Source: Psammoneis japonica (Eukaryota). From it: a DNA stretch of 64,000 bases. Shown one piece after another: positions 1 to 64,000 of the stretch; the stretch's first letter is position 1; every line of letters begins with the position of its first letter. The position numbers were made by a program, and so were the translations under genes. Under the pieces are notes generated by a model that had not been told where the DNA came from, made no database searches, and was given only the letters and a program-made list of their open reading frames with translations. Location: contig QPGO01000002.1 in assembly GCA_008632985.1 (NCBI GenBank), positions 434,001 to 498,000 on the forward strand, read 5' to 3'.

Positions 1-164
1 AGGAGCGAGGGAAGTTTGCGAAGCCAAGAACTCCTCCAGTGCAAGCACGAGAAGTTTGCAGTGCATCAGGGACCCCGCACAAGAAAGTTTGGGCTCCCCA
101 AGGTGTGAAAAAGCAAGAAGTTTGCAAAGAACGTGTTTGTGCCCCCCTGGGGCGCCAGTGTGAC

Positions 165-1918
165 CTCAGGCAGGACTCTGTGCAGCATGTGCGGGCCCGC
201 AGAATTTTGTGTGCCAGCTCTGCAACAAAGTTGTTGAGCAACAAACATGTGAGATGATTGACAACAGAAAAAGCAAGGCACAACTTTGCAGGCACATCTC
301 CTCCTGTGCCTGTGTGTGTTCTTTTGCACACCCAACCCACTTTTTTTTGTGCAGATGAAGAAAATGGAGAGCCTTTGGCTTCACAAGACAGGGTGCATGA
401 AACAATTGGGTGCACAAAAAATGTGTGTGTGCAGCATGTGGCACGATCCAAAAAATCTCATGCCACACTCCAGCACCAGCGCTGGGCCTCACCTGGAGCT
501 GGGGTGGGAGAAAGGCCCCGGCATGTGAGAATGGTGCCATGTGGAGCCAAATGTTGTGCCACAGAATCAGCAGCAATGACATGCATGTGCTCTTAAAATT
601 GTGTCAAAGCAAGAGTGACTTGTGCCACTCACTTGTTGTCTGCACAGCTTGACATGCCAAAAAAACAATGACATGGATTGACTCATCTTGTTGACTTTGC
701 ATTGCATTTTGCACAATCTGGGTCATCCACCACAATCTTGGTGCTCAAATTGAAGGTGTGAAACTTTTGCTGGTGCTGTGTGTGCTTTGTTTTCACCTCA
801 GTTGTGTGTGTCAAACAATTGTGCCCCTTTGTGCATGACACATGTCACAGGCTGCTGTGAGCAAGTCAAATTTGCAGACAGACATGCAGAGACTGTGGAG
901 CAACATGCAAGCCAAGAAGCAGCAGCCAACATGGCTCTGTTTGACAAAAACAGATGACCCCCAATGCAGAGGGGTGTGAAAAGCACAAGTGCAAGCATCT
1001 GGGTTGTGAGCTGCTCTCATGTGGTGGCGTGAGCTGAAAAGGTGGTGAGGAAAGAGGAAAAACTTTGGCCCCTGTTGACTCATGTGGCAGCTGTTGACAG
1101 TTTTTTGGAGCTTGGCAGCCATTGCTGGTGCAAGCCTGTGTGTGGAAGTGAGACAGTGTGGTGCTGCAGCAAGAGCCAGCTGGCACATTTAAACAGCCAG
1201 CTCAAAGATGATTGTTCCATGTCATGCCGGCACAGATGCAGAGCTGCACAACATTGTTGAAGAACAGAACAGAGCCCAAATTCAAGCTTGTCTTGCATCT
1301 TCTTGTTCAAGATTCAACGACTGGCAAAAAAATTCTTTTTCAATGAACTGATGTTCAAACGTTGTTTTGATTTTTTGTCAGTGAGGCACGTGCTTGTGTC
1401 ATGCAGGGTCCCCATCTTTTTGGCAAAAAAAAGTGTGTGGAATTTGATGAGGAGCAATTCTGGCAAAAATGCATGCCATCAATTGTCGTTGTCGTTTGTG
1501 TGGTGTGGCACTTTTGTTGGTGTGGTTGTGTCCTCCCTTGTCTGACACAGATGCACTCCAGCTCCAGCAGGTGGGACCTTGCACCACTGAACTGTGACAT
1601 CAAGAGGTTTTTGAATTGCGCTGCATGTTGTTTTTGAATTGCGCTGCATGTTGCACATGCAGATGGCTGCATGTGACATTCTACAAAATTGTTTCATGCT
1701 CCCTGTTTTGCAAAACCAAAGGCTTTCTGTCAAGAATGAAAGTGCACTGGGGGCACACTCTTTGATGTCTGCTTGAGTGTGAAGGAGGAGATGCATTTGC
1801 AAAATTGCTTCTTTTTCTGTTGGCGATCATTCACATTTTCATTGCTTGACAAATTCAGCGTGGAGCTTGCACACAGAATTCTGCGGGCCCAATGTCACAC
1901 GGAGCCCTGCTTGGGGCT
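165..1918. repeat. Diverged inverted repeat pair (~165-410 vs ~1686-1918)
   Basis: GGGCCCGCAGAATTTTGTGTGCCAGCTC (~193-220) matches the reverse complement of GAGCTTGCACACAGAATTCTGCGGGCCC (~1863-1890). CATCTCCTCCT and AGCCTTTGG...CAGGGTGCATGAAAC also match in inverted orientation. A related motif recurs at ~56225-56260. Confidence 0.7.
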
Positions 1919-2199
1919 GGAACCCATCCACACCTCACAATGTGCTGGCCAGGTGTGTGCAGAATTGCCGGCTGCCATTTGTGCTGGCTGTTGCCAATGT
2001 GGTTGAGGATTTTGTTTTTGCATGGAATGTGGGCATGTTTCTGAAGGGGGGTGCCAATGTTGCCATGGATTGCAACATCTGGTTGACAAGACATGTTGAT
2101 GAGTGCCTTGGCCTTTTTTTGCAGGATGGGATCAACCTGTGCAGCTTTTGTCACTGCAGCATCATTGTTTTCCTTTTGTGCCAAAAATTTGGCAAGGGT

Positions 2200-4387
2200 C
2201 ACTCTCCTTTTTGTCTTGCACACGCAGTGCATGGTTGTCAGTTGAAGACATGGACACGGGAGACGAGACAATCATGTCATGCGGTGGCATTCAGGCAACA
2301 CCAAGCAAGAAGGAGGCCAGATCAAACCACCCTGGAGCAAGTCTGGAGTGGCTGAAGAAGCACAGCATTTGCTTGGATGGGTTGGCCATTCAAAAATCCA
2401 CAATTCCGGGTGCGGGCCACGGAGCCTTTAGCAGGCGCGCCATGAGCACATTGGTGACATGCTTGTCACCGCCCCACACTGCTGTTTGTTGATTGTTCCC
2501 AAACACATCTGGTTGAGCAGAAGTGTGGAAGTGGCATGCATCCCAAAATTCCACAGAGGGAGCTTGGCATTGACTGCACCAGCAACAACCTCAGAGGAAA
2601 GCAGCTGCTGCTCAATTGCTGCTGTGGAAGCCCAGATTCAAACGTGATGCTGCTGCCGTGCATGGCGCAAGGATCAAACTTCATGAACCACAACCGCAAG
2701 GGTGCAAACGTCTGCATGCACTGGTCAAACAACCAGTGCAGCAACAACACCAAGTGGTTTGAGATGCTGCACCACAACCTGTTCAATGAGGTTGCAGGCG
2801 CTGAGCCTCTCCTTGCATTTGACTGCGTGGCGCTGCGAAACATTGCACCCAGAAAGGAGATTTTTGCAGATGACGGTGACGAGTGGGTCGCAGCATGGGA
2901 AAAGCAAGTGAAGGAATGGAAGCCACCATTGGATTGTGAGCACGTTTCAGCTGATGACTGCATGCGAAAGCACCCAAGCAACCCAATTTGCACAAGCACA
3001 GAGCAGCTGGCTCGTCCTCATCCCAGCAACGTTCAAACTGCTTGCTTGTTTGGCCCAACCGAGGATCAGAAGCACCCAGAAAGAGCTTCAGCTGACAGCA
3101 CTGGAAGCCACCAGGAGCTTTTGGAGGTGGAATCGCATGGCAAGAACCACTGCATGCATCACTGCACGGTGCTTGATCGGACAATTGACAGTCAAGGCAA
3201 AACATTCTACAAGGCACACGTGCACTCACGAGTGGGTGAGTCTGACTTTTGCCATGCAACCGCCTTCCAAAGTCTGGTGTGAATGTTTGCAACATGCCAC
3301 CCCATGCTGTTGCTTTGGTTGACAAACCTTGCACAACCAACCAGCACCTCCCTCAGGCGTTTCGACACAAAACTGGCCTGCCCGAGGACTTTCATCCACA
3401 AACTTGGACAAAAAAGGACCAAAGATCCAAGGGTGACTTCACACAAACACCCCTGAAAGCTGGCAAGCTTGAGGTGATTCATTGGCACGACACAGGCAAG
3501 GTTGTTGCTCCGCACACGTGCAGGCTTGGGCTCGACAAGAAGGTCTGGCAAGTGCTGCTGGATTGCTGCAACAAAATGGGAATTGCCGAAATTTTCTGCC
3601 ACATTGCGCACCACGGCAACATGTTGGAGCCCAACGATGATGCACACTTTGACCTCAGTGGGGAGGAGCGGCACCTTCAAAGGTAAGTTTCGAGTTGGTG
3701 ACCCCACGAGAGCTTCTGGATGCACCCCCGATGCCACTCATGTGTCCAACACCATTCCTCCCTGCTGCTGTGCAGACTGGAAATGCAGTGGAATTCCAAC
3801 CTGCAGTGGATCTCGCCCGGTGCCAGCCCTGCCCACGAAAGCTGCACTCAAGTGCTGAGCAAAGCGGGGTTTGACGAGATGCTGGAAGGGATTGGCAAAC
3901 TCCTCAATGTGGACGGGGGTTGGCTGCGTTTCACATTGCCTTCATTGGGGTGTTGCACTCAACAAAGGGATTCCTTCACAGCGACATTGAGGGGACAGAT
4001 GCAAAGACGTTCAACGTCATTGTTCCTCCAACCCTTGCAAACAAAACTGGCCCTGAGCTCGATTTGCAAGACAGTGGACCGCTGGGTGACTGGAAAGATG
4101 ACGAGTGCAACAAGGTCAACTTTCCGGCTGGCAGGTGCAGGTGCGAGTGCGACGTTGCCCCCATGATGGGCAACAACGCATTCCATGCCAGCAGCGTGGT
4201 TGACCACAGAGCCACGGGGGAGATGCGAATGGCGGCGACTGTGCACCTGGCCGACGTTGACGAAGCAAACGTCAACACGATCATTTCAAAGTGCACCCAA
4301 GTGCACCCTCTGGCAGAGCGGGAGCTTCTCCTGTCTTGGGCCGGCAGACACTGGCAAAAGAACGACTCCTCAAAGAAGCTGCCATGA
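2200..4387 (+). pseudogene. Hypermutated pseudogene of a diatom SET-domain protein (same family as 60032-61792), followed by a 2OG-Fe(II) oxygenase-like segment
   Basis: Fragments SLEWLKKHSICLD, STIPGAGHGAF, QLLLNCCCG, NFMNH, LAFDCVALRNIAPRKEIF and AFRH align with the intact gene at 60 kb. The downstream part has HxD (LHSD)...H...R spacing. Several frameshifts/stops; Tyr replaced by Cys/His. Confidence 0.8.
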
Positions 4388-6227
4388 CCAACAAAGGACC
4401 ACATCCTGCTGCATGACCTGTGGGCCATTGCAACGGCACAGTTGGTGAGAAAAGAGAGGCCAGCCAACAGCAAACCTCACACGCACTTCATTGCAGAATC
4501 ATTGACACCCGTCTCTTCAAATGAGCTGATGCACACGAAACTGAAACCGGCTTGCCTTAACAAGGTGCTCTTGTGTTTGCAAGCACTGCAAAGCACATGG
4601 ACAGCAGGAGCGGAGGCTTTTGATTGTTCAATTGTGCTGGCGGTCAGGTTCTGCTTCAGATGCAGGAACAAAAATCGACGTTTGCGAGGAAACACGAGGA
4701 TGCAGCAGAGCTCAAAACGCTCACACCCTCCACAGAGAGCTTGTCAGTGGGCTCATAAAAATTGAGCTGCTGCCACTGAACTTGCAGGAAAGGAGCTTTT
4801 GAATGCAAAGAAGAAGACAATTCTGCATTTTGGTGCCCACAAGATTGGGAAGGAATGGATTTGTTTTTGTTGATTGCCCGGCATTTGAGGACAAAGGAGT
4901 GAGTTGACTGGTGATGGCATCACATCCTGTCAGAGCAAATGTGGCATTTGCTCATGAAGGTTGATGCCCAAGCACACCTTGAAGAGAAGCTTGGGGAGAA
5001 CAAAAAGAAAAATGAGCTGGGCAACAAACACTTCTGATTTCATCTGATGCATCCACACAGTTGCCAGTGGAGTTCTTGCCAAAATGCACAGAAAATGTGA
5101 CCCATGACATTGAGGGAGAGTGGTGCTGAGTTGTGCCTGAGTTGGATGAACTGGGTTGTTGCTCTGAACATGTGACAGACAAATGGAAAGGACAAAAAAC
5201 AAAAAATGTAGAGTTCACCACACTTGAGAAAATGCAGCTGCAGTTTCACAGGAAAAAGGTGTGCATTTGCTCTGTTGATTTTTGCATGGTGAAGCATGGC
5301 AAAAGCAGAAAAAAAGCCATCTCACATTTGCCACAACTGGGGTGTCACAGTTGACATGGCAGACACATTGAAAGAGATGTGAGAGCCTCTGCTTTTGTTG
5401 TTGGTCAGTGTTGGCATCACAAAAGCTGCAAAGACACCGCAAAACTGCAAACAGCTGCTGACAGTTCTCCTGATTGGACCTGTCAGTTTGACATCTGTCT
5501 GCTGTGATCCTCCAAGCCACTTTCTGAAGCCCAAATTTTCAATGTCTCAACAGCCCTTTTCACGTTTTTACAAGCTCAAATTTGCACAAAAGCACTTTGA
5601 AAGGGCTCCCTTGCATTGTGCAGATTTCACACCAGTCACTTTGCAGTGGGGTGATGCTCATGGGCCCCAACAATGTCTTTTTTGGGCAAAAACTGTCTTA
5701 GAAGTGCTGGAGGTGTGCACAGTTTTTTGTGCAAATCTGCCCAGCATTTTGTGTGGGATGCACACAAGCCCCACACTTTTGTGCACAAGCACAGGCATTG
5801 CAAAACTGCACAACTTTCTGGTCAATGCCCACATGAAGCAAGTTTTTCTTCTCATAGACAGAACCTGGATGCTGAATTGCTGTGACCCTCCAGAGCCAGA
5901 ATTTTTTTACCACGACAAAACCACGGCCTCTGACGACCTCCTCTGTTGACATCACCACTGTTCAACAAGAAGGTTGCTCTCCCCGACACCACTTGCGCTC
6001 TTAACAACAGATGCTAAGAGCCTTGTTTTGGGCAAGTCACATCCTTTATCGTGCGCTTTCCATGGGCTCAGGAATCATTGGCACTGACCCATTTTTTCCT
6101 CTTGAGCTCCCGCTGCAGCTCAACCCATCACACCCCACTCAAAGATGTGTGTCTCCATTGCCGTCAAAAGGATCCCGTCACCACTGGCGCATCTGTTGGA
6201 CTTGGCGTTCCTCTACCTTCTGCAACA

Positions 6228-7752
6228 ATGACAGAAGCATCGTCTGTGGCAGCGTCTCCCAAACGCAAGCGAGATCCCCAGAGAAACCATCATAAAGGTG
6301 TGCGACTCTACCCTTGCATCTGCCGTGACAAGGAAGAGTGCAAGCAAAGCATGAGGGACTTCATTGATGCTGGTGACAAAAAAAGGTGTGGTTGCTGCCA
6401 CCTTCCCTGTGCCATGGCAAAAGAAGGCCATGTGGAAGCGGCAATGTAAGTGACAACAACATGAGAGTCGTGGCGTGTCGGCATCTTGTGGGGAACTCTT
6501 GTGTGCCACCGGAACCTGCCAGCAATTGTGAGTGCATCAGATTCAATCATTTCCATCCTGCTGTTTTAAAAGAGGACAACAAAGGTCCTTTGGAAAATGT
6601 GGACTGTGAGACGGGAGAATTGCTGTGCTTTCACAAAAGTGACGTAAGAGATCGGAGCAACGGAAAAATGTCATGCCACCCGGCGCCGAACTGCACCAAG
6701 AAAGATTATCTACGAGATGCCAAGTCAGCCCGCGCATCATTAGACCCCATTGGAGTTTATCTTGATGAGGAAGACCATGCAAGAGACTTGCCTCGTCCAC
6801 CGCCAACAGCCCGAAAAGTTGCAGCAGCACAGAGGAACGCCGCATTTGATCCAGACGGAGCGGGAAAGGAGAATGTTGGGTTGTGAGTAGAGCTTGAGCA
6901 TGTGAATGAGTTGCTTCAAATTGCATTGAAAAGAGCTGACAAACTGTCATCAGAGCTGGCAGACAAGGCTCAAAAGTTGAAAGTGTGCTTGGAGCGGGAG
7001 GATGAGATTGAAGTGATGGGTGGACTGAGCAGGGAGAATCTGACGAGCGGCAAGTGGCATGAGGATCATGACAGAATGGCGAAGCATCTTTGGGGACTGG
7101 GGCACATTTGAGGAAACCATCTGCCATGTCACCAAGGTTTGGTTTCCTGATGTAGAGGAAAGATGCGGCAAGGGAAAGGAGCGATTCACGGCGGTCGAAG
7201 AGGTGCTGACATGCACAATGACGATGCACCGGGATTGTCGGGTGGCAACTTTGGGGTCGACATGGCATCGTGAAGGCAACAGCTGGTTTCCACGGATGGC
7301 ACAGATGTGGATGCCTCGCCTTGGAAAAGTGGGGCTTTGCATGTCCATGCTCGATTTGGACTTAATGGACAATTGCCTGCCAGAGGACGTTGCATCAAGT
7401 AACAGCATTCCACACTCGACCACCAGCGATCCACCTCAACACACCTCTTACATCACGGCTACGGTGCCAAAACAATTTAAGGGAGAAAGGGCATGAAAAA
7501 ATCGCGGCGGTCGTGGATGGCAAAACATTTCTGACAGAAACAGTTCGAGTCTGCACTGCTCTCGATCGCTTGCTGTACAGTGAGAAGACGGATTCGAGTG
7601 GTGGGCTTACAATGACATGGTCGGCTCCCACTGGTTTGGTGTTTGAGCACACAGGGCTCTGCTTTGGACGATGCCCTGAGAACAGATTAACAGAATTGTG
7701 GGGAACAGTTGACGCAAACCAAATTTTGTTTGCTGACGAGCCACACCAGTGA
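6228..7752 (+). pseudogene. Cys/His (THAP-like) region plus N-terminal half of a Harbinger-type DDE transposase, disrupted
   Basis: CICRDKEEC...RHL...HFHP, then IAAVVDGKTF...LYSEK...WSAPTGLVFEHTGLCFGRCPE, resembling the first-Asp half of DDE_Tnp_4. Stops and frameshifts present. Confidence 0.6.
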
Positions 7753-7795
7753 AAGAAGAAGCAATCACACATGTGACATAATGTGTGAGAGGCAG

Positions 7796-8485
7796 TCAGC
7801 TAGACTCTTTTTCCTTTGTGATGTTTTGCAAATCCGCCTCTTTTTTCTTTGCTCTGCTATCCCGAGCCGTTTCTTTTCTCTTTCGAGCTGCAATTTTCTT
7901 TTCTTCAAAGTCCTCAAAGTGAGATTTGTCAGCTGGATGCAGATTTGGATCAGGGGCATGGCATGGGGCATGGAGATTGGCACGCCCTTGCGAGCAGTTG
8001 ACAGCATGATGCAGACAAGGGAAATGACCACTGGTTGTAACATCTCGAACACAGGCATCATCAATTGCTCGCGTGAAGACACCTTCGCTTGACCATCGAA
8101 GCGATTTGATTCCTTCATCCTCACGTACCTCAGCAATGTCATGGTGCTTCCCAACAAGGTGTTTTGGGCAGATCATCTCATTCCCGTTGGGATGCAAGCA
8201 AGACGCATTGTTGAAATTCTTGTCGCCGCATGCTTGATCGTCTTCTTCAATTTTTAGCAGACGGTCTTTTTGGCGGATCATGGACGGGTCTGTCACGTGC
8301 GGCAGCTGCTTCAACAAACGATCACGACGAGGCTCTGAAATTTCTGCGCAGTGAGAAAGGAGTGTCCGTGGCAGATTTCCCGCCTTCACTTCTTGATGCA
8401 AGCACTCAAGCATCTCTAATTGTTCACGCTTTGAGTTGAGAGACTCATTCAGCCCGCCCTTGCCTTGAAGCTTCCCCTTGTTCAT
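7796..8485 (-). pseudogene. C-terminal half of a Harbinger-type DDE transposase
   Basis: CGDKNF (DxGF-like second Asp)...PNGN...P...DEGIKSLRWSSEGVFTR (R...E..F.R catalytic Glu helix)...ANL. Confidence 0.6.
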
Positions 8486-8729
8486 GGCTGCATTTTGTCT
8501 GCTGTGACCCGATGAGCGAAATCTCGCTCAGTCTCTGTCAGCTCGGCCCTCTTTTTAGCCTTTGCAACCATGGCCTCTGTGTTGGCGCATGTTTGCATTG
8601 TGGGAGTTTCATCATCATCTTCATTTTGAGCCGCGGTCTCAACATTTTCGTCTTCGTTGTCCCTTTCTCTGGAACCATGGGTCTCAAAGAACGCCAGAGT
8701 GGCTCTTCCCTCAGCTTTTACCTCCTTCT

Positions 8730-10760
8730 CTACTTTGCTAGACTCAAAAGCTCCGGCCTCAAAAGGGATGGGATTGACTGGTGTGGTTTGATGGACTCCG
8801 GCATTGCTTCAGCAAGAGTGTCCACGGTCCATTCAGCATTCGTTTGTGCCAAGTAAATTGGACCTCCAAGAAAAGCAAGGGCGTGGGAACACCCATCTAC
8901 GACGGGGCACTCACACCTCGATCCAGGACACGGAACACAATCCCCTGTCTCCTTGTCAAATGCGACATAAACCCAACATGGGTCCGACTTCTGGGACGGG
9001 GTCACAAGCATGCGAAAGAGAACCACACTGCGTCCTGTCTCCTTGTGCCTTCCCTCTGTCACAGAGAAGGTGGCGACATTGCAGTTGCCACCATCAACAC
9101 GTCTGCAAGCATGGCACCTTGCGCCATTTCGCTTCTTCCGACACATTAGATTGTTGATCGATTCGTCGTCAATTTTCATTGCTCCTTGCACTCTTTGCAT
9201 GACATTTTCATGATCCCACTGCCACTGTTGCCCTGCTGGAGGTAGCATCACCTGCTCAATGGAAAAAGTTCCCGAATCTTTTCGTGACTCTGACAAGGAT
9301 CGTGGCACCGGCTGCAAACCGTTTGATCGTTTCATTTTGTCTAGAGTGGCCCGCACTGCTTCCTCAAGACGAGCCCTTGGGATGGTCCCAGCATGAGATG
9401 GTGGCAGGCTTCGCCGCTCCTGCAAAAAAGCTCTCATGCGGTCAACATCAAGGAATCCGATGGGAATGCCGCCTTTGTCTGGATCAACGTTGAGCTCCGC
9501 CAAGTGGCTGATCATGTGTCGGTTGTCGCATTGAGGATGTGGAATTGCCTCTTGCTCAATTGGCTTTCCTCCCCTTGCCCACATTTCCATTGAGAGCAAG
9601 GGATGGCAGTCAGAATTGTCCATGCTGTTGCTGTGTAGAATGTCGCCGAGGACAGCCGCCGGCGACTTGTCGCATCCCAGGCATCTTCCCCATCCCTCAC
9701 CACCATCCTCAGAAAATTGTGGGTGATCACATAATGGCACAAGCTCAATGCCACCATGTGCATCCTTGCTTGGCAGTTTTGACAAATCAATTGCATCTGA
9801 ACCTTCCTTTGGCAACAGCCGAAAGACTGGATGACCAAGGAACACATTCATGGCATGCCCAGCTTCCAACGCGAACCCTTTTGCAGGCTGCCCTCCGTCA
9901 TCAGCACCATGAGCTTTTGGTGGCCACTTACAATTGGTCTCAATGTCCTCTGGGTGCTTTCTCTCATCTGTGGCGGCTGTGCATCCATCCATCGTCTCGG
10001 CAAACGGCAAACTGTGTGGCTTGACGTTGTGGTCGCAGCCCCGAAAAGCAGGAACAGCACACTCACAGTCCTTCCAGCGCCCCCCGCCCGCACACACACG
10101 AGCATCAATTTGAGAAGCTGCCAAGATGCAGCAATCGCCATTGAAGGGGTTCAAGTTTGTGATCCATTTCTTACAATCGCACCCATGCACGTCACCATCC
10201 TCAGATTCCACGCATCCAACGATCCCAGAATTTTGCATCTCCACACACTGTGCTTCAGCTTCAACCGCAGCTTGAATGTAAGGCATTCCTTCTCGGTCAA
10301 ACACTTTCTTGATTAGAAGCATGATGTCTCCTCGAGGACAAACAATGCTCTTCCATTTGTTTGGCACCTCCAGTCAGTCTTGTTCAGGTTTGTTCTGCTC
10401 AAGAAGAAATGATGTTCTCTCCTCAATTGGCTTTTTCCTGGCCTTGCGCTTGGCATCCGTTCGCCATTTGAGTGGATTGTGTGTGCCATCAAATGCATGC
10501 ACAGCTTCAACGCCATTGTCTTTGTAGAGTCTCTTGTGTCGCCGCACCAACAATTTAGCAGCTTGGGCAACAGGTGTCTTCGGTGATGAATGGACTTGCC
10601 TGGCAGCTGTGGGGTCAATCAGAATCTTGTACAGTGGCATGGACATGTCAACTGCAACACTTTCTCCTCTCAGCTCTGATGGATTGTTCACCGGCTTGTC
10701 GTCAACAAGGTCAAACTCGGGCCGGTGCACAACATCAACACACACGTTCTCGATTGTCAT
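8730..10760 (-). pseudogene. XPG/FEN1/Exo1-family nuclease plus SWIM zinc finger, frameshifted
   Basis: XPG-N-like LRGESVAVDMS..LY...AFDG...PLK..T...R; XPG-I-like PYIQAAVEAEAQC...GIVGCVESEDGD; SWIM-like VTPSQK...WVYV...CECPVVDGCSH. Frame change near 10370. Confidence 0.75.
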
Positions 10761-13700
10761 GGTTGCTGTCAGCAGCACGAGGTGTCGGGAAGCATGCCAC
10801 TGCAGCAGGTGGAGGAGGTAGAGGCCAAACACAAGCGCCAGTGGTGACAGGCTGCTTGCATTGGAAAGGGAGATGTGAGTCGTCCAGTGAAGGTGATGGG
10901 TTGGAATGTGAACGAGCGGTGCGAGATGGAAAAACCGCCGTCAATGCAAGAGGTGTCTGAGCCCGTTTCAGGTGTCCCAAACCGGATCTCACTCAACAAA
11001 ACAAACGTTCCCTGTCTTTGTCATCACGAGCGCAAGCAGTGTCGGGGAGATTCGCGTTGTTGTTCAACAGCAGCGTTTACAAGACAGTGTCGTCGGAGCG
11101 GCCCATGGTTGTGCCGTGATAAAAAAAAGATGATTCTCGAGGCGGTCACAGCAATTCATCTGTCTGCCCGTCAAACAGGCTGCGTCCATGGACACCCAAG
11201 CTTTTGGTTTGTCAAAACACCATCTCAGATCCACTGCAAACACCCCCTTTTCAAAAGTTGAAGTGCGCCAAAGTTGACCTTGGATTGTTCAACTTCATTT
11301 TTTGAGCCAGCTGTCCAACCAAAAATCAATCTTGGCAGCTGACATAAAAAATGCAGCTGCAAAGTCAAAAAAAAACCTGAGCTGGGCTGAGCTCAATGTC
11401 CAAGCCAATGACCAGCAACAACAGCACTCTGCTCCCAGCTCAATTGTTGCCGGCTTGTGGCAACAAAAAAAAGACATTGATGGAGAGGTGACACAACTCA
11501 TTTGAACAGATGGGGCCACCCTGTTGCCAGCACAATGCGCTTGTGGTTGGCTTGCACATTTTTTAGACAAGCAAAACTGTGCAGAAGAAGAGAAGAACAA
11601 ATGTCATGCCATTGCTTGATCTGCCATGCACTGGCCAAGTTCAGCATGGCACAAACAGCTCCATGATTCTTGCCGCATCCATTGCTCCAGGTGCCTGGTG
11701 GCTTGTGTTTGTGGCCACACCATGGGAGACAGCAACAGTGTTTTGTGCTGCAACAAATGAGCTGTTGCCTTTTGCACACATGAGATTCAAAAAGGGGAAG
11801 AGTGCACAATGCCATCAGATCTGCCACACATTGACTTTGGTCACACAGTCCAAGGCTTCATTTTTGATTCTGCCTTTGCTCTGGATGCTTTGTGGCTTGC
11901 ACTTGTGGTGTGACACAGCACGTGTGTGACAAACAATCTCTGTTGGATTCTGCACACACACAAGCCACCACATTTCACCCCTTGCTTTTTGCCATGTGCT
12001 GCACTCAATCAACACCATCAACTGTGCTGTTGCTTGTGTGGCAGGATTGGATGGGCAATCAGAGATGGCACCAAGGAAGAAGCCATGTTTGTCTGTTTGT
12101 GTGATTGAAGGCACTGGTGTTTGGCTTTGATTTTGACACATTTGTTTTTCACTTTTTCTGTTTGGCATGGTTTTGCGCATGTGCAAAGTCAAATGTTTGG
12201 CTTTTGGCGCATTTTGTTTTAGAAAAATCTCTGTTTTTGGAATGACTCTCAGTCTTGTTGAGTCCACAGAATTTGATCTGGTCTTGTGGGATGTGAGCCA
12301 AGGTTGCCAAGGCACACGCTGTGCCTGCACAAGGTTGAACTTTGGAGCAGCACAATTGTTGGAGCACAACCCAAGGCATGCCACATGTGAGTGATTTCAA
12401 TCCAGTGCCTGGAAGGTCACAAAAATCAGCTGCATCAAAGAGATGTGTTTTGCCATTGTGGCACCTTTTCAGATGCCTCAGCAAAAGGGCTCCCACCCCC
12501 ATGTCAGTGCCAAAAGAAGGTGCTGACAACCATGTCCTTCATCACAACACACAGCACACAGTGGCGCACAAGCTGGAGGCATCAGCATGATGCCCTCTCT
12601 CAGTGCAATGTTTTCACCATGCTCTGCTTTTGAGATGGCCCATTTTCTGAGCTTTGCAATGATGCAGGAAGCAATGACATCCTTTAAAATGACAGCATCA
12701 TTGACCAAGCAACTCAGCTCCACTTTGGGCTGCCCTCAAGATGCCTTGTTGTGGGATGTCATGATCATGTTGCATGCTCAGCACTTGACACACACAGCTG
12801 ACCATCTCTGAAATGACCCTGGCAAGAAACCACACAGTTGGCTTGCTGTCAAAGACAAACAAAGAGGTTGAACATGTCTGGTTGAAGAATGGCCTTGAGA
12901 GGGTGCCAGCATTGTTGACGCTGTTGCACCAGCTGACAGAGCAACAAAAAACAATGGAAGCTTGCCTTCAATCCTTAAAAACCAGTGCAAGCTGCCACTC
13001 AACATTTTTGACTTGCAGCACAATCTGCAAAATGGCAAGCACTGGAGGATCCAACCCCAGAGCCAGTGTTCACAATCACAACAAATCAATCTGTGAGCAC
13101 TCTGCATTTTTGACTTGACACTGTGTGCAAATGAAGCTGCTCCACAATTTCAGAAATGACATTTTGGCTGCACCATTTGCCCACCAGAAAAGGCTGCATT
13201 GGTTGGTGAGTTGACAGGAGCAAGTGAGCCAAACTGCTCTCATGCATTTCTGATGCAATCATTTTTGCCATGCTTGCAGTGAGGAGATCCAGAAAACTGC
13301 AACAGCCAGCTGGCCAAGGAACCTGTGAAATGGAAAAATTTTGCAAGCAAGTGGGCTTGGCAGTCACACAAGAGAAAAGTTTCCATGTCCTTTGTCACAT
13401 GCTCCTTTTGCCCCGCCATGTTTCCACTGTTGTGTTTGTGCTGCACTCTCAAACTTCCTGCCAATGATCTTGCAGGAACACCCACTGCGCCAGGGCCCAT
13501 TTGGAGAAAAGTGCACAGCAGCACTCTGATCCAAAAGATTCTTTGTCATGGCAGGGGTCGTTCTTGTTTGCAAAGAATCCTCCACACATGCATTTGCTCT
13601 CTCATGCTTCAAAGCACACAGCACTTTGCAAGAAAACACAAAGGTTTTGCCTTGTTTGGGTTTGTGCAATGCTCTTCTGCTGATTGCAGAAACTTCTCTG

Positions 13701-16700
13701 GAGGGAAGCAGATGTGGGTGAAAAATCTTCCGTTTGTCACCCAGCCCGTGCACAATGCAGGAGGGAAGCACACATTTGTTGGCCACCACTTGAAGCCCCT
13801 CAAAAGCAAAACAAATGTTTGCAAAGATGCCTCAAAAAGCAAAATGAATGTTGGCAAAGATGCCATGATTGTGCATGATGTGACTGGACTGATGCACAAA
13901 TTGTGGTGCATTGATGAGTGCAGCCCATGTGTTTTTTGTCGTTGTGTGCATGTGAGGAGTGCAAATGCACTCAAGCTCTGGGTGGGACCTTGTGACACTG
14001 GGGACTGTGAAAGAATGTTTTTAATTCATGCCTCAACCCCAATGTTTTGTTGCTGAGAAACTCCTCTTGCTTCCATGGTGCCACAATCAAAATCGGGTTC
14101 TTTGCACACATGAGTTCCTGTGCACAGCCCAGTTGCTCCCACAGCTTGTGTTGTGTCTTGCAGGGTGATTGCCAGTGTGCACTCTGGCACAAACAACTCC
14201 AAACACTTGGTGGGAAACAATCAAAGTCATGTCTGGATGACATCCCTGCATTTCAGCACCCTTTTTGCCAGCAATGACAGAGAAGGCCACAAGCAAGGCC
14301 TCATGGGCCCAGCGAGCAAGCCAGCCAAGGGGCCACAAAGCCTCGTGCTGAAAAATCTCCTTGATGACTTCTTGAGCCGTTGGCTCTCTGTGTGGTGGCA
14401 TGATGCGGCAACAACTTTTCTTCAAAATGGCAAAGGCAGGCTCAAGCTTTTCATTGGCATCCATCACATGTTCTCAAAAGACACTTGTGGTCTTTCTGTG
14501 GAAAGGACAGATGGAACAACTGCAGAGCCATGCACTCGAGCCAACTCATGCAATTCATTTTGTGACATGTTTTCATCCACAATTGGGCCCTCCAACAGTT
14601 CAGTCATTGCCCTGCATTGACCAAGACCCTTTTTGCTTTTCAAACAATGAAGCTCCAAGGATGGCCTGCATGTGCAGCTGATGCAACAAACACCTCTCTA
14701 GAGGAAACACATGCAAGGGCAAGATGCAATGAGCAAGAAGAGCCCTGACAGCTGCTCTCATCATGCTGAAAGTGACACCAGCTTGCACAAATCAGAGTGT
14801 GGGAGAGGGGGGCATCCTTGTTGTTGCAGAGAGATCATTGAAAAGACAAAAGTTGGCATGTGTCCATCCAGCTGCATGTGAGTTGCACCAGCCACACATT
14901 GTCGATCCTGTCTGACCGTGGCAACCAGAAAATTTTTTACCACAAAAAAATTTTTTGAACAAATTGTCCATGGCATCATTTCAAGCAGCTCCAGTGGGCT
15001 GCTGCAGCCTCTCCATGAACCAACATGGATTTCAACATGAGAACGGTGCTTTGCATCAAGAAGATGGAGGTCATGGCTGTCTTCTGTTGACTCACAACTT
15101 CTGATCACCATTGTTTTGTGTGCAAAAACTTGCTGACATGCCAAAGAGTCCCAAGGCTTTGCAGAGGAGGTGGTCGATGCAATGCTGGGGCAGAACAAAA
15201 AAGAGCTGACAGATCCTTCAAAAACACAGCAGCAGTCTGGGGGTGTTGGCTCTTGGCTCTTTAAGAAGACAGATGAGCTTGTTTTGTTGGAGCTGCGCTG
15301 CCAACAACAACAACCAGCGCGCACCCTCTGATGCTGTTGCAGATGGCTTTTTCAATGTGCAGGAACACTGACATCAGAAATGATGATTTTCCATTGTCTT
15401 TTGCATCAATTTGATTGTGGCAAGAGGGTGTGTCCAATGTGGAGATGTGTTGGTGCTCCACAATGTGTCGACTCACCTCTGTCATGAGTTGGTCTCTCAA
15501 TGACTGGCTCCCGTTTTGATGAATTTGGAGCTTTGCTTCCACTTCCACCAACTCTCCCTCCAAGTTGAGTCCCATGGTGGAGACACGGTGCTTGCCACAG
15601 TGCCCTCATGGTTGGCATCTAGAGTGGCATGCAGCAGCACATGCTGGTGTGGCAGCCATGGGTTTGTTCTCACATGATGATGTCTTTGCCAAACTGGATG
15701 CTGCGGCCAGCAATCAGAGATTCCAATTTTTGATGTTGACAACCAGAGTGCAAGAAAATGTCCATCTGCTGGAGCCAGCCCACACAAACTGTCTCATCTC
15801 CTGGATTGTGGCAGCAGCAGTGACTGAAGCATTGTGTGGTCTTTAAAAAATGTCAACAGGGCTCCTGACAGAGTGGCGCACTGTGCTGCCAATGCTGCTG
15901 CTCCACATCAGGATCTCAAAGCGGCACTCATCCAGCACCACACCATCTGCCAAAGATGACTCAACATCATTGGAAGCTGACTTGACACCCAAAAGAGAAA
16001 GAGTGTTGGGAGCAGCCACAACATCAACTGCGACACTTCAAACATTTGTGGAATTTGATTCAGCCCTGCACACGACAGTTCCAGCAAAGATCTTGGAATT
16101 CATGACCTTCCAAACGCCAGCTGGTGGACAGCAAAGATTGCTCTGACTTGCAGCTGCAACGTCAAGTGTGCTCTGTTGCAGAAAAGAGCTGCAGAATTGG
16201 GAAGGCTCCAGGATGCAAACAAAGCCAACACAGCCAAAGAAGCCCATGATTGCTTGACTCTCAAAACATTTTGAGTGTCACTTCACATGCTGCCACCAAT
16301 TTTAGAGACAAAACCAGCCATTTGCATGGTCACAATCATCCTTTGCACCCCATTGTTTTCAAGAAAACAGGTGTCACACAGAGTTGTTCAAGGAGATTTT
16401 CAGACAGCAACAAGTTGTGTGGGGAGGAGAAACCTGTTTGCAAAAACAAACAACAATTTGTGCATTTTTTAACAACTCTTTCACTTGGATCTTGCCTGCT
16501 GGCTCTTTTGCATTGCATCTTTGTCAGCCATGCAAAGACGTTTGCAAAACATCCCTGGACATCTCTGGGTGTTGCCTGGTTGCCAAGAAAATGCACCAAG
16601 AAGGGATCTGATGGTGTGGTTGCTTGACTCAAATTTGCAAAAAATTTGGTGGCAACGGTGAGACAGGGTCAACAACAGTCTCTGTCCAGAGTGGCTCCAG

Positions 16701-17489
16701 AGAGCAGAAAGTTGCTGCAGCTCTGAGCTCATGAAAAAAGGAAGAGGAAAAGGAGGAGAGCAGGAGAGAAAGAGAGAGGTGGAGTTCAAAGTGTGCACAT
16801 GACACCCACACCCAGACAACTGACATGCCTCAGGGCCTGTCAGGCCTTGACACAAAAAAAACCATGTCAGCAGCAACACCCGCTGCTCAATTTTGTCTGC
16901 AAACCTTTTCTCCTGCAAAAAATGCAAGTGCGAGACACTCTGTGTTTTTCTCTGACAAGTGTTTGCCCAAAAGAGAGGTGAGAGAAAATTCAAAAATGAA
17001 ACTCCCTTCTGTTGATGTTGCAGTGCTGCCAGCACCACATTCTCACAACTTGCACTTCTCAATTTCTGTTCACACTGGTCAGATCAACGAACACAGAACC
17101 TCTGCTTGTGTGGGGGCAATGACCCAACTCTCTCTGACAGTGAAAAAAACCTGTTGAGCACTGCTCCTTCACTTCACCACACTGCTGCCACACTCCACAC
17201 CAACACCCACAAGACTGGCATTGCTTGGTGCAGCCGGTGTTTGAAGATGGCACCACAGTTGGCGCAAAAGTCTGCTTTTGGCATTGGCAAGCATGGCAGT
17301 GCCGCCAGCACTGTTGACACACAGCCGCTGATCTGCAGTCTGCGGCTTGTGAAAAAGGCCACATGCAGAAGTGGCAGACAAGGTTGCCTTTGTCTCTGAA
17401 AGTCATGGGTGGCAACTGCTGAGATTGCCGACTGCAGCAGCACCCAAGTGCTCTTTTTCACATGATGCAATGAAGTGTTCATGTGGCAC

Positions 17490-17850
17490 AGGGAGTTGGT
17501 GGCATTGGAGCAGCTGTTTGCAGCATGGAAGTTGGCAGCATCGGAGCAGCTAGACAGAACAGAGTTGGCAATGTTGGAGTGGCAAGCCAGGTGGCATGGC
17601 AGTCGGTGGCACAGCAGGAGCAGCCAATTGGCACAGGGAGTGGGTGTGATGGTGTTGGAGCAGCCATGTGGCGTTGGAGTTTGCAGCAATGGAGTGGCCA
17701 GGCAGCGCGGGATTTGGCAGCATTGGGGTGGCTCTGCTGCGCAGCACAAGAGTCAAGGCACAGCCAGGCAGCATGGGAGCTGGCGGCACTTGAGCAGCCA
17801 GCTCTTGAGCAGAAATGCAGCGCGGGAGTTGGCGCCATTGGAGCAGCTGG
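17490..17850 (+). repeat. Degenerate tandem copies of a ~24-bp motif GGGAGTTGGYRGCATTGGAGCAGC
   Basis: About seven irregularly spaced copies (e.g. ~17491, 17527, 17562, 17709, 17775, 17824). Confidence 0.6.
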
Positions 17851-19158
17851 AAAGCAGAAGTCAGCCACAATGGAGCAGCAGGAGCGCCAGGGTGGCATGA
17901 GAGTCAGCAGTGCCAGAGCACCCACTTCTTGGAACAGGGAGTGGGTGGTGTGCTGGAATGCTGCTGCAGGTGTGTGGCGCGCCACAGGTTTGTGGTTTGT
18001 TTTGCATCGCCGAGCTCAAATCCATCATCACCAAGTTGAAAACTTGGGGTTGATGCCAACGTTGTTCTTCCATTTCTGCTCTGCATTGGAAATTCTTTGC
18101 TCCTGGCTGGGTGCTCATCAACACCAGATGAGAGCCAACCTTCTCAGCTGCACTTGTTCTCCGCATTCTTCCTCGGCTTGTGCATGGGACCTCTCCAACA
18201 ATTTGCAAAACACGCGCAACACTCGCTCCATGTCGACACTTGTTTTTCTCTGGCATGCTCCCGCCCTTTCTTTTTTTGTAGATCCGACTCTCATTCTCTC
18301 ACACACGAAGATTTGCTGGTGCTGGCATGTGTTGTGGTGTGGGCGCTTGCGCTGCCATTGGCTGCTGCTGCGCACAGTGTTGTTCTTTCTGACCTGCTCT
18401 TCATTGCTGCTGCAACGGATCTGATGTCAACACAGCTCAATCCACACCTTGCTGCGCCGCTGAAGGCTGTCACTCAGAAGCTTCTTCTGACATGGTCAGC
18501 GCTGCAAGTCAATGTTGACGCTGTTTTTCTCGCTTTGGCTTGCTGGCTTGTTGAGCAAAAGAAGTGCATGGGATCCACATTTCGCGCTGCTCATGTTGGC
18601 TGCATCCTGTTGCTGTTGCGAGCCAGCCAACCAAAGTCCCGTTCTTCGCCGTCACGGAGTCGCAGTTAGAGACTGTTTTGACTCACAGCAAAAATGGCAG
18701 CAAAAACTCGACCGTCGCAATCTGTGTTGCCATCATCATAACTGCTTTCAACTGCCCTTTTGAAACGACAAGAGGCATTGGGTGTTGATGAAACTCTATG
18801 CACCAAACACCGCTTGAACGCATCAAGAAACGCAATGTGCCATCAAAGCAAATGCACACCCATGAATAAATGCTTTCGTTTATTCGGGCCATCGTACGTC
18901 TTTGCGTTGGTTACGACTGCCGCACAGACCATGTCGAGCACGGAAGCTTACACCGTAAAAGTGGAAGAGACAAAGCAATAAGCTACACTGAAGAACTGGA
19001 AAATGCAAATGCAATTATAAAAAACATAAACTTTTTATTATGGCAAGCCTCCCACCGCCAAACCGGTGCTTGTTACAAAGAACATCTAAACCATCCATCC
19101 CTCTATCCTCAGTACTACCAAATGCCGCATTTGAGCGTATGACGATCAAGAGGGGCGA

Positions 19159-19906
19159 CTACCACTCGTGGTCTTCCTCAACAGAGTTATCGGCATCTAG
19201 TTCACGATACTTGGTGGACCTTCCGCCCTTGGTGCTGCCGCCATAGCCCATGCCCTTGCTGCTGCCCTTGCTGCTGCCCTTGGTGCTGCCGCCATAGCCC
19301 ATGCCCTTGCTGCCGTAGTAACCGCCATAGCCCATGCCCTTGCTGCCGTAGTAACCGCCATAGCCCATGCCCTTGCTGCCGTAGTAACCGCCATAGCCCA
19401 TGCCCTTGCTGCTGCCCTTGCTGCTGCCCTTGGTGCTGCCGCCATAGCCCATGCCCTTGCTGCCGTAGTAACCGCCATAGCCCATGCCCTTGCTGCCGTA
19501 GTAACCGCCATAGCCCATGCCCTTGCTGCTGCCCTTGGTGCTGCCGCCATAGCCCATGCCCTTGCTGCCGTAGTAACCGCCATAGCCCATGCCCTTGCTG
19601 CCGTAGTAACCGCCATAGCCCATGCCCTTGCTGCTGCCCTTGCTGCCGTAGTAACCGCCGTGTGGCAAAACCCGATGATGAGATGCCTGGCGGGAACACA
19701 AGAAAAGTGGGACGAAAAGAAATTGAGAACATTGCCAAAAAACCAGCAAATGACCTCCTCTCGACGTCGTTGCGCACGGTGCCAAAAAGACTCACATGGT
19801 TCTCGGCTTCGTCGGTCACGTCACCACCAGGCTTTCCGAAACGAAGTTTCGACGCAGACGCCACAGCGAGGGAGGCAATGAGAACAAGGATGGCGGCGAT
19901 TTTCAT
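19159..19906 (-). CDS. Secreted Gly/Tyr/Ser/Lys repeat protein, cingulin/silaffin-like (~212 aa; exons 19796-19906 and 19159-19686)
   Basis: Signal peptide MKIAAILVLIASLAVASA. A GTGAGT...CAG intron at 19687-19795 joins the exons in frame. RVL and REL (RXL processing motifs) flank GGYYGSKGMGY/GGSTKGSSKG repeats. Confidence 0.85.
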
Positions 19907-20029
19907 GTTCACGACGGAGACTGCTTCAAGGTTGCAAGTTTGTGTTTTTGTGGCAAGAGGTGCGGCAACTGTGAAAGGAAGATCGATTCTGATTCATGCA
20001 CGCCAAAAATTTTAGATTTTTAACAAGAA

Positions 20030-20620
20030 CAAAGTTTCCGTTGAATTTTGTTTTTATGATACTACTTTTATTAAAGATATTTGGCTTTAGATTATGAGTA
20101 TGATTGTTGTGCCTACCTTCTCTCCAAATTTCCCGCCAAAACAAACGGGATTGCGATGAAAAATTCGTTTCAACGGAAATACATTTAAAACATATTTTCC
20201 GTTGAATCATGCTAAGATAATGTATTATTAAAAAATTCACATAAGGGTTTGCCGCCCTAACGGGAATCAGATAAGGAATTCGTTCCAACGGAAATATTTA
20301 TTAAATAACATGTTTTCCGTTTAGGTATTAAATTCTCCATGTATACTACATAATTTGTGCCGCCCTTCTCTCTTTATTTCCCGCCAAAACAAAAAGGAAT
20401 GCGAAGGTTTCATTTGAAAATGAGACAAAAATCCGTTTAAAGCGCAAACAAGATTCATCCAACCGAAAATGCGTAAAAGTACAAGGTTAAATATATTATA
20501 TATCCCCCATTTTGTAATAGACTAAGTACAGCTGGAGAGGCGAGTATCATTCAAAGTGGAGGGAAAGCAGTGGATCCAAAATTTTATTAATGGCAGGAAT
20601 GTCTCCTTCAACGGAAACAG
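20030..20620. promoter_or_regulatory. AT-rich divergent intergenic region with nine AACGG/CCGTT (MYB/MSA-like) motifs and two TTTCCCGCCAAA (E2F-like) motifs
   Basis: AACGG/CCGTT at ~20038, 20144, 20172, 20199, 20259, 20287, 20317, 20433, 20610. TTTCCCGCCAAA at 20129 and 20377. Function is inferred. Confidence 0.45.
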
Positions 20621-20906
20621 GGTATAATAGTGTATTACAGTACTGCAGACTGGAAGTACAAGACAGAGTTAGACTGTAAGGCCTTATCTATCTTATCTAT
20701 GTAGGGCCCTGCCTACAGTGTACTGTACCTTACAGCATTGCATAGGGCCTTACAGATGTACGAGTAGGGCCCTACGTACTGTATGTACAGTACAGTAGTG
20801 AATGAACGGTTTCGCACAGCAGTGCGTGCGTGCTTGCGGTGTTGTTGTTGAGTGGCGGGTGGCGGGTGGAGATTAGTGGAGAGAGCGAAGAGAGAGAGAG
20901 CACAAG

Positions 20907-23897
20907 ATGCTTGTATCAAAATCAATGAGTAAAGTCTTCTTCTTCTGCCTCTTTCTGTGCCTCTCGTTCTTGGGTGTATCCTCCGTTGCTTTAGCTGAAG
21001 GCGATGCATCCGGCACATCAGTGGAAGAGAAGGTAGATATCTTCCGCTATTGGTTTGAGGGAAACGGAGGATTCATTTCTCCGTCGGTTGGCATTGAAGC
21101 GCTGAAGGACTACAATGGCTTGGGGTTGGTGGCAAAACCGACGATTCCGGGCGCAGAGAAGAATAGGAGTCAACTGACAGTGTCGGCAATCCAGCAGCTA
21201 GACGTTCTCGTATCAGTCCCCGATAAGCTCTTTATGCACGCCAACGAAACAGTTGAAGCATTCGAGAAATGGATCGAAGCATCGCACGAAAAAGAAGTTC
21301 AAGATACGCCGGAATCTTCATCAAATGAAACAATTATTGACAAGTTCGGTAGCATCTTATCCGCTCTGGAACAAGAAACCCAGCAAAACATCATCTTGGC
21401 TATTCGATTGATGATTGAGCAGTGCTTTCATTCTACTTCTGACTTTGCTCCCTACTTGGATATTCTCCCGCAGACATTGGCTCCGAGGTTTGACACGTTT
21501 AGCGAACTCGAATGGGATTCTCTTCTGCTTGAAAACATTGACACGTTTTCTTACATGAAGCAGACAGTTGATGATCGAAAGGAGGTACTAAGGTCGGCTT
21601 TCTCTGAAATTGAAGCTCTAGGGTTGTGGGATGTGCTCACAAAGGGAAGGGCTAACCTGGACAGGGAAAATGATCAGAACATAACCATGGATGGTGACTT
21701 TTGCTCTTTTGATTGGTTGAACTTCCACCACTTTCTCGCCATTGTGGAGTCTCGTGTCATGAGCATGGATGGAGGCCCGGTGCACGTGATGATGCCCATG
21801 GCAGACCTGCTGAACCACTCGCCATCACCTCCAGCCGGCTCTCTGACAAAAGACGGTAACATGTACTACCAAGGTCCGTTTGGGCTCTATCACAACTTTA
21901 ATGAGGACAACACGGTCTACAACGTTCGTGCAGATCGCCCGGTGCTACCGAACCAGCAAATCTTTGAAGACTACGGCCCCTTTCTTGTTGGTCATTTTGT
22001 GGAAACTGGTGGATTTGTTCCTGACGAATACACGGATCCAGAAGGCCCATACATTACCCAACAGCACTACGTAACTATTCCAACGTCATACTTATGGGAT
22101 GGAGAGAAGGATTCAAGCAATTACTATCTCAGGAACGCAACTCGCGACGATTTCGTACCCAAACATGTTTGGGTTCGGGCGGATGGAAGTTTGGCAAGCA
22201 ATCGCGATGCGGGTCGCTTGGCCATGATTGCAATGTCACGTGACGACGATGGGCCGGATAGACCGTGTTTTGAGGCCCTTGACCATGAAGAACCCGATCG
22301 TGAGTTGGTGCGGGCGCTCTGTACTCGATATCAAGGCGCGGAGGAACGAGTGCACAACATGCTGCAGGGAGCAGCGAGAAGGCTGTTGGACTCGGCGCAA
22401 ACAAGTGTGGAACAGGACATTGAGTACTTCGCTTCTCTCTCATCCTGGATACCTGAAGGCGTTAGTATTGAGCGAGCAAACGTTGCAATTCAACTACGCA
22501 TTATTGACAAGCACGTCCTCAATCTACTGGCTAAAGGTTTCTCGGCGGCGGGCATTGGAAAAGATTCGATCGACCAGTGTAGTGGGAGCGAAACAGGATT
22601 TTGTGGTACTGTTCCTGTCGAAGATGGTTCTCCAAGACGCCTCACTCAAAACGATATTGATTCTTTCAACTCGTTTATTGAATCGTTTTCTCCAAATGTG
22701 TCAAAAGTCGAAGTGAGATTTATTGGCGACAGTGGTATGAGGGCTGGAGTTGTTGCCAAGGAGGATATCAAGCAAGGTGAGGTTTACTTCTCATACCCCA
22801 TCTCGGGTACTGTAAGTCGACATCATCTATCCTTTCCAAAAAACCCAGCGCTTGAGGCTGTGGTGCAAACTATGGATCGAGAGAACGATTGTGAGCACTG
22901 CTTAGAGATATTTCTGATGTATGAGTACTTTGTTTTACGGGAGGAGAGTCGGTGGTGGCCATATCTAAACTTGATTCCATCGCCGGAAGAAGTGAAAGTG
23001 ATGTATCCGTTCTTCTTAAGAAAGGAGCAATTGGAGATGCTAGCCGGATCTGATACTCGAGGCTACATGTTGAATCGCCAGAAGCATGCTCGTGATATCT
23101 TCGAGATGTTGTCCACGAACGTGGATCTAGTTGAAGCTATGGGACCTTCTATCATGCTTGATATGGAGAAATATATTTGGGCTTTCAATATTCACCGTAC
23201 GCGTGGAATCCCCTTGAACGTCGAATCGCACTTGCATCCCCTGGTTGATAACATCAATTGCGATGAGCGTCCCAATGACGACGGGGAACTCATGTGGGAG
23301 CACGACGTGAAGCTGAACGATGAAGGAACGGCGAGTGTGTCGACGGCCCCACGTAGCTTTAACGAAGGAGACCGCGTCGAGGAAAACTACGCGCAGTCAA
23401 ACTACGTGTATATGACACATCACGGCTTCCTGTTGGAGAACAACAGTTATGATTGCGCGCTTGTCGACAGCTTATCGATTCCAACGTTGATTCTCTCGCA
23501 AAATGAAACAGAAGATTGTTTGAAACGACTTTCGGAGATCGACGTCGACTCTCTAAGTCCTTCTTTCTGTATTGGGGGCATCCATGGCGACTCGCTCGAC
23601 AAGGTTGCCAAATTCCTCATAATCAAGGCGGAGATGGAGAAAGCACAAGATGAAAGCAGTGATGTTGTAGATGGTTACGATCTGCTCAGGAAGTTTCTTG
23701 ACGAAAGGATCCACCGGCATGAAGTTCTTGGCAAGCACAGGTTGGGGATGCGCAATGAAGTTCCCCTTGAGTCACTCTCACGGACTGAGCTAAACATGCT
23801 TCGTTTTATGCGCAAAGAGAAGTTGCTGTTTGAAGAAGCGAGAGAGCAGCTGGACATGCTTCTTGACAAACGATCCAACCAGTCGTCTATAGAATAA
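20907..23897 (+). CDS. Signal-peptide-bearing protein with two SET (Rubisco-LSMT-like) lysine methyltransferase domains
   Basis: 996-aa ORF with hydrophobic N-terminus (alternative start 20925). GLGLVA...FAPYLDILP...MPMADLLNHS...QIFEDYG and RAGVVAKEDI...WWPYLNLIP...PLVDNINC...VEENY...HGF. Confidence 0.9.
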   Translation: MLVSKSMSKVFFFCLFLCLSFLGVSSVALAEGDASGTSVEEKVDIFRYWFEGNGGFISPSVGIEALKDYNGLGLVAKPTIPGAEKNRSQLTVSAIQQLDVLVSVPDKLFMHANETVEAFEKWIEASHEKEVQDTPESSSNETIIDKFGSILSALEQETQQNIILAIRLMIEQCFHSTSDFAPYLDILPQTLAPRFDTFSELEWDSLLLENIDTFSYMKQTVDDRKEVLRSAFSEIEALGLWDVLTKGRANLDRENDQNITMDGDFCSFDWLNFHHFLAIVESRVMSMDGGPVHVMMPMADLLNHSPSPPAGSLTKDGNMYYQGPFGLYHNFNEDNTVYNVRADRPVLPNQQIFEDYGPFLVGHFVETGGFVPDEYTDPEGPYITQQHYVTIPTSYLWDGEKDSSNYYLRNATRDDFVPKHVWVRADGSLASNRDAGRLAMIAMSRDDDGPDRPCFEALDHEEPDRELVRALCTRYQGAEERVHNMLQGAARRLLDSAQTSVEQDIEYFASLSSWIPEGVSIERANVAIQLRIIDKHVLNLLAKGFSAAGIGKDSIDQCSGSETGFCGTVPVEDGSPRRLTQNDIDSFNSFIESFSPNVSKVEVRFIGDSGMRAGVVAKEDIKQGEVYFSYPISGTVSRHHLSFPKNPALEAVVQTMDRENDCEHCLEIFLMYEYFVLREESRWWPYLNLIPSPEEVKVMYPFFLRKEQLEMLAGSDTRGYMLNRQKHARDIFEMLSTNVDLVEAMGPSIMLDMEKYIWAFNIHRTRGIPLNVESHLHPLVDNINCDERPNDDGELMWEHDVKLNDEGTASVSTAPRSFNEGDRVEENYAQSNYVYMTHHGFLLENNSYDCALVDSLSIPTLILSQNETEDCLKRLSEIDVDSLSPSFCIGGIHGDSLDKVAKFLIIKAEMEKAQDESSDVVDGYDLLRKFLDERIHRHEVLGKHRLGMRNEVPLESLSRTELNMLRFMRKEKLLFEEAREQLDMLLDKRSNQSSIE

Positions 23898-24374
23898 GTT
23901 AGTTTTATTAGGAATCAAAATCACACATGCGGCTGCTTTTGAAACACTTGCTGTTATCAAATAATAAAAACTCGATTCCGCGGTGAACATACGCATCGCC
24001 TTTTTCCACTTCCGCCCGATTTGTTTTAGCACATCATGAAGCAGAAGAATTCCACAGACACCAACCATTAAGTTCGAGATTTCTCTCATCGCTTACGGAC
24101 CGTGGCCTTTGTGTTTCGTTTCGAGAATCACTTGCAAAACCTGCTTTGAAACCATTAAAATCAAATCAAATGGAAGCTCCGTATGGACGCCGGCAGCGAG
24201 TCTTTGTCATCCTACATTGATTTGCTGGGTGTTCCCCGGAAGTTTGTGCTAACGGGCAACAAGACGGGAGCTGGCGAAGGGGAGGAAGAAGATTGAAGAG
24301 GCAGCGGACAGGACGGATTATCACGCACAAAGGATTCCAATGATAAAGAGATGCCCCAGCAGCAAAAACTGTAA

Positions 24375-25505
24375 TTATTGTCTTATTGTTCTCCGTTGTG
24401 TCTCAATGCTTCTGAAGACATATCCGGTCAATCTTTTTTTTAACCCTGTCTCAGTGCACGTCATTGCCTCCATCGCACTGTTACAGAGCACCTGCTTGCA
24501 ACGCAGACTGCGATATACGACTCGCATTGCATCAGAGGAAACTTGCGCAATCCATTCATTTCCTGGGGTTTCCATGCCGATCTGCCCCGGGATCGATACT
24601 CCAGCATAACGGGTCTCGTATGTATATCTTGATGCCATTAGAAAACATTGGAACATCATCACTTTGAACACCCAATTACTTGTATAAATCAAAAAAGAGC
24701 TGGAACTTGTAATGATATGAGCACTTCATACGAGACAAGCCCAACGTCATCCCTAGACGTTCCAGTGCCTCCACAAACAGCTTTGTTGCTACCAAATCTT
24801 CCTTGAGCGCATCATGACGCCGAGGCTGATACTTGAGTTTGCCCATGAAGTGAGCAAAGTCGTCTCTTACAATAATGATTGTTTTCGCTTGTACGCCACG
24901 GCGGCTTTACCACTGCGCATGAAAAGGTTGGATTCAGTATAAAACGCTGAAGCATTTTATGTCTAGTTTTGATGCCGGTTTCCTTAAAACAACGAGGATT
25001 TATCGACTCCTTTCGCTTAATGAAGGGCCACGACGAGCATTCTACAGGAGGAATGATAATAATAATGGGCAAGGTAGGATTCATCCTGAGTGGCATTCCA
25101 ACTGGCAAAGACACCTTCAATAAGACGACTGTCGAATAGTTGTTGTTTTTGCGCACCAATTCTCCAAAAGATTCAACTTTTTTTGCCCCAATACCGCTTC
25201 GGCCATTGCATTCGCTAGAATGATGTGCCAGATGATTTTAAACCAATAGCCGTACAGAGTTGCATGGGTAGCACAGCTCTATCATTGGGTTCGTCGTTGT
25301 GTCCGATTACTGACAGAGTTGTTTCATCATTTGAATAAATAACCGTGGGAGTTGCTCCCGTTGGTAGTAACCTTCTGAAGTTCTCGTCAAGCAATACAAC
25401 ATTGAAGGCTGCCAGCACAATCGAAGCGCAAAAAACGACAGCTGCACCTCGAGCAACAATCTTCACACCCAAAGTGCTTCTATCTTGCTCTGTACCAGAT
25501 ATCAA
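24375..25505 (-). CDS. Possible type II membrane protein in fragments (unresolved introns or pseudogene)
   Basis: N-terminal TM-like segment (25215-25505) and further same-strand ORF pieces (24812-25159, 24375-24692). No family recognised. Confidence 0.3.
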
Positions 25506-25592
25506 TCATAATGGGGGGTAGCAGTTGTTGCTGATATGACAGGAGGGAGCACGATTGCAAATTTTCTGGGTTTGCCCACGTCCGATGACAAG

Positions 25593-26987
25593 CTAAACAT
25601 TGCTGTCAGGAGAGCCACCTCCGTCACCATTTAATTCATATAATTCTTGTGGTAACTCCCACAAGTCAAACCCCTTGAGATCATCGCGGTAACAATCGAG
25701 TCCACGGCCCTGTCTGTATCTCTCCAGGACGCGCTCACGAAGAGCAAAGGCAGCAGCTGGTCCATCCGTTCGATAAATGGCGAGATAAATGTCTTCGTAG
25801 ACCAAAAGTGCCATTCCGTGTTCATCTACATCGTTTGTGTCATCTCCAAACGGATCATCCAGAGCCATTGAGACATATTCAATGCCAATAAAACCAAAGG
25901 AAACGAGAAGGACGATGAATAGGGAACTCCAGATCCGATACTCTTTCAATAGCACCATCGGCAATGTGTACACCCAGAAAAAGAGAAAGGCGCGAGTCAT
26001 TTGTACCAACGGAAACGGATATGGCGTAAAGATGAGCACTCGAAAGCTGTGAAAGGCGTCGTTGAATATAGAGACGAAATTCATCAAATCTCTGTACTCG
26101 TTAACTGCCATCTTGTAACCGAGAAAATATGGGTGTTCCATTATGACTCGTTGCAACACATGTTGGAAAGTAATTGGCGCCCGAAAGTTTTCATCAATCA
26201 TGGATCGTCTCCCATGAGTGAGCTCACGAAATCGAAAGAAATGCTCCGAGACGTCATCGTCATCGCTGTCGCCCGGTTGGTACTTGAAATATTCTTCTTC
26301 CCACTTGTCTCGCTCGGTGGAACTCCATAGGAGGGCGTCCATGGTAACCCTCAAGAGCAGAATGGTGCGGTAGGATACATCTTGTCTCCATTGCTTTGCA
26401 TCTTCAGTTTGTGTTTGAAACGTGTAAACCGTCGCATACTGAACGAGTTCACGACAGCTCCGGTATGTGACAGCCAAGTGCCGTCTGAAATCCATGAATC
26501 TATCGTAAGAGATTTTTGATCGACTGACAATCAAGAACGATACCAACAAACCCATAAAGGAATGACCAATGGAGCTGTGAAATGTCAAATCGACTATATT
26601 GTTCTGCTTCAAAAAGACCACCATGAAGGTCCAACCAACATTGACGACGCAAAACGGCAAGACTTGAGGAAAGGCAGAGCCATACATTTTAAAGAGTACC
26701 TGAATATGGTTCTGAGCTGTATATGACACTCGGTGTACGCGATAGCCACTCTTCTTTTTGGGTTTTGTGTCGTCGAAACTGTTGCTATTTTGTTCATTGT
26801 TTCTTCGCTTTTCTGGAGTGAAAACTCGTAGAGATTTTTTCAATGGCGAATCTTCGCCAATCGCGACGTTGTCATCTGCAGCGTAAAGAGTCGGATTTCG
26901 CACAGAGGAGGTAGCTGCAAGTGTTTGACTATACAAACCCAATAGTGGATCGCTTTCGTCTCTGTAATGACGGCTCTTTTTCCCCAT
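25593..26987 (-). CDS. Bestrophin (UPF0187/RFP-TM) anion channel
   Basis: LLVSFLIVSR...SYDRF, TPYPFPLVQM, FGFIGIEYVSMALDDPFGDDTND; four hydrophobic segments. Start taken at MGKKS. Confidence 0.92.
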   Translation of the reverse strand: MGKKSRHYRDESDPLLGLYSQTLAATSSVRNPTLYAADDNVAIGEDSPLKKSLRVFTPEKRRNNEQNSNSFDDTKPKKKSGYRVHRVSYTAQNHIQVLFKMYGSAFPQVLPFCVVNVGWTFMVVFLKQNNIVDLTFHSSIGHSFMGLLVSFLIVSRSKISYDRFMDFRRHLAVTYRSCRELVQYATVYTFQTQTEDAKQWRQDVSYRTILLLRVTMDALLWSSTERDKWEEEYFKYQPGDSDDDDVSEHFFRFRELTHGRRSMIDENFRAPITFQHVLQRVIMEHPYFLGYKMAVNEYRDLMNFVSIFNDAFHSFRVLIFTPYPFPLVQMTRAFLFFWVYTLPMVLLKEYRIWSSLFIVLLVSFGFIGIEYVSMALDDPFGDDTNDVDEHGMALLVYEDIYLAIYRTDGPAAAFALRERVLERYRQGRGLDCYRDDLKGFDLWELPQELYELNGDGGGSPDSNV

Positions 26988-27849
26988 GGTGCCGAACAAC
27001 TCTCACAACTTCTGTTGTTTGGTGCGGAAGAAGTGAGAAAGAAGCAAGAAAAGCGTGGGGCGGCGGGTGGCGCGGGTTCCATCATCGCGCGCAAACTGCT
27101 ACCAGTAATGCGAAAGCGCGCCACAATGCAGCAAGCTTGGGTTTCTTGTTGTGCTGCAGCTGGAGCATCATGTGTGGCTCTCTTCCAGCCAACAGCATGG
27201 GTTGCTTTGCTTGTTTTCGACCAAATGCGCAAACAGCTGCCAGCCAGCCCAGAGCAAACTTGCTTGCATGTGCTTGCCAGTGCCTGCTGGAGCTGAGTTG
27301 TGCCTGTCACTGGCAGTCTTTCCTTGTTGACCTGCAAGAGAGGGTTGTTTGCAGAGCTGCCTGGGCCCTGCATGGTGTGTTGGCAGAAAAGCAAGAGAAA
27401 GGGAGCACCACTCGTTGGGGGGGGCATTGCCCTCAAAGGTCTCACAACAGCTCTTTTGCACACCAGGCATCATGTGGCAGCACACACTGTCTCTTTCTCC
27501 ACCAAGTTTTTTGCTGCCCTCCCTGCCTTCTTGCCAGAGCAGGTGTTGAAACAAAAACATTTTGGTGGGTGGTGGTGGCAACCAGCAGCAGCAGTGGCAG
27601 CAGCAAAAGTGTCATTGCCAAGAAATGGCTTTTTTTCATGTCGGTGTGGCAACTGGCTGCATGCAAAGCAGAGCAGGCTTGTGGCTGCCTCAAATCCAAA
27701 GAGAGGCTGGCCAGCTTGGCACTCAAAGCAAGAGATCCCCAAACCCTGCTCTTTGGCAGACCCACCTGGGGCTCTCATTGTGCTGCAGCTGGAGCACCCT
27801 GCTGCTTGCCAGCCACTCTCTTCCAACACGACAACTGGCCAACATCGCA

Positions 27850-28125
27850 TGACAGAAATTGAAGGCAAATGGCAAGAATTCAAACAACAACTCCTCACTG
27901 CTGTCTAAACAGCAGATGAGTCTCCGCTCAGAGACCGTTGCAGGAGCCGAAGGATGTGTGAGTCGGCACAATCGGGCTGCTGTTGTCATTCTTGTGAGCC
28001 TTGTGGCTCGAAAGCAAACTACATCGCGCGTGAACGCGTGGAACCAAAGCACACAAAACTGTGCACGGCAAACCAAACAGCGCGCGATGCTTCGCGCGCA
28101 CCTGAATCCTGTTCAAATCCTGTCA
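27850..28125 (-). repeat. 3' LTR (hypermutated copy)
   Basis: Aligns without gaps to 33552-33827 with 14 substitutions. Confidence 0.95.
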
Positions 28126-28139
28126 CTCCCCAGTTTGCT

Positions 28140-28510
28140 TGAGGAGCCACAGAAACAGATTCGACTTTGGATGGAATGAAGTTCCAGAACATGAGGGGGC
28201 GGAGAAGGTCCCAGATTTGGGAGCAACCCCAATGCTTGCTGAGAATGTCAGCAGGGTTGCGGGAGCCTTCGATGAAGTGGAACTCAAGGCAACCAGAGGC
28301 AATTGCCTCACGCACACGGTGGAACGACAGTGCGGTGTGTCGCTTGTGTAACTTGGAGTGTGGGATGGTGGCACTGTCTACAACCGACTTGTTGTCACCG
28401 AACATGCAACCAACGTTACGGATCGGGACGCCAAGGCAGCACAGGGTGATGCGCAGGTCGACAATCTGCTCAACACAAGTCCTTGCGGCAACAAATTCAG
28501 ACCCGTGATG
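28140..28510 (-). pseudogene. Copia RNase H C-terminal part
   Basis: HGSEFVAARTCVEQIVDLR...LGVP...CMFGDNKSVV...LHKRH.ALSFHRVREAIA...NPADILSKHWGC. Confidence 0.9.
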
Positions 28511-29616
28511 TTGTAGCTGGAGCCTTTCCAGGTTGGGTCGTGAGGCTTCAGAGGTCCTTCGTGTGACACGATGCGTCGAAATTTCCAAACAGTGGTGTCT
28601 TCGTCTTCTTGCTCAATGTGATTCATGATGTCATTGCAGGCAAGGACTTCCTCGTATTCGTCATTGTTGACAGAGCAGACGAACTTAGTGAGCTCGGGAT
28701 TGCCGTTCACTTTCCATTCATGGTCTTCGATGGCCTTGACGATGCGAGCTCTGTGGCGTTGTCCGTCCTCTTGTGGCTGCATGAGGAAGGTGCGTCCAAT
28801 GATGTCTTGCGGATCGAAAACTGGCATCTTGGGTGTCCTGATCTCCCCATCAGGAGAGTCGACGGGGTTGTCGTCATGGCGAGATTTGATGATGGGTTCA
28901 GGTGGCTCCCCATCAGGAGGATCAAGACGCAGGTTTCGGACGGCAGGATCGGGGGCAGCGGAGCGGATGTTGGACCGGCAGAGGATCTTCTGATTCTCGT
29001 CAGATAGAATCTTGAAGGTCATCTGGTGGCCGACGTGCTCAGCAATGCCAACGAAGCGTCCACGCAACTCACGGGATTCGGACGGCCAATCGGAGTCATC
29101 GAGGTGGAAGCACACGGGTTCCCACCAGTGAAAGCGAAGCAATGGGCTGATGTCCGGGGTGGAGCCAGTGAGAGTCTCAAGGGGCGTGCGCCAGTGGAGA
29201 CGTGGGGACGCTGCATGGTTGAGTGTGAAGCACACGCACATGAGCGCCAGCAGCCATGCATGGGCGGGCGAACCAAAACGATCCATGACAGTGTTCGCCA
29301 TGCGCTTCACGGTCTGGTGTCGACGCTCGGCAAAGTTTTGGTGTTGCTGGTGAGGCTCACTTTGCCAGCTAGAGATGAAGAGGGCGCGCAGGATCCCGAG
29401 CACTTTGTTGCTGATCTCAACTTGAGCACGGTCGCCAATGAGTTTGGATGGGGCACCACGTTCACGGATCTGATCCTCGAGTGTGTTGACAAACTCTTTG
29501 TCCGTCTTAGTGCCGTAGACGTCAGTGACGGCAGACTCGGTGCCAACAAACAGTTGGGCACTGGTGCAACCAGAGTCGACGGCCGGGGTGTCGGCATGAA
29601 CGGTGTCAGTGGCGAA
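28510..29616 (-). pseudogene. Copia integrase core and downstream linker
   Basis: ATDTV...AQLFVG...RGAPSKLIGDRAQVE...SEPHQQHQNFAERR...GRFVGIAEHVGH. Ends at WKGSSYNI, joined directly to RNase H. Confidence 0.9.
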
Positions 29617-29925
29617 GATCCTTGAACATGTGGGGTTCTTGACCGTTGACCGATGAACAGGCATGTCAAGGGATGAGGATCAAGGACAGACTTGGATGTG
29701 ACCGTTGAATGCATGTCTTCAGCGATCAAAGGTGGCACAATCAAACCAGATGTCCAGCGGTAAGGAGACTTGACGGTGACGTTAACTTCCTGCCGATGCC
29801 CTGGCATTGGATGCGCGTAGACTTGCCGATGCATGTAGAATGTGTGCGGAGGTCCACGCAGAATTGAAATGGCGTCGCTGGCAAATCAACGACGACGATG
29901 GCGGTTGCTCAATGGGTTGACAATG
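29615..29925. repeat. Internal duplicate of the element's 5'-UTR segment (33225-33535)
   Basis: Ungapped 311-bp alignment at an offset of 3610 bp. Confidence 0.93.
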
Positions 29926-32610
29926 TTTGGGGTTAGTGCCGTAGACGTCAGTGACGGTAGACTCGGTGCCAACAAACAGTTGGGCGCTGGTGCAACCAGA
30001 GTCGATGGCCGGGGTGTTGGCACAAACGGTGTCAGTGGCGATGGGCTCGTTGCGGCGGTGCACATTAAGGGCGGGGTTGGGTGATTTGCAGGCCTTGCGA
30101 AGGTGTGTACCGGCGGGCATGCGGGCGCACTGCGTGGTGCAGTCAAAAGTACGACGGACCGCATCGGCAGGCAGGAAGCCAAAGCAAGGCCGAAGAGACT
30201 CGAAGGGGGGGTCCTTGGGCTGTACAGTGCGCTCCGGAGGTGGAACATCATCGCCCTGGGGGCCAATCGCATGCAGATGACACTCGTAGAACACGTCGTC
30301 GTTCGGAATGAGGTGATCATCGAGGGCGGACGCGTGATCGGCAGACAAGGAAGCGGACATGATGGTCTCGTTGACAACGACACGATGACGGCAGTTGCCG
30401 CATTCATCAAACAGGTTGGCAGTGGGATCGTCCTGTGGGTCAGAGATCGCGTCGCACCACTGGTCGTCGTCAGTGACAGAGTGATCGAGGACGGAAGGGT
30501 CCCATGTGTCATCACCGGTGAGGATGACATGGGGCAGGGTGTCCCATTCGGCGTCAGTGTAAGGTCGCATGGCAACACAAGGCAGGCCAGCCTTGATGTC
30601 AATGGGGATGACACAGCCATCAGGAGTGGCAATGCGTTGCAAGCCGTTGGGCACCTTGACAGAGCAATCGTTGACATCCTGTTTGCACCATTCGAGCTGG
30701 CCGCAGGAATGGATGGTCTTGCCCTTGCCCGTGTGTGCGTGCTGATGGAGTGTGGCGATGACGGGACCACGCTGGGTCTCAACAACGGCGCCAGCGGTGA
30801 CAATGGGGATGTCCACCAATTGATGATCGTCAATGCCCTGAACGTCGACTTGGCGAGAGGTGCGTGCAATGACGCGAACGTCGTCGCCAGCAATGCCGCC
30901 GTTGGCCCCACGATCGACTAGAGCGCCAGTGCGTGTGGAGCGATGAGCAGAAGCAGAGTAAATGACATTGTGGTTGTCAACGCGGCGGCAAGTGCGACCG
31001 TCAAGTTCTGTGTCATCTGCAGAAGCTGGCGGGGTAGAGGAAGCGGCGGATGGCCCCAGTCGACTGGCATTGGGGGCTTGGTTAGGAGACAACAGACGTT
31101 GCAGATCACCGGGTGGCAGTGGCTTGCGCTTGGTGAGGTGCGCCAGGATGGGATCATCCGAAGTGGCGTCCACATGTGGAGCGGAGTCACCAGAGTCAGC
31201 AGGAGTCGTGTTGGACAAGTTGACATCACCGTCACTCCCAAGGCGTTGGTCGTGAAGGTTGGCCGTAACAGACTCATGGCAGTTGCTGGCTCGCGGGTTG
31301 CGGGGAGGTGGACGAGAATGCTCAAGGATGATCGCCTTGGAGGAATCGGGCAACGAATCCCAGAGCCATTGGTGGTCGGGAGGGAGACGTCTCCATTGGA
31401 CACCGGCGAGGCTGGGACCGCGGGTGCAGGCAGCATTGGCTTGAAGGACGTCAACATTGCTGTCAATGTCGTAGAACACATCGTCGGACGGTTCCTCGGA
31501 GCAGACGTCGTGTGCGTGTGTGGCGCGTCGGGGAGCTCGAGGTGTCGTCTTGGGTTGAAACGTGCTGTCGTGCTGAGCTGCGGCGGAGAGGAGCAAGCCA
31601 CAGCATTGATCGCATGTGAGGCTCTTGCCACTCTGCGTACGATGCTGATCAGCTTGGTTCTTGACAGCACGGAGTTCCTCGACAGGGTGCACGGCATTCT
31701 CGAGCATGACGCGCTTCTGTCCTTCAGAGAAGTGGTCACTGGCCGGGATGAGTGCCTCGCACTTGCGCAACTGATCTTGCCAATGAAGGATGAACCCGTG
31801 GGTCGGACCTTTCCAAGTGCCATCACCAAGACGCGCGGTGGTGAGGTGCATGAGCAGGGTGGAGGACTCGACAGATGCGCGGGTGGAGGCAAGCGCATGC
31901 TCAGACAAGGAGCGGCAGACGGTCTGTGCGTCAGAAGACCCCACATTTTCGCGAATGAGAGCCTTGCCCTTGTCGGTGAGAAGGATGCGTTCGAAGACGG
32001 CGAACATGCACTTTTGCTGTTCAGCAAAGAGCAGTTTGTCTTCGGGGCTGGTCGGTTTGTACGACGAGTCTAGAGTGCACTCGACGTCTTGGGCACGGGC
32101 TTGTGCCACAAGTGAGGTGTGCCAAGTGTGCCACTGCTTGTCGGATTTGAGAGCCGTGAAAGCGGTGGGATCACGCTTGATGCCTCGCTTGAAGTCCCGC
32201 ACCGGGTCGCGTGCCTTGGTCGGGTTGGTGACATGTGGAGGTGCAAGGGGTGAGCTGCCGATGGACACAGAAGACATGCAGTCGGGGCTGAGGCGGCAGG
32301 CAAGGAACTCGTCATGCGTGAACAAAGAGGAGTCGTTGGCAACGTCAAGACCTTTGTGTGCTTTGACAATGCACAGACTGACTGGTGCTGCTAACATGTT
32401 CTCATAACCACGGGGCAAAGGGATTGCATTGGCGCCGTTGTCGCGCTCAAGCGAGTCGATTTGGGACGGCATGAACGTGAACAGTTCCTGATGCGAGTCC
32501 GTGCCGTCTTGGGCCAAAGCCAAATGAAGAGGACTCCCAGCACCTTGGGCAAGCACGGTTCCAACCACGTGCTCGAAACCATCGGTTTGTTGCTGACGAG
32601 TGAGAACCAT
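29926..32610 (-). pseudogene. Copia gag-protease-pre-integrase polyprotein region
   Basis: Long ORF from MVLTRQQ with FKRGIKRD, protease-like ALVDRGANGG and LPHVILT...WDPSVLD. Breaks after TDVYGT, where a 5'-UTR copy is inserted. Confidence 0.88.
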
Positions 32611-33551
32611 GGTGGACAAAGGTGGTGTCAGGACAATCAATTCTGGTTGGGAAGCGAGGGCAGACTCGAAACTTGGGTGAGAACAGACTTGACTTGAAAT
32701 GGACTTGACTTGAAATCTTGAACTGTCTTAAAATCAGAAGTCGCCGGGCTTTGTTGTCCCGTTCGTTGTCAAGTGCTAAACTTCCCATCCGGTCCGCAGA
32801 GTTGTGCCGGCACGTCCGAACCCGCAGCCAGCGGCGCTTTGGGTTGCTTGCGAGCGGAGCAGCGGGTTGTAAACCCCTGCAGGTAAGCTGACCAGAGGTG
32901 GACAAGACCCCCGAACCGTTCTCATTTTATGTCGGTTGGATTTCCCGATCAGGCTGGCCAGTTGACGCAGGCGTCAGGCGCTGTGGACGAACGAACAAAC
33001 GCGGGAAAGCACCCTCGCCCCAACGCAGGCTGCAATCACGGCTGCCTGCTCTCACAGTCGTCCTCGTGGACCTAGCAGAACTGTAGAGCACCAGCAGTCC
33101 GGGGTAGATCAGGTGCAATGGACCCGGTGTGCTTGTAGAGTGGTGGCAAAACCGCAGTCCGAAGAGTGGATAAAGGTTCTTGGCCGTGAAGATATGTATA
33201 TATATATACATGTCTTCAGCGACTAAGATCCTTGAATATGTAGGGTTCTTGACCGTTAACCGAGGAACAGGTATATCAAGGGATGTTGATCAAGGATAGA
33301 CTTGGATATGACCGTTGAATATAAGTCTTCAGCGATCAAAGGTAGTATAATCAATCCAGATATCCAGCGGTAAGGAGACTTGACGGTGACGTTAACTTCC
33401 TGCCGATGCCCTGGTATTGAATGCGCGTAGACTTGCCGATGTATGTAGAATATATACGGAGGTCCACGTAGAATTGAAATAGCGTCGTTGGTAAATCAAC
33501 GACGACGATGGCGGTTGCTCAATGGGTTGACAATGAGCAAGACTGTTAATC

Positions 33552-33827
33552 TGACAGAAATTGAAGGCAAATGGCAAGAATTCAAACAATAACTCCTTAC
33601 TGCTGTCTAAATAGCAGATGAGTCTCCGCTCAGAGACCGTTGCAGGAGCCGAAGGACGTGTAAGTCGGTATAATCGGGCTACTGTTATCATTCTTGTGAG
33701 CCTTGTGGCTCGAAAGCAAACTACATCGCGCGTGAACGCGCGGAACTAAAGCACACAAAACTGTGCACGGTAAACTAAACAGCGCGCGATGCTTCGCGCG
33801 CACCTAAATCCTGTTCAAATCCTGTCA
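33552..33827 (-). repeat. 5' LTR (TA-intact copy)
   Basis: TG...CA termini; lies upstream of gag on the minus strand; retains 14 TA dinucleotides. Confidence 0.95.
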
Positions 33828-35012
33828 TCGCAGGATGAGCTGTCAAAGGTGCGAGCACTGACAGCCAGCCCAGAGAGAAGTGGCTTGCCTGTGCACACTT
33901 TGCTGGTGCCTGCTGGAGTTGAGTTGTGGGGGATCAACAGCTGCTTGCAGCCACATCTCACATGCTTCACAATGACGTCTTTGGACATTTCTTTTGGAGC
34001 CGCGCAACATGCTGGTTCGGTCGATGCAGCGCCGCAGGGCATGGGGTCAATGAAGGAAAATGGATTCAATGTTGTCCATGTTGAGCTCATCTTCCAACAC
34101 CCTCTTTGCACTTTCAAATTCTCTGATTCCCAGTGTGCGTCACTCTGCAGTGTCCGAAATGCAACTCGGCATTCATCTGGTGCATGGGAAGCACAGCGTC
34201 AGACAACATTTGACCCAGTTTCACGCCATTTCTCCACTCTTGACATTTGGCACAAGAAATCTTGCTTCCAAAATGCCAATGACAGTTGGCCACAACAGGA
34301 AAGACTCGTGTCATTCGGGGGGGCTGCAGACGAAGCCCGAGCGTCTTTTTGCTTTTCAGCACGCAGTGAGGTGCGACCACACCGGTGCCTGCGAGACTGG
34401 CGGCAACCATGTGATGCCATCGAACCTGGGATAAAATGGAGGAACACGCCATTGTGATCACTGGTTTTTGTTGAGTGTCATTCTGCATGTGAGGGGAAGA
34501 GACAATCGCTTCCATTTGCTTCATCAACTCAATGTGACGGGGCAGGGAAGCAGGCATCAGTGGTCAGTGGATTGAATGACGTGTTGCAAAGTCGTGTTTG
34601 CCACATTAAACTGCCTCTCCAGCCAGCTAGAGCAGAGAGTCTACAAGGATGGAAACAGAATGAATCATTGATTGTGAAGCGTGTGCGCCACAGGTCGGCC
34701 GAAAGGATGGTGGATGCTGCTCATGACTGCATTGATTTTTGATCACCCTGCCGTCTGACCATTTGCTTGCATGATGGCAGCTGAGCCCTTTTCTGAGCTT
34801 CACAATTTTCCTGCTTGTTGTGCTTTGGCGATCTTGTCCAACAACCCGCACGGCCACAAGATTTCCCACGATGGCAAAAATGCCAATCTTTTAGACTAAC
34901 GCAACACGTCCAATCCCAACAATGTTCAAAGACCAACACCAAGCTTGCCATTTCTATTTTTAAACATGCACGCTAGTCTACTTTGAATCTTTGACCCGAG
35001 TGTCTTTCATCT

Positions 35013-35354
35013 TCAATTGATCATCGTGTCTTTCTGCCTGCTTCTTCGTGGTTTGATTCGATGTCTTTGCCATTCTTCCACATGGCTCTTTTCCTTTTTG
35101 TTTACATTGGCCCAAGGGGGGGAGTACGTATTTGTGTCCTTGTCATCCGGCACTGGCAACACCTTTTTCCTCTTCCAAAAGGGCAATCGTCGTTTCTTTG
35201 GCGGATCAACATCGGGTGCCACAATGTCAGGCTCATCGGGCGGCGGCAACGGAGGCGCAGATTTTGGTGGAGGAGGACGTTCTGCTTGGACGTTGCTAAT
35301 GACAAGAAGAAGTAGAAACGCAACCACCCAGACGACGTATGATCGTGACAACAT
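35013..35354 (-). CDS. Small secreted Pro-rich protein, short paralog of 37051-37821
   Basis: Signal peptide; shares QAERPPPPK.APPLPP, PFWKRKKV and YSPPWANVNKKEK with the paralog. Confidence 0.7.
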   Translation of the reverse strand: MLSRSYVVWVVAFLLLLVISNVQAERPPPPKSAPPLPPPDEPDIVAPDVDPPKKRRLPFWKRKKVLPVPDDKDTNTYSPPWANVNKKEKSHVEEWQRHRIKPRRSRQKDTMIN

Positions 35355-37050
35355 GGCCTGTGATATGACTTTGGACTGCTTCGGTAGTACTATGGGTTTG
35401 TCGATTGAGGTTTGATCGACGACATTGTGTGTCGTCAGTGATGCTTCAGCAAGTTGAATATTTCACCTTGAAGGGCAAGGATACGCGCGTGCGGTTGGAT
35501 CTCGGGCGTAGGGAAGCCATTTCGGATTGTAAGTCTGAGCTCGTCCAGTAGCCCTACATCTTCTGTTCCTCGTGCGTCTAGCAATTTTCCACTGTTGTAC
35601 AAGTGTTGTATGTACGGTACCGTACCGGTAGACTCTCTCACTCTCTACTCTAGAGAGAGAGATGGAGTCTAGTTCTACAAATAATCTGTACTGTACCACA
35701 AGAGTTTGTCCAACGTTCTCAGTTCTCAGTTCCCCTAAACACAAACGGAAATGCTCATAGGTCTCACTCTAGCTCTACGGTAGAGAGGGTCCTACTTAAA
35801 ACTCTAGCTAGAGAGTAGAGATCACCAGCAGAGTACAGATCGCTTCAGCACAAAAAACAAGAAACATTTTGAACGAAAACATCATTAAAAAAATCAAAGA
35901 TGCCCTCCAAGTCGGGCGAGCCTGACCGACGATGTCGCAACCTTAGCTCCGCCCCGACGGCGGTAATTTTTGTTGTCTTCATTTATTGCACAATGCCGGC
36001 AGCGGAAGGCCCTCATTGTCTGCACCAGCTTTATCTTTATCATGGTGTTGCGATGGTGTTAAAAAAATCTATGCTCAAACGAGGTCAAATGGAGCCACCG
36101 TACCGGTACATGTCTGATGTCTGCGCTAGAGTCTATCCGAGACGAGCAAGCACAATTCGCACTTTTTGATTCGCCAAGTTGACAATGACGTAACCATTAG
36201 CTAGCTCGAAAAGAAGAGCCACGGGTTTGGAAGATGTTGTGCTGCGGCTCGCAATGAGATGACTTACGGCCAAGGCTATTGGAACCGCAATTAGTAGCTG
36301 CAAAGGACGGAATAGTATGTTATCGTCCGGAGACCTTTGGAAGCAGATTTGTCAGTAGATTTGTCTCAATACTTATCCAACAAGTACTGTGCGGTTGAAA
36401 ATTGTATCGCCATCAATAGCGCAGTATTTATCCGAGACATAAAGCCAGGGGGGCCTCCATGCACAGCCACCCTCCCGATTGACAGCATCTTTGCCGTCGT
36501 CGGGCTTTTCACTGTTAAGAAATCGCCAGAGAATAAAACGAGCAGCAAACATCGACGAGTCGACATTGCTTCATGAACCTGTGATAAGCTTCAAACCATG
36601 TGTTTATGAAAATACCAAACACAGGTGTTGTTGTTGTTCCAGTCACAAATTCATACGAAACCAAACCGTATCCTTCTTCACATGAATTCAAAGAATTCAG
36701 TCAGTGAAACTCGGTGACGATATCTTGGGCGTCGCCCTTCCTTCATCGGTAGGAGTCCGTTCTTGTGTAGAAATCCGTTGGATGTCTTGTCCGGGAGAGC
36801 ATCATATCTGCGGCTTAAATTGACTCTGTTTCGCCGCGACGACATGAGATCGGTCTAAAGTCTACGCAAAGGCCGCCTTGTCGAACACAAAAATCACGTG
36901 GTCGCCAAGGAAGACTTTCGATTCCCTTTTTTAACCACAGAAAGTAGTCATCTTGGGAACGAAACTTTTCTATTGTAGACTACTGGTACTTTGGACTTGT
37001 CTCCAGCTAAACGGTCCCTTGTCGTTGAGCACTGCTCCTTCGTTTGATTC

Positions 37051-37821
37051 CTATTCCCATTCTTCCACGTAGTTCTTTTCCTTCTTGTTCACATTTGCCC
37101 AGGGAGGAGAATATGCCTTTGTGTCCATATCATCGGGTTCAGGGGCCACCTTTTTCCTTTTCCAAAAGGGTTTTCGTCGTTTCGGTGGCGGTTCCTCGTC
37201 AGGCACCACAATGTCTGGTTCTGAATTTCGGCTCGTCATTATGGAACTAGAAGAGCTTTCTTGTCTTACAGTCTCCTCTTTGATATTCGTTTTGACGTTC
37301 TGCCGATCCATCGTCACCCGTTTCAACTCAGCCCACCGTCGGCTCGCTTCTTGCTTTTCAACATTCGGTTCTGTTTTTCCTTTTCGGTATTCCCACCAGC
37401 TCTCCTGCTTTTGTTCCAACGTAGGCCGCTGAGTTGATGCTGGCTCTGGAACTCGTAATGGCACTGGTTCTGGTACTACCTGTGCTTGTTTGCGTCCCAA
37501 AAGTGCTAGTAGGAGTCGCAACAGCTCTTCACGAAGCAACATGGCTAAAGCACCCACAATCGCACCAACAAGCGTCGTCGTAAGAGCTTCCTTCAGAGGC
37601 TTCGTATTGCTGCGTCCAAGAAAGAACGCAGCACCAATACACCCACCGGTTAATCCACCTGATACTACCAGAGCATCAATCTGCTTTGCTTGCGCTTCTT
37701 GAACCTCATTGGGTGGCAAAGGCGGAGCAGCTTTTGGCGGAGGAGGACGTTCCGCTTGGCCATTGTTTAGCACAAGAAGTAGAAAGGCAATGACCCAAAC
37801 GACGAAAGATCTCGAAAGCAT
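37051..37821 (-). CDS. Secreted/membrane Pro-rich protein with two Gly-rich TM-like segments
   Basis: 256-aa ORF with signal peptide; paralogous to 35013-35354. Confidence 0.75.
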   Translation of the reverse strand: MLSRSFVVWVIAFLLLVLNNGQAERPPPPKAAPPLPPNEVQEAQAKQIDALVVSGGLTGGCIGAAFFLGRSNTKPLKEALTTTLVGAIVGALAMLLREELLRLLLALLGRKQAQVVPEPVPLRVPEPASTQRPTLEQKQESWWEYRKGKTEPNVEKQEASRRWAELKRVTMDRQNVKTNIKEETVRQESSSSSIMTSRNSEPDIVVPDEEPPPKRRKPFWKRKKVAPEPDDMDTKAYSPPWANVNKKEKNYVEEWE

Positions 37822-38214
37822 GGCTTATGGCGTGTCTTTTGATTGATTTAAAGGGACCTTTTGTGGTGTCCTCAGAATTTTCCCTCGCAGATGTGGCGCA
37901 GACTTCTCGGGATTGAAGATGCGTGCTTGGTATTGGTCCACGTGAGGATCCCGTAGGATTCTCCAATGGATATTCGACAAAAAAGCAATCTTTCCCAAAT
38001 TTTCATATATTTTTTATTTTTCCAGAATACTTCAAATTATGATGAAAAACAGTTGAAACATTGATGACTAACCTTATCCTCGCTCAAGGATACCGGTACA
38101 CCCTTCACTCTAACGACAACCTGAGTCTATCCTACAAGATCAACTCTATGGTACTAAAATAATTCTAGTGTACTCCTTCTACAGAATAGAGCGAGTTGAC
38201 GATCAGTGTTGTTT

Positions 38215-40776
38215 TCAAGTGCGGACCGCCGCGTCTTCGTCGGACCAATCGATTCCTTCCTTGACTTGATCCTCCTCCTTCAGCGCTCCGACATTTTTGA
38301 GATCAGATTCATTCACCTGCTTTGGGGGTTTAGTGCTCTTTAGCTTTTTATTCTTCTTCTTCTTCGTCGCAGCCTCCTCCTTGGCCTTGCGCTTTTGCTT
38401 GTCCTTCGTTTGAGAACTCTCTGGAGTTGGCTGCTTGGGTTGTCCAATCGCCGGCCCAACCGCACCACTTGCCTTGCTGTTCTTCGCCAAATTGGCTGTG
38501 TGACGGGCATACATATTTGGCTCATTTGTTGGCTTGAGGCATTCCAACACTTTCACGTCCTTGGGAGCCTCTTGTAGTTTTGCTCGACCCGCCACGGCAG
38601 AGGCGGAATGCTTCTTGCACAATTCAATACACCCCTTGGCATAGGCACGCCACCGAGAATTCTTGGTGTCTTTGGCAAACTTTTGCAATCGTTGACGAAT
38701 CCCAATCGCCAATTCGGGAAAGCCGGCTGAGTATCGATACAAATCAACTTCACGATTCAATAATTGAAATACTTCCGACACGACGGCTTCTTGCTGTTCC
38801 TTGGTGCGGAGCGGGTGGTCTTGACCAAATTTGAGCATTTGACCCAAATGAACGCCGCGGCTGCTACTTTTCTTGTCTTTTAATACCGGCATGCCAGACA
38901 ATTCCTTGAGACTCAATATCTCCAACAACATTCCACTCGTGGGAATAAACGATTTGGTGGCTGCCGCCAATTGCTGAAGCATTTGAATTCCGTGCAATTG
39001 AATGGGAACGTGACGAGTCGTTGGGACCAAGGACATCATGCCCTCAATGACTTCGACCAATGGATACACCAGGGATTTCATTAAAGGAGCCGCCTTTTCA
39101 TTCACTTCATCTTGGCTGTCATCTTGAGTAGACGCGTCCACGAGAACGGCGGTCCATAGTTTGAGACAATGAATGTACTGCCAACAATACACTTGCTGTT
39201 TGGCTTGTGGCGTTTGCTTTTGAATGGCGGTACGCAAATGCAAGGCCAACTGTCGAATGTACACAAAGGCGTGTTGGTACGACGAGTGATAATCCAATCC
39301 ATACAGCTCCACCAGACAATTGCCCATGAAGATGAGTGTGGGCAAAGTCGTGGTATTGGTGGTGTTGGTTGCAGACGACGTGACAAACTTGGCGCGTTGC
39401 GCATACGCCAGATAGGTCTTTTTGAGACACTCCTCGACAAAGGGAAAGGGCTGAACTAAGGCCATTTGACGTATACGTAAAAAGGCTTGTACACGAACCA
39501 CTTGATAGGCTTCCTCGTCGTCCTTGTGTGGACTCGACCACAAGCGTGTCAACGTCACCAAGAATTTCGAGCACAGCTTGGGAAAAGGCATTAGATATCG
39601 TACACTCGGAGCCAACTTTTTCAAAATAACAGCAAGCAACTCAGCGTCCTTGGCTTGGTGGTCCAAAATATGAATGGATGACTTGAAGAAGGTTTCCATT
39701 ATGGACTTGAGTTTTTGAAACTTGGCCTTGTTTTGAAAGAGCTTAGGTGACAATGGCTTGTTGTAATCAATCTCCTCCTTATCGTTGTCGTCTTGGGTTG
39801 TATCATCGTCCTTGTCTGAGTTGGTGGAGTCGCCTCTCATGGTCAAGTGATGATGAAACTCTTCATGGACGTGGTCTAGAGAGGAAACCATGACATTGTG
39901 AAAGACACTCGACGATTCAATTTCGTATTTCTTGTCTTTATCGTCTTGATCAGCCAAGTGACAGGCCGACTTGTACGCGCCAACAATTTTACGCAATCCC
40001 TTAATTCCGTGCTGTTCAAACGCTCCCTTTTGAAACGACTTGAAGAGTTGTGGAGTCAACACAGTCAAGCGCTTGTTGGCTTCGCCATCTGTCGTTTTCT
40101 TTAGTTTTGATTCCTCTTCTTCATTATCATCCATATCCTCAACTTCGTCATTATCCTCTCCTTCATCGTCGTCTCCCTCATCAAACTCCAACAAAGACGA
40201 TTCGTTTTCCTGCAGAAACTTGTGAAAATCAGGATCCGCTTGCGGCAGATCTTTCATCTGTTTTTTGAGCTTGAGCGATGCCTCCTTGACGTCGTCTTCA
40301 TCCTCGCTATCGCTACTATCTAAAGACGAATCAGAAGAATCAGAAGACTCGGACCCCTTTTTAGCTTTTCCTTGAACTTGCTTCTTCTCGATTTTCTCTT
40401 CAGGCTGCTGTTTTTCGCTACTAGAATCATCGTCGCTACTGGAATCGCCGTCGTCGTCGCTCCCCGAGCCGTCGTCACTGAGAGATTCTTCTTCTTCTTC
40501 TTCTTCTACACTCTTAAAGAAGGCATCCATATCCAAATCACCCAATGATTTTTCCGAAGTAAAGTTTAGTTCCTGACGCTTTTCTTCTTGTTCCTGCAGA
40601 TAGGAATCATCCTTTGTTCTTGCAACAGACGACGTAGTCTCGCTACTTTTGTGTTGCTTTGTCTTGTTGGGCAGCTTACCCTTTTTCGTTATAGTGGCAC
40701 CCTTTTTCTTGCCAAGCATACCCTTGACGCCGCCCTTGCGTTCAAATTTGCGGGAGCGCTTGGATTGTTTCGCCAT
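38215..40776 (-). CDS. NOC2: Nucleolar complex protein 2 homolog
   Basis: 853-aa ORF; acidic N-terminus; DPDFHKFLQE, AFLRIRQMA, YQHAFVYIRQLALHLR, VYCWQYIHCLKLW, LVYPLVEV, GFPEL. Confidence 0.93.
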   Translation of the reverse strand: MAKQSKRSRKFERKGGVKGMLGKKKGATITKKGKLPNKTKQHKSSETTSSVARTKDDSYLQEQEEKRQELNFTSEKSLGDLDMDAFFKSVEEEEEEESLSDDGSGSDDDGDSSSDDDSSSEKQQPEEKIEKKQVQGKAKKGSESSDSSDSSLDSSDSEDEDDVKEASLKLKKQMKDLPQADPDFHKFLQENESSLLEFDEGDDDEGEDNDEVEDMDDNEEEESKLKKTTDGEANKRLTVLTPQLFKSFQKGAFEQHGIKGLRKIVGAYKSACHLADQDDKDKKYEIESSSVFHNVMVSSLDHVHEEFHHHLTMRGDSTNSDKDDDTTQDDNDKEEIDYNKPLSPKLFQNKAKFQKLKSIMETFFKSSIHILDHQAKDAELLAVILKKLAPSVRYLMPFPKLCSKFLVTLTRLWSSPHKDDEEAYQVVRVQAFLRIRQMALVQPFPFVEECLKKTYLAYAQRAKFVTSSATNTTNTTTLPTLIFMGNCLVELYGLDYHSSYQHAFVYIRQLALHLRTAIQKQTPQAKQQVYCWQYIHCLKLWTAVLVDASTQDDSQDEVNEKAAPLMKSLVYPLVEVIEGMMSLVPTTRHVPIQLHGIQMLQQLAAATKSFIPTSGMLLEILSLKELSGMPVLKDKKSSSRGVHLGQMLKFGQDHPLRTKEQQEAVVSEVFQLLNREVDLYRYSAGFPELAIGIRQRLQKFAKDTKNSRWRAYAKGCIELCKKHSASAVAGRAKLQEAPKDVKVLECLKPTNEPNMYARHTANLAKNSKASGAVGPAIGQPKQPTPESSQTKDKQKRKAKEEAATKKKKNKKLKSTKPPKQVNESDLKNVGALKEEDQVKEGIDWSDEDAAVRT

Positions 40777-41646
40777 GGTTGTTTCTTTTGTTGTTATGTC
40801 CTTGTGGACTGTGGATGCAGAAAAAAAAATCGAATGGCTTGCAGAGGCGCGGACAAACGACAGACGAAAAGTTACATATATGATATTGGTGCCTTAATAG
40901 GTTCATTGTCTCAACGGAAAAAGACGTTATTTTTGAAATTTGCATGCCGTTGAAGTGCGACCGAGTCTCGCAACCACCCACAACAAACAACCATTCCAGA
41001 AAAAAAGGAAAGCGGTGAGGCGCTTTGGCCATGACGTCGTCCTTGAGCGGTGCGTAACTTTTCGACGACTTTACAATTTGTTTCCTTTTCAGAATTTGTT
41101 AAAACACAATTGAGCACAAGATCACAGAATGAGTCTCTCTGTGTGCGATTGACCATCATTCATGCCAACAAGTGGCATCGTGTGTCTCTACAACCCAACA
41201 CAACACGTGCTGCTCCATAAGTCACCATTCATCTTCTAGAAGAACAAAGCTCATTATCCCCTTGTTTTGTGCAAGAAATTGGAACTCTGTAGGAGAAGGG
41301 CCAGAAAGCCCTGTTATTGGCATGCTCGGTAACCGGAAAGTGGGACGAGTACATCTCCAATGAATCATAACAGAATCAGCCTTTTTGTTCCAATAAGAGG
41401 TGCGTACAAACTCTGAGTACATGGCCATAATCATAGCTCGCCACACTGTACAAGCAAACTCGATTGTGCCACACACCAGTGATGTAAAGAACGGCGCAAA
41501 ATGCAAAGCTAGGGATTTCTCCGGACGCATCGCTCAACACTAAAGATACCTAAATTCTGGAGTTATCTACCCAACATAATCGGCTAATATATCAACCAGT
41601 ATGTAATTCAGCCTCCTTCAAATAGACTCGAACGCACCCACGTTGT

Positions 41647-44056
41647 TCACTCGTTTTTCTTGCCGCGGCCGTATGGGAAGGCAATGTCAGTGAAACGCTT
41701 TTTCCCTTTCCCAGCGTTCTCAATCAGCTCGAGTTTTGTTCCATAGCTCAGGAAATTGGCGACGCCGGTAGATTTCTGGTTTTGATACCCGCCTGCTTCC
41801 ATTACATCTCGAATGCGATGTGCCTTGCCATCACGGAGCGTGTCAAACATGGCGCTGACCTTGTCTTCCGGGATGCCTCTTACCTTCTTGAGAGCAATGA
41901 GGAACAGATCCTGCATTTCCTTGTTGCTACGAGGAGGTTCCACACGTGAGCGGAAGCGTTTGCCCTGTTCCGTGAGGCACAGGTGTCCAGCTTTTCCGGT
42001 CTTAATCAAATCCAGCTTTCGAAGCTCTCGCTTTGCTTCGGCGTACCCGGAGGATTTCACGTTCCCGTAAGTCGTACGACCCAAAACGTACAGCTCCGGA
42101 GCCTCTACCCCAAGCACATCTAACTCAGCAATGGCATCAACAATGATCCTTTTGGTCCCCTCCAGCTTATTCGTACTACTGGAAACCGTCTCAGCTGGAA
42201 CGCTTTCCCGTTTGAACGCAGACGAAGCAGCATCAGGGTTCAAAACCACGCGTTTCTTCTTTGCAGGAGTACCCGAAGCGCTGATCTTTCGCTTCTTCTC
42301 GTCGCCCGTCAGATCGATAACACGACGACTGTCCATTATGGTGGCTGTCGTGTTAATGCCAGCTCCTGATGCTTCTCGACCATCACTGCTTGGTTCAGCG
42401 TCCGGGCTTGGAGCCTCCCGGATCGGGACGTCGTTGGTCAACACGGCGCTTGCCACACGCACTTGGACATGCTGCTCCGCTTCTTGGACGACTGCTGCCG
42501 ACACACTACTTGGTGCAACGTCCGGACTTGGGGCATTCCGAATTGAGACGGTATTCGTAGATGCGTCGCTTTGGTCAGCTGGAGCAGCGTCAGGTTGAAG
42601 CAGAGCATCGTTCCCGATGGAGCCAGCGGTAGCAGATGGAACGATTACATCGTCAGCAATGGTCACGGCCGACAGTTGTAGATCTTGTTGGGCACTGGCG
42701 GGCGTGCTGCCTGGAGCAGCGTCAGGTTGCGGCACATCGTTCCCATTGGCCACGGCAGTGGCTGGTGCAACCGTTGCAACCGCGGTACCGGTGAGTCCCG
42801 AAGGAATGCTTCTAGTAGGATGAACCGCTTCTCGACCATAAGGAAACACAATATCGTTGAGCTTCAAGAACTTCTTCTTGTTTTGGCGGTCCAGGATGGA
42901 CGTGGCTACCTTGAGGTCGTCCACCATAAATTTGACGAATTTACGAAAGCCTTGAGAATCCAGATTCGAGTACTTGCCCTTCTCGCCCACCTCTGCTTCC
43001 GAATGTACCTTGCCGTCACATAAGAGTTCAAACATGGCCTTCTTCTTGGCGTCCGACGGAAAGCCCTTCTTTTTCTTGGCGAATGCCGAGAGCCACCGCC
43101 CTTGCATCTGTTGATTGCTCAACGGTGGTGATACGTCAGGAATCGACTGGACTCCCAGCTCCGTGAGACGCATGACCTTGGCGCGCTTGATGACTAGGAG
43201 CCCGTCGTTCTGAAGTGCTACACGTGCCAAACGCACCCTCTGGCTCTCGCTGTTAATGTAGCCCGCCATGACCGAAACATACTCGATCAACGGTTCCGTC
43301 TTGCCAAGAGCATGTAGTTCGGCCATAGCCTTGAGCACTTGATCCTTGGCTCCGTCGATATGATCCTTGTCTGGAGGAGGAGACGATTTCTCAATCTTTT
43401 GGGGGGCAGGAGCTTTCTCAATTCGACTACTATCTGGAGCAGGTTTCCGGGAGATTGGAGAAGACGAAGCATCTTTCTTCTTTCTTTCTGGTGTAGACGG
43501 AGTCACGGCTACAGGAGCGGACATGGGACAAGTATGAGGGGTTGGAGATGAAACCACAGGAACAGGAGTATTTTTTCTGTTCTTGGGGGTGCCAGGAACA
43601 GGAGCCGGCTTCTTTCCGGAGGTTACTTGTTGAGGAAAAACTGGATCGGCAGTGGCCGTATCGGCAACAACAGTACTAAAGCTGGTGTTGGTGTCTGTAC
43701 TCTTTTGCTTTTGCGCCTCCGTGTAGAGCTGAAACAGAGGAGGATACCACCACGGAGATGCCGAGAATGTTGACAACAAGAAAACTGAACTCTTTTGTTT
43801 TCAATTCCAGAAGTTCCTCCATACGTAAGTCTGCTTCATTACAGACTTGAGTGAGGCACGACATCTTGTTGTCAATGACGATGAGACTATTTCTGATTTC
43901 GCAAAAGGATCGCCAGTTGGAAGCGTGCTGAAGCGGACCAGAGAGCGATCGAGACAACTCACGAAAGTCCTCCGCCGACGTGTCTTTAAAGTTCTCCGTA
44001 GAGAGGCCTTGCTCACCGAAAAAGTCCTCGAACGGCACGATTTTCAAAGAAGCCAT
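41647..44056 (-). CDS. Unknown protein with two copies of a ~150-aa winged-helix-like module; apparent frameshift near 43740
   Basis: ORF 41647-43779 repeats AEL..LG...LTE.G...PP.SN..MQ...MF..L.DGK.H...DI.FPYGR. The upstream ORF from MASLK (44056) overlaps in another frame. Fold assignment is inference. Confidence 0.7.
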
Positions 44057-44220
44057 AGTGGTGGTGATGCAAGTTTGTTGTTGACAAGGAGCAAACAACA
44101 ACGCACAGAGGTTTTGGGGAGAAGTTCTTCTGTTCAGTTGATTGCGACGCGAGACATATGAGAAAGATACGGTTGCGATCTCGGATGGAAGTTCGTGACG
44201 TCGACATGGAGAAATGTAAT

Positions 44221-44232
44221 TTTGGCGGGAAA
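44221..44232 (-). promoter_or_regulatory. E2F-like site TTTCCCGCCAAA
   Basis: Matches the TTTSSCGC consensus ~165 bp upstream of the ATG at 44056. Confidence 0.45.
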
Positions 44233-44817
44233 ACCCGAGTCACGCGCATGCGCGCGAACGAAATGCGAGACGAATCATCCAGATCCTGTGATGATAATCG
44301 AACCGGTATGGTAAAGTGTACTCTACTTCTCTCTACTCTCCCTCTAGAAAGTAGAGAGTGAAGTAGCTAGAGTAGAGAGGGCCCTAGAGTAGAGAGGTAG
44401 AGAGAGGGCTGCTTCTACAAGCAGTATGGTAGAGTGTAACTACTAGCTAGAGTAGTAGGAGCAGAGAGAGAGAGAGAGAACAGAGCCATGATGAATGATC
44501 AGATTGAGAAGGCAGCGTCATGGACCTCAGAAGGGACGAGCTCCACAAAATGTACTCAGTACAGCCCTACCGTTAGGCTATGATTAAAATCTGTGAGCTT
44601 GCTTGATCTACCTAGATGGAAGACAAATCAAGATAAGGACAGCAAAATATCTAAAAACTCCTAAAAGAACAGGGAACTTGTACATTTGGGTCTAATGGCA
44701 CTATGGCTGAGGTCGCAGAGGAACGTTGATAACAAGAGGGAGGATAAGGATGAAACCCCGGCTACCACGTTCGACTTTCGAATGATCATTTTGCGGATGA
44801 TTCTTGCTTTGCCACTC

Positions 44818-46190
44818 TTACGACTGCACTGCACGGACACTCGTCTTATCAATGAAGCATTGCCCACGGTAAAACGTTGCCGTGCAATTCTTTCGAGAGA
44901 GTACTGTCGCGAGCACACCATACTGACTATCGGACATGACAATGCATTCTGATTGCATCAGGACCACCAGTTCCGCCCATCCATCCATCATGCCGTGAAA
45001 TGCATCCTGGTTATCTCCGTTATGTTCAAGTGGCACGTCCACATGTGATATTACTATTGCGGAAGGAATTCGAACAGAAGAATCCCAAGTCCGAATGAGG
45101 TCCTTGGCGTCGCTGTTGTCAGAGGCGAGGTAGACTCCTTTCGGACGAGGAATATTCCTTTTCAGCTTGCGTGCGCATTGAAGGAATTTCTTGTATGCTT
45201 CTGGTCCCCAGTCAAGAAATCTCTTCCTGGGTATATCCATTTCAAACTGGAACTTTTGATCCCCTGTCCGCAAATGGGCTGAAATGTACGGGAGTGCCTG
45301 GTTTAGTTCATCGTCCCATGGCATGTCAGCCAATTTTTTCAGATCATTCGCCCTTTCCAAGACAGGATCTGTCAGTCGGAACAGGCTATGAAATGCCCAG
45401 TAGGAGAGATTCGCAGCAGCGTCTTGCTCGTCGACAAAGGTTGGTTTGACTTGCCCGATGCTGCGAAAGTGTTTCTTCATTCGCCTGCTGGTCCAGGTGG
45501 AAAGCGCTGGAAATGTATGAGAGTGTTCGAATCTGACACCCATGTGGCCAGGCTTTATGAGTTCAAATGGAAATGACTTCATTTCATCTTGCAAGCTGTG
45601 CACCGGTATTCTTGTTGCGTTATAATCGTAGGTAGCATTCCAGTACACCTCTCGCGGTATCAAAAAATTCTCAAGAGGGAACGGAAAATCAGATTCAATA
45701 AGAAGTACGCGACCGGTACATATTGCAATGTAGAGTAAATGAAATATTCCGTTCAAACGATCTCCAATGCCGCCGCAGTGTCGCTTGAGATCCGTTTCGA
45801 ACTTTTGGTTGGCCTTGCATTCATACACCAAGAATTTCACTCCTGGTTTCAGTCTGCCTTGGCGTCGATGCTAGAGCGATGAAACTCAATGTAATCTTTG
45901 ATAAAGTCTGGAAGTATTTTGGCTTGTTCATCAGAAGTTCGTCGAGTGGTGTTTGATGCCAAAGACGAGTTCTGATCACTAGCCAGACGTGGCGGATGGA
46001 GTTCACGTTGTCCTTCGTTGCACTCATTCCAACGTAGTTCACGAGACTGAGAGAAAACAGATGGTCCTCCAACAAGAGAGAAATTCGAGTAAGCCGTAGA
46101 GACAACCACAAAGAGGCCGCAGTAGAAAGCCAACAGTCTCTTCTTGCTACGTGACCTGGTTATGCCTTGTCCAGGATTCGAGGTTTCCAT
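44818..46190 (-). CDS. Fucosyltransferase-like (GT-B, alpha-1,6/O-FucT-type) type II membrane protein; 1-bp frameshift near 45860
   Basis: N-terminal TM anchor; CGGIGDRLNG, SAHLRTGD, VYLASDN, SQYG motifs. One added base would join IDA to QGRLKPGVKFLVY. Confidence 0.75.
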
Positions 46191-49100
46191 TCTTCACTTG
46201 TTGCTCGATCCACAGAAGCACAAGTACAACCAGTAACCTTTCCGAAAACTTAATTCACTTTCTCAGAGAAGAAGTGGTCTTCCGAAGCTTTATGAGCAAC
46301 AAGCAAGCCGCCACACAAAAAACGACAATGGACATGGTCATTTATCTACTGTGACTTCACAATGACTTGTGACTTGCGGTCATCCCACATTTTTACAATT
46401 GCCCTTTCCTCGGTCCATGGCTGGTGTGGCATGCACTGCGATTGAGGGAGACGATCAAAGATGATCGATGAGAGTTTCACATGCACCTTGTTCAGCTCCT
46501 CATTCATTGCTGACCCCAGTGGAAAAAGCATGTGAGAGGGCCGGCATGTGAGATGGGCGCACATTGATCCTGGGAAACTCGGCTTTCGTCGATGTGCTCC
46601 ACACTTGTGTGCTCGCCAGAAACACTGACAAAGAAGTGCAGAAACTGGCAAATTTGCTGGGGCAGCAGCAGCCTCCCCCCCCCTCACCTGCTGGGCAGAT
46701 GCAAAAGCTCAGCAGTCAGCCCCCACATGATGCATGGGATTCAAAGTGTGTGTGTGTGTGTGTGCTGTTGACACCACCAGCAGAAAAAGGCGAGCAGACA
46801 TGTCTGTGTTTGCTGCTTTTCTTGCTCAAACTTAGGAGCTCCTCACTGTTTTTCCCGTCATTGTCTGGCTTGAGACCCACCTGCAGCTCTGTCATCTGGC
46901 ATTGCTTTTGGTCACCAGAAAGGCAAAAATGTGCTTGGGCTGTGGCACACCTCTTGCACAAATTGTTGCATTGTGCGCTTTTTTTTGTGCTCTCATTTTG
47001 ACAATCTTCTTTGCTGCATTGTGGCATTTTTCGTGCTTTTGGTGGCACTGCTGCTTGCTTGAGTTTTGAGCATGACACAGGGTGACATTTTCCTCATGAG
47101 GTGGTGGTGGGGAGTGTGCGCTTGGCACCAGTGTCTGTGCAGGGGTGCATCAAGGATGGCACACCCAGAAGCTGCACAAGAAGCCAGCGCCAGCAGAAAA
47201 TGGCTGTGTGTGGTCTTTCCCTCCATCCATCCTTGCCCGTCAATCCAATCATGTGCTGCAACTTCTTGGGAAATGAGCTGAGACCCAACCTTGCCAGAGG
47301 ATCATGTTTTTCATCATGCAGGACAGCGCAGAAAAAATGTGACAGGCAGGGCCAGGTTTCAACTGTGACTTCTCACAAAGCTGTTGGCACCAGCTGCCTT
47401 CTTGTGTGGTGAGTGCATGCATTGTTTGAGGCTGGCCCAATGGAAAAGCATTCCCCCACCATGTCCTCTTGAGCTCCCAAAACATTTGTTGAGAAAAAGC
47501 ATGGTGGGCATCTTTCCTCAGGCACAAACACATTTTGCAACAAATTGTTTTGACTCTTGCTGCGCCAAATGCACTTTGCCAGCCTCTGGTCATTTTGAAA
47601 AGGAGCCAAGAAAAAGCAGCACACATGCATGGCTGCAAAGCTTGTGATGAGAGCTCACGATCAGTGTTTCCACATCTTGGGCCTCCCACACAAGCCATCT
47701 CAAGCTCCGTGGGCATGCCTCTCTGTTTGGCAAGCCTCGTTTGCACATGTTTTTGGCTTTGTTTCTTCCCAGCATGCTCAAAAAAAAACATTGTGGCTTT
47801 CACAATGTTTTGGAGTGACCCCCCTTTGAGCCTTGAGTCAGAATGTGTGACATCATCTGCCTGTGCACAGCACAAAGAAGAAGTGAGTTGTGTCCCTTTT
47901 TTTGAGCAGTGCCTCATTGATGAAAAGGAGGAAGCCATGGTGAAAAAGCTGCTGCAACCTCCAGAGGCTTGCCATGTGGATGATGAGGAACAAAAGGCTG
48001 TTTGCCCCAACTGACACGACAGCTGTGCATCCAAACCATGATGGCCTCCACATGCATTTCTGAGTTGTGGGCTTTGTGCATGACTCTCTGTAGAAAGGAG
48101 AGCATTTGTTGAGCCACAGGTTTTGTGAAGTGCTGTTGGGGATGGCAGTCAAAGCAGCAACCTCTCTGCAGCAGAAAAGTGAAAGATCATTGCCCCCAAG
48201 GATGCCAGCTGAGACTTGCTGACATGTGTTGATTGCACTCTCTCCCACTTGGCTGGTGTCCAAAGTGCTCTCAGGTGCCAAACAATGACTCTCAAAAGGC
48301 CAACTTCCAACAGCAGATGTGGGAACCTCAGCAGCTCTTGGGCTCTTCATGGGGTTTCAAAAATGGCACAGAATCTTGAAGAAAATTTGTCAAATGTCTT
48401 GATGCATCCAAAGCTCTTGTTCCCCAGTGATGCTCAACCTTCCACTCAACTGTGCAGTGCAACTTTTTTTCAAAAAGTGGGCTTGCCTGAGTTGCAGCTG
48501 GTGTGACATGTTCCTGCCCCAGGCAGGGCTGCATGTGTGACATGTGCCCACAGAGCCAGTGCACTGGACAATGGACACATGTGTCCTCAGCATCTAAATG
48601 ACGAACAACCCCAAGTCTGTGGCACAGCTGCCTCTCAATGCTTGCATTTTTGAACATCTGCATGTCCTGCAAAAATCTTTCAAAACGTTGGAGAATTGCA
48701 CTGCACAAGAAAAGTCAAAAGTTTTTGAGTGGGGTGGCCCAATGAGCAGTGTGCCAAAAAATGACACAAAATGACGCCAAAGTCATGCAGAAATGTGTTT
48801 GCACAATGTGTGGTGGCACATCACAAAAAATGTCAAATGTCAAAGTCCAGCAGCACAAGGCCCCACCTGTGAGTTGGAGCACATCTGGCATTGCCAAGCT
48901 TGTTCACATCTTCACAACTCTCCTTCCCCAGTGCCCAACACTCAATCTGAGGATCTCAGTGAGATGGCTGGACAGGGCCAGGTTCCAAAGCAGCAGAAAA
49001 TGATTGTGCTCTTGCAGAGTGCAAGCCTGAGTCTGGATTTGCACGACAATGTCATGCAAAGTCACTTCTGCAAGTTTCCACCAAAGCCAAAGTGCTCTCC

Positions 49101-50367
49101 CAGCTTGGGCTCCAAAAAGGCAATGCACTGTGCATTTCTGATCAGAGGGCCAGCTGGATCTCTGACTTGATCTTCAAAAACAACATGAACATGTCTTGCA
49201 ATGGGAGCTGGCTTGGTCTCATCCATGCTGGTGGGAGCAGCATTTCAAAAAAGCAGTTGGAGGCTCTGCCATGGCTTGAGAGTCACCATTGCCACCCAGC
49301 ATCTGGCACAAAATGGCTGGGGATGCAACACTTGTCAGCATCTTCCTCTGGCACAATTGTGGGCATGGCACTGTGCAGGAGGCCTTGGATGTGACTGGGA
49401 AATTTGTTGCTGTCATCAAAACAAGTGCAAAGAATGCTGGAAACAACTGCAGCATTTTTGAAGGGTGCAGCGCTCCTGGGAGAGCATTGCTGATGATGCT
49501 GCAGCAGTGTTGACATCAGAGGGGCTGACACTGTCCAAAACCTGGCACACAATTGCAGAAACGCTGTTGGTCATTGTGGTTGCCTTGATCAACAAGAAGG
49601 CACCAACACACACCCATCACTTTGCCACACCAACAAATGGGGGGCAGAGAGTGGGCACTGGTGATGGCACCGGCACTCGTGGCAGCAATGGCAGCAACGA
49701 CAACAAAGACAATGATCTTTTCCATGCAGTGGACTGTGAGCTGATGAGCAATTCAGAAATTGTGAGAGCATTTGAATGAGAAAAAATTTTGTCTGAGTTG
49801 AGGTGACATGGTGCAAAACACTCAGAAATCTGCGCAATTTGAGCTGCTCGTCAGACGGGCGACACTTGCTGATGTTCAAAGAAAGTTTGACATCATGCCT
49901 GTGTGTCACAATGGTGCATTGGCCATGGATTGGTTTCACCTGCAGTGTCCACCAGCAATGTCATGGCAAGTCCCAATGGATCTTGGATGATTTGCAAACA
50001 GTGTCACAAAACATGAGCTGGAGGACCACACATGCCAAAACACACTCAGTGTCGCAGCAAAACATGAGCTGGAGGACCACATGCCAAAACACTCAGTTGC
50101 AGAGAAATGTGGGTGAACAATCCATGAAAGGGGTGCTCACAAAAGAGCCAAAACAAGGCTCACAAGGAACAAAATCCATTGCTCACCATGGGAAGATGTT
50201 TTGATGCATGTTGCACATGTTTGCAGCACAAGGTTGCAGATTCAAGTCTCAGGAGTTCTCACTCATTCTTGTCTTGAGAGGGAAACCAACAATCTGCTGA
50301 GTCCACAATGACTCGCTGTCATGTGTCCACATGTGAACAACCACAGGGAAAATCGACAAAGCTGTGG

Positions 50368-50814
50368 CGCAGCATGCATGCAGACAAAAGGTCATTTTTG
50401 TCACGCCCTTTGTGACATTTAAAGGCTGCAACACGTCGCCGGGATGCATTGACTCTCATTGGTGGCTGTGTGCTGCACTCCTCCCCATGTGTCACGCGTC
50501 CATGCGGCTCTTTACTAATGTGCACTGACGCTGCACGGTTTTGGCGGAACAGTGTGGGTGCGTGCGAAGGAACACACAGAACTGCACAGAGTTTTACGCG
50601 TTCGACAGTGATCAACGTTGCTGCAGACAACTCCCACTCAGGATTTCGAACCCCTGGCCTCCTGCCCAATTGTTGCGATGAACCACTCCGCTGTGAATTC
50701 ACAACGCAGCATGCATGCAGACAAAAGGTTATTTTTGTCACGCCCTTTGTGACATTTAAAGGCTGTGACACGTCGCTGTGATGCATTGACTCTCATTGGC
50801 AGCTGTGTGTTGCA
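50368..50814 (+). repeat. 110-bp direct repeats (50368-50477 and 50705-50814)
   Basis: CGCAGCATGCATGCAGACAAAAGG...GATGCATTGACTCTCATTGG occurs twice. Confidence 0.9.
50630..50700 (-). other. Degenerate tRNA-like sequence (possible SINE head or tRNA pseudogene)
   Basis: Minus strand reads CAGCGGAGTGGTTCATCGC (A-box/D-arm-like) and CAGGGGTTCGAAATCCTG (B-box/T-arm-like). No intact anticodon arm. Confidence 0.4.
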
Positions 50815-51352
50815 GTGGTGCCTCTCTGACTCCAAGATGCTGTGCATGCCCAACAAACACACCACGTCGCTCCAGTTGGTGGCATGTGATGACTGCGAGA
50901 TCCGCACACAAACAAGGGTGCATCTTGGTCACGTGCAATTCCTTGGGCGTTTCCTACATCCACTGACAACTTCATAAACAAAGAAGTGGGTGTGCACATC
51001 CACCATCAACGCAATGCTGGACATGCGATGGGGACGCAATCACGCGTGGCGCAGTTTGTGTGCGCATCGAGCTTAGCCGATCGTGCTAATCCGCATTTTG
51101 AATTTGCAAATCCGAGCCGATCGGACCCGCTATGGCGGGCCCTACCGCGACATCATCACGAAGGGATCATGCTTACCGCATTACCGGTAGCGGTACATTG
51201 GAAAGCACAAGCGTGAAGTTGAGAAGAACAGTAAAAGCAAGGGCTTGTTGGTTGAGAGAGCCATTCTCTGTAGAGAATAGAGCGTTTAGAAAAGCACTGC
51301 AGTGGACACAACTGACGATCTTTGGATGAGTTAGCCGGGACAAACATGAAAC

Positions 51353-52327
51353 ATGGCAGCACAGCATCCTCAACGCAAACGCCCTCGCCGCGCTGCTGCG
51401 GTCGCCCACGACGCTACAACAAATGACGATGGATGGGAGGTGCTGTCTAGCCTTTTCGAGAGAGTTCGTGATGCAAAATTTCTGGTCTTTTCTGGGTCTG
51501 GCATCAGTGTAAGTGCTGGCCTTGCTACCTTTTCGTCGAAACACGGTTTGTACGCACAGGCGGCAAAACGATACAAAATGAAAAGAGGCTCCGACGTCTT
51601 TTGTTACAACTTTTTGCAATCACATCCAGAGGAGTCCTTTGCGTTTTTCAAACATCTTTACAAAAAATTCGTCAAGGCTAAACCAACACCTACCCACATG
51701 GCTCTCAAGACGATGCAAGACACAGGACAGCTCGTGCGACATTACACGTTGAACATTGATGGTCTCGCTGCAGCGAGTGGCATGTCGCTTTGGAGTCCAG
51801 AAGCGACCGACAACAAAACGGTGGAATTACACGGCAACCTCAACACGCTCGTGTGTCGCGATTGTGGAAAAGTATTTGACACAGAGCAAAACTTGAACAA
51901 CAAGGCTGACGTACCAAATTGCCCAAATTGCGGTGACGGAGCCTTGTTGCGGTTTCGAGTGCTCATGTACGACGACGCACAAAGTCATTTGATCCACCCT
52001 TTCAATCCGTTGCAAGAGTTGTTGCCAGTTGATCTCCTACTGTGTGACGCCGTCCTCTGGATTGGTATTTCCTTTGAACAGAGTGCGTCGTGTGAACATT
52101 TTCGTTTTGTACTTAATGCAATTCAAGAGGCACCAGCTCCAAGCGACAAACGACGACAAACACAAGTGCCAATGTTTCTTGTTGACCCAAACGCTGCAGA
52201 TACAATACAGAACCTAAGCGATGGGCTACAGTTGCAGCTTAGGGGAAGCAGCGGCGTGTTTACAGTACAGTCGGAAAGTGATGAGTTCTTCAAAAAGATT
52301 GCTATTCAGCAACGAAAATTTGACTAG
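51353..52327 (+). CDS. Sirtuin (Sir2-family NAD-dependent deacylase)
   Basis: SGSGISVSAGLATF, PTPTH, YTLNIDGL, ELHGN, CRDC...CPNC zinc site, IGISF. Confidence 0.92.
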   Translation: MAAQHPQRKRPRRAAAVAHDATTNDDGWEVLSSLFERVRDAKFLVFSGSGISVSAGLATFSSKHGLYAQAAKRYKMKRGSDVFCYNFLQSHPEESFAFFKHLYKKFVKAKPTPTHMALKTMQDTGQLVRHYTLNIDGLAAASGMSLWSPEATDNKTVELHGNLNTLVCRDCGKVFDTEQNLNNKADVPNCPNCGDGALLRFRVLMYDDAQSHLIHPFNPLQELLPVDLLLCDAVLWIGISFEQSASCEHFRFVLNAIQEAPAPSDKRRQTQVPMFLVDPNAADTIQNLSDGLQLQLRGSSGVFTVQSESDEFFKKIAIQQRKFD

Positions 52328-52689
52328 GGGTTTAGCAAGCCAAAATTCGACAAAGTTCATGGACCATGCAAGTATTAGTAGTTCCAAGCTAATATAACTC
52401 AAAACTGTGCTAGTAGCTATGGCAGTCCGGGGTTATGAGGATTGACAAAGGACTGTCCTTGACAAGTAATTGCGATCGATATTCAAGAGTCCAAGTGACC
52501 GCAACGGCCGCATCAAGAATGGTTTACCTCGCAGATGTAAAGTGTTAACTTGTCATGATACCTCGTGGGTGAGCTGACAGCCACAAGATTCAAGATAAGC
52601 CGCCACATTCTGCCTCTATGTTGCTACCGGTGACAGTTTACGCTTGGCTGCAAGGGTGTGAGCAGTAAATGCGAATTACTCTACCTAGA

Positions 52690-53340
52690 GACAACGAGAA
52701 TGACACTTTGGTAATGAGACAGAGATGCACTATATGCCGTTTTAAAACACAATCCGCTTGAAGACAAATGAAGCTTCTGTCGAGCCGTCGCCCAGTTGGC
52801 GGACGTTTCTACCAGTGCCCCATAGGGACCCATCTGTCTTGATAACCATGAAAAATTGAGGGCCAGCAGCACAGTAAGCGACATCAGACATGATCATCTC
52901 GAATTTGAAAGCCCTTTCACATTCTGATCCGAGTCCAAGGCTCCCGTCACCATTATAGCCCGCCCCCTATAAACTCCCACCCGTCTTTATCGCTGAGATT
53001 GAAGCAACATCAGTCAGACCTCCACTGGACTCAACTTGTCCAATCTCGTACCATCGCCGATCTGACCACTTCCGTTGGAGCCCCAACCTATCAGAGTACC
53101 ATCTGATTTCAATAACATGACCCTCGCAGAAGAACGTTCCAATGATTCTTTCTGCAACCCCACAGAGTTCCATCCTTTTTTAGTATAAATAATAATGATT
53201 CAGAACCAGCAGCAGCTACAGCAGCTACATTCGACATCTTTATTTCGGGCACGTTCCGTGATTTCCTTGTGCCGTCTCCAAGTGTGCCATGGCTGTTGCC
53301 GCCCGTAGTCCACAGCATTCCATCCGTTTTCATGTAAATT
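52690..53340 (-). pseudogene. RCC1/BLIP-II repeat fragment, disrupted
   Basis: KTDGMLWTTGGNSHGTLGDGT, KKDGTLWG, IKTGGSL*GAGYNGDGSLG and DGSLWGTGRN, spread across frames with stops. Confidence 0.6.
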
Positions 53341-53398
53341 GATCCTTCTAGTCCGTGTGCACTAAATTGCTCCTAACTAACATTGATGGCTTCTAATG

Positions 53399-54971
53399 CT
53401 AATCATCACCTGTAAACAAGTCCCACAGTGTCTGTAGTATGCTACCGACTCCTCCTTCGCCGTCCTCTCCGGTATCACCGCCAGCTCCGTCAAAGGCTTC
53501 GCTACCACCAGTGCTGTCGCTGCTTCCTTCGTCATAGGTAGTAAAGCTGGTATCATCCGAAAAGTCCTTTGTACCAAAATCAGTCTCGTCACTCGATGAG
53601 AAGGAGGAGGATTCTTCCATATCTGGAAAGCTTTCGTCTGAAAATACGGTTTCGGAGGAGCTCGAAAACTCGTCTGTTGACGTACCAAAGCCGTCTCCTG
53701 ACGATGCTGTCTCTCCTGTTGTGGTACTGCTACTACCAGCTGCATCTCCAAAGAGCGCCTCTGACGATTCAGGGTCAATATTTTGTGCATCATCAGACAT
53801 GGCTCCCGATGACGCTACAGTGGCCTGTCGATCCGCCTCCACCGCTGCATCCGTAGCCGCCACCATTTCTTCAGGAGACTCTGAGTCGTCTTCAAGTCCA
53901 GCAGCAGCCTCATCCCCAGCAGCAGCACCTTCTGCTTCTCCACCGCTGCCTCCTCCCATGCCAATGGGAATACCAAATCCAAGTCCACCACCGGGCACTC
54001 GTCTTGCAATTTCCGAAATCATGCGATCCGGCGGCATGCCCTGTAGCCAAACCGTTCCTGGTCCCGTTAATCTGAATTATCAGAAAAGGACACAAATATG
54101 GATAAGAACTTGGCCTGGGTTGATCGTGAGGACGCAAATGTGGAACTTACGTAGTCATGAAGAATCCTTCTCCGCCAAACATCACATTTGCAAACCCAGG
54201 CACTGTTTGAACATCGTATTGCACTGATGGTTCAAAAGCTACAAGACTCCCACGCGATACTCGCAATGTTTCTCCGTCTTGTAGTTCACGCTTGACAAGC
54301 GTCCCGCCCGCTTTCAGAAAGACGTCTCCCTCTCCCACCAAGGCTTGCAATATGAAACCCTCACCTCCAAAGAATCCAGTCGTTAGCTTCTTTGTAAATT
54401 CCATTTCCATATCGACTGATGGATTACTCGCTAGAAAAGCCCCACGCTGACAAACTAACTTGCCTCCGTAATCGTCTAGATTGAGCCTAATAATCTTGGA
54501 TGGAAAATCCGTTCCCAAACCCACTTGTCCAGACGTTTTCTTGTCGTCACTCGGTGTATACGTAAAGTCACTGACAAACACATTTTGTCCCGTCATGAAT
54601 CGTTTAAATCCACTGCTCATGCTTTCGGTATTGGTATTCATTTCCACGCCCTTGGTCATGAACAACATGGCTCCCGACTCGGCTCTCAACACTTGTCCCT
54701 CCGACAGAGTGACTGTCACAATTTGAGATTCTTCCCCCTGAATTTGCGAACTCACAGAAAAATCAATAGGAACAATCGACTTGTCATTGTTGTTGGCTGG
54801 TACAAAGTCGTTGTTTTCGCTGTTGTTTTCAGACGAAGAAAAGTACCGTTCTGAGACAGTCAGCGCTCGTCTTGTCCGACTTTCAAGAATTGCTCCTCTT
54901 TTAGACAGACCGTGACGTAAAAGCAAGGAAGCAGAGTACCTGGACGCCGGTATTCGTCGAAGCATTGACAT
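53399..54971 (-). CDS. AIM24: Mitochondrial AIM24-domain protein with acidic C-terminal tail (intron 54072-54150)
   Basis: Transit-peptide-like N-terminus; RAESGAML, GFFGGEGFILQ, FGGEGFF. GTAAGT...CAG splicing gives TTLTGPGTVWLQGMP. Confidence 0.9.
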
Positions 54972-55129
54972 TGTCTGAAGGGATTCTGCTTCGCAGTTGT
55001 TGTTTCGCAATCACAACACACAATAGAAGACGCGTTTCAAGATTCAGCGAAACGAAACGAAAAACGATAATAAGCTGCGCGGGGTGCCATGGCACTACAA
55101 GAACTTATGCTCAATAGGACCAATTGCTC

Positions 55130-58100
55130 TCTCAGGTGAACAACAGCTGGCTGGCTGGCTGTGCTGTTCGACAGTCATGCTGTGTCATGGTCACCACAAA
55201 CTGCTGCCAACAGAGGAGCACCTCCATGACACAGTGCTCCCCCCCTCTCTCTTTTATGGGTTTGTCAAAGTTTTTGTTTTGATGTGGGAGTCTCAACAAT
55301 TGCCAAATTGGCTCTCATGTGCAAGCACACGACAAAAATCAGCAAAACAAAGGCCACAGCTCTTTTTGGTCGGCAAGGCTGCACTCTGGTGTGGTGCTTG
55401 AGAAGAGCCAGTTGTGCCATCTCAAGATGGCTGCATTGTGGCCAGGCTGTGAGAGCATCAGTGTGTCACACAGACCCAGCTTGGGAGCCTCAATGCTGAT
55501 TTCTCAGCATCGAAATGACAAGAGAGAAAAAACCCAAGAGGGAGAAGTCGTTGGTCATTTTTGACATGTTCTGGTCAACAAATCCTTGCAAAATTTTCAC
55601 CACAATCAGACCCATCATGACAAAAACTTGCCCCATGTTGCTGCTCTTGCGCCGAGCCAGCAATCACCTCACTTGCCTCATGTTTGTTTGTCTTTGTGTC
55701 AGGTCTTCCACATTTTTCATTTCATTGCAGTTTTTGCAGGTCAACTTTTCTTGACAACTTTTGGTCAGTTGGGTCCCACAATGGTGCCAGCACCATTGGA
55801 CATCCACTGGAATGAACACAACCCATGCTGCTGCTCTTGCAAAAAACAAGACAGTGCCCCAGATGTCTCACGCTTGTCTTTTTGTTGCAGCTGCCCACAT
55901 TTTTCATTTTGTGCCAACATTCTTCATTTTTCCCCACTCAACTCCCTTGAATTGTTCACACAAGTCCTGTCACTGAACAAACACACAGGCTGCTTCAAAG
56001 CTGCACTCTTTTTTGAAAAATTGAGGTGGCCAGTGACTCATGCAACCTGGCAACAATGAGTCACTTTTCAACCCAACAAAACTGAGCAGTTTTGCAAAAA
56101 GGATTTTTGTTTTGGGGCCATTTCTGAGAACAAAAATCTGGACTGGACAGTGCAAACATGTGCAGGGTTTGCCTCTTTTTCTGCAGGAGGTAACCATTGG
56201 TTTTTCACTGCAGAGTTCATGCGCGGAACTCTGCAGGCCCAATGTCACATGCCCCCCCTGGGCTCCAACATCTGTCTGCTCTCGACCTCCTCCTGGTTCC
56301 ACAGCACCCTTTGCAAGTGGTCCCTTGTGATGTGGGTGTGGGTGATGTGTGATGACATCATCACATGCATTGAGTTGGATGCATTCATGCGCTGGCAAAC
56401 ATGCATGTGTCATTGAGCAAAAACTCCCATCCACAGCACCCCCAAATCTTGAGTCACCTGGAACCAACTGCACAGCTGAAGACACTTTTGGGCCATTTCC
56501 ACACCACAAAATAAGCACACATCAACTTGACTCATCCATGATGATGTCTTGTGATTCTTCCTCAATGCCTTTGCAGGACACCATTCCTGCACTGTTGCAA
56601 ATGACACTGGTGCAACAGGTGACATCATCAACTCTGTTCTGAATGGCCTGATGCATGCAAAACAAGATGCTGCCAACTCACACTGTCATTTCCTTGCCAA
56701 ACTGCCTCCCACAGATGCTGTCACAAATGCCAATGCTGTCCCTGCATTTTTTTGACTGACATGCCCAGTGCCATTGCTCACACCCTCAGTGCAACAGGTG
56801 CTGTTGATGCTGTTGTTGACTTGTGCCAACGACATCTGCAACTAAATGGCGCCAACTCCTCACACTGTTTTTTGTTCTCACTCCTTTGCCTCTCACAGGC
56901 ACAGTCACAAATGCCACAATGCTGACACCCCCCCCATCACCCCAACCCCTCCCAACGCTGCCACACCCTGCACAGATGGCAACCCACTTGCTCCAGCAGG
57001 CAGGATGGCATCCCTTGGTTACATTTCTCACAGTGCAGAAGACATGACCAAGCTCTTGGCACCGCTCAAGATGCCATTTTCCAAGGCAAGCCAGGCATTG
57101 GGTGCATGCCGCTGCGAACACTCTTGGTGTCTTTGTTGACACCAGTTGCTGACATTGGAGACGTGATCATGACTGAGACTTTGCCAGTGCATCCCCAACT
57201 GTGGAGGAATGGAATGAGCACTTGGCAGATTTGCACAAGCAGTCCAGTGTGCATTGATTGTCTCATTGTGCTTTTTTGGCCAAGGAGTGCAATCCCCGAA
57301 TGCCTTGGACAGTTGTGAGTTGGTGAGGGTGTCAGATGACTCCATGTCGGGTTCTTGACCAGCTGAGTTTGTCGACTCTGAGCATTCTTCAAACAAGATT
57401 CTAACCAAGGATTTAGTCGAGAAGAGGAATCACATTCTGTGGACTCTGCAAGCACCTCGGTGTGCCATCTGAGTTGAAATTGTGCGCAGGACATCAGATG
57501 TTGAACTCTAAAAAGATGCTCTTCAATGCAAAAGGCGAGGTCTGCGAATTGTGCTGCCAACCCACCTTCTGCTCCTGGAGAGCAACAGTTGAAGCTAGAA
57601 GCAGTCTTGTGCTGCAACAACAGGTGCTGCAGACCAAAATGTGCAACAGCGCAAGTGTCAAAATGGAGAAAAAAAGTGCAATGTTGAGAAGCACATCCTT
57701 TTGGGTCTCATGGCACCAACTTCTGTCCAAACATTTCACAAGGTGTGAATGACAAGGCCTCAGACAAACAACTGTGACAGCCAATGGCATTGACAGTGGT
57801 GAACAAGGAAGAGAACATGTGAGTTTTCCCACAGTTTGGAGGCTCATGGACACACAGCACTGGGCAGAGACCTGCCACCAAAAGGCTTGGCAACTTTGCA
57901 CAGTTCTTTGTGGCTGTTGAAAAGCTCTTCACAGCCATTTTCCAAACCCCTGCAACATCGCAAACAAGGGATTTGGTGCCACCAATGGGTCGGAGCGACA
58001 AGCAAGAAAGAATGGGTGTTTTGGTTCTGTGTTGATGCAAGGATGCCAAACCCTGTGTCTTGCTGCCAAGCATGAGGACGCTTGCCAAAGACATCAACAG

Positions 58101-60020
58101 AGACACCAACAAAGGAGTTGTGGATGGCATTGACCGGCAGTGCAGGGTTGGTGTTGACAGCATCTGTGGGAGGTGGTGGTGCAAGAATGGAAAACAGTGT
58201 CAGTTGGTGCCATTTAATTGTGGGTGTCATTGGTGCAAGACAATGACAGCATCAACAGTGCCTGTGACAGCAATGGCAGGAGTGACAGCATCGAGTGTGC
58301 TGGTGGAGTCAAACGCAGGTGCGGCATTGGCATTCGTGACATCATCTGTTGGAGGCAGTGCAGCGTGGAAACAAAAGTGTCAGTTTGCAGCAATTGACTG
58401 TGGATGTCATTGGCACAAGACAACAACAGTGTCAACAGCACCTGTTGTGCTCAGGGCATGAGCAACAGTGTCGGCATGACAGTCAAAAGAAACACAGGGA
58501 CGGCGTTGGCATTCATGACAGCATCTGTGGGAGGCAGTGGAGCATGGAAATGACAGTGTCAGTTTGTGGCATCTCACCTTGCATGTGTCAGGCCATTCAG
58601 AACAGAAGCAATGACATCACCTGTTGCACCAGTGTTGTTGTCAACAGTGTTGGCAGGAACGGTGTCCTGGGAAGGCATTGGGGAAGAGTCGCAAGGCACC
58701 ATCATGGTCGAGTCGAGTTGACGCTTGCTTTTTTCGTGGTTGCAAGAAAGGTCAAGAAGTGTCTTCACCTGTGGTCTCCAGGGGACTCAAGATTCAGGGG
58801 AGAATGTGGTTTGGGATTTTTCCTGTCACTGTTGGCATTTGTGCACAAAAGCAAAATTAAGTGACATGTCAACACACACAAAATTCATGATGTGAACATT
58901 GCATCACCATGACATCAAAACCACATTTTCCACTTGCAAAGGGGTGGTTCCACAGCTGAATCCTTGCCCACCTGTGCCAAATCCCAACAGCTCAGATGAC
59001 TGCCAGGCTGTGGCCCCGCACCAAGTGATTTGCCAGTGGCCTGGACCAAGTGCAGCTGCTGCACCATGCAAAAGTCTTGTCCTCTTTCCCTCGGTGTTTG
59101 AGTGAGAAACGCTGCACTCAAAACAGGAACAATTCAAGTGCCATCTATCCGGCAGTGCAGCAGCTCCCTGGAATGTGTGATTTTGTGCACAAAGATGGCA
59201 CAGACAGAAAATTGGGAGAAAGCGGTGGGGGGCGAGTGCTGCGGCAAGTGCCAAAGCCATTTCTGGACGGCAGAGCAGCTGTGGCCAACAAAGTGCAGGA
59301 TGCACCCAGTGATGGCAAGCTCCTCACAATCCCTTCCCTGACTCTTGGGCACAATGCAACAGATCAAGGAGAAACTTGTAAAACTTCTCAAAGCCCGTGT
59401 TTGTGTGGAAGCACCCAGTTTTTGTGCACTGTGAGAGGGCCGCCGGCCAGTCGCTGCCAATGGGGCAACAGTTGCGCAAGCAATCTTGCACATTTTGTTG
59501 GGCAAAATGGAGTGCTTGAGTGTGTGGTGGTGTGTTTCCAAAGTGGGCCATTGGCACACTTCTTGTTGAAAGGGCCCTTGCTCGAAATGTCGCACTCACC
59601 ACGCAGATGCCAGCCGGAACAAACTTGCTGCACACAGCCCCCACAGAACACAATCACACTTTGCCAGAAAAGCATCAGGAGAAGCTGTTGTCTGACAACT
59701 CTTCACCTGCAGAGCGTGATGCGCCACAAACGAGCCATTCAACTTCAGCATTTCTGCCTGGGAATGAGAGGTGCAAAAAAGTGTGAGATGCGTCATTGTT
59801 GGGACACGACCCGCGACCCGTGACGCGACGATACGAGCGACTGACTCGTCGATGCCTGCTGTGCGTCCTGCGTGCGAGACGCGCCACGGCCATGGCGGAT
59901 GGCGGCGGGCGCTGGCGCATGTTCAATTTGCTATTGCGGTGATGGCAGAAAGTGATGTTTGATGTTCTTTGTGCCACTTCGCACTCCGAACACACCCAGC
60001 ATGAAACAAAGATCAGCTGT
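55130..60020. other. TpA/CpG-depleted hypermutated domain 4
   Basis: Same signature, between the divergent AIM24 and SET-protein starts. CpG reappears from ~59800 but TA stays rare until ~60030. Confidence 0.88.
56439..58800. repeat. Diverged ~450-bp inverted repeat (56439-56890 vs ~58340-58800); right arm overlaps ~180-bp tandem units
   Basis: AATCTTGAGTC.CCTGGA, ACACTGGTGCAACAGGTGA, CTGTTCTGAATGGCCTGA and CTGCCTCCCACAGATGCTGTCA occur in both orientations. GACAGCATCTGTGGGAGG-like units at 58156, 58338, 58517. Confidence 0.8.
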
Positions 60021-60031
60021 GTGTGCCAACT

Positions 60032-61792
60032 ATGCAATGCGGCATGATTCTGGCGGTGTTATTCTCGTTCTGGTCTCAAATTACACATGCGACTGCTTCC
60101 GAGCAATGCGGATTGTACTTGGCTCCTTCGTCCATTCCCAACGCGGGTCTCGGCGTTTTTGCAGGCCACAAATCTTTTAAACGCCATGATCTGGTTGTCG
60201 ACGGCGACTTGGCAGTGCCGCTCTACGACATGCCCCACCAAGACGCTTATCCGTTTCTTCTACAGGGCACTTACACGTGGGAATCAGATGATATCTTTCC
60301 ACACCTTCTAGAAGAAGAAGACGAAGTCAGGTATGCGGTAGCATTTGGCGTGGGTGCCGCGATAAATTGCATGTTTGGATTAAACAATGTCAAAGGCACT
60401 GTGGCTGCGTCGGATAATGCCGGATTGCATCGCTCCAAGGATCCAGGAGTGGGAGCCTTTACCCCCTATCATGATCGTAAAATTTACGCCGATACAGATA
60501 TTCCCCCTGGTATGGAACTGTTTACGAATGGGGGTGAGCAATACGTTATAGAACGTGCCGACGAGTTTGGTCACTACATTCCCTTTGAACGACATTTTGT
60601 GCAAGCCGATGCCGTCATTCAAAAATTCGTCAATTTAACCAAGAATGCAATCTTGTGGACTGCTACTGAGGAAAAGGCCGAGTCGACACGACGTTTCAGT
60701 GCCCTCTGGAACATCATTGCTGGTATGAAACACGGAGTTGGATCAGAATCAAGACTCATTCACGCATTGCCGGATTCGTATTCTTCTGTGGAACACATTG
60801 CCGAGATTGGCACGGCTCTAACGTACTACAATAGATCCATTCGTTCCCTGGAATGGCTCGACGAGCATGGCAAGTGCGCCGATAACATTCGACCCGGACC
60901 ATCCACCATTCCACAAGCGGGCCGTGGTGCCTTTGCCGCACACTTTATACCAAAGGGTGGCTTGGTGGCTCCAGCTCCCTTGATTCAGATTCCCAATCGG
61001 TCCATTTTGGACATTTATGAAGATGATGAGAAGCACGAGAAAGTGGTTCATCAGCAACTATTGCTAAACTACTGCTTTGGACACGCCAACTCATCGCTGT
61101 TGCTCGTTCCCTATGGGATATTTACAAGTCTCATTAATCACTCGTCTCAAAGGCCAAATGCAAAGATCCAATGGTCTGACAGCCAGACCCATGCTGAATG
61201 GATGAACATGTCCGTCACATCCTTGAACGACTACTATCATACCGGATTGGCTTTTGATTTTGTGGCGTTGCGGGATATCGACAAGAACGAAGAAATACTC
61301 ATCGACTATGGATCTGACTGGGAAGAGGCATGGAGTAATCATATCAAGACGTTTGTTCCCGCCAGGGATTCTATTCGATACCAGGCTGGATTTGAATTGA
61401 ATGAGGATCTTGACAGTATATTTTGGCCATACGACCAATTTCCATACTACTCGCCGAATCTCACAGTTTGGATGCATGGTATCTATCTAGAATACAACAG
61501 CGGAACAAAGGCGTCTAAACAACAAGTTGACAATTGCATGGTACGAATCGTTGGACATTATTTTGTTCGCGGACAAGTCTTGTACAATGTGGAAGTCATT
61601 GAGAGGATCTTGGACAACGAGACACACGAAACAAGAGAAATTTTCAAACACGTGGTGTTTGGCGTGCCTCGTGATGCCATATTATTTGAAGACAAACTCT
61701 ACACCCGGGATCATGAAGTGCATTCGGCGTTTCGACATACAATGATGATCCCAGATGACATGATGCCGACGGCGTGGAAGAATTTGAATTGA
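60032..61792 (+). CDS. Secreted diatom-type double SET-domain protein (BacSET-like)
   Basis: Signal peptide; CGLYLAPSSIPNAGLGVFAG...GAAINC...DIPPGMELF; STIPQAGRGAFA...LINHS...ALRDIDKNEEILIDYG. Confidence 0.88.
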   Translation: MQCGMILAVLFSFWSQITHATASEQCGLYLAPSSIPNAGLGVFAGHKSFKRHDLVVDGDLAVPLYDMPHQDAYPFLLQGTYTWESDDIFPHLLEEEDEVRYAVAFGVGAAINCMFGLNNVKGTVAASDNAGLHRSKDPGVGAFTPYHDRKIYADTDIPPGMELFTNGGEQYVIERADEFGHYIPFERHFVQADAVIQKFVNLTKNAILWTATEEKAESTRRFSALWNIIAGMKHGVGSESRLIHALPDSYSSVEHIAEIGTALTYYNRSIRSLEWLDEHGKCADNIRPGPSTIPQAGRGAFAAHFIPKGGLVAPAPLIQIPNRSILDIYEDDEKHEKVVHQQLLLNYCFGHANSSLLLVPYGIFTSLINHSSQRPNAKIQWSDSQTHAEWMNMSVTSLNDYYHTGLAFDFVALRDIDKNEEILIDYGSDWEEAWSNHIKTFVPARDSIRYQAGFELNEDLDSIFWPYDQFPYYSPNLTVWMHGIYLEYNSGTKASKQQVDNCMVRIVGHYFVRGQVLYNVEVIERILDNETHETREIFKHVVFGVPRDAILFEDKLYTRDHEVHSAFRHTMMIPDDMMPTAWKNLN

Positions 61793-62911
61793 AACGAATA
61801 GATGTAACTTGGCAGTTTCTTAAGTGAGACGGCCGTGCTCTTGCGGACGGACAGTCGCTGTTTTTGTACACCGTAGCATCAGAGAACTGTCACTGACTTC
61901 CTAGCGACAAAAGGTTTACGGCAGAGTACAAGAATTAGAGCGCGTGGCATTGCACCAGTCCACAGCACGTAGCTGTGCGTGCGATTTCCATGTGTCTTGC
62001 GGGGCCCAACGGAACGTCGACTTAAAAAAAACTATTCTAGGTTCGGGGAAAGCAGCTACTGCCAAACGACTGAAAGCAACAGTAAGGAAGTAGAGACGGG
62101 GGAGGACCCTCACAGTATACTTCACTAAGGATTCGAATGGTGTCCTGTCTCTCTTCTCATAGTTTGAATGTACGACTTTCTGTCGCGAGATGCACTCCGG
62201 CATCGCGCCGTACACAGCATTGTATATGGAAAGTAGCCTTGGTAGTACTGTTTCAGAGAAGTCGAGGTGACAGTTTTCTTCCAGACTAAACGTAAGCTCA
62301 ATGAAAAAGGAACAATCCTCCGCACTGTTCTCTTCATCAGATCGGAGCTACAGGAGAAATGATGACTCCATTTCCAATCTCCATCTGGATGGAATTGCAG
62401 TCAAATGTTACCTCCACCTTGTGCGACTTATACGCCGCTGTATCGACTGCGACATGTGAACTGGACGCAACAAGATGAGGAAACATTTCTCCAGTATTTC
62501 CACTTTCTCCTATCCTCGGTTCTCTCGGTTTTTTGTAATTATCTTATATACCCGTCGTGATCGAACCTGCAAGCCAGTCGACAAGAATGCTTTGCTGCAG
62601 ATTCATGACAGTCTCGACTGGACATAGCATTCCGTTGGGAACTTTCCTGCTTCATCGTAACGTCATGATAACATGTGGCCTTTCTCCTTTTCTAGCCTGT
62701 GTGCATGAGGAACGACTCCATCACAGTTGCTGACGAAAAATGCTGCGCCAGTCGGACCTCATCTTCCCGCTTTCATCCTTAGCACGTCCAAAAAAGAGAG
62801 GTCAAAATGAGATTGGGGAGTTTAGAAGTTCGATGAAGGAAGAATCCCAAATTGTTCATCAAATTTTCATTGTCTTATGCGGCGCAAAAAAGGAGAGCGA
62901 TAAGGAAAGAA

Positions 62912-64000
62912 TCAAATATCAATGGAGGCTGGTACTTCTGAAGGATGTAGATAGCGATAGACCGGTTTCCCTCGGAGCCTTTTCCACTTGTTTCGCCTAT
63001 CGATTCGCTTCCCAATAATTGCAAGCCTTCTCTTGAAATCGTCATACGATCTTGTTCCGACACCTTTGTCAAATTCTCCATCAAGATTGTCAATGCAATG
63101 CCCGGTTTGAAAGGTGAGCGTGTGTACTGTGGAAATCGTTTCTTCCGCATATGGTACGCTTGGCATCGTCGCGTTAAACAAATCATGGCGAGTGATTCGA
63201 CCGATTTCAGCTTTCGTGGGAAGATCCCCGCGTATGTGCAGGGGCTTGTTGGGGACATAAGCAAAGAACTGAAGAAAAAGCACGAGTACAACACCAAAAA
63301 ATGCTTGAGCATAGAAAATGTTTTCAGTTTTAACCGAAAACAAGCGAATCTCACCTCATACTGTGGAAAGTTCAATGCTGCATGCAGCCCACCCGTCATC
63401 CAGCTTAGCGTTTGCAACACTTTCGCAACACTTTCTTTGTTTTCGAACCGAGACGGAAAGCCGGGAACGGCGCCTCGATCGGGCGCGACCGTCTCCTGAG
63501 CCCATTCCTGCAAGTCTTTATCTACCCGGACAGCAGCATCAGAACTATACACTTCGTTAACAAAGTCAGTCGCAAACTTGCCATATGTATCCCAGAGCTC
63601 CAATCCGTCCTCGCGATAAAAGTAGTTGGGCATGTCAAAGGACTGGTCAAAACCACGTTGCTCCAATTCGTGAGGTAAACCCGATGAGTTGAAGAAATCG
63701 TATCGGGACCAGTAAAGCGAAATCAACTGAACAAACTGCCCTGTACCAACTGAAGTCATGTAATCACCAAAGCTGTTGTCAGCAAACTTGGCCAATGTTT
63801 GTCTCGCTGCCCCTGTGATGCGGCGTGCACAATTGCCGCAGAGTCAACAGGATGAGGAAAGAAACCAACCAATCCGGTCACGCCTTATTACATTCATTGA
63901 CCTACTTACAATTGAGAAGAAGAGTGTCTTTGCATATCGGCTTGAGATACCTATACAACGGATGTTTCTTTTGCTTCAAAGTGTTGTGAATGGCAATAAT
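62912..64000 (-). CDS. LOX: Lipoxygenase, 3' part (runs off the window; introns 63813-63909 and 63269-63354)
   Basis: HPLYRYLKP...LNWAARQTL, YREDG, LHAALNFPQYE (iron ligands) and C-terminal PASIDI. GT-AG introns restore the frame. Confidence 0.92.

Follow-up and report, generated by a model that had tools for sequence, protein, structure and literature searches.

TpA>TpG/CpA mutation after insertion depletes transposon-rich blocks of TA steps in the genome of the diatom Psammoneis japonica

The stretch of Psammoneis japonica DNA analysed here (64,000 bp, hereafter the window) alternates between gene blocks and blocks that are almost devoid of TA steps. Using sliding windows, a 3-state HMM, and change-point fits, we delimited four TA-poor blocks (Table 1), in agreement with the original prediction of four abruptly switching domains that cover more than half of the window: the TA-poor segments sum to 34,926 of 64,000 bp (54.6%) and contain only 149 of the 1,342 TA steps. 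Their TA observed/expected ratio (o/e) is 0.01–0.22 per segment, compared to 0.54–0.63 (0.59) in the gene blocks, the longest stretch without any TA spans 1,825 bp, and TG and CA rise to 1.5–1.9 times the expectation with an almost unchanged GC content. Block 1 starts about 2.5 kb to the left of the window. The five ATGs that had been named as neighbors of the domains (26987, 46190, 51353, 54971, and 60032) were all present at these positions, and the bestrophin, SIR2, AIM24, and SET assignments were supported by Pfam, but the ‘FucT-like’ ORF had no Pfam match. The window also carries NOC2, whose homologs bearing an organism name are all from diatoms.

Table 1. Blocks, mobile elements, and genes of the 64,000-bp window (TA and CG values are o/e ratios)
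Feature	Position	Strand	Basis or remark
Block 1	1..18665		HMM, change-point; mostly without both TA and CG
SET-domain gene family relic	2340..2934	+	Inside block 1; protein 34–55% identical to that of the SET gene at 60032
TIR element with XPG/FEN1-like ORFs (8730–10940, minus)	5873..11158		Block 1; TA 0.16, CG 0.65
Bestrophin gene	25593..26987	-	Pfam; ATG ~125 bp from block 2 edge
Block 2	27110..34890		HMM, change-point
Older TA/CG-free DNA left of copia	27121..27849		Ends in target-site duplication TCGCA (27845–27849)
Copia element	27850..33827	-	LTRs of 276 bp; target duplication TCGCA; sits within older TA-free DNA
Copia 3' LTR	27850..28125	-	LTR comparison
Copia body	28126..33069	-	gag-protease, integrase, RNase H end; TA 0.17, CG 0.92
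Duplicate of leader segment 33216–33535 inside body	29606..29925		21/26 TA converted, 1/20 CG
Spared island: copia leader + 5' LTR (LTR 33552–33827)	33070..33810	-	740 bp, TA 1.01
TA-poor DNA right of copia	33828..34890		Starts with target-site duplication TCGCA (33828–33832); CG 0.56
‘FucT-like’ ORF	start 46190		No Pfam match
Block 3	46395..51070		HMM, change-point; mostly low-copy in reads
446-bp high-copy repeat, direct terminal repeats	50369..50814		Right edge of block 3; TA 0.23, CG 0.78
Sirtuin (SIR2) gene	51353..52327	+	Pfam; ATG ~280 bp past block 3 end
AIM24 gene	53399..54971	-	Pfam; ATG ~150 bp from block 4
Block 4	55120..~59800		HMM, change-point; inverted-repeat pair 56590–56753 / 58486–58649
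SET-domain gene	60032..61792	+	Pfam; upstream DNA CG-rich from ~59790

The transitions are sharp for the most part. Change-point fits placed five of the seven outer edges within 95% intervals of at most 275 bp, and summed over all seven edges, a step or a ramp of up to 500 bp (-2452 to -2454) fits better than ramps of 1–2 kb (-2457, -2466). The edges near 34890 and at 50420–51070 are nevertheless better described by a ramp, in the latter case because the 446-bp high-copy repeat (804 candidate copies, 40 scored) is located there. At the right border of block 4, CG recovers near 59790 and TA near 60030. Five of the edges lie about 125–280 bp upstream of ATGs, but the edges at 18665 and 34890 face gene 3' ends. 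As the genome is gene-dense, it is partly trivial that the domains stop next to genes, and the case for promoter protection is made better by a transposon promoter that escaped conversion within a block than by the gene-adjoining edges.

As far as their DNA could be assigned, the blocks are piled transposons and gene relics. Not all transposons are hit, as a full-length relative of the TIR element of block 1 (locus L085) is TA-normal; 133 of 162 aligned TA steps of this relative are TG or CA in the window, and 10 sites show the reverse. The copia element of block 2 lacks the RT and falls about 1.1 kb short of the copies that measure 7.1 kb. It had been described as free of TA but not of CG, with flanks devoid of both. 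Most CG is indeed kept in the body, and the left flank is nearly empty (TA 0.00, CG 0.11), but some TA remains in the body and CG in the right flank, and a TA-rich island within this block, the copia leader with the 5' LTR, had been overlooked. The two LTRs of the element differ at 14 sites, 12 of which are TA>CA/TG and 2 CG>TG: the 3' LTR has CA or TG at 12 of the 14 TA steps of the 5' LTR, and TG at 2 of its 20 CG steps.

Direction and timing of the change were deduced from 34 full-length copia regions, of which 33 contained both LTRs. The paired LTRs of one copy are identical at insertion. In the 33 copies, we counted 414 LTR–LTR differences (340 at TA, 50 at CG, 17 other transitions, and 7 transversions), including 56 site pairs in which one LTR of a copy had been altered on one strand and the other LTR on the other. 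The change was therefore made on DNA, after insertion, and on both strands. As 133 alignment columns (30 copies) contain TA, TG, and CA together, TA must have been the starting state, and the TIR element of block 1 and its TA-normal relative give the same polarity. A>G and T>C changes are limited almost wholly to TpA, again on both strands, and the TA loss is thus caused by post-insertion TpA>TpG/CpA mutation. Decay of 5mC gives C>T, and the TA loss therefore represents a second process.

In the copia bodies, 1,925 of 2,868 TA site-copies were converted, compared to 364 of 7,460 CG site-copies, counts that do not represent independent events, as the copies share ancestry and inherit some changes. 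Hazard estimates were based on 95 sites at which the three least-changed copies are all intact; in the bodies, TA had 16 times the hazard of CG, and the TA hazard depended on the 3' base (C 1.12, T 0.93, A 0.46, G 0.41; p = 1.5e-6, 95 sites), with a 3' pyrimidine (TAC, TAT) doubling the rate and a 5' G reducing it. A>G changes amount to 6.2 per 1000 at AA and 3.7 per 1000 at GA, whereas TA steps are about 60% converted, corresponding to about 300 per 1000 per strand. Since private non-YR changes reach only 1.4–1.9 per kb, TA conversion is about 300-fold above background, a value that reflects copy divergence and no per-generation rate. CG>TG/CA changes (24.6 per 1000) exceed those in other C>T contexts (1.8–2.1 per 1000) about 12-fold. 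The TA conversion load of individual copies ranges from 10 to 79%, and TA loss and CG loss are correlated across copies (rho 0.48). The original prediction had also read the two ratios as a two-step clock with TA lost before CG. The order is borne out by the LTR pairs (340 vs 50), by the hazard ratio of 16, and by the genome sampling described below, but the TA ratio is not a linear clock, because TA saturates early, rates spread about 10-fold with context, promoters are spared, and changes are inherited.

No strand bias was found at palindromic sites (252 sense vs 247 antisense), and the raw sense excess that had suggested a transcription-strand bias disappeared at these sites. Neither same-strand runs nor strand coordination of neighboring conversions were detected in the copia copies. 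TadA-type enzymes work on single strands, and this lack of bias and coordination leaves a transcription-bubble model unsupported. Conversion did not depend on how far away the nearest CpG lies (rho 0.10, p = 0.35, low power) and showed no autocorrelation along the element (low power). An excess of neighboring intact sites was left uncounted, the null model ignoring copy age.

The copia leader and 5' LTR are spared (<30% converted) in 17 of the 33 copies and 31–81% converted in the other 16, with the border of the spared region about 630–750 bp from the 5' end, and yet the 5' flank next to the element is TA-poor in 26 of the 28 copies measured. The same LTR sequence had 369 of 589 TA steps converted at the 3' end, but only 229 of 593 at the 5' end, and at discordant sites the conversion was found 185 times at the 3' end only and 42 times at the 5' end only. 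Promoters that are spared from TA loss also show less CG loss (1.0% vs 3.8%, p = 0.003). Private changes per kb are equal in spared promoters and bodies (1.40 vs 1.39, 5 events only), which points to equal age and does not support an origin of the spared promoter by gene conversion. A higher conversion of the bodies in promoter-spared copies was likewise not supported (rho -0.14, p = 0.46). Whereas copia, the TIR element, and repeats are hit, host genes are spared: NOC2 retains 14 of 17 conserved tyrosines, four rDNA copies have a TA o/e of 0.86–0.90, and a 99.5%-identical LHC (antenna) gene pair has 15 of 16 TA steps in common (12 stretches examined, covering part of the 82 LHC matches). In this small sample, rDNA and LHC duplicates keep their TA, and repetition alone is therefore not the trigger. 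The pattern of sparing is best compatible with an effect of position and chromatin state rather than of sequence or copy number, and the correlation of TA and CG loss together with the lower CG loss at spared promoters indirectly suggests that both losses are tied to silenced chromatin, as had been proposed. In the 12 of 33 copies with TA-normal distal flanks, the first 50 bp past the 3' LTR contain 4 TA steps compared to about 18 in the next bins; conversion may spread into the flanks, or the element may prefer such sites for insertion.

The process is not confined to the window. Among 200 1-kb windows from 20 arbitrary 10-kb stretches of the genome, 91 have a TA o/e below 0.25 and 98 of at least 0.4; CG o/e is kept at 0.7 or more in 18 of the 91 TA-poor windows and falls below 0.5 in only 1 of the 98 TA-normal windows. 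At the protein level, TpA conversion changes tyrosine codons to cysteine or histidine codons and generates no stop codons: in the genome's own copia RT copies, 350 of 525 conserved tyrosines are Cys or His, and 23 of 27 RT stretches are stop-free. In the 120 closest outside RT homologs, a list that favors unmutated copies, the corresponding change affects 41 of 1,920 positions. A profile of the mutated copies was also compared with 1.84 billion proteins, and among the 150 matches listed, 10 have Cys or His in at least half of the covered conserved tyrosine columns and 6 contain less than 1.5% tyrosine. The 10 tyrosine-poor outside proteins that were looked up all come from ENA and JGI/IMG metagenome assemblies; they mostly share 32–57% identity between clusters, and the best matches of two of them in the Psammoneis japonica genome reach 50% and 55%. 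A search for the coding DNA of tyrosine-free outside proteins did not find it, and the one metagenome locus that was located (L143) is TA-normal (0.65). These protein sequences are hints that diatom-type copia elements may undergo the same process in further hosts.

Read data were used to control the assembly. Contigs of run X1 (about 61x), which may be the assembly's own sample, agreed with the blocks in nearly every letter, with no differing letter at 44003–47500 and 56800–58395, and outside the high-copy repeat, 6 of 6 differences in the blocks (among 40 of 83 listed) lie at TA, CA, TG, or CG steps. Large parts of blocks 3 and 4 have single-copy depth, with some repeats. Contigs of run X2 extend to 46281, 55048, and 59926, about 70–135 bp from the edges, but as contig ends these positions cannot reveal true starts. 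This run (labeled ‘DNA?’) shows an intron-like join and does not cover most of blocks 3 and 4, and this lack of cover was not used as evidence.

A host adenine deaminase of the TadA/ADAT type that acts at silenced chromatin could make the TpA changes, followed by a slower CpG decay; we regard the chances of this account as evenly balanced. In the first process, a zinc-dependent adenosine deaminase would be drawn to silenced, probably CG-methylated chromatin and would cause A>G on either strand, nearly always at TpA, fastest before a pyrimidine and at about 300 times the background, as the resulting deoxyinosine would be copied as G. In the second, CpG decays to TpG, presumably via 5mC and about 16 times more slowly. 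Both avoid active promoters and genes, most likely due to their chromatin, and this would explain why the edges are sharp and why the copia promoter is spared. The genome encodes a TadA-like (L031) and an ADAT2-like protein (L035) as well as two A_deamin-family genes (L144, L145), the second of which could be placed to the family only. These candidates are of the kinds expected for tRNA editing, and an ADAT2-like gene is expected in any eukaryote. No fusion of a chromatin reader to the deaminases was found in the stretches examined. TadA-derived editors favor TA (PMC11178825), and one evolved TadA editor prefers AC and AT over AA and AG (10.1101/2025.05.14.653640); passages of two further papers contain nothing on TadA sequence context (PMC9399415, PMC13403082).

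An error-prone, pol eta-like polymerase that inserts G opposite T at TpA during the filling of repair patches, in chromatin that is methylated or replicates late, would agree with the correlated loss of TA and CG across copies, its action on either strand would agree with the lack of strand bias, and pol eta is known for A>G at WA and T>C at TW (PMC2213188). We nevertheless consider this unlikely, as AA is barely hit (6.2 per 1000, compared to about 300 per 1000 per strand at TA), only 7 of 414 LTR differences are transversions, and there is neither a CpG-distance dependence nor a same-strand run. It is also rather improbable that in silent chromatin, the A or T of TpA bears a covalent modification (methyl-adenine or an altered thymine, for example) that leads to miscoding or is deaminated, as happens with 5mC at CpG. 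Palindromic TpA steps are hit equally on both strands, as would be the case with a symmetric mark, and TpA decay parallels CpG decay, but the TpA rate is 16 times that of CpG decay, the 3' preference (C at least equal to T) does not match ApT methylation, and no such TpA mark was found in the literature searched.

Homology sensing in the sexual cycle, similar to RIP and perhaps mediated by diatom DNMT4/RID relatives, would explain why repeats are heavily hit and could accommodate the wide range of loads between copies (10–79%). However, the chemistry is opposite (A>G, destroying TA), one LTR of an identical pair escapes, strands are not coordinated, and much of blocks 3 and 4 has single-copy depth, even though DNA that is now unique may once have been repeated. 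The rDNA and LHC duplicates are spared as well, although rDNA also escapes fungal RIP. Diatom DNMT4 may be kin of fungal RID (PMC9998398), and 27 DNMT-family matches in the genome are among the matches listed, but the single-copy target in Bigelowiella points against homology sensing (10.64898/2026.01.13.699255), and we attribute little probability to this possibility. Editing of element transcripts by an ADAR-type enzyme, fixed via reverse transcription, could draw on the two A_deamin-family genes and on the preference of ADAR for U before A (10.64898/2026.01.13.699255). The LTR pairs have already refuted it for the most part, as the two LTRs of one copy differ; both strands are equally hit, a DNA-type element and non-element DNA are also converted, and such editing is extremely improbable. 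A sequencing or assembly artefact from modified bases is hardly credible: run X1 may be the source sample of the assembly and its library type is off record, but its contigs reproduce the blocks almost exactly, every copy has its own TG/CA pattern, and tyrosine-free relatives occur in unrelated metagenome assemblies.

The deaminase account can be compared with known systems. As in fungal RIP, dinucleotide-specific transitions ruin transposons and produce sharply bounded compositional blocks. RIP causes C>T changes that create TA and stop codons, it senses homology, and it generates strand-coordinated runs of mutations. In Psammoneis japonica, in contrast, TA is destroyed, no stops are made, rDNA and duplicated host genes are spared, and strand-coordinated runs are absent. 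The editing of retroelements by ADAR or APOBEC is also a deamination-like, context-specific hypermutation of mobile elements. These enzymes edit a single strand, that of an RNA or cDNA intermediate. Such pre-integration edits would be common to both LTRs, whereas the LTRs differ here and both strands of the integrated DNA are hit. The decay of CpG in methylated transposons fits the CG>TG/CA part of our data, and DNMT5-dependent CG methylation is known from Phaeodactylum (PMC9998398), but this decay cannot yield A>G at TpA. The closest parallel is Bigelowiella natans, in lines of which TpA>TpG/CpA changes arise in two viral insertions (Mettrop et al., bioRxiv 10.64898/2026.01.13.699255). De novo mutations were directly seen there, with a TpA rho of 0.45 and 124 clusters, and ADAT2 was proposed (10.64898/2026.01.13.699255). 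Both cases share TpA>TpG/CpA on both strands, clustering in foreign or mobile DNA, and a decrease in TpA with an increase in CpA and TpG. Bigelowiella is a chlorarachniophyte with two affected viral regions, a rate about 1000-fold above background, and episodic activity in some lines only, whereas we describe a diatom in which transposons and gene relics are affected, the record is only fossil, and the rate of about 300-fold is derived from copy divergence. The near-complete TA erasure in about 45% of the sampled windows, the 3'-pyrimidine preference, the promoter sparing, and the coupled CpG decay are not described in the abstract, results, discussion, or conclusion of the preprint. The mutation type was therefore already known from Bigelowiella, and new are the timing by LTR pairs, the promoter sparing, and the tyrosine-free copia relatives in metagenomes as a hint for other hosts. 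Our searches of mostly open-access literature found no report of a TpA process in diatoms.

In conclusion, the TA-poor blocks are a real and unusual feature, and extend a recently described kind of process to another lineage and to the scale of a genome. As a tentative and somewhat doubtful extension, diatoms and chlorarachniophytes may share a natural chromatin-guided adenine deaminase for double-stranded DNA, a ‘reverse RIP’ for transposon defence without homology sensing, which would have rewritten nearly half of the genome and would be active in other algae with tyrosine-less copia proteins. Because no stops are created, dead elements retain long ORFs, and annotation would take them for intact ones. 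Dating by LTRs would give ages that are many-fold too high if TA and CG sites (390 of 414 LTR differences) were left unmasked, and tyrosine loss offers a protein-level screen for other species. If our interpretation is correct, the TA and CG ratios would allow silenced chromatin to be mapped, and insertions to be dated relative to each other, in a non-model alga with nothing but its sequence, the responsible enzyme would probably be a natural DNA adenine deaminase with an activity for which base editors had to be evolved, and the process would be a second eukaryotic genome defence on the scale of RIP, with the opposite chemistry.

The flanks of the copia copies (L001-L030, L046-L079) were asymmetric in TA content: the 5' flank was TA-poor in 26 of 28 cases, whereas at least nine TA per 500 bp were present in 11 of 33 3' flanks. 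Four TA sites in the CGCG-rich part of the LTR (window 33722-33776) were seldom converted, whichever LTR was considered. CGCG-rich DNA was also found at block edges, near window 27054-27119 and 59791-59916, and may represent a protein-bound motif. A full-length relative of the XPG/FEN1-bearing TIR element of the window (L085, G000:C62:309090-313990) was TA-normal (0.61), as was the DNA around it, and this copy is either young or escapes the TA-removing process. The 446-bp repeat is perhaps a miniature LTR element.

Features in the window and at locus L148
Feature	Position	Strand	Properties
Deaminase-like gene relic	L148:1080-1538		within TA-poor DNA
ORF with YGGYYGSKGMG-type repeats	window 19159-19791	minus	
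Proline-rich paralogous gene pair	window 35013-35462 and 37051-37824		both TA-normal
446-bp repeat	window 50369-50814		direct terminal repeats of 110 bp; read depth very high

The proline-rich paralogues share 168 bp at 77% identity. The repeat-containing ORF had no match in Pfam and, by the likeness of its repeats, may encode a cell-wall protein.

Cytosine methyltransferase ORFs (L041-L043; G000:C301, C297) lie in TA-poor DNA (TA o/e 0.07-0.10) and are possibly carried by mobile elements. The genome contains two distinct A_deamin (ADAT1/ADAR-family) genes, L144 and L145, the second of which starts directly on the boundary between TA-poor block and neighbouring DNA. Together, the deaminase-like relic and the SET relic (window 2340-2934) suggest that the erasure extends to copies of host genes.

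Follow-up and report, generated by a model that had tools for sequence, protein, structure and literature searches.

What has removed TA from one long terminal repeat (LTR) of a mobile element, when its partner a few kilobases away retains it, is the question raised by a locus at 27850 to 33827 in a 64-kb window (the whole stretch of DNA that was analysed) from the genome of a pennate diatom. The locus is a defective Ty1/copia LTR retrotransposon, as judged from the TG...CA LTR ends, a 5-bp target duplication and a copia gene order deduced with the help of the homolog P0001. A purine tract adjoining 28126, and gag and integrase frames that read in the same orientation, place the element on the minus strand, which makes the TA-rich LTR (33552-33827) the 5' one, in agreement with the original prediction. 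Its parts are as follows (o/e, observed/expected ratio).

27845..27849, unstranded: left copy of the target-site duplication TCGCA, read from the sequence
27850..28125, minus strand: 3' LTR (TG...CA), TA-depleted, with 2 TA and 18 CG (TA o/e 0.13)
28019..28612, minus strand: open frame resembling P0001 residues 1736-1850, the C-terminal (RNase H) end
28126..28137, minus strand: putative polypurine tract adjoining the 3' LTR, its reverse complement ending ...GGGGAG, labelled from its position only
28378..29679, minus strand: open frame resembling P0001 residues 845-1216, the integrase region
29507..29932, minus strand: 426-bp insertion peculiar to the copy studied, made up of a 109-bp coding duplicate and a copy of a leader segment
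29782..32727, minus strand: open frame of 981 codons resembling P0001 residues 1-879 (gag, protease and the start of integrase)
32729..33551, minus strand: 5' leader, TA kept (44 TA in 823 bp)
33552..33827, minus strand: 5' LTR, TA-retaining, with 14 TA and 20 CG (TA o/e 0.77)
33828..33832, unstranded: right copy of TCGCA, read from the sequence

In P0001, which has 1859 residues, the reverse transcriptase (RVT_2) spans residues 1338-1554 and comes after the integrase region. Since the integrase frame of the element runs straight on to the C-terminal piece, the reverse transcriptase has been deleted; the copy, which also carries the 426-bp internal rearrangement, is non-autonomous. The contig of another family copy joins 29506 straight to 29933. 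A Pfam search of the element's own frames returned no domain, and no primer-binding site was identified in the element.

The two LTRs (27850-28125 and 33552-33827) measure 276 bp each, share TGACAG/CTGTCA ends and align with zero indels. They differ at exactly 14 sites, a count on which repeat finder, alignment and direct reading agree. At 12 of these the left copy carries CA (eight) or TG (four) where the right copy carries TA, and at the other two it carries TG in place of CG; no differences of any other type exist, and the pair is 100% identical once recoded as purine/pyrimidine. Both TA of the left LTR are common to the right one and left-only TA sites number zero, an asymmetry of 12 versus 0 (binomial p = 0.0005). 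The original prediction had described the pair in these same terms, TCGCA duplication included, and its contrast of 12 of 14 TA lost from the 3' LTR with only 2 of some 20 CG is reproduced by the counts (14 to 2 TA, 20 to 18 CG). The two LTRs of a retroelement are copied from one template and hence are identical at integration, so the 12:0 difference must postdate that event.

A second comparison is offered by the leader segment at 33216-33535 (TA-rich, o/e 1.06), which is duplicated as a TA-depleted copy at 29606-29925; the two differ at 31 places, 21 of them TA against CA or TG and none in the reverse direction. Taken over the LTR and leader-duplicate pairs, all 33 polarisable sites oppose TA to either CA (18) or TG (15), and the process is thus strand-symmetric. 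The mutated copies of the two pairs have lost 34 of 40 TA and 3 of 40 CG, which sets the ratio of the two rates at about 24; TpA loss is about 20-24 times faster than CpG decay in the element, a figure that is relative and carries no absolute rate. CpG decay itself is visible in the 109-bp coding duplicate (29507-29615, repeated at 29933-30041), where three of six differences are CG versus TG/CA; other family copies show CG at 30006 and 30018 (92-100%).

The depletion is also evident in the window as a whole, which contains 1342 TA against the 4136 expected from base composition, as well as 47 TA-free gaps of at least 250 bp (the longest 1825 bp), and lies beyond chance by far. It takes the form of a mosaic in which TA-free anonymous blocks (22,554 bp; TA o/e 0.03, or 37 TA, with CG 0.26, CA 1.83 and TG 1.85) alternate with gene-bearing blocks (27,024 bp; TA 0.57, CG 0.97, CA/TG 1.15). 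All other dinucleotides of the anonymous blocks stand at 0.79-1.33, which leaves TA and CG as the sole depleted dinucleotides and CA and TG as the sole enriched ones. AA, with an o/e of 1.24, is not depleted, and the erasure of TA is favoured when its 3' neighbour is T. The TpA specificity, strand symmetry and greater speed than CpG decay that had been proposed for this locus are all borne out by these counts. The main TA-free stretches are listed below, none with an assigned strand.

1..5500: TA-free, CG-poor, CA/TG-rich anonymous block
11565..18667: anonymous block likewise free of TA, poor in CG and rich in CA/TG
27107..27849: TA-free, CG-poor left flank, the landing site of the element, whose start is upstream of the start codon of bestrophin by about 120 bp
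33833..34432: TA-free right flank
46395..50420: TA-free block with the longest TA-free run (1825 bp)
55256..59832: TA-free block holding an old inverted repeat (56439-56845 / 58394-58800)

The open frames of block 1..5500 gave no Pfam match. Between the arms of the inverted repeat, 17 CA/TG doublets were found among 43 adjacent double mismatches, for which the ancestor could have been either TA or CG. A spared 1.1-kb island, consisting of the 5' LTR and the leader, sits between mutated element DNA and the TA-free flank, a poor fit to simple domain-wide targeting.

The polarity of the changes rests on a protein outgroup together with two family-polarised sites. The outgroup comprised 40 related Copia polyproteins, which supplied 39 columns with a conserved Tyr; the element carries Cys at 18 of these, His at 8, Tyr at 7 and Phe or another residue at 6. 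When the 40 homologs were themselves scored leave-one-out over 1424 columns, Tyr was found at 1145, His at 30 and Cys at 2, so that Cys or His occupies 26 of 39 conserved Tyr positions in the element versus 32 of 1424 in the homologs (Fisher p = 3e-30). Most conserved Tyr of the gag-protease frame (29782..32727) has changed in this manner. The element is correspondingly poor in Tyr (0.62% of residues versus 2.87-4.09% in homologs) and rich in Cys (3.17% versus at most 1.39%), with Phe retained at 24 of 28 conserved Phe columns. Among 59 amino-acid changes explicable by a single transition, A>G (35, of which 24 follow T) and T>C (10, of which 9 precede A) make up 45, the remainder being G>A (11) and C>T (3). 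Because conserved Tyr codons of the interior are replaced by those for Cys and His, the TA-poor state is the derived one, which supports the loss of TA and not its gain.

The direction, dinucleotide specificity, strand symmetry, regional mosaic and rate relative to CpG observed here are very probably explained by TpA hypermutation, after integration, of a defective copia element and of the blocks of the window, with the same signature as in the alga Bigelowiella natans. A DNA-level process would turn TpA into TpG or CpA (A:T to G:C at the adenine of either strand) over the stretch 27850 to about 32729, which takes in the 3' LTR and the coding region. The same process, run to completion and joined by CpG decay, would have produced the TA-free, CG-poor, CA/TG-rich blocks between host genes, including the DNA where the element landed. 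Its likeliest chemistry would be an enzyme that deaminates the adenine of T-A, preferably with T as the following base. Silenced or foreign DNA would presumably be its target and defence its role; the foreign origin of the anonymous blocks is conjecture. Part of the interior TA loss could also stem from earlier genomic residences of the non-autonomous lineage, and not from the present locus.

A different chemistry has a small though appreciable chance of being the correct one, in which the thymine of TpA is modified (hydroxymethylated, for example) and mispairs or is mis-repaired to yield T>C, or in which an error-prone polymerase acts at TA. TpA being self-complementary, T>C on one strand is indistinguishable from A>G on the other, and 5-hydroxymethyluracil is found preferentially at TpA in dinoflagellate DNA. 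The undepleted AA argues against a polymerase signature of the WA type, and the Pol eta-like WA>WG repair that the original prediction had entertained does not fit for this reason. The near-complete erasure and the flanking-base preference resemble the work of a sequence-reading enzyme, and the sole candidate proposed elsewhere is an ADAT2-type adenosine deaminase, itself still a hypothesis.

ADAR-like A-to-I editing of the element's RNA, fixed by reverse transcription before integration, is very unlikely, given that the LTR difference postdates integration, that changes fall on both strands and not on one, that non-Copia flanks and multi-kilobase anonymous blocks are equally erased, and that the favoured 3' neighbour is T as opposed to the G favoured by ADARs. 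This holds although the copy, being non-autonomous, has passed through RNA, A>G changes of the sense strand are somewhat more frequent within the coding region (as reflected in the excess of Cys over His), and an ADAR preference for a 5' U is known, as per the B. natans preprint.

More improbable still is a RIP-like gain, whereby the 5' LTR and leader (about 33170-33827) would have acquired TA by C>T at CpA/TpG from a TA-poor ancestor. The repeat-pair pattern is by itself symmetric between the two directions, and the two TA-rich copies are parts of a single contiguous block, for which one local event could suffice. Against this, 79 related Copia loci from metagenomes have a TA o/e of 0.31-0.98 and no TA-free gap longer than 195 bp; the TA-rich 5' block (0.87) falls inside that range and the interior (0.16) and left LTR (0.13) outside it, and neither CA (0.97) nor TG (1.18) is depleted in the TA-rich block. 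The neighbouring DNA is TA-free, not TA-rich, and long frames are still open in spite of heavy mutation, when CA>TA would create TAA or TAG and TA loss cannot.

Other copies of the family bear on the same point. They number in the thousands (read depth 25,000-250,000 over the element versus about 64 on the flanks), and 332 of 385 variable places are transitions; copy states per site are available among 40 of 392 variable places listed, which include 2 of the 14 LTR sites. The T of the TA state accounts for 89% of other-copy depth at both 28074 (an LTR site) and 31002. The second LTR site, 28104, is ambiguous, with TA in the minority (27%) and TG, as a RIP-like gain would have it, in the majority (73%). 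TA, CA (43%) and TG (32%) coexist at 30108/09, a mixture that a CA>TA process cannot yield. The original prediction had accepted that TG or CA in other copies at the LTR sites would overturn its direction of change: 28074 sides with it and 28104 does not, and the direction from TA to TG/CA is upheld by the protein outgroup, the relatives' TA range and 28074. A RIP-like gain of TA is largely refuted by the Tyr replacements, the relatives' range and the family states.

An artefact, in which modified bases at TpA were systematically miscalled in the reads or the assembly, is hardly credible either, although base modifications can give motif-specific miscalls in some long-read chemistries and all four supporting runs derive from one sample. 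Contigs of run X1 (word depth about 64) match the TA-free flanks at 27000-27877 (878 bp) and 34032-34800 (769 bp) with 0 differences. The erasure is moreover graded, from 0.16 in the interior to 0.03 in the old blocks, as well as context-dependent and absent from a 1.1-kb island of the same element, and the amino-acid changes follow the pattern of real mutation. That sample is possibly the assembly's own source, so the agreement over the flanks is support that is not independent.

If post-integration TpA hypermutation is read jointly with the B. natans signature, diatoms may possess a TpA-directed, chromatin-coupled DNA-editing genome defence like that of the chlorarachniophyte, a proposal we put forward tentatively; being shared by both, such a defence would be old and widespread in SAR lineages. 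It would be coupled to the chromatin state in which cytosine methylation is also found and would read a T-A-T context. Mobile DNA would lose its TA about 20 times faster than methyl-CpG decays, and the promoter-proximal kilobase of an element could be spared, as CpG islands are from methylation decay. Such a defence would have shaped much of the intergenic DNA of diatoms (about one third of the 64-kb window here) and would amount to a natural editor of DNA adenine that works on double-stranded chromatin.

Among known systems, fungal RIP likewise degrades repeated or mobile DNA by dinucleotide-specific, strand-symmetric transitions that leave a strong compositional footprint, and it depends on duplication and a sexual cycle; its direction is the opposite, C:G>T:A at CpA/TpG raising TpA and AT content, and the changes here are the reverse of it. 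Methyl-CpG deamination also acts at this locus (2 of 14 LTR differences, 3 of 6 in the 109-bp duplicate, CG 0.26 in the old blocks), but only a minority of the changes are due to it, its pace per site is about 24 times lower in this element, and it cannot remove TA. APOBEC3 (on cDNA) and ADAR (on dsRNA) in animals also hypermutate retroelements with a neighbouring-base preference; their action precedes integration and is limited to one strand, with G>A as the APOBEC change, whereas the changes here are post-integration, strand-symmetric and A:T>G:C, and reach non-retroelement DNA as well.

In mutation-accumulation lines of B. natans, two integrated viral regions gathered 231 mutations, of which 230 were A>G/T>C, all 230 at TpA, at about 1000 times the background rate; a hypermutable NCLDV region has a Rho of 0.45, and 124 clusters were counted in about 95 Mb (Mettrop et al., bioRxiv 10.64898/2026.01.13.699255). 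As this preprint shows the same signature de novo, the claim of the original prediction that the process was undescribed is out of date. The words LTR, Copia, retrotransposon and CpG are absent from the main text of the preprint, and our literature search found no report of this TpA signature for diatoms or LTR retrotransposons. Common to both systems are an A:T>G:C bias confined to TpA, giving only TpG/CpA on both strands, a regional action that leaves the rest of the genome normal, a rate far above background (here relative to CpG) and a long-term footprint of TpA-depleted, CpA+TpG-enriched clusters; the enrichment of reverse-transcriptase and DDE domains among TpA-poor genes of B. natans can be listed as a further likeness. 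De novo occurrence is an observation from B. natans, the present case being known from one sequenced window. The hosts differ (a stramenopile diatom versus a rhizarian chlorarachniophyte), as do the targets, an LTR retrotransposon and anonymous intergenic blocks versus integrated viral DNA. Erasure is far fuller in the diatom, with an o/e of 0.03 over 22.5 kb of 64 kb versus the Rho of 0.45, and CpG depletion beside that of TpA, a flanking-base preference and the partial sparing of the element are features of the diatom locus that set it apart from B. natans.

The minus-strand Copia element is bounded by a pair of LTRs and carries an internal insert, as follows:

27850-28125 and 33552-33827, minus strand: 276-bp direct repeats (LTRs), from a repeat finder and pairwise alignment
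29507-29932: 426-bp insert, holding 109 bp of duplicated coding sequence and a copy of the element's own leader

Both LTRs end in TG...CA and align without indels, and the pentanucleotide TCGCA can be read abutting each outer end of the pair. A scripted site list returned 14 differences in all, 12 of them TA in the right copy versus CA (8) or TG (4) in the left, and the remaining two CG in the right copy versus TG in the left; differences of any other kind numbered zero. The right LTR contains 14 TA and 20 CG, and the left contains 18 CG and two TA, both common to the right LTR; among all aligned sites, none carried TA in the left copy alone. The observation behind the original prediction (276 bp, TCGCA, 12 sites of TA versus TG/CA and two of CG versus TG) was thus confirmed by the repeat finder, the alignment and the site script. 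The LTR at 33552-33827 is the 5' LTR, given that the open frames of the element run on the minus strand.

The frames of the element match residues 1-879, 845-1216 and 1736-1850 of P0001, a metagenomic polyprotein homologue of 1859 residues whose sole Pfam domain, RVT_2, spans residues 1338-1554; from these positions, the element is a Ty1/copia-type retrotransposon without its reverse transcriptase. Its homology was recognised solely through a large protein search, the Pfam search of the three frames at E <= 0.01 having returned no match. Summed contig depth was 25,000-250,000 for the element versus about 64 for its flanks, which places the copy number of the family on the order of thousands. 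The 426-bp insert is absent from the contig of another family copy. The protein search for same-family copies reached 67% at closest among longer proteins and 72% among shorter ones, a 25-base LTR pattern had no match in viral_contigs, and the metagenome scan yielded 79 Copia relatives at 35-69% protein identity with no same-family member. On either side of the element, the TA-free DNA contains a common stretch of 81-86 bp (27222-27302 and 33844-33928) at 78% identity, or 90% in purine/pyrimidine coding, so that the landing-site DNA is itself repetitive.

The insert provides a second repeat pair. The leader at 33216-33535 and its inserted copy at 29606-29925 differ at 31 sites, 21 of which are TA in the leader versus CA or TG in the inserted copy, with none in reverse. 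The TA-rich member of each pair falls within a single block, 32729-33827, comprising the 5' LTR and leader, where the observed/expected (o/e) ratio of TA is 0.87; the ratio is 0.16 in the element interior (34 TA in 4603 bp) and 0.13 in the left LTR, and CpG is nearly intact (0.91) in this TA-poor remainder. The sparing of 32729-33827 could be due either to protection, for example as a promoter region, or to recent gene conversion from an unmutated copy, and such overwriting is plausible in a family with thousands of copies. Part of the TA loss in the interior may predate the present insertion. The spared leader also contains a (TA)n run within a 61-bp palindrome (33173-33233, 84% self-complementary).

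As the repeat pairs alone fit TA loss and TA gain alike, a protein outgroup was used for polarity, in which the three frames were aligned with 40 full-length homologues. Tyr is the consensus residue at 39 columns, where the element retains it 7 times and shows Cys 18 times, His 8 times, Phe three times and another residue three times; it keeps Phe at 24 of 28 Phe columns. When each homologue was taken in turn as the query, 1145 of 1424 Tyr columns retained the residue, 2 had Cys and 30 had His (Fisher p = 3e-30 for replacement in the element versus the homologues). Tyr makes up 0.62% of the residues of the element versus 2.87-4.09% in the homologues. One transition suffices to explain 59 of the amino-acid differences: A>G in 35 cases (24 after T), T>C in 10 (9 before A), G>A in 11 and C>T in 3. 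Together with the Tyr columns, these differences indicate that TA was lost, with TAY codons converted to TGY and CAY.

The 79 metagenomic Copia loci have TA o/e ratios of 0.31-0.98 and no TA-free gap longer than 195 bp. The lowest of them, contig L071 (2759 bp, TA o/e 0.31, CA+TG 1.42), might be a mildly affected element of another organism. The states of other copies were read at 40 of the 392 variable places, two of the 14 LTR sites being among them. Among these 40 places, the TA state accounts for 89% of other-copy depth at 28074 (an LTR site) and 31002 and is a minority, at 27%, at 28104 (an LTR site); TA, CA and TG coexist among copies at individual sites, which excludes a CA>TA process as the source. 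The proposed direction is accordingly supported by the Tyr columns, the TA content of the Copia relatives and the other-copy states, and the proposed specificity for TpA by 33 repeat-pair sites of TA versus CA/TG with none in reverse.

Sliding dinucleotide counts revealed that the window is a mosaic and that the element sits within a TA-free stretch. The two main classes of block, and an old inverted repeat in one block of the first class, are:

Six TA-free blocks, 22,554 bp: TA o/e 0.03 (37 TA), CG 0.26, CA/TG 1.83/1.85, other dinucleotides 0.79-1.33
Gene-bearing blocks, 27,024 bp: TA o/e 0.57, CG 0.97, CA/TG 1.15, other dinucleotides not depleted
56439-56845 and 58394-58800: inverted repeat of about 410 bp within a TA-free block

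TA-free runs in the window reach 1825 bp at most. Ordinary host genes occupy the normal blocks as long intronless frames, namely two SET-domain proteins, bestrophin, Noc2, Sir2, AIM24 and lipoxygenase, and the best named relatives of the bestrophin are from pennate diatoms (Seminavis 66%, Cylindrotheca 64-65%, Bacillariaceae bins). The host is a diatom, and Bigelowiella was rejected as host on the intronless frames and the pennate-diatom relatives. Upstream of bestrophin, some 120 bp (26985-27107) separate the start codon from a TA-free block, so that an ordinary host gene has its promoter region in fully TA-erased DNA. When the window was searched by tblastn with 40 Copia polyproteins, only the element itself matched, the TA-free blocks being without Copia similarity. 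Pfam matched two of the 71 open frames scanned within and beside the TA-free and intermediate blocks, both XPG-like and in the intermediate block, and left 69 without a match. Neither Rfam at gathering thresholds nor ARAGORN called any RNA gene or tRNA, respectively, in the window.

Four-letter identity between the arms of the inverted repeat is 78.5%, against 92% in purine/pyrimidine coding, and CA/TG doublets form 17 of their 43 adjacent double mismatches, as independent decay in each arm of one ancestral pyrimidine-purine step would leave; the arms may be the terminal repeats of a mobile element that is old and no longer recognisable. Depletion is intermediate in the block 5500-11500 (TA o/e 0.1-0.25, CG 0.5-0.8), whose edges form a weak inverted repeat (5873-6000 and 11158-11028, 72%). 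This block contains an XPG/FEN1-family nuclease frame (8733-10940, minus strand; XPG_N, XPG_I) with one in-frame stop and, in the FEN1 alignment, His at one conserved Tyr position; the frame may represent a copy of a host-type gene or a mobile-element cargo gene, midway through the same decay. A tandem array at 19143-19800 (offset about 150 bp, 85% identical) adjoins a TA-free block where that block ends; its minus strand codes for a repeat rich in Gly, Tyr and Ser (GYGGYYGSKG...), and its TA o/e is above 1, which is rare in the window. A 122-bp direct repeat (50356-50477 and 50693-50814; 92.7% identical, 98% in purine/pyrimidine) marks the right edge of a TA-free block, and the approximately 215 bp between its copies include a tRNA-like T-arm motif seen by eye, with no ARAGORN or Rfam call.

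The process is strand-symmetric, as proposed, with 18 CA and 15 TG at the mutated sites. It also outpaces CpG decay, again as proposed: the mutated copies of both pairs have lost 34 of 40 TA versus 3 of 40 CG, a rate ratio of about 24. CpG decay is real as well, 30006 and 30018 being TG in the element and CG in other copies. The numbers in ATA/TAT context are 502 of the 1083 TA counted in normal blocks, 21 of the 33 sites that mutated, none of the six that did not, and 6 of the 71 survivors (p = 2e-11), which identifies T-A-T as the favoured target; surviving TA lies mostly within TTAA, TTAG/CTAA, CTAG and GTAG.

Adenine deamination, thymine modification and error-prone repair would leave the same sequence and cannot be told apart by it. 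The absence of AA depletion argues against the WA-type polymerase signature expected of the Pol eta-like repair (WA>WG) once suggested. A sequencing or assembly artefact is unlikely, as the pattern is graded and context-dependent, and flank contigs at a depth of about 64 agree exactly, albeit from one sample, possibly the very one used for the assembly. GC-biased gene conversion is ruled out by undepleted AA, TT and AT, and selection against TA is rejected because it would leave the conserved Tyr of the transposon unreplaced. RNA editing as the origin of the TA loss is contradicted by the LTR asymmetry and by the erasure in non-Copia blocks.

The footprint of TA loss in a diatom, on an LTR family of thousands of copies and a third of the window, suggests neither a one-strain curiosity nor a process restricted to viral DNA. 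Any genome could be screened by a cheap sequence-only assay of LTR pairs, Tyr>Cys/His replacement in transposon proteins and TA-free gaps, and in such genomes bias would affect the divergence dating of LTR insertions, the protein-similarity annotation of transposons and models of the mutation spectrum. Diatoms are transformable, which would open the search for the enzyme behind the process, potentially a natural adenine deaminase acting on DNA, to direct testing.

A full-text literature search found no report of TpA hypermutation in diatoms, and one match combining diatoms with hypermutation concerns immunoglobulin hypermutation. The original prediction of an undescribed process has been superseded by the sole prior report, a 2026 preprint on viral inserts in one rhizarian alga, Bigelowiella natans (Mettrop et al., bioRxiv 10.64898/2026.01.13.699255), so that the process is known in kind from another lineage. 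According to the main text of Mettrop et al., 231 of 302 nuclear mutations in mutation-accumulation lines fell within integrated giant-virus and virophage regions; 230 of these 231 were A>G or T>C, all 230 at TpA, at about 6e-7 per site per generation or roughly 1000 times background, and the TpA mutations were restricted to some lines. The same text describes 124 genomic clusters that are poor in TpA and rich in CpA+TpG, proposes an ADAT2-type deaminase as a candidate, and nowhere uses the words LTR, Copia, retrotransposon or CpG. New here are the lineage of the host, the targeting of a retrotransposon, how completely TA is erased, the accompanying CpG decay, the preference for certain flanking bases and the fact that part of the element is spared. 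Fungal RIP finds its mirror image in a mutator directed at mobile DNA with dinucleotide-specific A:T>G:C changes.

Follow-up and report, generated by a model that had tools for sequence, protein, structure and literature searches.

The element at 27850–33827 of the window, by which we mean the whole analysed stretch of 64 000 nucleotides, is a Copia-type LTR retrotransposon on the minus strand in a raphid pennate diatom. It is probable that this one element lost TpA at all but its 5' end: A:T→G:C transitions would have removed most TpA from the internal leader, the coding interior and the 3' LTR, giving TpG or CpA according to the strand that was hit, and the 5' LTR and true leader (33101–33827) would have retained it. 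The evidence points to a process that erases TA steps from transposon DNA in a targeted way, as a defence of the genome by mutation.

The LTRs are direct repeats of 276 nt with the ends TGACAG...CTGTCA and 95% identity, comprising a TA-poor 3' LTR (27850–28125, 2 TA) and a TA-rich 5' LTR (33552–33827, 14 TA). They are bordered by the 5-bp target duplication TCGCA (27845–27849 and 33828–33832), and since this is identical at both ends, the element results from one insertion event. The 16 nt at 33536–33551, between the 5' LTR and the leader, are a putative primer-binding site, assigned on position only. The TA-rich true leader (25 TA, 19 CG) starts right after them, at 33225–33535, as judged from the alignment and the family contigs; the original prediction, which saw a duplicated 5' leader here, is borne out by this arrangement. 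Apart from the target duplications, all these parts lie on the minus strand, as do the coding and duplicated segments described next. The polyprotein from gag to the N-terminal part of the integrase (29938–32613) corresponds to residues 2–939 of a related 1911-aa polyprotein, the integrase region (28507–29613; 49–57% identity to diatom Copia-type proteins) to its residues 906–1272, and a C-terminal remnant (28184–28507, located by tblastn) to its residues 1791–1897. In the relative (metagenome locus L001), the integrase-like part 906–1272 is followed by an RVT_2 domain (1397–1608); residues 1273–1790, which include this domain, have no counterpart in the element by tblastn. The deletion junction lies at 28505–28507, and contigs from all four runs depart from the window sequence at 28503–28506, on both sides. 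The element's own ORFs match no Pfam family, and its identity is taken from homologues, those with PF07727 showing the same order of integrase and reverse transcriptase as L001; the protein search returned no relative above 63% identity.

The TA-poor internal leader copy (29615–29925, 4 TA, 19 CG) is placed within the integrase gene, between two direct 109-nt integrase-coding duplicates of 94% identity, one beside the inserted leader copy (29507–29615) and the other at 29933–30041. Residues ~26–59 of the homologues match both duplicates. A family contig (run X2, record 11) runs from 29506 straight into 29933, and that family copy is thus without the leader insert. Within the window, blastn with the element gave no matches other than the three internal pairs and a weak one between the two flanks, and no stretch of the metagenome contigs scanned holds an exact match to a conserved 26-nt pattern from the leader.

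The two 311-nt leader copies form a gap-free alignment with 28 differences, of which 23 are transitions (12 G/A and 11 C/T) and five are transversions; the homology extends 9 nt further leftward (29606/33216) at lower identity. At all 23 transitions the left copy has G or C and the right copy A or T (two-sided p = 2.4e-7 for a single orientation by chance). In 21 of the 28 differences a TA on the right stands against TG (11) or CA (10) on the left, so that the alignment and counts given in the original prediction are exact, as is its statement that the left copy keeps four of the 25 right-hand TA. None of these four is absent from the right copy. Both examples that had been quoted are present: TATATAC at 33452–33458 against TGTGTGC at 29842–29848, and GGTAGTATAA at 33341 against GGTGGCACAA at 29731. 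The right copy's TpA context holds 21 of the 23 transitions, although it makes up only 50 of its 174 A+T (p = 6e-10); likewise 21 of 23 fall in the left copy's CpA/TpG context (59 of its 160 G+C; p = 8e-8). The losses show no clustering by strand, with 15 runs where 11.5 ± 2.2 would be expected.

The LTR pair has the same polarity, as had been claimed for another internal pair. It differs at 14 of 276 positions, and 12 of these 14 are TA in the right LTR against CA (8) or TG (4) in the left, so that both strands were affected. The two remaining differences are of the CpG type (TG left, CG right), and all 12 transitions that leave G or C in the left LTR fall at TpA. The fraction of TA replaced by CA or TG is close in the two pairs, 84% in the leader (21/25) and 86% in the LTR (12/14), and over both pairs none of the six left-hand TAs is private to the left. 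Every one of the 21 TAs flanked as ATA or TAT was lost; of the other 18, 12 were lost (p = 0.006).

Reverse transcription derives the two LTRs of a new insertion from a single template, so that they are identical at integration. Given this identity and the intact target duplication, the TA changes in the LTR arose after insertion, on integrated DNA. The common LTR template and the intact duplication also rule out RNA-level editing before integration; GC-biased gene conversion is ruled out by the dinucleotide specificity. For the leader the timing may be less simple: the five transversions in this pair, against none in the LTR pair, suggest that the leader duplication may predate the present insertion, and if so, part of the left leader's TA loss may have been inherited.

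The depletion of TA is local to the element and to repeat-like DNA. The element interior (28126–33100) contains 41 TA where 228.5 are expected (observed/expected 0.18), the outer flank (33833–34800) four where 57.4 are expected, and the domain 46501–50500 four where 259 are expected; ratios in other repeat-like domains of the window are 0.00–0.08. The only part of the element with a normal TA content is the island at 33101–33827 (51 TA against 52.6 expected). Nearby host genes are near-normal: those recognised by Pfam (bestrophin, Noc2, SIR2, AIM24, SET, lipoxygenase) have ratios of ~0.45–0.75 per kb, with the exception of the XPG_I ORF at 8733–10373, which lies in a stretch at 0.11–0.18. Among related metagenome loci, 15 of 16 have ratios of 0.50–0.91, against 0.18 in the element interior; contig L011, which carries a related element, has TA 0.10 and CA/TG 1.60.

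TA loss is separable from CpG decay and is faster here. This follows from the leader pair, with 19 CpG in each copy, every one at a shared position, and 21 of 25 TAs changed, and from the interior, where the CG ratio is 0.9–1.0 and the TA ratio 0.12–0.23 per kb (29938–32613). The original prediction had drawn this separation from the leader pair, rightly. Its wording that the CpGs are intact holds for that pair and fails elsewhere in the element, where at least six sites have CA or TG for the family's CG. In the oldest domains of the window, TA loss occurs together with a CG ratio of 0.07–0.3.

The direction of change was read from contigs of the same family in four runs (X1–X4), all from one sample, possibly the source of the assembly. 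Site-by-site polarisation covers 10 of the 28 leader sites, among 40 of 320 variable places, and two LTR sites. Outgroup copies in the left-hand state at most sites had been named in advance as the outcome that would speak against the prediction; all 10 leader sites that are readable in multi-copy family contigs carry the right-hand state. Over 33416–33560, one contig (X4 record 31) has no letter that differs from the right copy, and so agrees with it at nine of nine sites, both non-TpA transitions included; its depth is 29.7 while the single-copy flanks have zero depth in the same run, which identifies it as multi-copy family sequence. Site 29745 has the right-hand T in 14 of 14 contigs, and LTR site 28074 has the right-hand T in 26 contigs (89% of depth). 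At LTR site 28104, the right-hand A accounts for 27% of the X1 depth and for 61.8/61.8, 26.4/26.4 and 64.4/73 in X2–X4. X3 record 23 has 14 other letters over 32925–33546, and X4 record 30 has nine in 33146–33401, a range with 18 leader sites, so that at most nine could be in the left-hand state in that contig. Overall, family contigs differ from the element interior by 2.19% (154 of 7044 nt) and from its right end by 2.34%; among the interior differences listed, many are of the CpG type or go in both directions.

The protein comparison agrees with loss. Of 47 tyrosines in the related polyprotein, 16 are Cys, nine are His and eight are Tyr in the window, and Tyr→Cys/His replacements number 25 against one in reverse (p = 8e-7). 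Of the eight conserved Tyr columns of the integrase region one is kept, whereas 151 of the 185 conserved columns for other residues are kept (p = 9e-5). Almost TA-free kilobase domains such as 46501–50500 cannot be explained by TA gain. As judged by sequence comparison, the direction at the polarised sites is thus from TA to CA or TG. Double CA-versus-TG differences between the element and the family contigs (28411/12, 30783/84 and 30042/43) were not accepted as decisive for TA in the ancestor, since CG in the ancestor would lead to an identical pattern; the contig comparison at these places does not assign the letters to one contig.

It is very improbable that the change ran in the opposite direction, in an element that was TA-poor at insertion and whose right end was then hit by C→T mutation at CpA, in the manner of repeat-induced point mutation (RIP). 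The leader pair by itself gives no direction, CpA/TpG being the preferred context of RIP and also that of 21 of the 23 transitions in the left copy, and the TA island largely coincides with the duplicated stretches 33216–33535 and 33552–33827. However, the right-hand state is common to the multi-copy contigs (nine of nine sites in one of them, every contig at 29745, most of the depth at 28074), and a private gain of TA would not be shared. RIP mutates both repeat copies, whereas the pairs here keep one partner untouched, and no left-only TA is found among the six on the left. The tyrosine replacements and the TA-free domains likewise speak for loss. The host, moreover, is a diatom, one of its genes having its best named relatives in Seminavis robusta (66%) and Cylindrotheca (64–65%), and a literature search at abstract level found no report of RIP in diatoms. 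It is scarcely credible that the TG and CA are artefacts, introduced in base calling or assembly where repeat chromatin carries a modified base. No sequencing platform is recorded for the assembly or for the runs, all of which come from one sample; against this reading, X1 contigs match the TA-free flanks 26501–27877 and 34032–34849 with no other letters at a word depth of ~60, the signature recurs in the unrelated metagenome contig L011, and the main text of a preprint reports it from Illumina reads in Bigelowiella natans (10.64898/2026.01.13.699255).

The same TA loss could have had an earlier timing, with an internal leader that was poor in TA before the parent element gave rise to this copy. 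Over repeated rounds of mutation and retrotransposition the dispensable interior would have decayed while selection kept the TAs of the cis-acting LTR and leader, and only the 3' LTR would have lost TAs after insertion. The transversions confined to the leader pair favour this, as does the finding that family contigs are about as close to the TA-poor interior as to the TA-rich right end; a copy without reverse transcriptase also implies that coding capacity was not under selection. We nevertheless regard it as unlikely: the nearly equal lost fractions in leader and LTR fit a single exposure after insertion, the contig without the leader insert indicates that the insert is not general to the family, and family polymorphisms at TA sites, among those listed, go both ways. 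Somewhat unlikely, too, is a loss throughout the element followed by rewriting of the right end (~33101–33827) by ectopic gene conversion from an unmutated copy, in which case the asymmetry would reflect repair and not protection. Donors would be plentiful, the summed contig depth being 27,000–170,000 on the element against ~64 on the flanks; the island stops at the edge of the LTR, which is also the limit of homology to other copies, with the TA-poor outer flank beyond it; and the right end is near the family contigs. On the other side, a conversion tract is without direct evidence, the interior is just as near to the family contigs, and the intact target duplication is compatible with conversion yet does not call for it. 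We retain the reading in which this one element lost TpA and kept its 5' end.

RIP takes place before meiosis in fungi and is linked to the RID/DIM-2 cytosine methyltransferase homologues. RIP of ascomycetes (e.g. PMC7296669) resembles the present case in making transitions in one dinucleotide context, on both strands and confined to repeat or mobile DNA, and in wrecking coding capacity; it makes TpA from CpA, however, which is the opposite of the TpA loss seen here. A closer likeness is the TpA-restricted A:T→G:C hypermutation of integrated viral DNA in B. natans (Mettrop et al., bioRxiv 10.64898/2026.01.13.699255). According to the main text of that preprint, two viral inserts acquired 231 de novo mutations, of which 230 are A→G or T→C and lie on TpA without exception, and TpA depletion with CpA/TpG enrichment is reported as the long-term signature, from clustered 1-kb windows and from coding sequences enriched in RT and DDE domains. 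Common to both organisms, on that account, are near-exclusive A→G or T→C changes at TpA, yielding TpG or CpA by strand, and a restriction to foreign DNA with normal neighbouring genes. B. natans is a chlorarachniophyte, and so a rhizarian, whereas the present host is a diatom, a stramenopile; its targets are giant-virus and virophage inserts, whereas here they belong to a very abundant LTR retrotransposon family. Rho(TpA) is given as 0.45 in the viral region of B. natans and is near zero here (four of 259 expected TA in 46501–50500), and the direction was measured there in real time and is deduced here by comparison. Further differences from that main text are the approximately two of 23 transitions off TpA, the sharp spared island of 5' LTR and leader, and the ATA/TAT neighbour preference, which it does not describe.

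ADAR hyper-editing of double-stranded repeat RNA and the ADAT/TadA adenosine deaminases also change A to G and prefer U or T 5' of the edited adenine, according to the same preprint (10.64898/2026.01.13.699255); they act on RNA, however, whereas the LTR pair places the change on integrated DNA. Deamination of 5-methylcytosine at CpG in methylated transposons has the same end products, TG and CA, but in the leader pair all 19 CpGs are untouched and 21 of 25 TAs changed. The element itself resembles the diatom CoDi/Copia-type elements in its TG...CA LTRs, its polyprotein and the RVT_2 domain of full-length relatives, as far as the text consulted of Maumus et al. (2009, PMC2806351) describes them; unlike them, it has lost the part that encodes reverse transcriptase and has its leader a second time in the interior. 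By word search, none of 'dinucleotide', 'hypermut' and 'deaminat' occurs in that text, and a literature search that included diatom transposon papers found, at the level of the text returned, no report of TpA loss in diatoms.

The process we infer would be targeted, enzyme-like and directed at repeat or foreign DNA, most plausibly by deaminating the adenine of TpA, on one strand or the other, to hypoxanthine, which then reads as G. By analogy, it would be of the same kind as that measured in the mutation-accumulation lines of B. natans. Far more tentative, and on balance doubtful, is a wider proposal, in which diatoms have a programmed genome defence that erases TpA from integrated mobile DNA by deamination of its adenine, within bounds set by chromatin state and with a sequence preference of its own. 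The active 5' LTR and leader would then remain as a 'TA island', analogous to a CpG island, and ATA/TAT would be hit first and TTAA, CTAG and CTAA last.

Fungal RIP has its mirror image in a mutator that acts on DNA and takes TpA out of mobile sequence. The process has so far been measured in one chlorarachniophyte, according to the main text of a 2026 preprint (10.64898/2026.01.13.699255); the scar in a diatom extends it to a second major lineage and shows retrotransposons as targets. Pairs of known starting identity, such as two LTRs or two leader copies, separate the process cleanly from CpG decay, and comparison of LTR pairs offers a genome-wide assay of its rate, tract boundaries, neighbour preference and spared element parts. 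There is also a consequence for annotation: with the loss of TA, the stops TAA and TAG disappear and Tyr gives way to Cys or His, so that dead elements come to resemble long ORFs of odd composition. If the wider proposal were true, then together with Bigelowiella it would mean that editing of adenine in DNA is an old defence among the SAR lineages, one that could be dated and mapped from LTR pairs alone.

The two copies of the 5' leader segment in the Copia-type element, at 29615-29925 (left copy) and 33225-33535 (right copy), form a gap-free alignment of 311 nt with 28 differing positions. At 21 of these, TA in the right copy faces TG (11) or CA (10) in the left copy. The right copy contains 25 TA and the left copy four, all common to both; there is no TA private to the left copy. 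Five differences are transversions; the 23 transitions all have G/C in the left copy and A/T in the right copy, a single orientation with p = 2.4e-7. Their dinucleotide context gives p = 8e-8 or 6e-10, according to the copy assumed to be ancestral, and successive events along the leader switch strand freely (15 runs, against 11.5 +/- 2.2 expected). The pairwise alignment confirms, as written, the original prediction of a gap-free pair in which the left copy keeps 4 of 25 TA and most differences oppose TA to TG or CA; its interpretation of the pair is supported.

The leader pair is one of three internal repeat pairs in the window. The second, of 276 nt (27850-28125 and 33552-33827, 95% identical), consists of LTRs with the termini TGACAG...CTGTCA, and the sequence TCGCA borders both outer sides. 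On the basis of the TG...CA-type termini and of TCGCA on both flanks, the region 27850-33827 on the minus strand is a single LTR retrotransposon insertion. Its ORFs match 512 diatom Copia-type proteins at E <= 1e-5 (best identity, 63%); one of these homologues is named Cylindrotheca closterium and several carry PF07727. The host was judged to be a raphid pennate diatom from a neighbouring bestrophin gene, the best named relatives of which are from Seminavis robusta (66%) and Cylindrotheca (64-65%).

The element was mapped onto a related full-length polyprotein of 1911 aa from a metagenome contig (L001; RVT_2 at 1397-1608). Residues 2-939 correspond to 32613-29938, residues 906-1272 to 29613-28507 and residues 1791-1897 to 28507-28184, all on the minus strand. 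The reverse-transcriptase part (residues 1273-1790, about 518 residues) is deleted at 28507. Contigs from all four sequencing runs of one sample (X1-X4) depart from the window on both sides of the 28503-28507 junction, indicating that other family members carry the missing region. The right leader copy starts 16 nt inward of the 5' LTR and is therefore where the 5' leader genuinely begins. The left copy is an insert within the integrase gene, bracketed by the third repeat pair, a 109-nt duplication of integrase sequence (29507-29615 and 29933-30041). In the 29507-30041 region, the end of the inserted leader copy falls precisely where the primer-binding stretch meets the leader. Each copy of the 109-nt duplication is matched by homologues, and one family contig (record 11 of X2) joins 29506 directly to 29933, so this family copy has no leader insert. 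The insert with its flanking duplication looks like the product of a template switch during reverse transcription.

The polarity predicted for the leader pair recurs in the LTR pair. At 12 of its 14 differences the left (3') LTR has CA (8) or TG (4) where the right (5') LTR has TA; at the remaining two it has TG, against CG on the right. The fraction of TA changed is alike in the leader (21/25, 84%) and the LTR (12/14, 86%), and the two strands are affected about equally in the pairs. A newly inserted element derives its two LTRs from a single template; with the target duplication intact, the asymmetry therefore arose on integrated DNA.

The leader pair alone cannot polarize the change, and outgroups were therefore examined. 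Contigs of the four runs were aligned to the window at 80% likeness. Word depth is about 64 in the flanks and 27 000-170 000 in the element, showing that the family is very abundant. One contig (record 31 of X4, depth 29.7, from a run with zero flank depth) matches the right copy without a single difference across 33416-33560, which covers nine of the 28 leader sites: seven of TA type and both non-TpA transitions. At site 29745, the right-hand T is found in 14 of 14 contigs. Comparison with family members thus gives the right-hand letters at every leader site that it reaches, and direct polarization covers 10 of the 28 leader sites among the 40 of 320 variable places listed. Record 30 of X4 has nine other letters within 33146-33401, a stretch that holds 18 leader sites. 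In the LTR, site 28074 has T in 26 contigs (89% of depth); at site 28104, A accounts for 27% of the depth in X1 and nearly all of it in X2-X4.

The coding sequence gives the same direction. Of 47 tyrosines of the related polyprotein at aligned columns, 16 face Cys in the window, nine His and eight Tyr, with a single case of the reverse change, from Cys or His in the relative to Tyr in the window (p = 8e-7). An alignment with 60 homologues has eight conserved Tyr columns, of which the window retains one, against 151 of 185 other conserved columns. The change from TAY to TGY or CAY is the exact coding outcome of TpA loss. In related metagenome loci, TA observed/expected is 0.50-0.91 in 15 of 16 cases, whereas the element interior has 41 TA against 228.5 expected. 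A process creating TA cannot account for kilobase domains that are nearly free of TA. Taking together the family contigs, the coding changes, the metagenome loci and the TA-free domains, we consider TA the likelier starting state, with CA/TG derived from it.

The original prediction further held that CpGs are intact and that TA loss is separate from CpG deamination. This stands for the leader pair, in which all 19 CpGs of each copy are at common positions and no difference affects CpG. CpG is not spared throughout this copy: at six or more of the sites listed, CA or TG here stands against CG in the family, and the left LTR carries two such changes. In the element interior, CG is at 0.9-1.0 of expectation and TA at 0.12-0.23. 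Together with the intact CpGs of the leader pair, this indicates that TA loss is distinct from CpG decay, and faster here. The oldest-looking domains are depleted of both TA and CG (CG observed/expected 0.07-0.3).

Exploratory analyses of the leader and LTR pairs revealed a dependence on neighbouring bases: TAs flanked as ATA/TAT were lost in 21 of 21 cases, and others in 12 of 18 (p = 0.006). The 90 TAs that persist in depleted domains seldom have the context ATAT (0) or ATAC (2); TTAA, CTAG and CTAA, by comparison with 1100 TAs from normal stretches, are overrepresented about 2.3-2.9-fold, again on an exploratory basis. This preference looks like enzyme specificity rather than selection, and we infer adenine deamination at TpA on DNA as the mechanism.

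Within the element, TA content is normal only at the right end (33101-33827; 51 TA, 52.6 expected). This island stops at the LTR end, and the flank beyond has 4 TA against 57.4 expected. Protection may explain the spared end, which could, for example, have been the active promoter and leader; alternatively, its sequence may have been replaced later by that of an unmutated family copy. The data are compatible with both, and both fit a change from TA to CA/TG. Divergence between this copy and family contigs is 2.19% for the interior and 2.34% for the right end, and the family polymorphisms at TA sites, among those listed, run in both directions. Some share of the interior depletion may be private to this copy. 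The inner edge of that leader copy (33225-33535, right) carries a (TA)n run within a short palindrome (33173-33233); family contigs are 2 nt shorter here.

The element was inserted inside one of several TA-depleted domains of the window. These include 1-6000 (13 TA, 379 expected), 11001-18000 (16, 465 expected), 46501-50500 (4, 259 expected) and 55001-60000 (21, 316 expected); 27001-27849 and 33833-34800 are also nearly TA-free. CA/TG in the depleted domains is about 1.6-2.0 times expectation, and these domains are poor in CpG as well (CG observed/expected 0.07-0.3). In stretches with recognizable host genes, TA observed/expected is about 0.45-0.75. A Pfam search with six long ORFs from the depleted domains found no family. 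The domains probably represent mobile DNA that is older and has been fully converted. In a TA-free domain, inverted repeats of 64-164 nt (56590-56857 and 58202-58649; 79-81% complementary, about 1.3-1.7 kb apart) are possibly the ends of an old mobile element. A moderately depleted stretch (TA observed/expected 0.11-0.18, CG 0.60-0.75) contains an ORF (8733-10373, minus strand) that encodes an XPG_I nuclease domain; it is a host gene that the process has reached or else belongs to a foreign element. Other repeats are found in the window: nine overlapping copies with 33-nt spacing (19192-19663) inside the long ORF 19143-20012, for which Pfam gave no family, and two neighbouring stretches, 35067-35381 and 37054-37848, that are 75-80% alike. 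The latter lie within minus-strand ORFs (35013-35462 and 37051-37824) and look like tandem paralogues of an uncharacterized gene.

Fungal RIP, of which the diatom pattern is the mirror image, differs in one-sidedness, direction and host. A 2026 preprint describes mutation-accumulation lines of Bigelowiella natans with 302 nuclear mutations, of which 231 lay within two regions of integrated viral DNA; except for one, these were A to G or T to C changes, and every such change hit TpA; clusters in that genome show depletion of TpA and enrichment of CpA + TpG, and an ADAT2-like deaminase is proposed (10.64898/2026.01.13.699255). This hypermutation shares its defining features with the diatom pattern, which differs in its diatom host, its target (an LTR retrotransposon family), its much closer approach to saturation and its spared island. 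Literature searches, together with word searches of diatom transposon papers, found no report of TpA loss in diatoms. A related Copia-type element on an unrelated environmental contig (L011:1-2081) bears the same signature, with TA observed/expected at 0.10, CA/TG at 1.60 and CG at 0.74, and two of 120 homologous proteins (P0101 and P0099) are nearly free of Tyr (0.0% and 0.96%, against a median of 3.5%). TpA loss in this diatom belongs to a very recently described kind of process, which seems to occur in other organisms too.

Follow-up and report, generated by a model that had tools for sequence, protein, structure and literature searches.

A host process very probably converts T:A to C:G at TpA steps in the integrated mobile DNA of this diatom-like genome, and we place the probability of this reading at roughly 85%. 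The process is defined here by its direction, its TpA specificity, its action on both strands, its timing after insertion, its flank preference, the lack of same-strand runs and the frequent sparing of about 650 bp at the 5' end of the element. The evidence comes from one rearranged retrotransposon in the window (the whole stretch of 64,000 nucleotides that was analysed), from the other copies of its family and from homologs.

The element and its duplicated codon

The host of the duplicated codon is identified by its structure as a young, dead Ty1/copia element (Table 1), in which all hallmarks of this group, i.e., TG...CA LTRs, target-site duplication, primer-binding site and polypurine tract, are present. 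Its homologs (50-67% identical) carry PF07727 (RVT_2) downstream of the integrase region, which places the integrase upstream of a copia-type reverse transcriptase, the region deleted in the studied copy. The direct matches suggesting that this region encodes an integrase were weak (a PDB integrase, E=0.025; Atlas clusters in which 13-52% of the members carry rve/SH3_retrovirus), none of the Pfam families was matched in the three ORFs of the element, and the downstream region is presumably RNase H, a name given from its position. Tyr makes up 0.8% of the gag-pol ORF vs a median of 3.9% in the homologs.

Table 1. Features of the studied element and their positions in the window
Feature	Position	Strand	Remarks
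Ty1/copia LTR element, whole	27850-33827	-	LTRs, target-site duplication, PBS, PPT
Target-site duplication, 5 bp (TCGCA), 3' side	27845..27849	.	same letters at 33828-33832
3' LTR, 276 bp, TGACA...TGTCA	27850..28125	-	2 TA remaining
RNase H-like C-terminal region	28022..28505	-	Cys for Tyr in CMFGDN and HWGC; alignment to 93/120 homologs
Polypurine tract GGGGAG preceding 3' LTR	28126..28131	-	read off the sequence
Junction of ~1.56-kb deletion, by position reverse transcriptase region	28505..28506	-	~1.56 kb present in other copies; junction once in assembly
Putative integrase region	28506..29615	-	frame differs from upstream ORF; homologs, weak PDB and Atlas matches
Repeat of 109 bp, downstream copy	29507..29615	-	
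CAT (His), derived from TAT (TA to CA)	29596..29598	-	copies and homologs
Inserted 310-nt copy of family 5' UTR	29616..29925	-	4/25 TA remaining; other subfamily than the element's own UTR
Junction filler, 7 nt	29926..29932	-	absent elsewhere in element; junction once in genome assembly
Repeat of 109 bp, upstream copy	29933..30041	-	
gag-pol ORF reaching integrase start	29933..32610	-	stop-free
TGT (Cys), derived from TAT (TA to TG)	30022..30024	-	copies and homologs
Own 5' UTR segment	33226..33535	-	most TA kept (protected)
Primer-binding site	33537..33551	-	with the LTR's last base, complementary to tRNA-Asn(GTT) nt 27-42
5' LTR	33552..33827	-	14 TA remaining (protected)
Target-site duplication, 5 bp (TCGCA), 5' side	33828..33832	.	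same letters at 27845-27849

The preliminary description had reported a repeat of about 108 bp at the integrase start, which proved to be real, the two copies of 109 nt being 94% identical; since a microhomology of 1 nt makes up the final base, 108 bp is an equally valid length. All six differences between the repeat copies fall into two kinds, three bases of TA to CA/TG and three of CG to CA/TG, and those of the TA type comprise both bases of the duplicated codon and the pair 29532/29958. The 317 nt separating the copies, which that description had missed, consist of the 310-nt piece of 5' UTR and the 7 filler bases. Of the 28 differences of the insert, 21 were TA to TG/CA and none was the reverse, and four diagnostic sites agreed with the other UTR haplotype. 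Judged from its sequence, the studied element arose by recombination between two parents, and the duplication probably arose via template switching between two family RNAs in reverse transcription, which would have given one codon two independent chances of mutation. It is unlikely that the duplication and insert stem from a chimeric assembly or from repair at the DNA level. Both rearrangement junctions are single-copy in the assembly, no listed contig from two DNA runs of one sample spans them, and the backbone sub-lineage is identical on both sides of the insert, as such an origin would have it; however, the insert, whose end lies 1 nt away from the primer-binding site, derives from another subfamily and bears the filler, the target-site duplications of the rearranged element match, and the lack of private background changes speaks against a noisy consensus. 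Contigs of the two DNA runs differed mostly by A>G/T>C/C>T/G>A, and no RNA sequencing run was among those listed as containing the sequence. The family-level TA result is independent of how the duplication arose.

On the minus strand, the codon after ATDTV indeed reads CAT in one repeat copy and TGT in the other, for which TAT had been favoured over CGT as the common ancestor. In 29 other genomic copies the codon was TGT (22), CAT (5) or TAT (2) and never CGT, the TGT share being inflated by the choice of these copies as the best scorers to a TGT-containing query. The position was found to be aromatic, as had been expected, with Tyr in 85 and Phe in 29 of the 117 homologs, Cys, His and Ile in one each and Arg in none, so that neither Arg, Cys nor His was seen as the normal state of intact homologs. 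Although CpG decay is present (three of the six repeat differences and 57 of the 435 LTR-pair differences), a CGT ancestor from which CpG deamination made both states has a negligible chance and is refuted by the copies and homologs just given, and CG made up 13 of 8252 states at TA columns.

Three RNase H motifs had also been thought to have lost a Tyr, and two of these stand: the homologs have Tyr in 93 of 93 cases at the Cys of CMFGDN and in 76 of 92 at the Cys of HWGC. The third, HGSEF, was rejected as a point mutation. The homologs have Tyr at its His in 85 of 85 cases, but the His codon (28507-28505) straddles the deletion junction, which creates it, and its first letters match the upstream side. 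When columns with Tyr in at least 70% of homologs were taken as Tyr columns, the element retained five of 27, vs 444 of 486 other conserved columns (Fisher p=2e-17). The replacements were Cys (13), His (5), Phe (3) and Trp (1), in a tally that counts the duplicated codons twice and includes the junction artefact as one His. The expected replacements of Tyr (Y>C, 984; Y>H, 418) and Ile (I>V, 109; I>M and I>T, 59 each) were found among the copies at TA columns, in codon tallies that cover part of the ORF; the stop in these tallies comes from the reading frame of the copy used for coordinates. The suggestion of TA to CA/TG on both strands is thereby supported by the Tyr columns, the copies and the LTR pairs. 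Outside the genome, one of 120 homologs (P0083) has a like loss of Tyr.

TA loss across the family and the spared 5' end

Thirty-nine loci were fetched from 312 candidates, chosen for their likeness to the studied copy, and six of them, which were without two LTRs (L038, L039, L044, L046, L056 and L066), were left out of the LTR analyses. The 254 TA columns across 34 copies contained TA 3390, TG 2960 and CA 1889 times, CG 13 times and other states 16 times, i.e., 4849 TG/CA states vs 16 other non-CG states. The studied copy had lost 90 of its 122 body TA sites and had 0 private background changes in 3466 sites; for the family, the private background was 288/154,437 (0.0019) vs a TA hazard averaging 1.11 per site, and a TA mutation rate of about 600 times background is estimated from these values. 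Pairwise sharing of TG/CA states varied a little more than in permuted data (sd 0.062 vs 0.054; maximum 0.93 vs 0.86), so that a part of these states may have been inherited or near-duplicates may be present among the loci.

Since two parents contributed to the element, the duplicated codon alone is no proof of mutation after insertion, and the proof is given by the differences between paired LTRs. In 34 pairs, 214 of the 435 differing bases were TA vs TG/CA and 132 were TG vs CA, i.e., 66 sites mutated in opposite directions; besides the CG-type differences, the remainder comprised 20 other transitions and 12 transversions. The target-site duplications were identical in 29 of the 34 copies. 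The change is made on DNA, after insertion, specifically at TpA and on both strands. A>G per A was 0.294 at TA vs 0.005-0.0065 after A, C or G, and both CA and TG were held by 93 of 166 body columns in the seven closest copies. In a context model, TA loss was raised 2.4-2.6 times by a 3' pyrimidine and about 1.7 times by a 5' A.

It is improbable that this pattern is the footprint of error-prone repair synthesis of the polymerase eta type at silenced DNA. Pol eta is described as making WA hotspots in somatic hypermutation (PMC6423074), and repair triggered at T:G mismatches would fit the coupling to CpG decay; yet neither of its hallmarks, a raised AA as well as TA and strand-coordinated patches, was seen, A>G after A (0.0065) being close to the values after C and G and 45 times lower than that at TA, same-strand clustering of TA changes being absent in 8 distance bins (|z| <=1.2), and non-transition states being so few. 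The absence of same-strand clustering also counts against a processive enzyme on single-stranded DNA. Pre-integration editing, ADAR-like on the RNA of the element or APOBEC-like on its cDNA, might be suggested by the target, a retroelement, and by the small sense-strand excess in the context model (sense/antisense 1.24, 1.03-1.49), but it is refuted as the main cause and barely credible, for the strands are hit almost equally and without same-strand runs, paired LTRs are mutated in opposite directions, and TA is also depleted in 33 of the 64 1-kb bins of the window and in most copy flanks. Classical RIP, with TA derived from CA/TG, involves the same three dinucleotides, but its chance is negligible and outgroup polarity refutes TA as the derived state: the affected columns hold Tyr (TAY) in homologs of other origin, a single column holding both CA and TG would need two ancestors, and the repeats are TA-depleted, not TA-enriched.

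The first ~650 bp of the element, comprising the 5' LTR and the UTR, are frequently spared. TA was retained 176 times in the 5' LTR vs 38 in the 3' LTR, and the 5' LTR had lost fewer TA in 26 of 34 copies (five reverse, three ties; p=4e-5) in a test from which loci found with a 5'-end query were left out because such a query selects TA-rich 5' ends. CG too was kept more in the 5' LTR (41 vs 16, p=0.001). The UTR sequence inserted in the element body was not spared, and sparing is not universal, 14 of 32 copies having lost 36-90% of their UTR TA sites; it was weakly linked to the UTR haplotype (p=0.048). That the 5' end is spared only because it lies next to genes, at the margin of a mutated domain, is largely refuted and retains a slim chance. 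The 3' LTR loss showed a weak trend with the nearest flank (rho -0.33, p=0.055), but the TA sparing of the 5' LTR was unrelated to the TA content of the flank (rho -0.06), the 5' flank was TA-depleted in 30 of 34 copies, TA loss was 0.43 at the 5' vs 0.64 at the 3' LTR where both flanks were depleted (n=23), and the spared stretch 33001-33750 of the window sits between depleted ones. The depletion of the flanks may be older than the insertion.

TA loss co-varies with CpG decay both between copies and along the element, and across copies it correlated with private CG loss (rho 0.62). As a clock it was rejected, its correlation with background divergence being non-significant (rho 0.15) on small counts of 0-24 per copy. 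TA o/e was 0.41-0.59 in eight host ORFs of the window vs 0.13-0.17 in the element ORFs; an XPG-like ORF (8733-10373), which we take to be possibly a mobile-element gene, was TA-depleted (0.14). Six metagenome loci of relatives showed ordinary values (0.59-0.66). Frames of up to ~1900 aa stay open here.

Proposed mechanism and its implications

In the host process that we propose, changes would be made singly, site by site, on either strand, after insertion. It would be aimed by silent, CpG-methylated chromatin, as the co-variation of TA loss with CpG decay suggests, and the 5' LTR-UTR would escape when in an open promoter state. A change on one strand would destroy TpA on both strands, which makes TG and CA exclusive end states, and the elements would be loaded with Tyr>Cys/His and other missense changes, no stops being made. 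Given such a process, its likeliest chemistry, at about even odds, is deamination of A to inosine by a TadA/ADAT-like enzyme. Nine PF00383 and five PF14437 deaminase profile matches in the genome read as housekeeping types, none tied to the process, and an ADAT2-like gene (L081, called from motifs) is present, as expected in any eukaryote. A modified base, either T (oxidised and mispairing with G) or methylated A, in place of plain adenine deamination is somewhat unlikely. Oxidised thymine can mispair with G; TpA is self-complementary, sequence does not discriminate between A and T as the attacked base, and no processive runs were seen, all of which such a base would allow. A Tet_JBP profile search of the genome gave no match, and its control was likewise silent.

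A wider proposal is made tentatively, at less than even odds: diatoms may possess a natural defence that edits adenines in DNA and takes its direction from silent, CpG-methylated chromatin. Such a defence would strip young retrotransposons of most of their TpA ahead of ordinary substitutions, kill them through a Tyr>Cys/His load with an open frame, be kept off active promoters, be shared in kind with Rhizaria and, judging from homolog P0083, occur in at least one further organism. If it exists, a natural DNA adenine deaminase would matter for base editing, and the flank rule is useful for finding the enzyme. The chromatin link is testable through the protected 5' end and the coupling to CpG decay. 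LTR dating, dN/dS and 'intact ORF' calls are misleading in such genomes because LTR pairs are several percent apart in copies with hardly any background change, and because frames stay open in dead copies.

Comparison with known systems

RIP of ascomycete fungi converts C:G to T:A, mostly CpA to TpA, and creates stops; it is a premeiotic process that depends on RID and is set off when repeats pair. The process described here resembles it in making dinucleotide-specific transitions on both strands of repeats, in inactivating transposons and in sparing single-copy genes, but its direction is opposite (TA to CA/TG) and the frames stay open. The two identical LTRs of an element are mutated to different extents, so that homology alone does not set the dose.

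Engineered TadA (ABE8e) is reported to leave A>G off-targets at TA (PMC13225742), like the A>G / T>C at TA in genomic DNA seen here; ABE8e is engineered, whereas a natural DNA-acting homolog is hypothetical here. The element shares TG/CA-ended LTRs and target duplication with the diatom Ty1/copia elements of the CoDi groups described by Maumus et al. (PMC2806351), and, through its homologs, RVT_2 downstream of the integrase region; unlike them, the studied copy bears a UTR insert in its interior and is without the reverse transcriptase region. These authors also report that LTR elements of diatoms are methylated (PMC2806351).

TpA hypermutation was found in print once only, in a 2026 preprint on the rhizarian alga Bigelowiella natans, in which integrated DNA of NCLDVs and virophages is described as hypermutated specifically at TpA (Mettrop et al., bioRxiv 10.64898/2026.01.13.699255); in the literature searched, which includes few subscription journals, there was no report from diatoms. 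According to the preprint, which also mentions RIP, a like spectrum arose de novo in mutation-accumulation lines, and TpA-poor CDS were enriched for RT and DDE domains. Both systems change TpA to TpG/CpA on both strands, nearly all changes being transitions and confined to foreign DNA, and T:A to C:G transitions, TpA restriction and spared host genes were all found here. The rate given for B. natans is hundreds to a thousand times background, and the ~600-fold value here derives from the TA hazard and is not direct. The hosts differ, rhizarian vs diatom-like. In B. natans the process was seen directly on two viral regions, the larger one single-copy, whereas here it was deduced from a young multi-copy LTR family with most TA sites removed. 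Promoter sparing, the flank rule and CpG coupling were found here and are not reported in the available part of the preprint. A young high-copy family offers built-in before/after controls, and our results extend mutation-based defence, in much greater depth, to transposons in a diatom-like genome.

Duplicated codon and LTR pairs

The two LTRs of an element are identical when it is inserted. Both were recovered in 33 of the 39 fetched sister copies, which with the element in the window (the reference copy) gave 34 pairs, and the 435 differing bases comprised 214 of TA versus TG/CA, 132 (66 sites) of TG versus CA, 57 of CG type, 20 other transitions and 12 transversions. In the reference copy, 12 of the 14 LTR differences were TA losses (TpA to TpG or CpA), every one in the 3' LTR. 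These LTR pairs prove that mutation took place after insertion. The preliminary description had argued from one codon, altered in two ways in a duplicated integrase start, for TA->CA/TG on both strands; the 66 TG-versus-CA sites repeat this two-way argument within single insertions.

The duplication, put at ~108 bp, measured 109 nt at 94% identity, its six differing bases being three TA-derived and three CG-derived, and on the minus strand the codon 3' of ATDTV was indeed CAT in one repeat copy and TGT in the other. In 29 other genomic copies this codon was TGT (22), CAT (5) or TAT (2), in 34 full-length copies, reference copy counted, TGT (25), CAT (6) or TAT (3), and both TGT and CAT were present among the seven closest relatives of the reference copy. 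Among the protein homologs (120 listed of 451 found by protein search), the column (n=117) held 85 Tyr, 29 Phe and one each of Cys, His and Ile. With CGT in none of the 29 copies and Arg in none of the 117 listed homologs, the earlier preference for TAT over CGT as ancestor holds, and CpG decay is rejected as the origin of the codon states. The element retained Tyr in only 5 of the 27 columns with at least 70% Tyr in the listed homologs (replaced by 13 Cys, 5 His, 3 Phe and 1 Trp), as against 444 of 486 remaining conserved columns (p=2e-17). Of the RNase H motifs said to have lost Tyr, CMFGDN (Tyr in 93 of 93 listed homologs) and HWGC (76 of 92) were borne out, and HGSEF was discounted because its His codon straddles a deletion junction. 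The observation is thus confirmed and the TA->CA/TG reading supported.

Spectrum and possible agents of TpA loss

At 254 TA columns in 34 copies, a list ascertained in that the columns were defined by these same states, we counted TA 3390, TG 2960, CA 1889, CG 13 and others 16. Within TA, 0.294 of A had changed to G; where A, C or G precedes the A, the value was 0.005-0.0065, and this is an upper bound, as inherited variants count towards it. In the body of the reference copy, 90 of the 122 TA sites are gone, although none of 3466 sites shows a private background change. For the family as a whole, 288 background changes in 154,437 sites compare with a mean hazard of 1.11 per TA site, which is ~600 times higher. 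A competing-risk fit on 183 columns gave effects of x2.4-2.6 for a pyrimidine 3' of A and ~x1.7 for A 5' of T, with the sense strand favoured 1.24-fold over the antisense (bootstrap 1.03-1.49), and no strand coordination of neighbouring TA losses was found among copies. Within the portion of the ORF that was analysed, 2064 out of 2658 changes were non-synonymous, the 61 Tyr-type columns took a median of 44.5 hits per copy, and Tyr codons were the least retained of all classes (0.29), a pattern that gives no hint of purifying selection. Many copies retain an open frame of 1200-1990 aa.

We consider DNA-level, post-insertion, TpA-specific mutation the cause, with a probability of about 0.85. Given such a process, adenine deamination by a TadA/ADAT-like enzyme would be the leading chemistry, at roughly even odds, because the spectrum is purely transitions and the TA preference is that of engineered TadA off-targets, according to the accessible part of PMC13225742. 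A route through modified T or methyl-A is rather unlikely. Synthesis by Pol eta could also be proposed to leave the footprint, but it is disfavoured because AA, which together with TA makes up the WA hotspots of Pol eta in somatic hypermutation (PMC6423074), is not elevated here. RNA or cDNA editing as the main cause of TA loss is rejected, since LTR-pair sites changed in opposite directions. The deaminase genes in the assembly are, by motif, presumably of dCMP deaminase, organellar TadA, ADAT2, guanine-deaminase-like and RibD types, and none of those found is implicated in TA loss. One frame, at locus L080, joins a nucleoside-deaminase domain to a putative oxygenase domain, which we take from its motif to be of 2-oxoglutarate/Fe type.

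Spared regions, rearrangement and surroundings

TA o/e (observed/expected) was below 0.2 in 33 of the 64 1-kb bins of the window and at least 0.4 in 28, and eight host ORFs had 0.41-0.59. The first ~650 bp of the element were often spared (TA retention 0.47-0.75 versus 0.20-0.45 in the body). The 5' LTR held TA in 176 of 214 informative LTR differences (p=2e-22) and had the lower TA loss in 26 of 34 copies, independently of flank TA content (rho -0.06); where both flanks were depleted (n=23), loss was 0.43 in the 5' and 0.64 in the 3' LTR. Loss in the UTR was bimodal, at most 0.16 in 18 of 32 copies and 0.36-0.90 in the other 14. The reference copy has 25 TA in its UTR in place and 4 in the UTR piece within integrase (21 changes to TG/CA, 0 reverse), an imperfect positional control because the insert belongs to another haplotype, which in place is, if anything, oftener protected. 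Since the 3' LTR and the inserted UTR are unprotected, neither LTR nor UTR sequence alone is protected. In copies L041, L047 and L073 the UTR beside the 5' LTR is interrupted, rearranged or missing and 5' LTR loss is 0.53-0.67; these three unprotected 5' LTRs fit a need for LTR plus UTR.

LTR pairs kept 41 CG in the 5' and 16 in the 3' LTR, CpG decay was 0.02 in the first 625 bp versus 0.03-0.06 elsewhere, and TA loss and CpG decay were correlated across copies (rho 0.62). Because this decay parallels TA loss, and LTR elements of diatoms carry CpG methylation that is lost when they are activated (PMC2806351, accessible part), we infer that silent chromatin may be the target and that open promoters would escape. 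The flanks of the fetched copies (L037-L075) were mostly TA-depleted (median o/e 0.08 and 0.13), which may reflect insertion preference, survival bias or spreading.

Sister copies are mostly ~7.1 kb long; the reference copy lacks ~1.56 kb, RT by position, and has 426 extra bases. Its duplication was absent from all 29 other loci checked, and each of its two junction patterns (duplication/insert; deletion) occurs once in the assembly. The spacer between the repeat copies consists of 310 nt of 5' UTR and a 7-nt filler, carries the other UTR haplotype, not the element's own, at four diagnostic sites, and has its UTR end 1 nt away from the primer-binding site. At all seven non-TA sites, 16 of 36 loci had the common form of the spacer haplotype and 14 the element's own form. 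The simplest reading would be template switching between two family RNAs in minus-strand synthesis; as two parents were involved, the duplicated codon taken by itself suggests mutation after insertion but does not prove it. Along the element, copies show a mosaic of subfamily markers, and recombination is frequent in this Ty1/copia family. Many copies (L043, L044, L047, L066 and L073 among them) have private internal duplications, inversions or deletions. The primer-binding site has its complement in nt 27-42 of tRNA-Asn(GTT), in the anticodon arm and not at the 3' end, which suggests that reverse transcription may be primed by a cut tRNA-Asn fragment; the word 'tRNA' is absent from the accessible text of the CoDi paper (PMC2806351).

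The insertion went into an older repeat: the DNA on either side of the element is TA-erased and has short matches in common. The XPG-domain gene either belongs to a mobile element or is a host-type gene caught by the mutation, the long inverted repeats probably represent DNA transposons that have decayed, or foldback elements, and the paralogous gene pieces are diverged duplicates spared by TA loss.

Features in the window (G000:C3:434001-498000, in the 91.4-Mb assembly) and, where a locus is named, elsewhere in that assembly
Feature	Position	Strand	Remarks
LTR retrotransposon	33827 to 27850	minus	276-bp LTRs, 5-bp target duplication, polypurine tract
Integrase repeat copies	29507-29615; 29933-30041
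Deletion junction	28505/28506
Primer-binding site	33537-33552
tRNA-Asn(GTT) gene	L117:1471-1544
Deaminase-oxygenase frame	L080:313-1785	minus
Element flanks	27001-27849; 33830-34750		matches 27237-27273 with 33858-33894
Bestrophin ORF	25596-27002		sharp border with TA-erased flank
XPG_I-match ORF	8733-10373	minus	547 aa; TA o/e 0.14, Tyr 0.5%, Cys 5.1%; TA-erased block
Tandem array	19192-19663		33-bp period, within open frame, edge of first TA-erased block
Long inverted repeats	56590-58649; 193-1890		up to 164 nt, ~80%; TA-erased blocks
Paralogous gene pieces	35067-35381; 37054-37848		75-80% identity; TA-normal DNA

Comparison with other organisms

One of the 120 listed homologs, P0083 (JGI source), had 0.9% Tyr and 4.0% Cys, the 119 others having at least 2.9% Tyr; it retained 3 of 22 conserved Tyr, with 9 Cys and 7 His. 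Its best match in the assembly was 59% among 56 scored of 1243 candidates, and it is therefore probably from another organism. This copia-type homolog, a single sequence at the protein level that shares the loss of Tyr to Cys/His, probably marks another organism in which the process operates. The window is diatom-like in its type of element and in the Atlas taxa. No report of TpA hypermutation in a diatom came up in the literature searches. The TA loss of P. japonica is not fungal RIP, which is rejected as the change runs from TpA to TpG/CpA, with Tyr predominant in the listed homologs. In Bigelowiella natans, integrated viral DNA undergoes TpA to TpG/CpA at ~1000x background, and ADAT was proposed as the agent, according to the accessible part of a preprint (Mettrop et al., bioRxiv 10.64898/2026.01.13.699255). 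The process in P. japonica appears to work alike, and all four sequence-level features described there for B. natans are seen here too.
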